A stretch of 63,935 bases of DNA, filler included, from Kipferlia bialata (taxonomy: Eukaryota): NCBI GenBank assembly GCA_003568945.1. It is 6 parts of 6 records of this genome, joined end to end, with 100 filler letters (N's around TTAATTAATTAA, not from the genome) between each part and the next. Parts side by side here need not be neighbours in the genome. Positions count along the whole stretch, not along the records: positions 26,532 to 39,665 come from BDIP01000985.1; positions 39,766 to 52,891 come from BDIP01000986.1; 4 more parts are not named here. One strand, written 5' to 3'. The notes under the pieces were generated by a model that had not been told where the DNA came from, made no database searches, and saw only the letters and a program-made list of their open reading frames with translations. Shown here piece by piece: positions 1 to 63,935 of the stretch; positions within the stretch are counted from its first letter, which is position 1; each line of letters opens with the position of its first letter. The translations under genes were made by a program, and so were the position numbers.

Positions 1-14198: not shown

Positions 14199-14428
14199 TG
14201 ACACTTGTTCACGGACTCACAGGCTGTGTAACTGCTCTGGCCCTTCTTCTCCTGTGCTGAAGAGCAGAACTGAGTTCACTCGCTGCGCCCTTATTGTAGA
14301 ATGAAAAACGGCTGAGTTCCAGTAATACAGCCTCCTTGATACTCTTTACACTGAGTGTCAGGCGCTGTCCTACTGACTATTCGGGGAAAGGATAAGGTGA
14401 CTGTGGGCAGTTGTGTTGCATGCTGCCC

Positions 14429-16117
14429 ATGTGGGGAAATGGCGATCCCTTGAGTGAGCGGGTTGCTGAAGAGCAGCGATTTTCCTTGGGTGAGTACTGG
14501 AATTGTATACTGATGCTGATGTCACTTGTCTTGTATTGGCGCGGTTTAAATCTTCTAACTCCAGGTCCGCAAGCATATATGGACCGGTTCAGCGTGCCAA
14601 TATATGTACATGATCTGTATGAGCAGCAGGTACGATGTCTCCCCTTGTACTGTTCACTGGTTGTCTCTTGCCACTAAATCAGGCCAAGACCCGGCCTAGT
14701 GATCCAGTTCTCTTTGCTGAGCACTACTTTAGGGATCTGGACTCTGGCGCAGGTATGTAACTCTGTGCAGTCCAGTATGGATCGTTGTCCCCTTACCCAG
14801 CTGTACTGTACCGGACGTATGACTTCAGTATCAGTATCAGTATCATAGATCTATCATAGATACTGATACTGATACTGACCCAGCTGTACTGTACCGGACG
14901 TATGACTTCTGCACTGCCACCACCCGCAACACCCTTGCCCTGCTCTCCAACATTAGGAAGGGGGTGGCGGGGTTTGATGCCTCAGCCCCGTCCCAGGGAG
15001 ATGGGTCCGACCCAATATCAGACCTGGGTACTCCTGACCTACCCGCCCAGGCCCTGTCCATACCGGACTGGACAGAGCTGTTGCAGGTGGGGGGTGTTAC
15101 TAGTGATGTGGTGTGTTGGTGTATGACTGATACTTGTATTGGGTATCCCAGAGTCCCTATGGTGCCTGGCCCCACCCCAGATGATGTGCCCCGACTTCCC
15201 GTCCCGGGTGCTGGATGATGTGGCAGAGATACTCCTGGCCAACCCATCGCTGCAGGGCACCAGCACCATCCCGGGGGAGGAGGGTCGGAGCGTGAGTGAC
15301 TTCACCCCAGCAGAGTTCCTGCCAGTGCTCGAGACACGTGTGTTCTTTTCACGCTTTCTGAAGAAGGTATCTTCTGCTATCCAGATCCCACAGCTGCAGT
15401 GTCACTGCCCCTGTCTTACATACTTACATATTCTCTGACAATGTCGACTGCAGGTCCTGACTGCCTTCCAGACCCAGTATCAGTATCAGTATCAATATAT
15501 ACAGTAGTGCCTTCTCTATAAACACTGATGCTGATACAGGTCCTGACTGCCTTCCAGACCCAGTATCAGTATCAGTATCAGTATATAGTAGTGCCTTCTC
15601 TATATATACACTGGTACTGATACAGGTCCTGACTGCCTTCCAGACCCAGCTGGTGGAGGCCAAGCCCGAGACCCCGAAGGACAGGGCTGGGGCCAAGAGC
15701 CCGAAGGCGGCCAAGGCCCAGCACCCGAAGACAGGGCGGGTCAGGGTCAACGGGATGAGTGCCGTACTCAGTGCGGTGTTGGTTGCAGAGAAGGCCACGT
15801 GCGTGTGCCCGCCCCCCTACCCGTGCCGCAAGGCTGCAGTGCGTACCGAGGATGCCCTGAAGGAGTGGAACAAGGCCAGGGACCAGGAGCTGCTGGCCCA
15901 GCGGGAGGTGGCCTGTCAGAGCAAGGCAGTGTCAGTGTCAATGGGGTCTGCCTCGCCCTCTGCCCTGCGGAGGACTGGGTCTGGGTCTGGGTCTGGGTCT
16001 GGGTCTGGTCTGGGTGGCATGGGTACCCCGGTTGCAGTCAGAGCACCCCTCACCATCGAGAGGATATTCCTGCTCTTCTGCTACTACCTCTCCTCCCAGG
16101 AGATCCTGCACCAGTGA
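14429..16117 (+). CDS. CSTPP1/C11orf49-like (centriolar satellite tubulin polyglutamylase complex regulator)
   Basis: Six exons (14429-14489, 14565-14629, 14683-14752, 14884-15086, 15181-15366, 15626-16117). AVLYRTYDFCTATTRN, LSIPDWTELLQMMCPDFPSRVL and EFLPVLETRVFFSRFL parallel my recollection of C11orf49 (HILFREFSFVQATPHN, LTMKEYHCLLQLLCPDFP, DFLFAFQIQFYYSEFL). Confidence 0.7.
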
Positions 16118-16882
16118 CCGCCACCTCACAAAACAAGGCTGAGGGGTATATGCAGTGCTATGGCTCTATGGAGATGGACAGGGTTGTGTGGTGGCTTGTT
16201 GTATTATGTGTTTATTGTATTTGGTTATCCCCTGTGTGTCACTCCATTCTAAGCAATAGAGACTCTGGCTGTATCTATATGACTGTGGCAGCGGATGGGA
16301 CATATGTGTATTTACATATATACTGGAAGGGCGGTGAGTCACCAGTGGTGACAAAGTGAATACTATCGCCCCACTTGGAATCCCAAATATCATAGTCAGC
16401 TATCATGCCCAGAATATCACACTAATACTCTGGTACCATAGCCAAGCACACCAGTCAAAACGTACCATGGCAACTCCAATTCAGCACATCATGCCAAAAG
16501 TGCCAGATTCCAAGGGGAGAACCATCCGATAGGTAGGTCAACCCTGCAACACGAGGGAGACGACACCATACAAGGTGATACCTCATGTGTTGATACATCT
16601 CACTTCGGGAAAAGCTCTGATAGCCACTTCTAGACCACATACCCTGGACCCAGACACGTGCAGATAGAGCAAACCCTTCTCAAGGGCTCAGAGCACAGAA
16701 GGGATCAGAACCAGCCACACCAGTATTAACAGGACACACCGCTGACAGTACCGTGGTGCACTTACACATACCGGTGGACACTGTCGATGTAAACACAGTG
16801 AGTGTACACATATGGACATGGGGGCACATGCGTGGCAACAATGGCCCCTGTGTTGGATACAGTGTGCATCAGTCACCAGTCC

Positions 16883-18427
16883 TCAGTCCTCCTCTGTTGT
16901 CTCCTGGTCGATGCCTGACCAGGTGTCAGTGTCAGAGGTGTCACACAGACTGTCCTCCAGGGCATCACCTACATCACCTACATCACCTACATCACCATCC
17001 CCCTCCCCACCACCATCACTGTGTGTGGAGTCCGTAGGTAGGGAGGGTATGTCCCCAGGGCCATGGGGAGCAGCCTTCCCACCCTTGGTGACCATAGCCA
17101 CTAGTGATGCCCAGACACCCCTGACCACGGCATACCCCACCCCCCCGCCCACCTCTGGGGCAGCATCCCCCACCGCCACAGACACCACCCTGACACCTGC
17201 AGCACCCATGGCCCTCAGACAGGCACCCACGTTCACACCCAGCACACACACCTGGTATCAGTATCAGTGTCAGTATCTGTCAGACACCGCTCCATATGAT
17301 ACTGATCTATATATTGCATATATCCACACACCTGGACCCACGATGCAGTGGGGGCTCCCGCCACAGCCTGCCGCACCTCTAGGTAGAGGAGGGGGAGAGA
17401 GGCGTGGAGGGCGGCAGGGGACACGAGTAGAACCCTACAGAGTGTGACTAGGGATGGTAGTGCGGCACAGAGAGAGAGGGCGGGCCCCCAGTCCAGCAGC
17501 CATAGCACATTGAGCCAGACGCACACCAGACACTCCGCTGTCCTGGGCATAAAAGGGAAGGATGGGGTGGGGGGGGATGAGAGGGGGGGGGGGGACACGA
17601 TAACCTGAAGAATGATAGACCCAAGAATAACAAAGTGTTCACTGCCCCCTGCCTGTCTCTCAGCAGCTGTCTTGATGATACTGATACTCATACTGATACT
17701 TTTGATACACGGACACATGATACGCATACCTGCCTATCAGCAGCATGTGGATGCCGATGGACTGGTACTGCGGCACCGACCCCCATATCAGTAGGGTCTC
17801 GGTCACAGAGAGAAGGGCGTCAGGAGGAAAGAGGTCAGAGTACCCTACTACACAAGAGACATCAGAGGGGTGCGGGTCCGGGTCTGACAGAAGCCCCTCT
17901 GATAGTACTGTGGCTGCTCGCACAGAAGTGTCCAAGGCCACCCACAGCCGGAGGGCAACGGGGGTGATGTCCTGAGACCCCTGACACGTGGGGTGGTCAT
18001 TGGGGAACATCACCCGCCACAGACACCATAGGGCGCACACCCCGGCCACTCCCAGCAGCATCGTCCGTAGCATGGTCCGGCAGACGCTGCTGAAGTATGG
18101 GGAAGAGCCAAACCGAGCCAGAGACCAGCTAACAGATAGGGTAATCGCCACAATGGTGCTGGTGACTGTGCACCATCCTATGAACCAAAATGTGGCAGGA
18201 AGAGACTCAACTACCCGTGTCAGGGAACAGACGTCAATCAATGCCTCTAAGCCTGGCATGCCAGGATGGCGGTAAAAGAGTGACAGACAGAGCAATAGTT
18301 GGAAATGACATTGCAAAAGCGAAGGCAATGTGTCAACCATTGCATCAACGGTTGCATCAATGATTGCAACCAAAACGTTGCGAAGAGGAAAGCTGTCACG
18401 AAGAGCATTCTTTACGACTGATAACAC
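16883..18427 (-). CDS. Hypothetical multi-pass membrane protein, about 4 exons, acidic C-terminal tail
   Basis: A long first exon with hydrophobic helices (FWFIGWCTVTSTIVAITLSVSW, MLLGVAGVCALWCLW) is followed by further hydrophobic GT-AG exons ending DQETTEED*. The first ATG is at 18340, so the start is uncertain. Confidence 0.5.
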
Positions 18428-18533
18428 AAGTAAGTGGGTCAGGGTAGTAGATTGACGCTCTTAACGTGTGGCTGAGTGTCATAAGGGTGTTTATTTTGTT
18501 GCTGCTCTTCCCTTCCGTTTGCTAACCTCAGAA

Positions 18534-19130
18534 ATGTCTTGGGATGGAATTCTGAGCCAGATGCTGACCTCCAAGGGCAACTGCACTGAGGGTGCTGTCT
18601 ACGGACGCAACGGTGCTGTGTGGGCCAAGTCTGCCAACTTCTCCCTCAACCCTGAGGTTTGTAGATGGTCATGATGGGTCTTTGACAATTTGACAAGTTG
18701 CCCTCTCTTCCTCTGTTCTCAACCCAGGGCATCATCCAGTCCATGTTCTCTGACGCTGGCCGCGAGTACCTCCAGACCAACGGACTTTACATCTCCAACT
18801 CCCGCTTCAGATTTGTTCGCGGAGACGATGAGGTATGAGTGAATGTACAGTGATCATAACAATTACACTCTTCCTTTCCGTACAACATGTTGATGTGTCC
18901 CCTCATATTATCACGACCACTATCAATATGGTACAGAGCCTTGTGCTGACTTCCAGGTGATCATCATGGCCGCCTCCAAGCCCGAGGACGAGAACCTCCC
19001 CCACGGAGCCTTCTTCATCGCCACCAACCAGACCGTGGTGTGCGCCGTGTTCCCCGCCCGCACCTTCAAGGGCGCTGCCTCCCTCGACGCCCACGCCCTC
19101 GCTGACTACCTCAAGACATCTGGGTACTAA
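18534..19130 (+). CDS. Profilin
   Basis: Exons 18534-18656, 18728-18832 and 18957-19130 give MSWDGILSQMLTSKGNCTEGAVYGRNGAVWAKSANF...TNGLYISNSRFRFVRGDDE...ATNQTVVCAVF...ALADYLKTSGY*, with the classic profilin N-terminal MSW and C-terminal LADYL..SGY. Confidence 0.92.
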
Positions 19131-19660
19131 GCAGGCACTTTGGTGCACCCAGGTTTTGTGGTGCGACAAGCTGCTCTGTAGGTCATTCTCCCAGCAGTGT
19201 GTTCCTCTTGTTGGAATAAATGTGTGTGTGTGTGTGTCTTTTCAGTATTGTGATGTCGTGTATACATGTTTTGGTTGAGTTTGAAAGAAGGTGGTTTGGT
19301 AGTATTTGTGGCAATTGGCTCCTCTGTGTATTGTCACTGGTGTGATCAAGGGTGTGTATCAGTCCCCAGCAGACAGATGTTCATACCCTAGATGGTATTC
19401 CCAACGTGATACTCATGTCATATGACTGACTGTGTCAGAGCGGTTGCTCGTAGAAAGTTGCCTGTAGAGTGTTCAATACCACTTCATATAGTATGAGAAG
19501 TCAGTGCTGGATACATCGTGTAAACTCTGTATGACAATGCTAGGCCTAGTCACTGTGCTTAATACCTATCATCATGAATTCACTCAGGCATTGGGCAGTA
19601 ATCAGGTCTTGGTTCTTGGAAGGTATTAAGTCTGGCACCCGTAGACATGTACAACGATAC

Positions 19661-22600
19661 TCAGTTGCAAGTGAGTATCCTCCCATCTATACATTTCTTC
19701 TTAGCCTCAGTGTCTTTGTCTGACCACAAATCAGTACTGCACCTGACCACCCCATCTGCATGTACGTGTCTATTAATATATGAATGTGTGTGTGTCCATG
19801 TCACACCATGTGCACCCTGAGTCTGTCCTCTATGTCTGGGGTGTACCAGTGGGAGTGGAGGCACTTCCTGGCCTGGTGGGTGAGACATTAGAGAGGCATG
19901 AGGCCATACAGAGGCATGCATGTGAGTGTGCATGTATGGATACTGGGATCACTCATACAGGCACGGATAGATGACGGGGGTAAGATGCAAACAAATAGAC
20001 ACGGTGCATGTTCATCCATATACTATAACTAGTATGAGCAGTATTCAACCACACCCATCCCACACAGTATGTCATAGAACAATACAAGATGACATCTGAA
20101 CAACCCCACAGGACAGAGTCTCATGAGCATGTATATATAATAATGCAATAGCACTCCCTACCAGTGTGAGTTCCTGCTTCCGCTGTGCCTTGTTGGAGGA
20201 CAGAGGTATGCCAACTGGCGTCAGTGCTAGTATGGTATGCAAATGTATGGGGTATCAGGTAAAAGTAGAGTATAGCCATTGATATAGGTATCAGTGCCAG
20301 TATACTCACGCAGCAGGCACAATTCAGATACACGGCACCATACACCTCTCCGGCAGGTATATATATATCATACCACATTCGTATACACAGAGGGGTAGCA
20401 CCCGTACCCTTCTCCAGGAGGTATGGGATGGAGTACACAGGCTGGGCTCCTCGCTCATAGGCTGACAGGGCCTGGGGTGGGTATGGAGACACGGAGACGC
20501 ACTCATACATATATGTATATATATACACGTGTATAACCACAAAAGACACAAATATAAAGAGGTATGAGTGTCAGTCCAGATATATATACACATCCCCCGA
20601 TACCTTCTTGGATGCAGGTAGTGCTAACACAAACACCCTGTCAATCTGCAGTGCCTTGAGAGGCCTGGTAGGGTGGTAGAGAGAGGTGTGGGCCAGGAGT
20701 GGGGGGAGGGACCCAAACTTAGCCTGGAATCAGTGGTTAATACAATTATTCAGTGGTTGTAACATTGGTATGCATTATGACTGTGTTATACATGTAAAAT
20801 ACTATTAGGATTCTGCTAAACCAACCATATATATACACTATTGAATTGTCAAACACATACATATACTGGTACAAACCCATGAAGGAGTGTGTCTGTATAT
20901 ATATATTACACACCTGACACAGGGGACACAGGAAGGGACACACATGCTCGTTGGCAGTCATAGTGTCTGAGTGTAAGATGGATATGGAGAGGAATGTGTG
21001 CACTTTCCCACCAATACACGCATCATATGGGTGCATACATGTACACATATACATCCATGCACACACTGATGCCCCCATACATACATACATGGATATACCT
21101 AGACACCGCCTGGGCACCTTGCGCCCAGTGCAGTCAGTCACACCGACCCCAGCCACACTCTCAGGCAGCAGAGAGACACGGTCGAGGGTGGCCTGGGTCA
21201 GCACAACCTGCTCATATACACGTATACATGGAGGTATGGATAGGTATACTGGCATGGTGTAGGGACCGCTACAGGTGGGGCCAACAAAGACACTCTCACC
21301 ATTGAGAATCGTATATATATGTGTGTATACGATGCATGCCCACCTGCACCGCCCTGAGTCTCTTTGCTGTGAACATGCCCCCGTCCCCCACAGACGCAGA
21401 GGCAGGCATCTTGGCTGAGGGTAAGGAATTACAATGTACTATTATAGGTCAGACACAAGGTATGAATGCAGGGCATATGGGACAGGTATCCCACACGCAA
21501 CGACAGGATAATGAGACTGAATACACATGCCACCTTGTATGAAAGGGAGTGCCCCTGCAAATGTGAACACATTGAAGAAGGCATCAAATGCCGCATAGAG
21601 GCACTGCTGCTTGGTCAGAGGCCACTGGGCCCAGTTAGACATGGACACCTGGCGTCAGTGGATATGGGTATATGTACAGAGGATACTGGCCCTGACCAGC
21701 AGAAGGAGTGTACCATACCTTTCTAGACTTGGGGGTGGCACTTCCACACCCTGGGGTGAGAGGAGGGTGAGAGGAGGGGGTAGTGGAAGAGAGATACACT
21801 GAATACCTATAGCTGTTCTACATATGTAGAGTTTGAGAGCCAACCACCCTATCACATAGATGCGTGATGTCCCTGCTAGACTATCCATTCGTCACTACGA
21901 TAAAATACAGTACATCAGCCCCTACCTAGCCCCTCTGCGACCACCCCCATCTGCAGGGAGCCATACCTCAGTTGGGTCATGTAGGGATGGATGTCTGCGG
22001 TCGGGGGGGGGGGACATATGGAGATATCTTGCGCCCTGACCACCCTCCCTCTACTTCTACATACCCATATATATTCCCACACCCATACCTACACTCTCTA
22101 GCAGGGGCTTCCCAAATGACTTCAGGTACTCTGCCTTGTCTGCCTGGGGGCCTAGGGGTAAGGGGGCACATAACATACTGAATACTTCATATATACAACT
22201 ACTACAACTGCAAGTGTGATCTAACGGGGCAGCGTCAGTGGTTGAAGCTAAGAGGAATAACCTATGACGATCCTATCCAGATTGCAATGCCATACTCTAC
22301 CCCTGTACAATATATGAGGTGCTCCACCCCAGAGACATACACATACATGTGTGACCCCATGCACACACACCCTGACACTGCCTGCACTAGGCGAGGTATA
22401 TATATGTGTAGGTGTGTCGACGCCATGCACAAATAGATAGGTATGTATACCCTTGATGAGGTAGAGGGGCTGGCCGTGCTGGCCTGCCCTGTCAAGGAGG
22501 TCAGAGAACAGAGGGGATCTGCTATCAACACCATGAGTATTACCAGAAGGACTCTAGGGGGGAGCCACATGCTGTGTGAAGCCATTGATGCACTGATATT

Positions 22601-23582
22601 GTTGCATAACTACAAAATGACATCGAAACACACCTATGCCTTTTGAATACAAATGCAACCACTCCCATATATACCCCCACCCACCTGTTAGCAATGTCCA
22701 TAGACGACCCCGGCGTGACATGCAGCACAAAGGACTCCCTGGGTGAATAATGATATAGGGTATACTAATATACAATATATATATATATATATATTGTATA
22801 TTATATAGGGTGACAAGTCAGACACAGGTACACAGCATACATATATACACACTCCCGAGTGTTGCCAGATCCGCACAGAGAAGTATCCACACACACACAT
22901 ACACCCGCACCTGAGGGTTGCTAGTTGTATGACACTGATGGGAGAGAACTGTCCCCTCTGGAAGGCAGGTCTCCACTCGCTGAAGGGTCAGGCGGAGGGA
23001 TATAGTATGCACACAGCTGAGTATCGATATGCACAGGCACATCTGGGTGTATGTGTGTATATGTATATATATATACTTCCACCCCACGTACAAGTCCACC
23101 CCCAGGACGGGTTGGGTCTGTAGATACTTGACCACACGCCGGATATCGGCAGGCTGGGGGTCAGAAGATGTAACACTCTTGACTCTTGTTACGCGAGAAA
23201 TCAGGGGGGGGGGGTTATGGTATATCTGTAACCCGATATGTATGGTATATCAACCGTCACCTGCTTCTCTATGTGTATGAAGTAGCACCGCACGTGATGG
23301 GTGGGAAGTAGCTCCAACGTGTTGAGGCATCCACTCAGCTTGCCTGATAGGGTAAGACTAGGTCAATATACGCACATAATGTCTATAGCAACTCTTTCGC
23401 ATCTGCCTGGGCTGTGCGGGACATGTCAGATATTGTGTAGTGACTTGTACATACACATATCCATGTATCCCTATATGGTATTGACACCCACCCCCCGTAT
23501 CGAATCTGCCTGGGCTGTCTCTGCTCTGCCGTACTGCCTCCAGTATGGACGCAAGGTCAGAGTGCGGGTTGGACCCAGTGGC
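19661..23582 (-). CDS. WRN/EXD2-type DnaQ-like 3'-5' exonuclease with a Cys-containing C-terminal extension, multi-exon
   Basis: The spliced ExoI motif reads VLGVDF|EWRPAFQRGQFSPISVIQLATLR and the ExoIII motif reads KSRK|VSMSNWAQWPLTKQQCLYAAFDA. The 5' start is unresolved near the poly-G run at about 23664-23710. Confidence 0.8.
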
Positions 23583-23674
23583 CTGAGGGGTGAGGGGAAG
23601 AGGGATATGGGGACATTGGTACCGGTATCAGAATTGGCTCAAGCTATTAATAAGAGATTAAGAGGGGGGAGGGG

Positions 23675-23711
<37 letters not shown>

Positions 23712-24440
23712 GAAGAGAGAGAGAGAGGTAACATCAGGTAAGATCTCACTCTTCACAACATTGCAACTTCCGACCCATGTGGTTGACTCATACTCACATA
23801 CCTACACTGATGAATAGGTCGGAATCGGTGTGGGTGCAGTGAGACAGAAACTCTCACATAAGGGTCTAGGTATATAATAAATAATCTATAATAAACTATA
23901 TGCAAGTAAACCAGCACCCAGTCAGTTGCAGTAAAAATGGAAATATGGTGATAGAGGGAGGAGAGGGTGGCATGGGAGACATAGACACAGGGGGCCATTG
24001 GGGACAAAGAAGAGTGATATATCAAGATGATATACACTGCATATATTCTAGCCTCTCGGGAATCCCGAGTCGGGATACTCAGTCACTATTAATACTAACC
24101 GTACTCATATTCAATAGTCGCAAGAGATTACAGCGGTGAGATGAATCATCTCTAAAGGATCATGTGATTCACTGTTTGGCTGAAGGTCTATTGGTATACT
24201 AATGTACACTAACTGGGTGTTCTTAACTAGTCGGCTCAAACTTCAACATATGGGCCACTGTATTTCATATGTCTATCACACTCAGTGATTAGACTCACTG
24301 TCTCCTACGTCTCACTTGGGACCCAAGTCTTGGGTGTCCCCTGGCATAGGGCCTAGGCATGACCCACACTAGACCAGCGACTGATACCTTATATGTGTGA
24401 CTTACAGGAGTGGTCCCTTAGGCTACACAATTGGAGAGAG

Positions 24441-25306
24441 TCACTCTTCACTCGTAGACGATACGCTGAACAACTCCCAGCCTGGGTATTGGGCCACCAA
24501 CATCTCTCCAACCCCAGTTATGGCAGATATCTGGCTCTTGACCGCTAGGGGTTCATATCTGTACATGTGTGGGTGCCACTCGCCTGAGACTAGGTCAAAT
24601 GTGGCACTTTCAGTGGAAGACAAGACGTGAAGGCCTCCACCTGATACCTAAGGTCAGATGTAGACACATTCTACTATACATATAGAGAGAGAGAGTCATC
24701 ATTCCCATTACCATTCCCACCAAGTCCTCTCCATCTCCAGTCTCGCTCCCAAAGCACATCCCGGCGTCCTTCTCCCATCTGAGGTGTGTGCTCTTCCCAC
24801 CCTCCTCATCCTCCCTACTATCATGTAGGCATAGTGAGCAGAGCATACCGTTGCACCATACATACACTGTATCCTCTGTGTGTATAACCACAATGCTCTG
24901 GCTACTGTCGAAGAGGTATGGGGCACCAAGGGGATCCTCCTCCCACGTCTCTGTCTCAGGGTCAAAGAGCCAGACACCCCTCTCAAAGGTGAGGGACATC
25001 TCAGAATAGACACCCCTGGCAATGACTCCTATCATGACCAGGCGGTAACCCACTGGAGCAAGGAGTGGTCCATCGAGTAATGGAGGCCAGAGTGCATTGC
25101 CAACTCTCTATACGACACGCCACTCTCTGGTGGCAATGTGCATCACAGGGAGGTTCATGATGAGGCGCGCCTTTCCGGCATAAGGACCGGAGGATATACG
25201 TTCTGCACCTCCCAGGACATACAGAGAACCCCTGTGGACAAGTTGTCCGACAACTGGAGGGGAGGAAGACCGGTGTATTTGGGGGAGTATCGACAACGTA
25301 GTACAT
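24441..25306 (-). pseudogene. Kelch-type beta-propeller gene, apparently disrupted
   Basis: Kelch-like motifs GSLYVLGG...ATREW, RLVMIG...VWLFDPETETW and ATFDLVSGEW. There is an in-frame TAG at 25108-25110 and no in-frame ATG. Confidence 0.55.
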
Positions 25307-25726
25307 GTTTTAGCTCACGCTTAGAGTTGCACTGATGTCATTAGGTTATGGTCCTATTAATAGGGTAACGCGGCGATTTTTGGATACACATCGAGCGCTA
25401 TAATTAGAGCCTTGCACTTTCCCCTGGAAACTTTCCAGGTAGTCATGGGGATATTTGGATACATCGTTATTCTAGGCTACGTCCTAGCCCTTACCAAGTA
25501 TTACGTTGGAGATGGTCGCACCTTTAGTTCGTATGGCCTGTTAGAGGTCATAATGGCCTGTACTACCACATGTGGGGTCGTATGGAGAACGTCATTTATG
25601 TACATGGACACTTTTGACAAGAATCTCGTCACATATTTATCATAAAATATATGATGGGAACTAAATATCTTTGAGAGTCCCTACCGAAGAGAGTAAGAAG
25701 AGTTCGTATACACTGAATTACAATTA

Positions 25727-26431
25727 TCACTCTGAGATAGTCAGAGTTGGGTTGTTCTTAAAATAGCAAGTGTAGACAAAGAAAGGCACCCTGACCTCCT
25801 GACCTGGGATACATTGGTAGGTGATGGTGTTAGTGTTGTTGTAGTTTGGCCAGGACACGGTGTTCCCCTGGCGGGTGATGGTGACAGTATCTGGTCTGTT
25901 ACATCGTAGGGCATAGTGAGAACGTGAAGTATTTGTCTGCAACTCAAAGTGAACATCATGACTAGAGGTCAGTGTCCAAGTCCGATCACCACTGGGGATA
26001 ATGAGAACGAGTGGATTAATGTGTCTCAAGTTAGGCTTTGGTGCCTTGCTCACTGCGCATACTGTCTCAGTGGTATAGTCATTGACCTCAAAGCGAGCCA
26101 TGGCTATTACGATTGGACACTCTGCCCCCTCAGGCAGCACTGCCCCTTCCACATAGTCCTCTGTCACTCTGGCCCCTTGCATATCACACCCACTGAGGTC
26201 AGCGTCTCTCAGATCAACACCTTCTAGGTCCCACCCCTTCATATCGACTCCACTGATACACACCCCTCGCACACTCTTTACACCTAGTAGCTGATCCACT
26301 GTCAGTCGTCTGACCCCACTAAGAGTAGCCCTACTGAGGTCACAGTCAGAAAGGGTGGCCCCAGTCACATCACACCCAGTCAGGTCAGCACCTGAGAAGT
26401 CTGACCCCGTGCAGTCTGTGTCGGTCAGGTC
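25727..26431 (-). CDS. Pentapeptide-repeat protein, C-terminal part (5' truncated)
   Basis: Intronless ORF with A(D/T)LxG-type repeats (DFSGADLTGCDVTGATLSDCDLSRATLSG...VDLRDADLSGCDMQGA) followed by a beta-rich tail. Confidence 0.85.
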   Translation of the reverse strand, partial: DLTDTDCTGSDFSGADLTGCDVTGATLSDCDLSRATLSGVRRLTVDQLLGVKSVRGVCISGVDMKGWDLEGVDLRDADLSGCDMQGARVTEDYVEGAVLPEGAECPIVIAMARFEVNDYTTETVCAVSKAPKPNLRHINPLVLIIPSGDRTWTLTSSHDVHFELQTNTSRSHYALRCNRPDTVTITRQGNTVSWPNYNNTNTITYQCIPGQEVRVPFFVYTCYFKNNPTLTISE

Positions 26432-26531
26432 NNNNNNNNNNNNNNNNNNNNNNNNNNNNNNNNNNNNNNNNNNNNTTAATTAATTAANNNNNNNNNNNNN
26501 NNNNNNNNNNNNNNNNNNNNNNNNNNNNNNN
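26432..26531. other. Artificial contig linker
   Basis: N44-TTAATTAATTAA-N44. Confidence 0.97.
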
Positions 26532-26585
<54 letters not shown>

Positions 26586-26659
26586 AGTAGATATACAGAC
26601 GGACAAGGTGACTCTCCTATAGTTATGTGACTAACATACGGTGTGTAGTACGATATACT

Positions 26660-26693
<34 letters not shown>

Positions 26694-26753
26694 CAAGTAA
26701 GGTCTACTGTAGGTAGCCGATATAATCTTACCTCACGATGAAGGCGAGGCCAG

Positions 26754-29137
26754 CGAGCCGGAACTGCTTGTATGGCATCTCTTGTACCTCTCTATATCAA
26801 CAAGGTAATGGCCAAGAGTATCTAGGACAGTATAGAGTGCCACCCCAGATACCACAACGGTGTAGAGTCAAGTAGACAAACACAACTAGCCCCTTTCCCA
26901 AAAACACATGCTAGACCCTTTTGCCAGAGTTTTCAACCGTCCATGTGAGGCAAAGAGATCCTCTCCATACGTTGAACCGGTGCACCCTATTGGTACCGGG
27001 TCCCATGACGGACCGACAGGACTTGATCAACCTGCTAGGTACTACTGCTGATATACATCATGATTAGAGGCATAGAGTGTGAAGGAGTTCACTCCATGTG
27101 TCTTTGTGCCATTTGACTTTATCATACCTGTCCTTCACTACGGTATCTAGTGCAGTAACAGGGTGCCTATATACCACCATTGTCGCACATATATCATACT
27201 TCTGGTCAGTTTTGCACAACAGGTGGCGGTCTAAATGTGTGTATTTCATTTTCGACCTATGTCCAAATCTCGATTTGTATATAGCCCCCATGTATATATA
27301 TGTGGATCTACCCCCCTTCCTCTCCATCTGATGTCTAGATGAGCTCAAGCAGATGCCTGAGGTCGCCACCCAGCTGGGGGTGGGCAGGATAGATAGGTAT
27401 GGACCCTTGCCAATTGCCCAAACATCACACCGAAATATATGTGTATATATGTGATTATATCTGGAATCCTGTGCGTATATATCGACTGGTGGGTATATAT
27501 TGGGTTCTATGAGGTACTCTCCCTCCCCTCCATTGTCTTACTCTTGTAGTATCTGTGGGTAGTGCCCTACATACAGTGTGTAGACGTCTGATATTTGGCA
27601 CAAACGGTGTCACATACACTCTCTCCTTCTGTATCACTACTCTCGTGCCCTCTTACTATCACACACCCTGTTCGAACGAGTTTCCCCTCCCCCCTCCATC
27701 CCTCTGTCTTTATATGTATTGTCAAAACGATGACGTCTCTCTTTCTCCCTCAGTATTGTCTCTCTCTCTCTCTCTCTCTCCCTCTGCGCCCTTATTCCAG
27801 GTTGATGAAGTCTGTTATGGGCAACACCCTCTGCAGTGACAGTCTCTCTCTCTCTCTCTCTCCCTCTACACCCTTTTATCAATAGTTTGATGAAGTCTGT
27901 TATGGCCAACACCCTATGCAGTGACAGTCTCTCTCTCTCTCTTTCTCTTCCTCTACACCCTTTAATCAATAGGTTGATGAAGTCTGTTATGGCCAACACC
28001 CTCTGCAGTGACAGTCGTGTCAGGGGTGGCAGCAGGAGACCATCGATGAGTCAGAGGACAACACCAAAGAGGGTAGGGTTCTGTATATAGATTCATATAT
28101 ATACATATATCTTTGCCCCATTGACTTTCAATGAGTCAGAGGACAACACCAAAGAGGGTATGGTGCTCTCTTTCTCTCTCTCTCGTAAGCCCCTTCCACA
28201 CATAATTCATATTCCTTCCATGGTCCATCTCTCTCTCTCTCTACACCCTTATATCAGTCTCTCTCCACCCATGCCCTTGGCACTATGTCTGTCCATGCCC
28301 ATGGTCCATCTGTCAATGGCATACTGGCATCAAAGGCTCTGAAGAACACGTACGTATATATACATATAACATTTATATACTATATATATACTATATATAC
28401 ACTTGTATATATATATATGTCCATCTGTCAAAGGCACTAAAGAACACGTACGTGTCTGTCTATGCACTATACTGTGCATACTCATAGATATATATATGAA
28501 TATGCGTGTCAATGAGAGCTAACCTCCAGCGGCAATGTCATGATCAGTGAGTTTGTGACCAAGCCCGTCAGATTCAGTGACAGGAGCACAATAGGAATAG
28601 GTATGATAATATATATAAATACATATATATACATGTATAGAATTATATATACATATATATATAGTATAGTGTGGTACAGTGTGTATGTGTAAGTGCAGCT
28701 ATTGATTCAGTGACAAGAGCACAATGGGAAAAAGTATATAGAAATATTAGATGAAGGTGTATATATATACATATATATATATATAGGTGATCGTGTATGT
28801 AGCTATGCCGGTCAGATTCAGTGACAGGAGCACAATAGGCATAGGTATGTACATTTACATATTGGTCTCTCTCTCTCGATAGTTTAATCTATGTAAGTAT
28901 TCATTGCGATACTGCTGGTCATAGTTTTTAGCATGTCGAATTCTCTCTCTCTCTCTACATAGTATGTCGAACCCTCACCATAGGTTCCCAGGAGTCCCTC
29001 TGTCGAATTGAGAGGAGGCCATCAATCCCACAGGTACAAACACATATATTGATCTACCAGTACCAGTAGGAGTCACCTCTCTCTCCCTCGCTCCCTTTCT
29101 CCCTACACCCCTAATATCAGCCCCCCTCCACCTCCTC

Positions 29138-29172
<35 letters not shown>

Positions 29173-30024
29173 ACTCCTTATCTCAGCCCCCCTCCACCTC
29201 ATCCCGGTCCCTGTCAAGCTCCATACACAGCACACGCAGGTATGTATATATATTACCTATTTGCCATATATATATATGTATATGTATATATCTCACCCTC
29301 AGCACTCAGAGCTCCCATAGCACACAGAGTACCCACAGCAGCCATGGAAATAGGGGTCCAGAGGTGGGGATTAAGGGGCTAGATGGACTCCCTCCCCTGA
29401 ACGAGGTCACGAAGCCACCGGTCAGACCCTACCAGAAGACCATGTCTCTGCACCGTTTGGAGGTAGATATACCCCCCAACGGGCAGCGTATGCAGTCCTT
29501 GCTGAGCAGGCATCAGAAGAGGGTGGGGGAGAGGAGGAAGGCGAGTGTGAGGGAGAGAGGGGGAGGGAGAGAGAGAGAGGAGGGGACCCAGAGACGCATC
29601 ACTGACTGGGAGAGGTATGTTTACTATACAGTATTTATACATACATTCATGAATGTGTTATTCATAGTAACAGAGTATTAACCTAACTCCAGTGTCAAAG
29701 CGGCAGGTGTATGGGTTATGTGTCCTATTAATACGAACTATATATGTTACTTCTACTGTATATAACTGTAGCAGTATATATTGAGATGAGTATACTAGCT
29801 GGGTCTCACCCCAGTGTCAAGGCAGCAGGTGTCGACCCCCTGCTGAACCTGGAGAAGCACAGCTGCAGTGAGCCACCCATACCTAGGTACAGTGGTATAT
29901 ATATACTAAGATGTATGCTCTTAGGTATTAATTGTCATTATTATAATTATGTATGTAGCATAGAAATTTTATGTATTAAACCTTGAGAAGCACAGCTGCA
30001 GTGAGCCACCCATACCCAGGTATG

Positions 30025-30065
<41 letters not shown>

Positions 30066-30482
30066 CTCCTCTGCCTTTCTCTGTGCATTGCACGAATACA
30101 CTATCTCGGCCCAAACCTTGTCACCACAACGCTCAGCCTGTATTCTAATAGAGTATATATACATACACATTCATATGTGTTATTGTCTCACGCCTAGCCC
30201 TGTCACCACCACCCTCAACCTCGTGGCATCGCAGCAGTCATGGGACCACCAGAGCAAGGTATATATATATGTATAGATATATAACTATTAGTATATATTT
30301 ATATAGAGATACAGAGATGTTCATGTGGCATCGCAGCCGTCATGGGACCACCAGAGTAAGGTATATAGATGTGTATTGATATATAACTATTAGTATATAT
30401 AGAGAGAGAGAGACAGAGATGTTCATGTGGCATCGCAGCAGTCATGGGACCATCAGAGCAAGGTATAAACATGTGTATATGC

Positions 30483-30520
<38 letters not shown>

Positions 30521-30647
30521 CGTCTCAGCAGTCATGGGACCACCAGAGCAAGGTATATATATAGTATACAGACACACATATGCATCGCAGCAGTCATGGG
30601 ACCACCAGAGCAAGGTATATAGATATGTATAGATATATGCTTATTAG

Positions 30648-30683
<36 letters not shown>

Positions 30684-31682
30684 CTCGTGGCCTCTCAGCA
30701 GTCATGGGGCCACCAGAGCAAGGTACATTATAATATACATTATAATATACATTATAATATACATTATAATATATATATAGAGAGAGTGTGTGTGGTTAGT
30801 CACATTCAGTACCCTTTAACCCCATGGTACCGTGGCAGTGACTGAATATGTGTGTGCAAATACTCCTACATTAATGTATATGTATAGATATATATGTCTG
30901 ACCCCTCAGGACCGTGGCAGTGAGAGCGACAACCCAGATGGGATCAATAATAGTTGTAGTATTATATATAGTACTATAGTTCATCTATATATTACATATT
31001 TACCCCTCAGGACCGTGGCAGTGAGAGTGACAACCCAGACGAGTCCTATGCCCTAGACAACATGCCAGGCTGTCTAAAGGGTCTAGCCAGTATTAAGGGT
31101 GCAGTGGTGGGGTCTCTTGACCTAGATGGTCTAGACGGTCTAGATGAGCTGGGCGGTCTAGGGGGGCTAGATGGCTCAGAGGGAGAGATTGGGAGGGGAA
31201 GAGAGAGAGAGGAGAGCCTCGAGGAGGTTGTGGTGCGCAGTCACTCGGATGCTTCGGTGCAGATGAGGTATATACAGGGTGTTACATATATATATATATA
31301 CATGTAGAGAGAGAGAGAGAGAGAGAGAGAGAAGTGATGCATCGGTGCAGATGAGGTATATATAGAGAGTGTCATATATGTATAATACATCACTCCCTAT
31401 CTACCAATACCAACTATCAGGTCCCCCCGCTCCGACCTGAGCTGCATGGTGATGAGCAGCAGCAACAGCAGGTATAGGTGGATGGAAATAGAGTGTATAT
31501 ATTGTGGAGCGTGTATATATTTTAATGTGTATGTCCATTCACAATTAGGTGCAGTGTCCTCCAGGCCGGTGCCAGCACCAGTGTGGGGTGGTCAGATAGT
31601 CAGGTATACAGATATAGATGGACACACTCCCCCTCTCTCTCTTACACCCAAGAACAGCACCGCCTCTGGTTCCTTCTACTTC

Positions 31683-31724
<42 letters not shown>

Positions 31725-32649
31725 ACATACTAGAACAGTACCGCCTCTGGTTCCTTCTACTCCTCCGTGTCGGTCTCTTCTCAGTTGCTGCCAGTCAGGG
31801 GGTCCGTCTCTGCTGCATGCATGAGGTATGTAAGATATTTGATATATCAGTGAATGTATGGTATAGTAGTATTGAGTATTGTAGATGCTTCTTCTCGCTC
31901 CATACACTACAGAGAACTCTCTCTCTCTCTCTCTCTTTATTGATTACCTAACTCTAGCGATGCCTATGGAGACAGCGATACCCTCACAGACTACGAGGAC
32001 ACTCTCTCTCTCTCTCTCTCTCTCTGTCTCTTTCTGCTAATCCTAGTGATGCCTATGGGGACAGTGACACCCTCACAGACTATGAGGACACAGACCCAGA
32101 GGGAGAGGGAGAGAGAGAGAGAGAGATTGACGAGGACACAGACCCAGAGGGAGAGGGAGAGGGGGAGAGAGAGAGAGAGATTGAGGTAGAGGATGAGTAC
32201 AACGTGGGAGACGAGGAACTCGAGAGCCCCACGCGTCTGGAGTGTGGAGAGAGCCCCACACTCCTCAACTCACACACGAGCAGACACCTACTGCCTGATA
32301 AGGGTGTAGAGGGAGAGAGAGAGAGAGAGGGAGAGAAGGTGATGAAGGGAGAGAGGTGGGTGCAGGAGGAGGAGGAGGAGAGAGAGAGAGAGTCCGAGGA
32401 TGAGGAGGAGTGCCTACCTCTGCCAGGAGAGGCAGACGAGGGTATTAAGGGTGCAGAGGGAGAGAGAGAGGAGGAGACTGAGTTTGCCGGCTCCTTCTCT
32501 GAGATTGGGGGGTCATTCTCATCCACATACAGCGTGCCCACAGGGTTCACAAGGCCTGAGGTATCTCTCTCTCTCTTTCTCTCTCTCCGTCTACACCCTT
32601 AATACCTAGGAGAGTGGCATGACTGCAGTGATGGATGACATCCAGTCCT

Positions 32650-32691
<42 letters not shown>

Positions 32692-33124
32692 TCTCTCTCT
32701 CTCTACACCCTTAATACATAGGAGAGTGGCATGACTGCCGTGATGGATGACATCCAGTCCTTCTCTCTCTCTCNNNGAGAGTGGCATGACTGCCGTGATG
32801 GATGACATCCAGTCCTTCTCTCTCTCTCTCTTTCTCTCTCTCTCCCTCTACACCCTTAATGCCTAGGAGAGTGGCATGACTGCAGTGATGGATGACATCC
32901 AGTCCTTCACTCTGTTCAACCACATATGCACTGCGTCACTAGTGATACCCCCTGAGGAGGCCAAGAAGGCTATTAGGTACTGTATATATATTGTACATAC
33001 TTTATATAGTACATGTATGGCATGTAATGTGTATAATGTACTGCATCCCTTGACATACCACCAGATGAGGCTAAGAAGGCTATTATTTATACTATAATTA
33101 CGTATGTGTGTATATACAATCCAG

Positions 33125-33162
<38 letters not shown>

Positions 33163-33502
33163 TCTCATACCTAACCCCAGTGCACTCCAGTCCCGTCTGA
33201 CCAAGGCATCCAATGCACACTCTCATTGTCTATATACTATACACTATATATTGTATCTACATGTATGCATGTTATTCACCCCAGTGCACTCCAGTCCCGT
33301 CTGACCAAGGCAGCCAATGCACACCACGCAAAGACAAGGTATATATATACATGTGTATATGCTATGGGATATATTTGTATATATTTATATATACGTTATG
33401 GGATCCTATATTATAACACACACCACGCAAAGACAAGGTATACATTATATCACAATATATACATATAGAAGTAAAGTAATATGGTGTTGATGGTTACTCA
33501 CA

Positions 33503-33536
<34 letters not shown>

Positions 33537-34019
33537 GTAGATAGGGATCATAATTCTTCTCTACATTTATTTATCCCACTATACTGATACAATAGGTCAC
33601 TGAGACAGTCCCCGGAGTGTGAGGGTGAGACTGACTCCGATGCAGCAGCCAAGGAGAGAGAGAGACTCTATGTCACAGAGTGCGTGCTGACACTGGCCTT
33701 TGACGCACACGCATGGCACAACAAGTACGTTAATGAGTACTTATTCATATATATGTATATATATGTTACACTCATTTCTCTTGTATGACGTACACGCGTG
33801 GCACAACAAGTACGTATGCTCTCTCTCTCTCTCTAGACCCTTATCTCAGGTACCCCAATGATAGTCTGCCCTACCTTCGTTATTTCTCTCTTTCTCTATG
33901 TCTGTTTAGAGCCTTATTTCCCTTACCTCCCTTATCTCAGGTACCCCAATGATGGTCTCCCCTACCTTGCCCTGATCCTGCACAGACACTTTGGACTGGT
34001 AGATACGGTATGTATTAAC

Positions 34020-34052
<33 letters not shown>

Positions 34053-34108
34053 TGCCTTGCACTGATTCTGCACAGACATTTTGGATTGGCATACACGTTG
34101 AATGAATC

Positions 34109-34155
<47 letters not shown>

Positions 34156-35493
34156 CAGGTCAGTCTGACACGGTATACCTCTGCCATGCTGGTGTACAAC
34201 AGCCTGTACAGGTATAATATATATAGTATATATATATACAGATAGTATATATATATATTGATAGATAGGCATTTACTGCATATACGATACTACTTGTATA
34301 CCTCTGCCATGCTGGNNNNNNNNNNNNNNNNNNNNNNNNNNNNNNNNNNNNNNNNNNNNNNNNNNNNNNNNNNNNNNNNNNNNNNNNNNNNNNNNNNNNN
34401 NNNNNNNNNNNNNNNNNNNNNNNNNNNNNNNNNNNNNNNNNNNNNNNNNNNNNNNNNNNNNNNNNNNNNNNNNNNNNNNNNNNNNNNNNNNNNNNNNNNN
34501 NNNNNNNNNNNNNNNNNNNNNNNNNNNNNNNNNNNNNNNNNNNNNNNNNNNNNNNNNNNNNNNNNNNNNNNNNNNNNNNNNNNNNNNNNNNNNNNNNNNN
34601 NNNNNNNNNNNNNNNNNNNNNNNNNNNNNNNNNNNNNNNNNNNNNNNNNNNNNNNNNNNNNNNNNNNNNNNNNNNNNNNNNNNNNNNNNNNNNNNNNNNN
34701 NNNNNNNNNNNNNNNNNNNNNNNNNNNNNNNNNNNNNNNNNNNNNNNNNNNNNNNNNNNNNNNNNNNNNNNNNNNNNNNNNNNNNNNNNNNNNNNNNNNN
34801 NNNNNNNNNNNNNNNNNNNNNNNNNNNNNNNNNNNNNNNNNNNNNNNNNNNNNNNNNNNNNNNNNNNNNNNNNNNNNNNNNNNNNNNNNNNNNNNNNNNN
34901 NNNNNNNNNNNNNNNNNNNNNNNNNNNNNNNNNNNNNNNNNNNNNNNNNNNNNNNNNNNNNNNNNNNNNNNNNNNNNNNNNNNNNNNNNNNNNNNNNNNN
35001 NNNNNNNNNNNNNNNNNNNNNNNNNNNNNNNNNNNNNNNNNNNNNNNNNNNNNNNNNNNNNNNNNNNNNNNNNNNNNNNNNNNNNNNNNNNNNNNNNNNN
35101 NNNNNNNNNNNNNNNNNNNNNNNNNNNNNNNNNNNNNNNNNNNNNNNNNNNNNNNNNNNNNNNNNNNNNNNNNNNNNNNNNNNNNNNNNNNNNNNNNNNN
35201 NNNNNNNNNNNNNNNNNNNNNNNNNNNNNNNNNNNNNNNNNNNNNNNNNNNNCTCTCTCTCTCTACACCCTTATCTTCAGCTGCTGCCCATGATCTCTCT
35301 CTCTCTCTCCCTCTACACCCTTATGTCAGCTGCTGCCCATGATGTAGAGCACTGTGGAGTCAGCCCAGACCTGCTGGTGAATCTGAGGTATAGTGTAGTA
35401 TATACTTTGGATTCGCAACTATATTACTATGTCTGCCTCTCTCTATCTCTACTCCCTTAACACTAGGCACCCCCTGTACCACATGTATGGGTC

Positions 35494-35542
<49 letters not shown>

Positions 35543-36874
35543 TCTCTTAACACTCTTCTTACTGTTAGGCACCCCCTGTACCACATGTATGGCTCCAGTG
35601 CCACTCTGGAGAGGTACCATGCAGCACTGGGAACATGGGTAGTGAGGTACATATATGTATATATTCAATATATACACTATATATATATATATATATATAT
35701 ATAGTATATAGTGTACATGGGTAGTGAGGTGAGGATATACTATATGATGCCACTTTTGGCAATGTAATATATAGGTAACGTATATACCATTCTTGATATC
35801 TGCTTACACCCAGGTACTACCGCCTGTTCGACAATCTCCCCCCTGCCGAGAGTGCCTCCTGTACAGACATGGTGTATGCACTGATAATGGCCACAGACCC
35901 TAAGGTATACATTATATATACACTGTATGTACTATAGTATATATATATACATATACTATATAGTGCCGAGAGTGCATCCTGTACAGACATGGTGTATGCA
36001 CTCATAATGGCAACAGACTCTATGGTATATGATGACATATATAGAGTGCCGCTGGTCAAAAGATTTCCTATACATTATCAGTGTACTACATCTTCACATA
36101 CTCTTCTCTATTATCTTTAATCTATCTGACATCCAGACCGTCTTTGAGAGTGCCGATGACCTCAACAGACTCTGCAGCAAGGCATTCAGTGGCACAATCA
36201 ACCAGCTTCTATCCTTTGAGGAGGTAAGATAGCTATGTAACGCGACATAACTCAATGATTATAGATATAACGCTAGTTACTGACTAACCCCATCAGGAGC
36301 AGGATGTGCTCATGGCCTCCATCATCAGAATGGCAGACATATCAAACGCCTCAAGGTATAATAGTAAATGCAATTATTCATATAGTATATGCATGACTTC
36401 ATACTATTAGTACGTTTGGCCTCCATCATCAGGATGGCAGACATCAGTAATGCATCAAGGTATTATTGCATATGTTTACGTACATGTATAAATAGTATAT
36501 GCATCACTATGAAAGCAAGTGTGTATATTCATGGCCTCCATCATCAGGATGGCAGACATCAGCAATGCATCTAGGTAGAATTGAATACATTTATATATGT
36601 TATCTTTGTATACTGTATACAAATCGATACGATGGGCTAAACACTACATGTATAGGTATATGCATAAGTATATATACTATATAATTGGCAGACATCAGCA
36701 ACGCATATTTGTATCCATAGATGAATGATACAATGAAGTGATTGCCCTATCCGTATCATCTACCAATTTGGGTGTGCTTCTTTATGTATCGCCCTCACCC
36801 CCAGGCCATTCCCAGTGGCCAAGGCACACTCTCTCAACGTCATGAGGGAGTTCTTCAGAACAGGTATGGTCATA

Positions 36875-36910
<36 letters not shown>

Positions 36911-38831
36911 ACCCCTAATCCGGGCGATATCGAGGAGGCCTATTGTTTGTCTCATTCTCTCTCTCTCTCTCCATCTACACCCTCAATCCAGGCGATATTG
37001 AGGAGGCCTATGGACTAGAGGTCGGGGCCTTTAGAGACAGGGCTGAGGGGGCAGAGAGCATCAGAAAGTGTCAGGTACACCCATTTTTACAAGATTATTT
37101 TCCGCTAAGTTGCAAACACCACATCTTTACCATATATGTATATTTAGACAGAGCTGGGGGCAGATAGCATCAGATAGTGCCAGGTACACAATTTTACAAT
37201 ACTTATGTCCACAAAGTTGCAAATATGCCACATTATTAGCATGTATTATAGAGACAGAGCTGAAGGGGCAGAGAGCATCAGAAAGTGCCGGGTACATTCT
37301 ATTACAAGAGAGTATTCAAGACTAGTTCCTCTCTTCTACTCATGCAATGTGCATATATATTGTGTATCGACAGTGTTCCCTAATATCAGGTCTCCTTCAT
37401 CTCGTATATCGTGAGGGACTCTCTGGATACACACATAGAGATATAACAGTACATACATGTGTATATGTGTATATATGTACTGTATCCTTACTGTCAGGTC
37501 TCCTTCATCTCGTATGTCGTGAGGGTCTATGCATAGCCTTAGCTTAGAAACATACATACATACTACATGCCTGTGTATATATATGTACTGTATCCTTACT
37601 GCCAGGTCTCCTTCATCTCGTATGTGGTCAGGGTATATGCTGAGTCACTCAGAGACTTTGCAGCATGCCTCAACCTGACAGGTAGGATAATAATAATATA
37701 ATAGTAATATAGAATGTATCGTGTATACTTGACTGGTATCACAATGTATATACAGAAGCAGGATTGAAAATGGAGAGAAAGGGACTTTGCAGCATGCCAT
37801 ACAGGTGTGCGTGTGTATATATAGTGGACATATATATATATACGTTTGTGTGTGTGTGTATATAGTGGATATACATATGGGTGTGTGTGTATATATTGCA
37901 TCTATTTAGTAACTAGAAGTATTGTCGTGTAATACATACTATACTAGGGTGAACAAGAACATCCAGCCACCTCACCTAATTAACGTTATATATAGTGTTG
38001 GATAGTGTGCTAACCTCCAGGTGAGAAGGAGAGCGAGCGGGAGAGAGAGAGGCAGGCCCTGGGCTCCCTAGATGCAGACGGGGAGACTGACATTGACTCC
38101 TTCGACATCGATGGAGAGTGGGAGGAGGGGGCAGACGCCCGTATCTCACTCGCGTCCCTTGTGCAGAGGATGATTGTGAGGTACACATTTGCGTATACAC
38201 TATATATACATATATGTATAGAGAGAGATTGGTGGAGAGTGGGAGGAGGGGGCAGACGCTAGGATCTCATTAGCGTCCCATGTGCAGAGGATGATCGTAA
38301 GGTACTCTCCTGAATGGGAATATATATGTACAAGTGTATATATAGAGAGAGAGAGATGGATGGAGAGTGGGAGGACATCTCACTCGCCTCTTTGGTTCAG
38401 AGAATGATAGTGAGGTAATGTTCTTCGTGAGTATATCATATACGCATCTCTCTTGCATCGTTCCAGTCCAGAAGATGACCCCATTCAAGTGCATATATGT
38501 TTATAAGTATTAAGAATTGTTATAACTTTAAGTATATAGTGTTATGTAACTATAAGTATATAGCGTATATTAGACTATGTTCTAATGCCCCAGGATGGAC
38601 TCCAACAGAGATGAGTGGGACGACGTGGATTATATATAGTATAGTATACTATATAGTATAGTGTTCAAGACCGATTGTATATATGAGTGTATATACATAT
38701 ATATGTGGGTGTATATAGATATATGATATATGAAATGTCTCTAATGCCTCAGGATGGACTCCAACAGAGATGAGTGGGACGACGTGGAGAGTGAGGTGGA
38801 GGACGTGGTGGCATGCCTCAACGACCGTTGA
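26754..38831 (+). CDS. Class I 3',5'-cyclic nucleotide phosphodiesterase with a long low-complexity N-terminal region (5' partial, gap at 34316-35252)
   Basis: Catalytic motifs occur in order: AAAHDVEHCG, LERYH, IMATD, RMADISNASR|PF, MREFFRTGDIE, CQ|VSFI and NRDEW. The YHNxxH exon is expected to fall inside the N-gap. Confidence 0.88.
27790..38630 (+). repeat. Serial intronic partial copies of adjacent exon edges throughout the PDE gene
   Basis: Direct repeats of 20-70 nt exon segments, for example 27801/27886/27973, six versions in 30197-30722, four in 36297-36706 and three in 38021-38414. Confidence 0.9.
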
Positions 38832-38947
38832 CCGTTGACCGTTGAGAGAACGGAAGAGGAAAGGAGAGGGAGAGAGAGAGAGAGTATTGGGAGAGAGTGT
38901 GTCTAGTTATTAGTTTTCCGTGCAGAGTCCTGAGAGACATGCTGTAG

Positions 38948-38981
<34 letters not shown>

Positions 38982-39606
38982 TGTAAAGGCAGGCGGTTGC
39001 AGAGAGGGGGGGAGAGAGAGAGAGAGCACTGGCAATTGTCTCTCAGGGTGTATATGTGGGGTCTATGTATCCTGCAGCCCCTGATGGGATTTGTTACGCT
39101 TCAGTGTGTACATTATTCGTGTGATTCATTTACGGAGAGTGTTCGGATAGAGTTAGATAAGATGTGTCAATAGACGTATTAGTTACTTGTCGGGATTGGG
39201 GTTTCAGTCTGTTGAATCAAAGGAATACAAAGAACTGACTTTCATTCAAAGAACTAAGTGTAATAGCACTCGAAGTAATCTATTTCTAGCACCCAACCAC
39301 TCAGTTAAGCAAATGCGGGCACAGTAGATAGTATATAGGTGTATATAAGTAATCCACATAGGACACGCGGATTGTGTTGGTAATAAGTTGCACTCTGACG
39401 TTGTCAGAGGCCTCTCTCTCTCTCTCTCTTCCTCTCTCTTCCTCTCTCGATAACAATACAACTGGAAGCAGTCCTCGAACCACTTCCTCTCTTTCTACAA
39501 TCCTAATCCCAAAGGAGCTCTCTCTCTCTCTCTCTCTCCCTATACATCCACGGTTACTGCACCGTAGTATATGTAGCTCCCCCCCAGGATGATGGTTGGG
39601 TTGTCA

Positions 39607-39665
<59 letters not shown>

Positions 39666-39765
39666 NNNNNNNNNNNNNNNNNNNNNNNNNNNNNNNNNNN
39701 NNNNNNNNNTTAATTAATTAANNNNNNNNNNNNNNNNNNNNNNNNNNNNNNNNNNNNNNNNNNNN
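39666..39765. other. Artificial contig linker
   Basis: N44-TTAATTAATTAA-N44. Confidence 0.97.
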
Positions 39766-40259
39766 TCGGGCCAGATCTAAGGGTGTAAGGGATATATACA
39801 AGTGTATATATATATATATAGATAGAGGGAGAGAGAGAGAGAGAGAGAGAGCAGTGGTCGGGGCAGATCTAAGCGTTCAGCGGTTATGGGCCGCAAATAA
39901 TAGAAATATAGAATAGTAATAATTCTACTAGTATATTCTACATATACTCTATAATTTTGAAAGCCTACAGAGCAGTGGTCGGACCAGATCTAATAGATTA
40001 GTATATGAGGGACATAATGAGAATATACATAGAGAGATGGATCAGTACTATTACATTGTGCATTATAGAGCTCCATACGCTACTCTTGGTCAGCACACAC
40101 ACACCCTTTCTCTGTCTCACTCAATAAATACATATGCATCTAATTTGTAATGATATATAGTATATATATAGTATATATATAATATATATTACATATACAC
40201 TATACCTTGGTCTTCATCAGCCACTGGCCAGCCTCCACTGTGTCTGGGGGTCAGTTAGG

Positions 40260-40310
<51 letters not shown>

Positions 40311-40957
40311 TCCACTGTGTCTGGGGGGTCAGAAGTATACGTATATCTATCTATCTATATATATCTGTCTATATATATAGCATCAGTATATATATATCTA
40401 TCTATATATATATCATCAGTATATTGTATGGTATACACTAATATATATATATAGAGAGAGAGAGAATACCTGAGTCCATGTGCCAAAGGTACATGCGGTA
40501 GTTCAGTCCACGGGGGCCAAACCTAGTCATCAGAGAGTGTGAATACACGGGTATGTATAAAGAGAGAGAGGGATTTTGAGAGAGAGAGAGAGAACGGGTC
40601 AGTCTACGGGCCAAACCTAGCAGCCAGGGGGAGGGGGGGGGGGAGTGAGCGGCCACAACAGTGATAGTGTCTACAAATATACCCTAACACCCATCAGAGA
40701 GAGAGACACTCCCACACACTTGTACTAACCACACACACGGTACACTCTCACCTGATTAACTAGGCCTAGTAATTAACTAGTTTCACAATATAGTATAATG
40801 TATACCCACCTAACTAGTATCACAGCGAGCGGTGCCTCGGGAGCAACATACACAAACACAGACTTGTGCTGGTGGATAGCAGAGAGTGAGAGAGAGAGAG
40901 AAAGACAGACTTGTGCTGGTGGACAGAGGCAATACCTGAATCAGAGTCGTCAGCCAT
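39766..40957 (-). CDS. 5' exons of a hypothetical protein resembling an uncharacterised bacterial family (3' truncated)
   Basis: Phase-compatible exons give HKSVFVYVAPEAPLAVILVR|FGPRGLNYRMYLWHMDS|DTVEAGQWLMKTK|IWPD. The start codon and first exon are unresolved. Confidence 0.5.
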
Positions 40958-41519
40958 TGCCTAAGATTCTTCTCCTTAGAAGAAGAATGGAGATCAAGAA
41001 GCAGTGTGGTTGAAATTGGAACAACGATTCGGTGAACCGTTGGACTGTCAGTGTGCAATGCACTGCACCTGTCCAACAACGTGTCACTTTGCCAAAAGGG
41101 TTGTGATCCACACTCACTGGCCCAGGACACGGTGTGTATTGTGTATAGATCGAATTTACTATGAGAGTATTACTATGACATGACTTTCTGGCCCACTTTC
41201 CCTACGAGAGGTATGCTCCTCAAGAAGCATCTATCTCTGACTTGAGTCATGTTTTGACCGCAAGGGGGATGACATTACGGTCACACCGAACAACCCTAAG
41301 AGTACAGGATAAGGTATTGATTTAGCCAGAAATATTCGACCCCCTCCCACCATCGGCCGTGAGGTATTGCAAGTTATAATAGTTTGAGTTTTCGCCGACC
41401 TGTTTGCATGTTCAATAGATGCTGCGACTGATACTAGGTTAATACCAATGATAGTGTATAATGTATTAACAGAAATAGGACTCAAGTCATATATTGCCAT
41501 AACACGTTACACGACTGAT

Positions 41520-43898
41520 TCAGGACGGGTGGTAGGTATGAGAGAGCGTCTGGGAGGTTCTACTGTCCAGACGGTCAAGACGCCTCTTGAGCTTGTCAAC
41601 CTGGGGTTACTATGAATAATAGTATGGTATAAAAGAATAGTAATGGAGCATATCTATAAACTACAATATTGATTTACATAACAAAGAAACGAATGTATAT
41701 CATCAATGTCATATGGGCTACCGTCTTCTCTCTCTATCCTCTCTCTCTCTCCGTCTCACACACATAAATGTATATATACATATAAGAGTAACTGTAACTC
41801 TATACACGTGCTATTACGCCACCATCGCTCTCTCCATCTATATTCAAATTCATATATATACCTACTTCTGAGCTACCATCTTCCTCTCCTTCTCCCTCGC
41901 ATCTCTCTCTCTCTCTCTATGGATGCGTATGTGTATATTAACTAATTCACATATATACCTGCTTCTGGGCAACCATCTTCTTCTCCCTCTCTCTCTCTCT
42001 GTCTCTGTGTCTCTCTCTACACACATACATATACTAATATATACATCTATGTATATATATACCTGCTTCTGGGCCACCATCTTCTTCTCTCTCTCCTGCC
42101 TTGCTCTCTGTCTCATAGATAGTCTACCCTGCTCAGAGGTCTTGAACTGATCTGATATAAGGGTCTAGGGAGAGAGGGAGANNNNNNNNNNNNNNNNNNN
42201 NNNNNNNNNNNNNNNNNNNNNNNNNNNNNNNNNNNNGAGAGAGACACACACAGCCCTGCTCAGAGGTCTTGAACTGATCTGATATAAGGGTGTAGGGGGG
42301 GAGAGAAGAATAGGTGTGCAGAGAAAGAGAGATGTAGACTGCCGGCCCCGTGATCACAGTTCCTGTACTGATCTGAAATAAGGGTGTAGAGAGAGAGAGA
42401 GAGAGTACACACCCTTGAGAGTGGCTATGAGTTCGGACTGGTCATGGTGGCCTCTCTCCCTCTCCCTCTCCCTCTGCAGTGCTAGTCGGGCAGGGTCTGG
42501 GATAAGAGAAATCATACACTAATTACACGACTAACACATAATCGTAATCGTCTCATACCCTTGTATCCCATGAGGTGTGTAGGACCATCCATTCACATAT
42601 ACAGGAATATATACATATATGTGTCTATTTCTGACTATATTTGCATATACATAGATATAGACAGAGTACGTCCGTACCTGTGTATTCGATGAGGTCTGAC
42701 AAGACCCTGTATATATGGCTAACTATATGTATATGTCTGATTATATACATATTAATGTATACATATATATCATATATATCATACATATCATATATATATC
42801 ATATATAACTATACCCGTATACCTCATGAGGTGTCTGAGAGGGCCATATCTTACATATCTACACACACAGACATATCTACACACACAGACATATATATAT
42901 ATATACAGAGAGAGAGAGATTACTATACCTGTGTACCCCATGAGGTCTGACAGGGCCATGGCTGGAGAGGCACTGGGGTGAACAGAAGGGTATATGGAGA
43001 GAGAGAGAGAATATGCAGGGAGAGACACTGGCGTGAGTGAAGGGAGGTTACAGAAGTGTAGAGTGTAAAGGGTGAAAGGACACACCAAGTTGTGAATAGT
43101 GGATGATAAGGATATACGCACAAGTACCCAGATGCACTGGTCCTGGGCACCCTGGTAGCTATATAGATGCACCCATATACAGATACATGCATGCATACAT
43201 ACACATATATATATATATGTATCCACGTATCTATACCTTGTGTGTGTATTGATATGTATATCCACGTATATATACCTTGATGCACTGGCCCTAGGCACCC
43301 TGGGACTGGCTGTGGTCCTGTACCTAGTGGGAGTGCATATATACATACAAGTATATACATATATATNNNNNNNNNNNNNNNNNNNNNNNNNNNNNNNNNN
43401 NNNNNNNNNNNNNNNNNNNNNNNNNNNATAGAATATATATATATAAGTACCCTGGGACTGGCAGTGGTCCTGTACCTAGTGGTAGGGTGTATGTATAAGT
43501 ATATATATAAAATAGTATATATTAGTATATACATATAGTATATATATACAAGTACCCTGGGACTGGCTGTGGTCCTGTACCTAGATATCAGCCAATACAT
43601 ATCAGTCAATGGATATACTTTGAAGAGTGTGTATAGAGTATCACATGTAGTAATGGTCCTGTACCTAGGTGTCAGTCAATACACATTCATATACAGCATT
43701 GAGAATAGTACTGTCAATACTATTCACTGTATACAAACAATACCTGTATGGCGACTGGGGCTTAATTTCTCTCTCTCCCATACTCTGTATCAATATATAC
43801 TATTTATACTATCATATACACATGTATAACACTATATATACCTGTATGGCGACTGGGGCCTGGCTGTCTCTCTGTCTCTGTCTTTCTCTCTACAAATA

Positions 43899-43932
<34 letters not shown>

Positions 43933-44017
43933 GTATACCTGTATGGCGACTGGGGCCGTGTTGTCCTGGAAACCCGGGAGGGAGAGGCAGGGACACCAAG
44001 CTAGGGTTAGTTTGGAC

Positions 44018-44058
<41 letters not shown>

Positions 44059-44357
44059 GCGGGAGGGGGAGGCTGGGACACCCAACTGGGGTCAGATAGG
44101 CACACACACAGACACACACACACACACACACATATATATATGGAGAGAGAGAGATAGAGAGAGAGTGCGTGTGTGAGGGGGACGCAGGGACACCAAGCTA
44201 GGATTAAATAGGCATATGTATTGAGGGAGAAGGAGGGGGTATACAGCAAAATCATACACATACATATACACACACACACACATACATATTCATAAACAAC
44301 AGTGTACCTGGCTCCTAATCAACTGAGCTGCCTTAATCTGGCCCAGCTGTGCCTCAG

Positions 44358-44394
<37 letters not shown>

Positions 44395-44469
44395 GTATAT
44401 AGAATATACATTAACTCACTTGACTCCTAATAAGTTGGGCTGCCTTCATCTGGCCCAGCTGTGCCTCGG

Positions 44470-44501
<32 letters not shown>

Positions 44502-46769
44502 AATATAATAACATACAATAGAGTATTAGTACCTGGCTCCTGATTAGTTGGGCTGCCTTCATATGACCTAACTGTGCCTCGGTCTCCTGTAACTTGTGGT
44601 CACGGGCCTAGATGGTTAGAGGGTGTAGGGAGAGAGAGCGAGCGAAGGTACCTTCACTTGGCTCTTGAGCTGGTCTGATCTTTACACATTTTCTATATAT
44701 ATATATGTTATTCTATATATACACTATATAAATATATTCACTACTATATACCTTCACTTGACTCTTGAGCTGGTGGATCATGCTGCTATTTACATTTACA
44801 CTATATATACATATATATACTAAACGACTTTATATATACTATACTACATACAAGTATATTTACTACTATACCTTCACTTGGCTCTTGAGCTGGTCGATCA
44901 TGCTCTGCTGATATATACATGNNNNNNNNNNNNNNNNNNNNNNNNNNNNNNNNNNNNNNNNNNNNNNNNNNNNNNNNNNNNNNNNNNNNNNNNNNNNNNN
45001 NNNNNNNNNNNNNNNNNNNNNNNNNNNNNNNNNNNNNNNNNNNNNNNNNNNNNNNNNNNNNNNNNNNNNNNNNNNNNNNNNNNNNNNNNNNNNNNNNNNN
45101 NNNNNNNNNNNNNNNNNNNNNNNNNNNNNNNNNNNNNATATATATATATATACCTTCACTTGGCTCTTGAGCTGGTCGATCATGCTCTGCTGTTCCAACA
45201 GACTCACTCTCCTGCTCTCAAGGGTGAGGCTGATATTAGGGGTGTACAGGGAGAAGAGAGAAAGAGAGAGAGAGAGAGTATAAGCGGTGTACAGGGAGAG
45301 AGACATATCAACAAGCATACATATGTGTCGTCTCATCACTAACCTTAGGCTCTCGACATCCTTGGCAGTGGCACTAAGGGACCTGGGTGTCAGTATATAT
45401 ATATATATATATGAATACTATATATGTGGAATGTTTACAATAGACATATCCTACACTATACTATAGATATATATATACTCATCTATATACTATAGATATA
45501 TACATACAAATACCATATCATTGGCAGTGGCACCGGGTGTCAGGACACACTCCTGTCAGTTCATTATACATACTATACATACTATTTATACTATTCTACA
45601 TATATATATATATATATTCTACTCACATATACGTGCACATGTATACAAACACAGAAACCTGTATGATATATAACACAAATGATTTTCTCATCTATTGCGT
45701 CTCTCCAGAGCTACCACTCTATATGCATATACTATATATACTATATATATATACACAGACCCCGACGCAGTCACCATTATACTATACACTAAATAATATT
45801 ATATACTCTATATACTCTATTATATTTATACGCATGTGGAATATTCTCACCTGTTGCGTCTCTCCAGAGCTACCACCTGCTCTTCAAGAGAGGCAATTCG
45901 ACGGGACTGGTGTTAAGGGTATATATTTATATATAGAGATAGAGAGAGAGAAAGATTTAGGGAGGATATCCTGCGGGACTGGTGTTAAGGATATAGAGAG
46001 AGAGAGAGAGGAAGGGATACCGAGTTAATTTGTTATTAGTAATTAGTAATTTGATATTTGCTATTAGGTGTAGAAAGCGATATGGATAGAGAGAGGTATA
46101 ATTAGTCCACACAAACCCGCTGCACATGTGTAGAGAGAGAGACTGTTACGCTAGAACCGGTTAATGGAATGATAGGTGACACACATATACATCTAAATAC
46201 ATACCTAAATACATACCTGTGTGTCTATGTGAGTCTCTCTGTCCCCGAGTCTAGCAGTTCTCTATCTCTCTTCCTCTCATTACATATATACATATATTAT
46301 AATACCTGTGTGTCGATGTGTGTCTCTCTGTCCCTGAGTCTAGCTGTCAGGGCACCATCGGTAGAGAGAGGGGGAGAGAACTTGGCCTGGAGTGAATAAA
46401 GGGTATATGAGGGGAGAGAGAGGGAGATAGAGGGGGGGAGAACTTGGCCTGGGGTGAACAAGGGTGTAGGGAGAGAGACATACATATATGGCTCCCCTTT
46501 TGCGTCTCTGAAAGGAGGCTCTCGATATACATAAAATATCACACTGAATACCTCACAATCTTCTTAAGTTGAGCCACCTAAGCTCCCTCTCAATCCCCAG
46601 GTATATATATACACAAACAATATCGCACATACCATAGCTCTTGCGGTCCTTAACTGAGCAACCATCTCTCTCTCTCTCTCTGTCTCTCTCTCTCTCTCTA
46701 TATATATATACATACCTTAGCCTTTGCGGTCTTTAACTGAGCCACCATCTCTCTCTCTCTCTCTGTGTG

Positions 46770-46805
<36 letters not shown>

Positions 46806-46939
46806 CATACCTTGGTCTTTGCTGCCTTGAGCTGGGCCACCAGATATCTATCTCTCTCCCCCACTATATATACATATATGTATATACTAACACATATTTG
46901 TACCTTGGTCTTTGCTGCCTTGAGCTGAGCAACCAGATA

Positions 46940-46970
<31 letters not shown>

Positions 46971-49900
46971 TTACATATATATACCTTGGTCTTTGCTGCC
47001 TTGAGCTGAGCAACCAGATCAGAGTTGGTGGACTGATGGGTAAGAAGAGAACAATGAGTGATACTCTAGCATAGTAAAGGTATATGCAATAGATAATATA
47101 CAATACAGGGAGAAAGAAATCTGTATTGACACAATCTACCAGAATATGAGTATACATATCCAATACCTAGTCTGTGTACGGCAGCATCTCTCCCTCTCTC
47201 TCTCTATATATATACATACTATATGTACTATATATACTATATATATATATTTCTATACCTCCAGTCTGTGTACTGTAGCCTCGGCCTGCCTCAGCTTCAG
47301 AGCGGCACTGTCTCTCTCTCTCTCTCTCTCTCTCTCCCTCTCACGGTCCTGAGCAGAAGCCTGAAATTAAGGGTGCAGAGAGAGAGAGAGAGAGTGAACG
47401 AGAAATGAGGGAGTGTTTGTATGTGTGAGAGACAGAGATCCCCACCTGAGATCCCACTGCAGCCAGTCTCTCCCTAGCCTCCTCTGCCTCTCTCTCTCTC
47501 TCCCTGGCTGTCCTTTCAACTCTCTCCAGTCGCTGGGAGAGGTCACGGCACCTGGTGCGCTCGGCCTGTCTTAGGGGTGCATAGTAGATGAGTAAATACA
47601 ATATCGTGTAATTATGTTGCAGAGATGGTACTAAAGCACCTAAGAGGTAAGAATACTGGCTGAATAAATATATATATATATACCTCGAGAGCGTCTGTCA
47701 GTCTTACACGGTCCCGGTCGGTCTGCTCTCTCTCCCTCTCGGTTCTCTCTCTCTCGGCCTCTAGGGAACGGACACGCTCAGACTGATAATAAGGGTTTAC
47801 ATATATACTAATGTATTGACATGCAGGACCAGAGTGGATATAGATATATACACGCTCAGACTGATGTCAAGGGCAAGGTACAATATACACAAGAGTATAT
47901 CGAGATATATTGTATGATACAATTGTGTCTAGTATACCTGTAGTGCCATAGTGGACCTCACTGACTGCAGCTCCCTCTCATAACACATTACATTACATCA
48001 ATATACATATATATATTACTATATATATATATATACCTGCATAGATAGAGTGGACCTCACTGACTGCAGCTCCCTCTCAGTCTCAGACACGGCACAGGAC
48101 AGGGCGGCGGCCTAATAGTAAGAGATAAGTGTAGATTGAAACATATATATTGTCATTAAAGAGATAAGAGAGAGAGAGAGAGACACGGCACAGGACAGGG
48201 CAGCGGCCTGAATGTTAGAAGTAGCAATAGTACAAGAGAAGTGTAATAACCATATTGTAACAATAGTAATAAAGGTAAGGCAATATAGTCTCAGACACGG
48301 CACAGCAGAGGGCAGCAGTCCATTAATATTAGGAGTAACAAGAATTATATATATATACATATATATATAATAGATATAATATACATATACAGCTATACCT
48401 CACTGCGCTCTCTCTCGAGTGTTGACCTATCCCCCTCTAGTCCCTCAAGAGTGTGTGCCCAGTCCCTTCTCTCTCTCTCAAAGGTCTCAGTCTCTCTCTC
48501 TCTCTCTGCTCTCTCTCTGGCTAGGGTCTCTCTCTCCCTCTGCAGAGAGAGAGAAGTCTTAGACAGGGCGTCCTGGGCAGCTGCTCTCTCTCTCTCCCTC
48601 TCCCTTCTCTCCCTCTCGGTCTCCACCATGAGAGTCTGTAACTGAGACTTGGCCTGATGTCAGTATCAGTAAGGGTATCGGCATCGTTAGAAGCTGGTGT
48701 GTGGTTCCATTCCGTTCAAGTGGACTGAAGGCGCATTACTCTCCTCGTGTACACTGGCATATTCCAATAGTGTACACCATGTATCTATATATATGTAATT
48801 GCACCATATATATATGTATACTAGCTCATCTAACTGGCCCTTCATACAAGCAGTTCCATCCCTCTCAGCCTGCATGTACTTCATAATAATACAGATAGAT
48901 AGATATATACATAGAGAGTGAACACATACCTCGTCCAACTGAACCTTCATGGCAGAAGCCCCCTCCCTCTCAGCCTGCATGGACAGGGTGGTCTCGTCAA
49001 GGGAAGACTGGAAATTAAGATACATTATACCTTAACAATCACAAGTTATACTACTATATATACAATATGTATATGTGCCTGCATGGAGAGGGTGGTCTCA
49101 TCTAGGGAGGACTGGGGGTAAGGATGTATGTTCCGTATCAAAACTACAGTAAAACATACTTAAATATAATTACACATGAAAGATGGTTAATTCGGATATT
49201 TTACTGTAAATGGAAATTCACAACATATATACTACTATGGTGGGTGGTCTCGTCAAGGGAGGACTGCAGGTTATATGAATATATATACACATATACAAAT
49301 ACACATGTAACTACGTATATATGGGCATATGTTGCATGGAGAGGGTGGTCTCGTCAAGGGAGGCCTGCGGGTAAAAGCGACACAAGAACCGCAACACCGT
49401 AACACATTCATATATATCCTGCGAGGGACTCAAGTCAATATATGTATATATATACACACATATATATATAGTATACCTCCAGACTGGCTATTGATGCAAG
49501 TAGGTCACTTCTGGCAGACACGGCAGCGTCACGCTCAGACTCCCTGGGGGTAAAAATGCTAAAACCGCCATCACTATAGGTAAATACCATAAGAGCAGAG
49601 AACTATTTGTAATACAATAACTGAGACTCCTGGGGGTCAATGTGCTAAGAATGCCCTACTATGCAAAGACTCATTATCAGAGCAAAAGTGGCTATCGGTA
49701 TAGTAAGTATATGACCGCTGATTTACCTCAGCTGCACGAGAGATGTCAGAGCCTCCACATCGCCAGAGAGTCTCTCTCTCTCTCGCTCCTCTGCGTCCCT
49801 CTCTTCCTGCAGAGTCCGGATCTCTCTCTCTCTCTCCTCCTTAAGAGAGTTAAGCTCCTGACATCAGACGAACTATATATATATATATAACAATGTATAT

Positions 49901-52835
49901 ACAATACATATAATACAAATGAAAAAAGACGTCAGAGGAAAATGTATCAGTATCAATATGTGTATATGAGGGTGATGAATGGGGTAGCGTGTCCATAGCT
50001 AACCGTGACGCAAGCAGGACAATAAATACACATATACACGAATTTGTATATAACACTGAATACATATAAATGGATATAAAGTGCACCTGCATGATTTGTA
50101 TATATCACTGAATACATATAAATGGATATTAAGGGTACCTGCTTGAAGAAAATATATATAGTATATATAGTATATATAGTATATATTAATAGTATATATT
50201 AATTAATGCATAGATTATGATACCTGCTTGAGACCCTCGAGCTCAGCATTCTCTCCCTCTCTCCCCCTCTCTCTCTCTGCCTGACAGGTGAGCCAGAATT
50301 AGAATATAAATAGGAATACAAATAGAATATAACAGAAATATGGGTGTAGGTGGAGTGCCAGATGGAAGTATAGGAGCAACTCATAGAATTACATTAATGA
50401 GGATACGATGTAGAGAGGACGTCATTACAGATGCAAATCGAGAAAGAGATACACCAAATACCTCCAGAGCTGCATGAGCAGCGTCTCTCTCCTCCTCTAG
50501 ACCCTTCAGGGTGAGAACCATCTGCTCCTTCTCTGCCTGGAGACTCTCTCTCTCCTCGTCTGAAGCAGAGACTCTCTCCCTCTCAGTGTCTCTCTCTCCC
50601 TCTACACCCTTCAGTGTCTCTGTCAGCCTGTCTCTCTCCCCCTCAATGGTAGCGAGAGAGAGGGATAGGGTGGAGATACGAGACTCAAGGGCAGATGTGC
50701 CAGCACCCTTCTCTCTCTGCATCTCAGCATTGGCAGCAGCGAGTGTCTCTCTCTCTTGCTGTGACTTCTCTAGAGATGCAGATAATCTCTCTCTCTCCTT
50801 CTCTACCTTCTCTCTCTCCCTCTCTGCCTCCTCCAGAGATGCCCTCAGTGTGACAACATCACTCTGCATGCCAAGGTACTGCTCTCTCTGCCTCTCCCTC
50901 TCTTCCTGCTCAGCTGAGTGTCAGTAGGAGTATGATAAAATTACTGTCAACGAGTGATATACACATATATGTCGGTATGAGTATGATAATAACTGTGTCA
51001 ATGTGAGTATGCATAGGTAATATACATATAAAACATATAATAATATTGTTTAATATACACATATATGTATATATATTACAATATATATTACACATATGTA
51101 AATATATAACAGTATATAATATACACACATATATATATACATACCTGCCAGAGTGCCATTGAGAGCAGACACATTGGCCTCGAGTCTCTCTCTCTCCCTC
51201 TCAAGATTCTCTCTCTCCTTCTGAGACTCTTCAAGTGAGAGTCTCAGCCCATCTCTCTCTCTCTTTAGAGCATCTCTCTCTCTCTCAACCTCAGCCTTGG
51301 CCGTTTCTACCCCCTGAGCAAGCCTCTCTCTCTCCCTCTCTGCCTCCTCCAGAGATGAAGATAGTCTCTCTCTCTCTTGCTCTGACAGCTCAAGGGAGTC
51401 TCTGAGAGCAGACACCTCTCCCTCCCTGCTCTCTCTCTCTTCCTTGAGTGAAGCCTCGAGAGTATCAATCTGACCCTCCCTCTCAGAGAGAGAGAGAGCC
51501 TTCTCGCCAAGAGTGTCGTTCAGTCTCTCTCTCTCTCTCTCCCCCTCGGAGATAGATGTCTGCAGTCTCTCTCTCTCTCTCTCCCCCTCTGATAGAGATG
51601 CCTTGAGAGCACTAACCTCGGCACGAAGGAGCTCCATCTCTCTCTCTCTCTCCTCCTCTCCCTCTCTGGAATCCTTGGCCAGTTCCAACTCTCCCTCAAG
51701 GCGCCGAGCTGTCTCTCTCTCCCCCTTAATGGTCTCCTTAAGCTGCCCAACCTCACTCACTAGAGTATTCCTCTCTCTCTCGGTGTCTGATGCCAGAGTC
51801 TCCAGTCTCTCTCTCTCTCTCTCTCCCTTAGACAGAGACTCCTTGAGGGTAGTAACCTCAGACTGCAAGGCGGCGAGGGCTTCTCTCTCTCTCTGCCTCT
51901 CTGCCTCTAGACCCTTCTGTGTCTCGGCCCACTCCTCTCTCTCTCTCTCGATAGTCGTTCTCTCTCTCTGAAGCTCGGCTGTTAGTCTTGTGCGGTACTC
52001 CTGCGATTAGAATTGACAGAAGGCCCATAGATATAAATACATCTATCTCTATCTCTCTCTATATATATGTATACACTCCTACTCCTGAGTCTTGTTCCCT
52101 CGGCATACATACACATAGAGTGCATGTCCACCTCTCTCTCTGTAAATAGATATGAATATATTATATGTATACATTATATGTATATACTATATGTATATAT
52201 TATACCCATAACCACCCACCCTCTCCTGCGTCCTAAGTGTCTCAGCAGCCACTATTGACTTCTCCCTTTCGGCATCTCTCTCTTCCTCCAGACCCCTTTG
52301 GGACAGTACCAACTCCTCTCTCTCCCTCTCAAGCTTCTGTGGTGAGTACAACGCTAGAGATACTCCTAAGAGGTATTCTACACTACTAATAGAAGAAGGT
52401 AAGCGTAGAATATGAATATATGGATATAGTACCTGTAGGTTGGCCTTCACAGCCTCTCTTTCTCCCTCCACTCTCTATATATACATATATATATATAAAT
52501 GTTCAGATTGTTTACTTACCTGAACCCTCTCGAGTGCCGACCCGGCAGCTCTCTCACTGTCCTCTCTCTCTCTCTGGATCTCGGCCATCTGAGAGGAGTG
52601 GAGGGCCTGAAATGAGGGGGTAGCTAGTACATATCTGAATACATGTTAAGAATAATATATAAATATATATATATACATATCATAATCATACCTCCCATGC
52701 TCTCTTGGCCTCCTTGACAGCACGTCTCTCTCTCTCTCTCTCTATATGTGTATATACATATGAACATATATATATATATATATATATATGGATATATATA
52801 TACCTCCCATGCTCTCTTGGCCTCCTTGACTGCAC

Positions 52836-52838
<3 letters not shown>
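41520..52838 (-). CDS. Very long E/R-rich coiled-coil protein (5' truncated), many exons
   Basis: Large heptad-rich exons (51145-52003, 50462-50923, 48399-48654) and many small GT-AG exons. The last exon reads VDKLKRRLDRLDSRTSQTLSHTYHPS*. No family recognised. Confidence 0.75.

Positions 52839-52850
<12 letters not shown>
41716..52850 (-). repeat. Serial intronic partial copies of adjacent exon edges throughout the coiled-coil gene
   Basis: Examples: three versions in 44308-44608, four in 44651-45230, six in 46551-47032 and five in 48824-49365. Confidence 0.9.
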
Positions 52851-52879
<29 letters not shown>

Positions 52880-52891
52880 GTATATATATAT

Positions 52892-52991
52892 NNNNNNNNN
52901 NNNNNNNNNNNNNNNNNNNNNNNNNNNNNNNNNNNTTAATTAATTAANNNNNNNNNNNNNNNNNNNNNNNNNNNNNNNNNNNNNNNNNNNN
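52892..52991. other. Artificial contig linker
   Basis: N44-TTAATTAATTAA-N44. Confidence 0.97.
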
Positions 52992-53001
52992 GCGGGGGAG
53001 G

Positions 53002-53038
<37 letters not shown>

Positions 53039-53094
53039 GGAAGAGTAGTGGCAGAACACACAATAGAGCATGGTACTTGGCCAAGGGTGTGTAC

Positions 53095-54439
53095 CTGGGG
53101 ATGGGTCCTGGAAAAACCCGATATCATGGCCGGTTGGGTCAGTGCTTCGGACACCCACAAACACACCCTTGATGCCTGGGAGGGTGAGACATCAATACAA
53201 CTACACACATATATATGGTTAAATACCCCCTCCCCCTACCTGTCTCGTCTATGTAGTCCTCGAGCAGGTTCTTGAACGGGGCGTCTGAGAGTGTCTTGAC
53301 CTTGAGACCCACATGGGAGTCCAGGTACCTGGGGTCAGGGGGCGGGGGGGAGGGAGGGGGCATATTGACGCCTCAAGCTCACGGTATCCGACGATAACAG
53401 TGATATCATGATGACACCTACCTAATGAAGTCTGACACCTCTGGGAACTGGTTCCCTGTCCTGAGGAAGAACACAGGCACACGGGCCTGGGTCAGCAGGA
53501 GGTAGAGAGAGTCACTATATACATCAGGGATATGATATACACACATCCATACAGGACTCTTCATAACAAAGAGTACACATATACATGAGAGCAGTGTACC
53601 TGCAAGAACTCCATTCTGTCAGTGTGTGTCCTCTCTGCCTCCATGTGGGCCCAGAGTCTAACCAGCTGGCATTAGGGTATTGGGTACTGTATAGGAATCA
53701 CTCTACCATGCCACTGCATTGTACTGACATGTATATATCTCATACATATATCCACTGTACCGTACCTGCACCAGCACCGTGCAGTCCTTGCCGCCGTTGA
53801 AGGATATGGCCACGGGGTCTGGGGTGAGGGGGGTAGGTCAAGCATGGACAGCCAAATATGGGGTCTAAGTAGGTATATGGGAGTAGTTGGGTAAAGAGAG
53901 TGGGAGTAAGAGACTACAGCATGACTGCATACCGTTGTGGAACCTCTGGAAGGCCTCTCCTATGACGTCAAGGGACTCCTGTATCCTGAGGCCCAGGGGG
54001 GACTCCGGCTCATCCCTAACATGAGGCATAGAATCATAGATGGCACAAGAGACAAGAAGTGAGACACAAGAGACAGAGATGCACAGACATACGGCAGTGG
54101 TTGCATGGTATATGTATAGTGTATGATACCAAACATGTCAAGACAAAACACTCCCAGGTAATCAGTAATCACTGCATAGCAATTGTCATGTATACACAAA
54201 CATTGGCAGAGCCAGACACACACGTCAAGACAGTAACGACACCCCCCCTACCTGAGGAACTCTGCCATCTCCACTATCCCTGCCCAGTCATAGTGCTCAT
54301 CACCCTGGGGGTCAGAGACCAGTGATAGCAGATAGATATATACACACATACACTCGCTATAATGATTATAACTATACTGATATACAGTCAGAGGGGTCAT
54401 CACCGTGGGGGTCAGATGCCAGAGGGATGTATTCGACAT
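53095..54439 (-). CDS. FAD synthase (PAPS-reductase-like, Fad1 type), 3' truncated
   Basis: Exons give ESLDVIGEAFQRFHN|DPVAISFNGGKDCTVLVQ...QFPEVSDFIR...GIKGVFVGVRSTDP. SFNGGKDCTVL and GxRxTDP are eukaryotic FAD synthase motifs. The start ATG at 54439 is tentative. Confidence 0.88.
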
Positions 54440-55091
54440 TGAAGGGTACCAACCGATGAAAATATGGGAGAGAGGGACCAAATAGGTAGAAGGTGGGTGG
54501 TGGTGGTGGGAGTTCCTCCAATGAATAACGGTGGACAATACATTATGTCCCAATACCACAAAACCCCAGTGAAAGCAGTGAGTGACTCCAAGTGCCTGTG
54601 ACTGTAGGGTATCATCATATCAGAACACACATAACAACACCCCTGGACAGCTATTTCCATCTCAAAACAATCCGAGGGTACTTCCCACATCATCAACTCC
54701 TCCCCCTCCCCCCCCCCAGTCCCCTGGAAACAATTCTAGAGTTATTCCAAACATTCGTCTAAATCGCATATCCATACCTTCCCACTCGGGAACCACGCAT
54801 TTTCCATCTCTCTCCTGCTACCCTGCAGTACCAGTGTGCTCTATACAGGTGTGTGAGTGTTTATCAGCGCGGAGCAATTGCTGTGGCTGTTGTAAAGGGA
54901 AGAGAATCCTGTGGCCAGATTGTGGCTGACCGTGCTTGACACTTGGCGTTTGATATTCAAAGACCGAATCAAGGCAAAAACAGAAGATAAAGGGTGTAGG
55001 GAACTGAGATCAGTCTGAGAATGAACCTGGTACTCTGCCTTTCAGTACCCCAGGAGTGAGAGAGTGACACACACTCTGTGTGTAGTGCCCA

Positions 55092-58000
55092 ATGGATGAT
55101 GTTGAAGTAATTCAGGTATGACCCTCTGTGTAGCTATGGTACCTCAAGCTTTCATTGTCTCTGTGACACCGATTGAATTGGTCTATCTATGTAGTATGTA
55201 TATGGACCGGTATCCGTTCTCACACACCCATAAACACACCAACATTACTGAATCGGTTTAAACAACACTATAGATTTAGTAGGGTTCATACTGCTTGTGT
55301 AGTGTCGCTAGTAAGGTATTGTGGATTGGGTTGTGTTGTTGACTCTTGAGCATCATGTCAGGCCTCACCTCACTCTGTCTCAATCTGACGAGGGGATATA
55401 TATGTCCGTATACGAATACGGTATTGACATCCATATGTATTCGTATGTATGTTTGTTGCTCAGTGAAGAATCATGTATATTATCAGCGCGAATCAACCCC
55501 CTTTCTTGCCACTGACTCCAAGTGCTGAGTGATACACCACATGGAATCGGATACTCTCTATATACAGTGTGAGTTTGTCTTTTGGTTCTGACATACAGGT
55601 AACCCCCCCCCCCCCCAACCCTTGTGATTGGACGTTTCAAACGTGTATATTGGCCTACACTGATATTGAGTATCCCCCCTTACCCCCAGGTCAGCCTTGG
55701 GACCGACACGGTCAAGGCCGGTGTGTGTGGGGATGACGCCCCCCGGCTTGTGATGCCGTCCATGGTGACTGAGAGGGTGGGGAACCAGCAGCCAGGGTGG
55801 GTGTCAGGACAGGGCATATGTATATACAAGTATATATATCCGTATTGGATAACGTCGGCTTGGGGTGTACACCTAGTCTGAATATACTACGTGATATACT
55901 ACGGCCACTGCTCTGCAATGGTGTTGTCTGTACATACTCACCCCCCAGCATTGTGTACCCCGACCCTGCCCACCCCCATGTCGTACCAGAGGGCATACCC
56001 CTCATGCACAGACAGAGGGTGGATAGCTGGTACGGGCCAGCCCTATATATACACTAGAGTATTTCATGGAGAGTGTTACATTGGTAAGGATGTGTATCAC
56101 AGAGGGTGATAGCTGGTACGGACCAGCGTTATATGTGTACCTATATATGTATCCAGTGGACTATATCCACGACAGAGAGGGTGTATGCTGTCTGAGTGTC
56201 TACATCTCGATAACCACCTATTCATTAGTATTATTGGTGAATGCATTGTTGTGGATATACTTTGTCATTCAATCTATGTCTCAATACTACTGACACATGT
56301 TACATTCATCTTCTCTTTGTATTACCAACACTATATACACTATGTATCCTGCACTGTGTCTCCTCATCCATAGGGATGGGGCCAAGATGATGATTGAGTC
56401 ATGCTATCAGCAGATGGACATCCCCATCAGAGGGGGGTCCTGCCTCATGCCAGTGGGTACGGAATGCATACACAAATACATACACTAGTTACTTGGGTAT
56501 GACCAATGTAGGGGGTCATGGCATATCTGGAGTACCATCCCATTGTACAGAAGTCACGTATATACCTAACTGCATCCTGTGTCCCCCACCCTTCAGGTAT
56601 CCAGACCACCCTGTCAGACGTAGCAGAGCTCTGCCGCATAGGGTTGGAGGTCAGTCCCACTGTTGCTATGTATTGTGGGTGGGTGGTAGTTTGGTCCCTT
56701 GCTATCGCTCCGTCACCCTAGGACCTCTCCCTATCCAGTATGGCGTTCTCCATGGAGTCTTCCCTGGCCCTATACGGCAATGGCCGGTGCACAGGTGGCA
56801 CACTCTGTACACCACCCTATCCCGTCGTACTTGGTATGACAACTATTTGCATTGCAAACTGTATCCCCTCACTGACCCCTAGGCCTGTGTGTGGATATAG
56901 GCCACGGGGGCACCCAGATATCGTCAATCTATGAGGGATACAAAGTGTGCAGAGACGTATGGCTGCCAATAGGTGTGTGTGTGTGTTTGTCTTGGAGTGC
57001 GGCCTCCTGTCCCACGTTGAGGTCTGCTGTGAGTGTTCTGTCCCATTGTGTGGTATGCCTGTCCTCTGGTTTGTACACCCACCCCCTCCCCCTGTCTCAC
57101 TCCGAGGTGGCCTATCTGTGCAGGATGCATACTACCAGGACCTGTACCCAATGGCAGAAGACGCACGGTACGGACATTCAGATGGTATATATGGAGAATA
57201 GGGGTGCTGAATACATGATGGTACACATGTATATTACTGTTACTTACTGTCAGGGTTCGTACCGACTACCGTAAGATGAGAGAGGGCGCCTACCGAGTGA
57301 ACCCTCAGAGCTCAGGGAACCATCATCCCAACAACCATGGGAATGTGTCATTCTGTCTGGCAGAGGGTAAGGGGTCATATACATATCATATACATATTGA
57401 CAGACCCCGGTTGGTATCCTTGCTTACCTCTACAGTCACGACCACCCCTGACCCTCAGACAATACCCCTACCCTGGCTGGCACTGGACCCACCCTACCGA
57501 TGGAGGTGGCATACAGTGACATATTCAGGTGGGGAGTTACAGTGAATACGGTGGCTGCATGGTATGCGCAATGTTCGTATTTACACTACAGTGTAATTGT
57601 ATACATATATATATATATATATATATATATCAGTGCCCATGCCCACCCCAGGCCCAGCCGGTCCCTGCCCGACGGTGTCCAGGTCATAGACGAGTGGGCT
57701 GTGAGGTGGGGGGGAGTGGAGTGTACAGTGTGATATGTGCTGTACTCTCTCGTGACCCTTGTCTCATTCATCTCCCCATCCACCTCCTCCCACCCTCCAG
57801 GCAGGCTGGTCACACCGCTGCAGAGACTCTCTTTGCCCCCCATGTGGACTCACAAGGTCATAGATAGACAAGTGGATATATATATGTTCATACTCACCCT
57901 TGACACTGTATGTCTAGCTGTCTAGTCATTTCGACTCCTAACTGATGTCCCCATTCTACTGACTCATTGATGTCCCAGACCTATTGACTGTCAGGTGTGT

Positions 58001-58751
58001 CTCAGGCCGTCCTTGATGTCCTGAGTCGGTCAGACTATGACTGCAAGAGAGACCTTCTCCGCAACATTGTGCTAGTCGGTGAGTACAGTGAGGACTTGTA
58101 GTCTTATCAATATATGGTACACCCACGGAATAGTTCAGTATATATAGATGTGAATCTCTGTCTCCTCCCCCTATATCACTGTGTCTGTATCTGTCCTGAC
58201 TGTCAGGTGGCTGTACCCGTGTGGAGGGTGTGCCAGCCAGAATAGGTGGGTGCCCTTGGTCTGTATTAGTGTCAGCATATATACACAATAGTGTGTATGG
58301 ATGTGGACCACCATGCCTGTCTCTGACTGTCTAGGCCATGACGTGGGTGCCGTATACACCAAGGCAGAGGTCAAGGTGGTAGCATCAACAGAGAGGCAGT
58401 ACTCAACATGGGTCGGTGCGGCAGTGTGTGTGTGTGTATATATGCATATCAGTTAGTGTGCCACTTGATGATGCTGGTTATATGTGTCGATGTCTATCTG
58501 CTGCTGTGCTGACACCAGGTGGTTCCATTGAGGGGTCCCTCACGTCCTTCGAAGGTAGGGGGAATAGAGGGCAAGGAAGCTGTGATGTAGGGCCAGTTTC
58601 CTCTTCCTATGATGCGTGTTCCAGTACCAGTCTCTGTCTCTGACCCCCAGGTAGATGTATCACAAGGGCAGCCTACGAGGAACAGGGAGAGAGGCTCCTC
58701 ATTGAGAAGTGCCCCCAGTTCAATGAGCCAGACGGGAGTGGGAACCGATAG
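55092..58751 (+). CDS. Divergent actin-related protein, about 16 exons
   Basis: MDDVEVIQ|VSLGTDTVKAGVCGDDAPRLVMPSMV, LALYGNGRCT|GLCVDIGHGGTQISSIYEGY, LPDG, AETLFAP, RDLLRNIVLV|GGCT, ERQYSTWV|GGSI and ITRAAYEEQG are actin-fold motifs, but far from conventional actin. Confidence 0.88.
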
Positions 58752-59055
58752 AGTAGTGTCCAACACAAATATATGCTGGGTTTGAAAGACGATCCATATA
58801 TACACATTAATGGCCACCATTCGTTAAGCCTCAATAGATCCATTCTATACACTCACAAACCTTATGCAGGACACTATGCAGTCTCCGATAGATCACGGAC
58901 CGTAGCTAGAACAAATAGCACCATATACAACACTGCCTACCCTTCCAGGGCTTGGCTTCCAGACACACACTCACTTCCACCTGGAACCAGACAGACCTGG
59001 GTCACAAGGTGGGGGGCAGTCCCTCTGGTGGAGCAGTGACACAGAACTCTGCCTA

Positions 59056-60192
59056 CTACTAGTAGGGACAGGAACAGGGGTGTCCGCCACTTGATGACCA
59101 TAGGCCGAGAAGGTCGCCTGTAAACAGGCGACGCTTGGAAGCTGGAGGAGGAATGGGAGGGGCAGGAACATCAGTACACAACACAATGATGGGGAACGCT
59201 AAGACACGGCTGGAATGGCTGTGGCTGACGCTGCATGCAAAAGAAAAGAGGTGCGAGGTCGGGGAGCTGAGTGCGCTCAGGACGGACAGCAGGACGTACC
59301 CTTTTGATACATTTCCTGATACATATGTGGAGGACGGCCTGTGTTAGGGAGGAGGTCAAAGTGTGGATAATGGCAAGATGCATATATGTGAGAGATACAG
59401 AGACAAGGGGAAGGGCAGGAAGAGAGAAAGAGAGGGGATGGGAACGGGACTTGTGTTGTATAATTGTGTCGGTTAAAGAAGAGTCTGCACGTGTGTGGTG
59501 CACCGACCAGAGGGAAGAGGTACAGCAGACATCAGGGGTATATATACAAGTAGACAAGAGCAACGCATACCGTAGGTGACATACGCATATATCCCCACCT
59601 GTCTAACTACCATAGTTCCAGCACACCTCCCGGAACCCGACTGAGTTCAAGAGATGAAACCCCTCAACTACCGAGAGCGAGGGGTCCAACATGGATCTGA
59701 AGAATGCATCCTACTGTCACCAATGTGAGAGAGAGTCACCAATGACACATTGGCAATGTGAGAGTGTGTGAATATATAATGCAAGTGGTGTGGGGCCGTA
59801 CCTCCTGTTCCCTGGTCAATGGAGGGGGGCCACCAGCCTCAAAGTCTTCTGTCATGCGCAAGATCTGCCTGAAATCAGGTTAGGTCAAGTAATCACCTGT
59901 ATGTGTATGTCATCATCATGTGTATGTCATTATCAGTGGCAAGAGGAATACCCACACCATAGATCACCTTTCCTCTGCAGCTGTGGCATCAGCAAGCTCC
60001 GCCTCGTCAAAATCAAAGTCGTGGATCATACTCTCTACCGTTCCTAGTGAGTCTCCATATCTGGGGTTGGAATGTGTAGTATATACTATCACATGTATGT
60101 TCTGTATCTGGATGCATCAAAGTTAGAAATCATGGAACAATACATGGACATACAGTCGTACCGGCGCAGGATACTCTTCTGGCGTTCATTCA
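59056..60192 (-). CDS. Possible small multi-exon hypothetical protein
   Basis: Phase-compatible exons MNERQKSILRR|YGDSLGTVESMIHDFDFDEAELADATAAEER|QILRMTEDFEAGGPPPLTREQE|DAFFRSML. The 3' exons are uncertain. Confidence 0.4.
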
Positions 60193-60554
60193 TACGGGGC
60201 TGTAACAAAAAGGAGAGGAGAGTCTGGGAAAGACTTCATTCATTGCAACTTCATCATTTGCCAATGAACCCTTGTTCAATACTCCCACTTGAAAAGTGAC
60301 TCTTCATGTCCCTACTAGGCTGTCCCTAGTAGAAGACAATGGAAATGCATGCGAGATTCTGAGAAACCCATGGTTACCTTCAATGGGAATACAACTACAG
60401 AGTCTAAATAGAGTTTCGTGCTGCAAACTAGTAACAGCCACTTGAGACCCGCTCACAGTTTGAGTCACAACCATCATCTGCAACAACCTCAACCAATGAA
60501 TCCCTGCAAGATCTATCAAGCCCCCTCAATACTTGGGCGTCCCTCCGTCCCATC

Positions 60555-60649
60555 TTACTCGACCTCCTGCACCACGCTGTTGGAGACCCACAGGTCACGG
60601 ACAGCCTCGAACAGGGGCTGCGTGACACTCACCTTATAGGGGGATGGCT
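60555..60649 (-). CDS. Probable terminal exon of a gene truncated by the contig end
   Basis: IPYKVSVTQPLFEAVRDLWVSNSVVQEVE* follows a pyrimidine tract and acceptor. Confidence 0.3.
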
Positions 60650-60702
60650 GATCAGTCCTGGGTGAGGGGGGGGGGGGGGGGTTAGGGGAAAAGATAAATA
60701 TT

Positions 60703-60802
60703 NNNNNNNNNNNNNNNNNNNNNNNNNNNNNNNNNNNNNNNNNNNNTTAATTAATTAANNNNNNNNNNNNNNNNNNNNNNNNNNNNNNNNNNNNNNNNNN
60801 NN
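60703..60802. other. Artificial contig linker
   Basis: N44-TTAATTAATTAA-N44. Confidence 0.97.
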
Positions 60803-60987
60803 GGGGGGGGGGGGGAAGAGGGGAGGGGGGGGGGGGGGGGGGGTAGGTCACACACACGACTGGAATGATAGGCATGTATAGGAATGCATGTCACACTCAG
60901 TGCACCAGTTGATCTCTATATATATACATATCTCTATACATATCTCTATACATATCTATATACTATAGTCCTCCACCCCCTGCCGCA

Positions 60988-63804
60988 CCTGTTGAACTGC
61001 TTGTTGACCAGTGATACTGATACTGATACTGATACTGATACTGATGAAGGTGCAGTCATTATATGTATATGTATATGTGTATATATGTATGTTCCTGTTG
61101 AACTCTCTGTTGACCACTGACCTATTGAACTGCTTGTTGACCACCGGGCTGAAGGTACAGTCCACGTCTGCAAACAGCCGGGACTGGATGGCGGTGCGCC
61201 TCCTCTCGATCTGCTCCTTGGTCCTGGGGGTCAGAGGAGGCATCACCTGTTGTATAACTATCTATATATATACATCTATACACACACATATATATACCTA
61301 TCTATATATACATATATATATATATATCTATCTATTTAATAGACATCTGCCATTGCCTCATCTTGGTACCATACTGTGGTATCAGTACCAGTATCAGAAT
61401 AAGACCATCTTGTGGTATCAGCATAGTATTGCTTATACAATATATATATATATATATATATGAACACAGACCCTCACCTCGGGACCACCTTGTGGGGCGG
61501 CACATACCCCTTCCGGCCCGACCCCTGTCCTGCGTGGGACAGGGACGCACACGACTGGGCCCTACCCATCTGGCCCACACGGCCACGGGTATCAGTATCG
61601 TGAGAGAGGGAGGGGGGGGTGCCTGTGGTTGATGCCATGGCCAGGGTCTCTGTGATGGGGATGGGGGCACTGCACTCCCTGGCCACACACCCTGGGGGTA
61701 GCAGTATATATAGGTCAGTATAGGCGTCAGTATCAGGGTCAGTGTCTATAAATACTGCAATCCGTTGCAACACACCCTAGAGGTGAGGGGAGGGGGGGTC
61801 CCTGTTGATACTGGAAAGAGAGACAGAAGACACATCAACGTCTATACATATACATACACTCCCACCTAGCCCGCCTCTGCCGCTATCTCCCCCTGTCTCT
61901 GTCTCTCTCCCTGTCTGTGTGCCCAGGCCACTGCCACTGCCACTGCCACCCATGGGACCAGACGGGGCTGTCTTCCCCCTTCCCATGCCCCTTCCCATGC
62001 CCCTCATGCCCCTCTTGCTCCTGGCCATGGCCCTGGATGTAAGAATACGAGTAGATGTCCATACAAACATATAAAAATATATCAGCTGTACATGAATATA
62101 TATATGCAGTCAGAACCAGGAGACACACAGGTGGGTGTCCACACACATCTACCCCCTGCATACCTAGCCGTGGTCTGTTCCAGCGTCCTGTCCATGGTCT
62201 TGTGGCACACCACGGTGGACCCGTCCCACCCTGTATCAGTGTCAGTGTCAGTATCTATATATATAGTCTATACTGATACTGATACATACCACAGTGGACC
62301 CGTCCCACACTGGGCGTCGGGAGATACATACACAGTCAAGAATACTATATACCTATATATACAGGCAGAAATACATATACTACCATACTGGGGGTCAGCA
62401 GCCAACTGGAATGGTGTGTGGATGCATCAGTATCAGTGTCAGTATCAGTATCTATGCAGCGCAGCATCTACTCATCAAGCGGATAAGCATACACATACAC
62501 ATACACATACACACAGCTACACCGACAACAATCAGCAATCATGTCTCTCCCTACATACCCTGTGTGTGTGTAGGCCTGGTGACCTCAGAACGACTGCGCC
62601 TGGGCATGAGAACCATACACACACACGGATACTCATACACGCCATTATCAATCAATAACCACACTGCACACACTTCTATTACTCATATATACTACTGCAT
62701 TACCTCCTGGTAGCCGATCTCTCCTGCCTCATGGACAGGTCTGCCTGGACGTCTGAGTACAGCTCACCAGACTGGGTCAGCAGGCCTGGGGGTCAGGGCC
62801 ACTCGGATGTCAGTATCATATATATACAGGTATGGCCATAGGGAGACACGAGGTATCGTAAGGTAGAGGGGGACTCATTATAGATCTGGGCGGTGAAGAC
62901 CATGAGTAAGAGTATCAGTAACCATGCACACTCCCAACTTGTGCGATGCTCCCACCTGGTTTGCTGTTATATGTCCTGCGCCCCCGCCTAGTCTTTTGGT
63001 CACGGTCCTAAGGGGTAAGGGGAAAGAGAGGAGGGGAGGGGGGGGGTAGGTACTGGTATGCAGTGACAGGAGGGCATGACAGTATGAACACTCCATGTCT
63101 AGTAGTGCATATCCACCCATACACATCCCCTACCAGCTTGTGTATATCTATATCTATATATCCAGCCCCCATCTGCATCCCCTACCAGCTTGTGTGTCAT
63201 GGACAGCAGGGTGTCGTCATAGGCAGACGAGGCCCTGGGGGTGAGGATGACAGATAGGCTCTGACACAGTACACAGTCACGCATGGGATAGCTGCAGTAT
63301 ACATAGGGCATGAATTAATGATTTGATGGTGGCATAGAACCCAGGCCAAGTATACTATGGGCAGTGTCTAAACGTATGCATTGCTTACATATAGTGTATC
63401 CATCATATATACCTGTAATCGAAGTCCTGCTGGCTCCTCAGGGGCATGCCTCTGAGGTTGGTGGCCATCCTGCGGTCGGGGGGCGGCACCACACCCTGAG
63501 GGTGAGGGTTCACTACATGTATATACATCAGAGCACTGAGTCGGGGCACTCATCAATGTGGGATCCGTACACATGGAGTATGTACACATGGAGTACATCA
63601 GCTGGTATAGATAGTGAATCGACCAAAACTCATATACGGCCCTGCTACTTCCCAAGCCAAGTGAGTGGATTGCCATCTCCGACAACCCTAGTTCATATGC
63701 ATATCCCATATTTCAGCAACAATACTTCTGTGAAATAGCTGTCTCACCGTCTTCCCGCCGACCAGGTGTCCATCCCAGTCCTGCCTACCAGGCATCCGAG
63801 ACAT
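60988..63804 (-). CDS. Multi-exon hypothetical protein (3' truncated)
   Basis: MSRMPGRQDWDGHLVGGKT|GVVPPPDRRMATNLRGMPLRSQQDFDYR|ASSAYDDTLLSMTHKL...RTKEQIERRRTAIQSRLFADVDCTFSPVVNKQFN, including a CTFxPxVN-type motif. The start is tentative. Confidence 0.5.
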
Positions 63805-63935
63805 CTGCTTAGCAAGTGGTGCAGGACCCAAAGATCAAGGCACTTCCACCTGTCAGAAGCCTTGTTGGAGAGTAAGTACTGAGAGAGAGACGATTTATTG
63901 GAGTGGACCCTTTTGCCAAAAAGGCAGAGTCCAAC

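Follow-up and report, generated by a model that had tools for sequence, protein, structure and literature searches.

Partial exon copies in the introns of two Kipferlia bialata genes differ from their exons mainly at silent positions

Two genes and their intronic echoes

The window, a stretch of 63,935 nucleotides joined from six parts of the Kipferlia bialata genome, carries two genes whose introns hold partial copies of the neighbouring exons. Both gene models were built by hand with GT-AG introns, and both translate without internal stops. The gene at 27339-38832 (+ strand), which we take to be PDE-like from its motifs, has 29 modelled exons, 44 intronic echoes, and an open frame interrupted by an N gap; Pfam scans of eight of its individual exons gave no matches. 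The coiled-coil gene at 52606-41520 (- strand) has 25 modelled exons, 30 echoes, and an open frame whose start lies beyond the scaffold end, with weak coiled-coil Pfam matches below the cut-off.

An echo is defined here as a partial copy of an exon's edge in the flanking intron, searched for at the nucleotide level and blind to codons. The search returned 86 exon-like segments with a score of at least 11, from which the 74 scoring at least 14 were retained and 12 discarded; among 1160 control pairs of an exon with a distant intron, 25 reached a score of 11 and one a score of 14. The retained echoes, 14-77 nt in length, occupy 38 of the 52 introns and belong to 34 of the 54 exons, which agrees with the original prediction of partial exon-edge copies in two genes. 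Its three quoted exon/echo pairs were located to within 1 nt, but the echo quoted at 29694, present at 29693-29710, scores 13, just under the cut-off.

On the + strand, in the PDE-like gene, live exon 2 (27973-28072) has 5'-edge echoes at 27801-27844 and 27887-27929 and a 3'-edge echo at 28128-28157. Exon 3 is echoed at 28419-28436, exon 4 at 28704-28730 and 28807-28844, and exon 6 at 29121-29149, while exon 8 (29815-29886) has, besides the sub-threshold 5' echo just named, a 3' echo at 29979-30019. Around exon 9 (30198-30258), the block 30116-30722 holds a 5' echo at 30116-30139 and five 3' echoes at 30325, 30427, 30520, 30582 and 30682. Further echoes belong to exon 10 (30910-30938, 31336-31355), exon 13 (31653-31684) and exon 14 (31959-32002). 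Exon 15 (32867-32976) has 5' echoes at 32610-32654, 32722-32768 and 32777-32823 and a 3' echo at 33036-33085, and exons 16-21 are echoed at 33181, 33419, 33786, 33850, 34055, 34296, 35281, 35467 and 35715 (block 33181-35728). The 59-nt 3' echo of exon 22 (live 35814-35904) lies at 35964-36022, in a single read contig with its live exon. Exon 24 (36297-36355) is followed by three 3' echoes from 36417, 36529 and 36686, in a block reaching 36706, which encode the same peptide but spell serine AGT or AGC instead of TCA. Exons 26 (36992-37074) and 27 (37606-37681) lie with echoes at 36924, 37156, 37249, 37390, 37498 and 37780 within 36924-37798, exon 28 (38021-38180) has 3' echoes at 38225-38301 and 38353-38414, the latter internally deleted, and exon 29 has a 5' echo at 38594-38629.

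On the - strand, in the coiled-coil gene, exon 8 (49007-48930) has three 5' echoes (49361, 49263, 49111) and a 3' echo at 48879-48825, and exon 10 (48111-48037) has two 5' echoes and one 3' echo in the block 47950-48316. Exon 14 (47032-46985) is followed by 3' echoes from 46938, 46845, 46747 and 46664, the last under the cut-off (block 46641-47032). Exon 15 is echoed at 46448-46429 and 46258-46217, exon 16 at 45717-45692, and exon 17 at 45533-45517. The 3' echoes of exons 18 (45229-45154) and 19 (44607-44533) lie at 44910, 44784 and 44675 and at 44473 and 44361, respectively (block 44308-45229), and echoes of exons 20-22 and 24 at 44197, 44082, 43868, 43761, 43580, 43475, 43155, 42709, 42278, 41991 and 41895 (block 41862-44197).

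Upstream echoes begin at the exon's 5' edge in 29 of 30 cases and downstream echoes finish at its 3' edge in 37 of 44; none of the 74 lies at the opposite edge. A single splice site (AG or GT dinucleotide) is retained in 62 of 69 echoes, and the decay marks comprise the 7 lost dinucleotides, two stop codons and internal indels. No echo is anchored at both exon edges, and the largest covers 73% of its exon. The description of the copies as usually bounded by (AG)n/(AT)n was overstated: a dinucleotide repeat adjoins only 18 of 73 truncated ends (background 12%, P=0.002). Ten echoes adjoin or span N gaps, and some of these are probably scaffolding duplicates, likely including 32777-32823, an exact copy across NNN.

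Silent bias of the differences

Echoes and live exons show 187 differences over 2425 nt, 134 of them in the third position of a codon and 127 of them synonymous, as had been predicted. A shuffle that preserves the mutation spectrum yields 48.4 +/- 5.7 silent changes (maximum 70, n=5000), and one that also keeps the neighbouring bases yields 58 (maximum 82, n=3000). With the ten N-gap echoes excluded, 123 of 179 differences are silent. Four-fold sites differ at 85 of 366 positions (0.23) and 0-fold sites at 48 of 1594 (0.03), giving a ratio of 0.13 and an omega of 0.12-0.21 by exon bootstrap; the ratio is alike (0.12-0.15) in the low-complexity N-terminal exons and in the coiled-coil gene. The signal is weaker when echoes are stretched to the splice edge whatever their score (139 silent, 89 replacement; ratio 0.18). 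Silent differences show no gradient with distance from the splice site, pS being 0.23-0.30 in every bin, and pN does not rise with pS over 69 echoes (rho 0.02). GC-biased conversion and CpG decay do not account for the bias: silent changes have no GC direction (58 vs 52), and CpG-type changes account for 16 of 187.

The simplest account would be dead duplicates within one lineage, like the amphioxus "mirages" that they resemble in anatomy (PMC3087553), with the bias arising from the live exon's constraint alone or from mutation context. The original prediction judged such a duplicate by a dN/dS near 1, which is too lax, as a constrained neighbouring exon brings the expectation near 0.5. Even so, about 41% of differences should be silent in a dead copy whose neighbouring exon is constrained, against the 68% seen (P=1e-13), and counting unique events only leaves 112 of 168 silent (P=2e-11). 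Simulated ageing of dead copies gave a ratio of 0.56, with a minimum of 0.25 in 3000 runs under the detection filter, against the 0.13 observed. Dead copies should also have lost about 18 splice sites where 7 losses are seen, and the context-preserving shuffles fall short. Dead duplication is therefore extremely unlikely, and the predicted history of protein-level selection on these fragments holds. Single-lineage conversion, simulated under 18 settings, gave ratios of 0.42-0.92, and an allelic-donor simulation (theta 0.25-0.3, age 0.02) gave pS 0.22-0.24 and pN 0.03, with parameters picked to fit.

Silent changes also predominate between one echo and another (38 of 60 differences), and 31 of 54 echo-private changes are silent where 26% is expected. 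For PDE-like exon 28 and for coiled-coil exon 19, one peptide is encoded in three versions that have all diverged from one another. How widely divergence varies among echoes (chi-square 94) is compatible with the constant as well as the coalescent range, and separates the models poorly. Serial exon replacement, another of the proposed origins, predicts a near-to-far gradient, which is missing (6 arrays for, 5 against, 5 ties).

Reads, intron flanks and the donors of the echoes

Contigs of public reads were compared over the 3' part of the PDE-like gene (35716-38851). They are identical, with 0 differences, to 35716-36856 and 36986-38851 at a depth of 381-457. One contig of 1665 nt spans 36986-38620, and on it lie eight echo pieces, live exons 27 and 28 and the greater part of exon 26; 10 of the 13 echo junctions in the region lie within single contigs, with at least 31 nt bridged on each side. 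These observations speak against the proposal that mixed-culture haplotypes were concatenated at microsatellites by the assembly, as do the lack of a microsatellite at three quarters of the junctions and the presence of stops, which are unexpected in live haplotypes. Exact duplicates do flank some N gaps, and the assembly may itself have been built from the sample behind the DNA run; within the 3' part compared here, an artefact is nevertheless barely credible.

Spliced contigs, from a run recorded as "RNA?" whose RNA nature is guessed, use the live exons at the listed depth of 170-197 (joins 22-23 and 26-29), and echoes appear in unspliced contigs at a depth of 3.6-4.9 among those listed, contigs being prone to drop rare forms. 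The main spliced transcripts thus skip the echoes in this part of the gene. The retained splice dinucleotides, and a frame-preserving length gain in 23 of 54 echoes against about 18 by chance, would suit a use of echoes in mRNA, whether by alternative splicing, by non-canonical splicing or by a collapse of the DNA at direct repeats, with selection acting now. Against such use stand the transcripts, the lack of any echo with both exon ends, an in-register AG|GT swap point in only two of the 74, and the stops and indels, and we consider it highly unlikely.

Donors might instead be paralogues, homeologues or sister-species DNA, through ectopic conversion in a duplicated or once-hybrid genome or through introgression. 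Some echoes are very diverged, with pS up to 0.82 and switches of serine codon family. PDE paralogues match exons 24-25, and because one paralogue transcript aligns on the echo at 36538, conserved motifs may have had paralogue donors. On the other side, the depth of exons 23, 26 and 27 does not rise above the single-contig level (391-457, at 82% likeness), so that no close second copy is seen there, and the equal ratio in low-complexity N-terminal exons and the coiled-coil gene counts against such donors. We think this origin improbable.

The intron parts of the echo units have a mean identity of about 65%, and their exon parts 92%. The flanks exceed background (0.68 vs 0.53, 0.64 vs 0.55), but how far the exon part has diverged is unrelated to the divergence of the intron part (rho -0.10, n=63). 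The exon part is identical in eight echoes, seven of which have flanks at 0.53-0.68, near background. The intron flanks are nearly saturated while the exon parts remain fresh. Same-allele slippage duplicates that were never rewritten, with ordinary crossovers later swapping the live exon for another allele's, would account just as well for the geometry and the low omega, and would suit the 8 of 63 echoes whose flanks are at least 85% identical, the in-frame duplications within exon 14, and the 11 silent changes common to all echoes of an exon. This origin predicts a joint divergence of exon and intron parts that is absent, and the silent differences among echoes of one exon also count against it; we regard it as rather unlikely. 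Like rewriting from alleles, it needs hyperdiverse recombining alleles, but no misaligned conversion. Rapid microsatellite turnover in introns could blunt the argument from uncoupled divergence.

Since the echoes differ from their exons mainly at silent positions, they are likely pieces of other, highly diverged alleles. The reading we favour, at a probability of roughly 60%, is that they are old junction duplicates whose exon parts were repeatedly rewritten by exon-confined recombination from such alleles. This blends two of the proposed mechanisms, unequal recombination between diverged alleles and exchange by gene conversion, with microsatellites reduced to a quarter of the junctions. First, a short duplication or one-sided repair event, at times joined at a microsatellite, would copy a single junction. 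A copy carrying both splice sites would introduce an extra exon and be eliminated, and a copy carrying one would persist if the spliceosome matches each site to the closest partner on the far side of the exon. The echo's exon part would then be rewritten from a live exon, and copy number altered, by misaligned conversion or unequal exchange, the exon being the only usable homology between alleles in a hyperdiverse species; a donor exon of the same allele would yield an identical echo, and one of another allele silent differences. Between rewrites the echo would decay by about 0.02-0.04 changes per site.

The fit requires a silent diversity of about 0.25 among donors. In the hypervariable Schizophyllum commune, crossovers concentrate in exons (PMC4209137) and silent diversity is 0.13-0.20 (PMC4209137, PMC4576712); the required value exceeds the latter's 0.20, which we count against the allele reading. 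No donor allele was seen, the read contigs (two runs listed, one sample) holding essentially one haplotype. A metagenome scan with PDE-like exon 28 returned 595 pattern matches but no relative, a Rab search no relative above 58% identity other than the K. bialata protein, and no second K. bialata isolate was found. Published accounts of sex, or of diversity within populations, were likewise not found for Kipferlia, and its genome paper does not mention meiosis, ploidy or polymorphism. NHEJ and Rad51A are absent from fornicates, which carry two Dmc1 paralogues (PMC8516963), and DMC1 is described as tolerating mismatches (PMC7809202). It is conceivable, though doubtful, that echo arrays form a standing two-way archive, in which mismatch-tolerant, Dmc1-only recombination writes the exon edges of other alleles into introns and sometimes back to the live exon, so that a free-living fornicate without known sex would store and reshuffle record-level diversity in its own introns. 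The allele-donor model does not account for the richness of these two scaffolds in such repeats, 4-10 times that of three of the remaining four.

Relation to known systems

Trypanosome VSG, Borrelia vlsE and chicken Ig pseudogenes exemplify silent-cassette gene conversion, in which sequence passes between an expressed gene and incomplete, unexpressed copies of it, as may happen here. Cassettes alter amino acids and donate to the expressed locus, whereas the Kipferlia echoes differ silently (0-fold 0.03 vs 4-fold 0.23), look like recipients, and are intronic, in genes of ordinary appearance. Local duplication of coding DNA with synonymous divergence also characterises tandem exon duplication, mutually exclusive exons and intron gain by AG|GT duplication. 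Duplicated exons need both splice sites and the whole exon, and no echo has these; intron gain, a model of Rogers cited in PMC3087553, would need the in-register AG|GT that is nearly absent here.

The structure itself, which the original prediction took to be undescribed, is known from amphioxus, where mirages occur in Adh3, the globins BflGb6 and BflGb9, troponin C and PGBD5 (PMC3087553, PMC3902484). They are, as here, tandem copies across a 5' or 3' exon-intron boundary, one boundary per unit (about 50-200 bp there), most of which keep AG or GT, and they leave normal splicing undisturbed, as do the echoes in the 3' part of the PDE-like gene. Unequal crossing-over was proposed for them; the globin paper calls their origin unclear, and its main text does not contain the word "synonymous" (PMC3087553, PMC3902484). 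The BflGb6 units are 81-100% identical with concerted evolution, whereas those of Kipferlia are not homogenised, affect most introns, and occur in a metamonad protist. New here relative to mirages are the strong silent bias and the echo density. A literature search for previous accounts of such echoes in Kipferlia or in protists, covering few subscription journals, turned up only the amphioxus papers.

Schizophyllum is similar in that recombination between alleles can land at high identity only in exons (PMC4209137, PMC4576712); its exchange was measured in crosses and populations, and the abstracts mention no junction duplicates, whereas diversity and exchange in Kipferlia are deduced from one genome. 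MMBIR/FoSTeS, a one-sided invasion with microhomology-mediated template switching, would leave a short duplication when one end has homology and the other a microhomology junction (PMC4888836), but few echo junctions adjoin a repeat, and what is seen in Kipferlia is an array that recurs at splice junctions.

If the echoes are pieces of other alleles, one apparently single-haplotype genome would contain samples of them, and would therefore record hidden genetic exchange in a free-living fornicate together with extreme diversity, with a silent estimate above that reported for Schizophyllum. The allele reading would also supply a mechanism for mirages, and the same test could be applied to other single genomes that bear them. 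It further implies that this protist chooses its splice sites across exons, because in most echo introns a decoy lies closer to the partner site than the true site does. Echoes make introns longer (128-752 nt where they occur, 63-366 nt elsewhere), a point relevant to why introns are so numerous in Kipferlia compared with other fornicates.

Exon-edge duplicates in two genes

The PDE-like gene (27339-38832, + strand, scaffold 26532-39665) was modelled with 29 exons and the coiled-coil gene (52606-41520, - strand, scaffold 39766-52891) with 25, all bounded by GT-AG and free of internal stops on translation. The first is presumably a PDE, judging from its motifs; single exons are too short for Pfam, which gave the name no support. 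Detailed echo finding covered these two of the six scaffolds, each exon being compared with its two flanking introns at the nucleotide level, blind to codons. An echo is an intronic partial copy of the neighbouring exon's edge, differing from the live (working) exon mainly at silent positions. Among 86 segments scoring at least 11, we retained 74 at a cut-off of at least 14, a score that a single one of the 1160 control pairs attained. The retained echoes measure 14-77 nt and occupy 38 of 52 introns; the echoes reported in the original prediction are real.

Of 30 upstream echoes, 29 start at the exon's 5' edge, and of 44 downstream ones, 37 stop at its 3' edge, with no opposite-edge echo among the 74. 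A single duplication spanning one splice junction must produce this geometry. At most 73% of an exon is represented in any one echo, and the AG or GT is kept in 62 of 69 anchored echoes. Microsatellites, which had been said to bound most copies, are enriched at truncated ends (18 of 73 touch a dinucleotide repeat, vs a 12% background) but account for a minority of them. Of the available splice sites, the live ones are in every case those that bound the shortest exon, and tolerance of echoes therefore likely reflects exon definition. Inside PDE exon 14 (32086-32190, +) there is an in-frame duplication of about 16 codons; the duplication process therefore strikes exon interiors too.

Amphioxus globin mirages, tandem duplicates each spanning one exon-intron boundary, copy 5' or 3' boundaries with splice signals kept (PMC3087553; also PMC3902484), leave splicing undisturbed, differ between haplotypes and have an origin called unclear (PMC3087553). 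The Kipferlia echoes share this anatomy but lack homogenised units, and hence work like mirages rather than textbook minisatellites. They are a genuine feature, and a variant of an anatomy already known. The literature searched, mostly outside subscription journals, yielded no protist case of such echoes and no account of silent bias in such duplicates. The available portion of the K. bialata genome paper counts 124,912 introns and makes no mention of duplication, heterozygosity, ploidy, meiosis or microsatellites.

Read support and scaffold gaps

The original prediction had allowed that the assembly itself was chimeric. Read checks concerned the PDE 3' part alone. There, contigs from a public DNA read run (X1) reproduce 35716-36856 and 36986-38851 with zero differences at depth 381-457, which speaks against that option; one contig of 1665 nt spans 36986-38620, and single contigs bridge 10 of the 13 echo junctions within 35716-38851. 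Among the matches listed, X1 variants amount to three alternative bases and three short indels, located in a conserved motif and repeats. Since the assembly may have been built from the X1 sample itself and the X1 contigs are short-read, this evidence opposes assembler mis-joining rather than providing independent biology. In a second run of the same sample, recorded as 'RNA?', listed contigs of the PDE 3' part at depth 170-197 have the live exons spliced together, and those at depth 3.6-4.9 are unspliced and contain echoes.

Ten echoes adjoin N gaps, and a few of these are probably scaffolding duplicates; without the ten, 123 of 179 differences are silent and the result is unchanged. An exact 52-nt copy on either side of NNN at 32722-32828 is probably a scaffolding overlap, and similar exact copies flank gaps at 44922-45137 and 42182-42236.

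Silent differences and the origin of echo exon parts

Of the 187 differences between echo and live exon, 127 are synonymous, where shuffling predicts 48 (maximum 70 in 5000 shuffles), or 58 when sequence context is kept. Counting each event once leaves 112 of 168 silent; pN/pS is 0.11-0.15 in each gene, each echo type and each half of the PDE gene, and the exon-bootstrap omega is 0.12-0.21. Differences affect 85 of 366 4-fold sites and 48 of 1594 0-fold sites. Alignments forced to the splice edge give 139 silent vs 89 replacement differences, a ratio of 0.18. The proper null, a dead copy next to an exon under constraint, predicts 41% silent and a ratio of about 0.56, and is rejected. Modelling conversion between echoes and their live exon in a single lineage yields 0.42-0.92, also above the observed ratio. 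Additionally, echo-echo differences (38 of 60 silent) and echo-private differences (31 of 54) indicate that the echoes' own lineages were under selection, upholding the earlier proposal of protein-level selection in the fragments' history. Echoes also show decay, with two stop codons, indels and the loss of seven splice sites, and pN stays at about 0.04-0.06 at any pS. Together these point to two components, a deep divergence accrued under selection and a slight recent decay.

Homology extends into the intron parts of the units, yet their identity is close to background and their divergence is uncoupled from that of the exon parts; where exon parts are identical, intron flanks reach 0.53-0.68 in 7 of 8. 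From this we infer an old age for the junction duplicates, whose exon parts would have been rewritten from live exons. The silent differences would require donors from other lineages. When silent diversity is set to 0.25-0.3 and mean age to 0.02, values picked to fit, a donor model reproduces the data. We put the probability of an allelic origin of the exon parts at roughly 0.6, and an allelic origin in the wider sense seems quite probable once it includes the variant in which echoes are never rewritten and ordinary crossovers replace the neighbouring live exon by another allele's. Known recombination biology makes allelic rewriting plausible, short of proof: crossovers concentrate in exons of hypervariable Schizophyllum (PMC4209137), whose silent diversity is 0.13-0.20 (PMC4576712), metamonads are without NHEJ, fornicates lack Rad51A but carry two Dmc1 paralogues (PMC8516963), and DMC1 tolerates mismatches (PMC7809202). 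Against an allelic origin, the silent diversity required is extreme. No donor allele was found in two runs of one sample, read contigs or a metagenome scan with exon 28, and no report of sex in K. bialata was found in the literature. At 36538-36576, a contig of the second run from a PDE paralogue aligns on the echo, which counts against allelic origin; this hints at a possible ancestral or paralogue origin for the echo's serine codon.

Distribution across the window

The two echo-rich scaffolds (26532-39665, 39766-52891) carry 3.85 and 3.44 local direct repeats per kb, the other four 0.83, 0.53, 0.39 and 2.23. GC is 0.44 and 0.42 vs about 0.50 elsewhere (6-9 points lower), and the microsatellite share is 0.12-0.15 vs 0.02-0.05, about 3-10x richer. 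Outside the count of 74, a third gene (within 39766-40960, -) has junction echoes at 39766-39993, 40232-40327, 40514-40620 and 40859-40926. Scattered junction echoes in other scaffolds (14796-14907, 15451-15649, 8617-8748, 54285-54422, 56022-56127, 60987-61143, 62209-62312) extend the feature beyond the two genes. Two 3' echoes at 52692-52836 (-) have their live exon beyond the scaffold end. At 52433-52475 (-), an exon-like fragment ends in a 5' splice site and does not clearly match the adjacent exon; it is either an orphaned echo or an exon missing from the gene model.

Judged by eye from resemblance, 18515-19130 (+) may be a profilin-like gene, 55690-58740 (+) an actin-related gene and 26130-26431 (-) a pentapeptide-repeat-like fragment. 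N-flanked stop-codon spacers (13220-13231, 26476-26487, 39710-39721, 52936-52947, 60747-60758) join the six unrelated scaffolds. The Rab stretch at 13676-14095, which lacks introns, matches a Kipferlia bialata protein at 100% identity.

Follow-up and report, generated by a model that had tools for sequence, protein, structure and literature searches.

Mutually exclusive duplicated exons are adjacent whole exons, each with both splice sites, that differ mainly by silent changes and are used in mRNA. Smaller repeats can cross the border of an exon. In intron 7 of the human F7 gene, Borensztajn et al. (2006, PMC1557585) describe a 37-bp VNTR that carries 5' pseudo-sites. In another case, introns can be born by intragenic tandem duplication, with the extra copy ending inside the intron (2011, PMC3265369). 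Two further systems matter here. In the hypervariable Schizophyllum commune, crossing-over is exon-biased, and crossovers between parents that are 14% diverged favour conserved exons (Seplyarskiy et al. 2014, PMC4209137). Serine codons are known to jump between the TCN and AGY islands (Lucaci et al. 2021, PMC7954308, citing Averof 2000 and Rogozin 2016).

The window, by which we mean the whole stretch of DNA analysed (63.9 kb), consists of six scaffolds joined by N-linkers of the form N44-TTAATTAATTAA-N44. Since the scaffolds are unrelated, neighbouring genes across the linkers are not linked. In two of its genes, partial copies of exon ends, called echoes below, lie in the introns beside the live exons. 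As in F7, the repeat unit crosses the exon-intron boundary and the live exon stays intact (48 of 65 copies, none in the opposite sense), and the authentic site is used while later intact donors stay silent. The F7 pseudo-sites are identical and belong to one locus, whereas echoes are found at most exons of two genes and on the donor as well as the acceptor side. Unlike copies of the F7 type, they are neither identical nor decaying regardless of codon position. As in intron birth by duplication (PMC3265369), the extra intragenic tandem copy lies within an intron, but here no new intron results; the RNA uses the original complete exon and the existing intron grows. Intron gain at AG/GT, where copy 1 supplies the 5' part of the mRNA and copy 2 the 3' part, is not what we see, as the RNA contigs hold complete live exons. 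We know of no intron-birth model that includes protein-level constraint on the intronic copy. Mutually exclusive exons resemble the echoes in that copies are adjacent and differ mainly silently, but an echo has one splice site only and is skipped in spliced contigs. Exchange between highly diverged haplotypes, confined to conserved exons, is what links Schizophyllum to our best explanation, of which it is the premise; polymorphism was measured there and is inferred here. A serine box switch at a conserved residue is likewise shared with the reported island jumps, but unlike in those, both codon states stand side by side in one intron. A literature search over titles and abstract starts, with few subscription papers, found no paper on partial or half-exon copies with silent bias. 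The main text of the Kipferlia bialata genome paper (PMC5874029) contains, by term search, no mention of duplication, heterozygosity, ploidy or meiosis, and echoes are not described in the searched passages of PMC6679479.

The first of the two genes is on the plus strand of the scaffold at 26532-39665, has short introns rich in TA, GA and CT repeats, and holds the exon studied most closely here. Its model has a 937-N gap at 34316-35252 with open frames on both sides, and the exons from 35814 onward are backed by contigs of run X2 (see below), except for the 36863-36992 joint. The spliced translation has HD..H, E..H, ATD, ADISN..RP, EFF..GD.E and Q..FI, all in order, which we take to be the motif list of class I cyclic nucleotide phosphodiesterases (PDEs); the HN..H motif would then sit in the N gap. 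Judging from these motifs the host gene is likely a PDE. Single-exon searches, which are weak, gave 11 matches for exon 35330-35387 (tested for the HDxxHxG metal-binding motif), all of them PDE4B with E of about 1, and no matches for two other exons. In Pfam, none of six single-exon pieces matched any family, these being short (22-42 aa) and not the spliced protein. The PDE family is large: a T>C change at 36832, in the exon region 36799-36865, is found in 7 DNA and 6 RNA contigs. In a contig of a PDE paralog from run X1, with a loose end at 36356, coding runs past this position, where the focal gene has its 449-nt intron, and a GT follows a few codons further on, so intron positions differ among paralogs. 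The second gene, on the next scaffold, encodes a coiled-coil protein. Its model was built from sequence alone; in it, the exon end at 42927 lies 2 bases beyond its proper place, and the last exon, which is not in frame, carries no scored echo. A long minus-strand gene at 1-13175 has dozens of short introns and three detected echo pairs only, where the two scored genes have dozens.

Table 1. Coordinates of features in the window
Feature	Positions	Strand	Remarks
N-linkers	13176-13275, 26432-26531, 39666-39765, 52892-52991, 60703-60802		six scaffolds unrelated
Presumed Rab-like GTPase gene	13390-14200	-	
Presumed profilin-like gene	18530-19130	+	
Presumed kelch-like gene	24610-25107	-	
Pentapeptide-repeat gene	25727-26430	-	Atlas lead
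PDE-like host gene	27339-38832	+	29 modelled exons; 41 echo matches beside 21 exons
Live focal exon (EQDVLMASIIRMADISNAS + AG)	36297-36355	+	Ser = TCA; phase 0 to phase 2; open spliced frame
449-nt intron with three echoes	36356-36804	+	X2 joint removes all 449 nt
Echo 1	36417-36459	+	exon 3' 43 nt + GT donor; Ser = AGT
Echo 2	36529-36574	+	exon 3' 46 nt + GT donor; Ser = AGC
Echo 3, 20-nt remnant	36686-36705	+	Ser = AGC
Next live exon (RPFPVAKAHSLNVMREFFRT)	36805-36863	+	
Two echoes of exon 38021-38180	38225-38414	+	switches Arg CGT>AGG, Leu CTC>TTA, CTT>TTG
Coiled-coil gene, next scaffold	42413-52606	-	23 modelled exons; 24 echo matches beside 10 exons
Presumed actin-like gene	55690-58730	+	

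The preliminary description of this locus held that the PDE motif MADISNASR is written in four ways, and all four strings were found in place. The changed codons relative to the live exon number 5 of 13 in echo 1, 6 of 14 in echo 2 and 3 of 6 in echo 3, and 14 of these 14 are synonymous. The pattern GGCAGACAT[CA] occurs four times on the plus strand of the window, each time at the focal locus. Some details need correction. The homology of echo 2, whose match was extended by hand as far as the donor, begins 2 bases before the 36531 first given; the remnant does encode A-D-I-S-N-A, but diverges afterwards, with a GT still at the donor-equivalent place. Echoes 1 and 2 do keep a GT donor, but they are not without an in-phase acceptor as had been thought: an in-phase CAG is present in both (36430-32 and 36545-47) and would yield a 27-nt phase-2 cassette. 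It is weak, with a score of 6.2; the live acceptor reaches 14.1, and true acceptors have their 5th percentile at 7.7.

The TCA and AGY copies differ in four adjacent bases, and from these letters another reading of the switch is a slip of 2 nt, with AT in and GY out. It had been singled out as the striking part, but in alignments of coding sequence TCN/AGY jumps are the commonest three-base changes according to PMC7954308, and the switch in the PDE motif is an ordinary, known event. The echoes are indeed closer to each other than to the live exon, as had been noticed: they share AGG, ATC, AGY and GCA where the live exon has AGA, ATA, TCA and GCC, and beyond this block they differ among themselves by three further silent changes. 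From their shared changes it looks as if the focal live exon had been overwritten after the echoes arose. Such a replacement of the live exon, also proposed earlier, fits the shared block but cannot alone account for the mostly silent differences between echoes.

Nor is the feature particular to this motif. An ungapped search of each exon against its own flanking introns, with hand-made exon models of the two genes, found 65 exon-end copies beside 31 of 52 exons (for each gene see Table 1). Upstream copies consist of an acceptor and exon start, and downstream copies of an exon end and donor; 20 upstream copies reach the acceptor, 28 downstream ones reach the donor, 17 of the 65 reach neither, and none is reversed. 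One end of each duplication lies inside the exon, and the extra piece is therefore non-coding from birth. Erosion of whole-exon duplicates was rejected as a source, as it would give both orientations and the count is 48 versus 0. Of the 65 copies, 33 have their open end at a dinucleotide repeat versus a background of 27%, a placement that suggests microhomology joints, and microsatellites make up 12-16% of the two echo-rich scaffolds versus 1-5% elsewhere. The association with microsatellites may come in part from repeats erasing homology. The flanks of echoes often show no more likeness than unrelated introns do, with 26% of the 65 passing a 5% null.

Eight matches contain multi-base silent switches in Ser, Leu or Arg codons, making the focal serine switch one of a class. 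Echo 38377-38414 has 6 of 12 codons changed, all silently; compared with exon 38021-38180, echo 38353-38414 lacks 15 nt in frame and so falls into two pieces (diagonals 249 and 234), and the matches at 38353 and 38377 are one echo counted twice. The focal remnant at 36686-36705 and an echo at 35279 fall below the detector and are outside the 65, as are 17 repeat pairs outside the two gene models, left out of scoring with their frame unsure. The clearest tandem array is at 30223-30722, with five consecutive echoes of one exon end, some of the intron parts being about 90% alike. At 14792-14909, 15451-15649, 60987-61143 and 62206-62312, runs of the hexamer CAGTAT/GATACT, and not dinucleotide repeats, lie between echoes.

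Differences between echoes and live exons are mostly silent. The alignments cover 714 codons, of which 545 are the same in echo and exon, 111 carry a silent difference and 58 a replacement, and the differences fall 33/27/133 on the three codon positions. The dN/dS of copy versus exon is 0.13, 0.16 and 0.18 at kappa 1, 2 and 4, and pN/pS is 0.12-0.26 (cluster bootstrap). For a dead copy beside a purified live copy dN/dS cannot go below about 0.5. Simulated dead copies passed through the same detector never had a silent share above 0.49 in 360 replicates versus 0.66 observed, and with one echo per exon side there are 76 silent and 36 replacement changes in 42 clusters (P 3e-10). For each of the four bases mismatch rises with degeneracy: it is about 0.04 at 0-fold, 0.06-0.22 at 2-fold and 0.20-0.34 at 4-fold positions; the echoes differ by about 24% at fourfold sites and 4% at non-degenerate sites. 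Echo compared with echo gives 41 silent and 19 replacement differences at variable sites, and where all echoes differ from the live exon the numbers are 13 and 5. Trimming of the ends leaves the bias (97:43 and 74:34 silent to replacement), and it is found both in the non-conserved N-terminus of the PDE (38 silent to 19 replacement changes) and in the coiled-coil gene (42 to 21). Across echoes the silent and replacement counts are uncorrelated (rho -0.05), which is unlike a common decay clock, and fourfold divergence is rather even over 53 echoes and poorly fitted by exponential ages (P 0.018). Two simpler accounts were rejected: CpG or base-composition bias, as the silent excess holds for all four bases with or without CpG, and an ordering of ages by distance, as the nearest echoes have 34:12 and the farther ones 35:22 silent to replacement changes, with no clear trend. 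Echoes with this polarity and silent bias are real, gene-wide and beyond neutral decay, and the copies show purifying selection between them, by which duplicated exons are recognised.

DNA of the window was found in one sample only, in two runs (X1 and X2). The contig comparison covered two stretches with 3.2 kb in total, and X1 is perhaps the source of the window, which would make it a second assembly and not a second organism. Three X1 DNA contigs tile 36320-36856 with 0 differences at depths of 457, 434 and 454; echo 1 is in contigs 1 and 2, echo 2 in contigs 2 and 3, and echo 3 in contig 3. One X1 contig of 1665 nt spans 36986-38620 with eight further echoes, including those at 38225-38414, and has 0 differences at a depth of 407 (37816-37897 skipped as repeat). 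There is no X1 DNA contig over 35954-36304, which proves nothing either way. The echo junctions are real in DNA, with even depth, and are not assembly joins; the concern raised earlier, that alleles or paralogs had been mis-joined, was examined and does not hold, as the X1 contigs reproduce the junctions with 0 differences.

By its GT..AG joints, X2 is a probable RNA run. Around the focal exon the joints are 36221>36295 and 36353>36803. In X2 contigs the live exons are matched with 0 differences, and five echo-bearing introns (12 of the 65 matches) are removed whole; the joint 38178>38751 skips the echoes at 38225-38414. The contig across 36353>36803 has 0 differences in the next exon. The depth of this joint, 316, equals 168.4 (0-difference contig) plus 147.6 (paralog with 9 differences), and we infer that it pairs the two. 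A joint at echo 2 (36572>36803, depth 228.8) occurs in a contig which is a paralog, as it has 5 differences in 54 bases of the next exon, and the sole AGY-like spliced X2 contig is a paralog. As to which codon version is in the transcript, X2 splices the intact TCA exon only, and the earlier view that the echoes are not ordinary repeated exons is borne out by the spliced contigs, which skip them.

Dead intronic copies should decay regardless of the genetic code, and the echoes in two unrelated genes do not. It is likely that the mostly silent differences arose at a time when the sequence served as a working exon, on a different and strongly diverged haplotype. As other mechanisms fall short, the differences would have built up in working exons on different haplotypes. 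In full, we propose tandem duplications in which the exon part came from alleles about 25% diverged at silent sites, or in which the live exon was later overwritten by such alleles; we see this fuller account as evenly poised between right and wrong. As a first step, repair or crossover between haplotypes would begin in a conserved exon, be unable to finish in the diverged, microsatellite-rich intron and be closed at a staggered microhomology joint, leaving the exon end doubled. By term search, the Schizophyllum paper (PMC4209137) does not mention duplications or indels at crossovers, and its searched passages leave duplication scars unmentioned, so this step is without direct precedent there. 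As a second step, the doubled piece would be copied from the other allele, or the live exon overwritten by one afterwards, and repeated rounds would produce a row of echoes sampling several alleles. The echoes would be harmless because only the complete exon is recognised, and would be lost before much random decay accumulates. The focal set could then be a series of snapshots of one exon, with other alleles rewriting it at a pace above that of point mutation, and its shared silent block with three further differences fits this. Splice dinucleotides are mostly kept in the echoes (GT in 32 of 40, AG in 22 of 25), as expected of recently working sequence; together with the uncorrelated counts and with flanks no closer than unrelated introns, this fits the origin from alleles.

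Origin from alleles implies a very polymorphic, recombining population whose fourfold sites differ by about 24%. We assume the donor alleles and do not observe them, as a second allele is absent from the contigs of the sample. At an identity of at least 85%, a single RNA contig covers exons 35814-35904 and 36137-36223; in 36912-38940 no variant letters are listed, and among the matches listed there is, low-complexity matches aside, no contig of at least 92% identity that could be a donor of the echoes. No relatives were found by protein searches with single exons or ORFs, by a search of 50% clusters with a 30-aa exon, or by translated and exact-DNA-pattern scans of metagenomes, all with short, weak queries. 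Further observations count against the proposal: the fourfold divergence is rather even, where a panmictic coalescent would spread it widely, and the concentration of echoes in two of six scaffolds needs hotspots.

It is also conceivable, though unlikely, that some translation of the echoes occurs, at a low level or at a different life stage, with the echoes used as cassette or alternative exons or joined non-canonically within the repeat, so that selection on the protein is direct. This would account for the low dN/dS among echoes and for kept splice sites, as among the echoes 29 of 40 donors and 19 of 25 acceptors are above the 5th percentile of true sites. Repeat periods that are a multiple of 3 (29 of 65, P 0.04) and the in-frame deletion of 15 nt point the same way, and low usage is compatible with the RNA data, since contigs drop rare forms and low-level use would escape them. 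Against direct use, no echo copies in mRNA are present in the X2 contigs of the two stretches (contigs, not raw reads), which remove introns with echoes whole while unspliced intron contigs, at depths of 3.6-4.9, survive in the same run. Moreover, none of the 25 upstream echoes and 1-3 of the 40 downstream ones have an in-frame partner site as strong as true sites are, versus 2 of 40 out of frame, and one echo contains a stop codon. Read-through at alternative splice sites was rejected, as the frame is open up to the echo site in only 7 of 65 cases. One of the seven is at 35399-35704, with the frame open from an upstream echo, across a CT tract, into the live exon.

Ectopic conversion is quite unlikely; here, echoes or live exons would be copied from paralogous genes, including paralogs since lost. 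In its favour, the 7 DNA contigs with T>C at 36832 speak for a large PDE family. Some paralog transcripts agree better with the end of the live exon and others with that of echo 2 (joints at 36353 and 36572), and the two codon styles are therefore probably both present in the family; conversion could in this way account for the TCA block in the focal exon. The paralog contigs nevertheless do not match the echoes exactly (on echo 2, 5 of 42 letters are different), and the bias is no weaker in the non-conserved PDE N-terminus and the coiled-coil gene, where a replacement divergence of just 3-4% needs allele-like donors. Present paralogs can explain a catalytic exon, but they leave the non-conserved and the coiled-coil exons unexplained. 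It seems very doubtful to us that the echoes form a maintained library in cis of exchangeable exon halves, which would stay coding through routine swapping into the message or the gene; if the join fell within the repeat, each copy would need a single splice site.

Selection might also act indirectly, if frequent conversion between echo and live exon, or pop-out, made replacement changes in echoes costly. Annealing and conversion proceed readily between direct repeats 60-500 nt apart that have fragile microsatellites between them. With conversion in both directions and replacement changes taken as lethal, however, a deterministic model gives a ratio of 0.51-0.56 and not 0.15, and by algebra the same floor would apply to pop-out. 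We regard indirect selection as highly improbable, and it is largely refuted unless the mutation rates of exon and echo differ several-fold. Plain neutral tandem duplicates, with a silent bias from detection, mutation spectrum or small numbers, deserve very little credence. Repeats at exon boundaries with silent pseudo-donors are known (in the passages on F7 intron 7, PMC1557585), and our echoes come from ungapped alignment on hand-made models, but the bias survives the detector-matched simulation, the end trimming, the base and CpG strata and the independent set. An assembly artefact that strings alleles or paralogs together is next to incredible, although the window is made of short scaffolds with N gaps, one match beside a 3-N gap (32777) may be false, and the three focal contigs overlap only in a shared 29-nt repeat with their order on one molecule unproven, as a second assembly gives every tested junction at single-copy-like, even depth with 0 differences, one contig of 1665 nt being unbroken.

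The best explanation, origin from alleles, is itself new: introns would serve as an archive of the alleles of earlier recombination partners, and one genome would be enough to read it. If it is true, one genome directly estimates silent diversity, gives evidence of recombination between lineages in a protist with one sample found, and could, through thousands of genome-wide echoes, map hotspots and the mode of repair. If the host is an intron-rich fornicate, as the short distance from branch point to acceptor (see below) hints, this bears on sex and repair in that group. According to the passages on repair in PMC8516963, fornicates repair DNA without NHEJ or Rad51A and have two Dmc1 paralogs. 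For gene prediction, the echoes mean that near-perfect spare splice sites are ignored, on the donor as well as the acceptor side. In the 52 exons of the two modelled genes, the distance between a branch-point-like CT(N)AY and the acceptor AG is only 4-8 nt, and nearly always 5-7.
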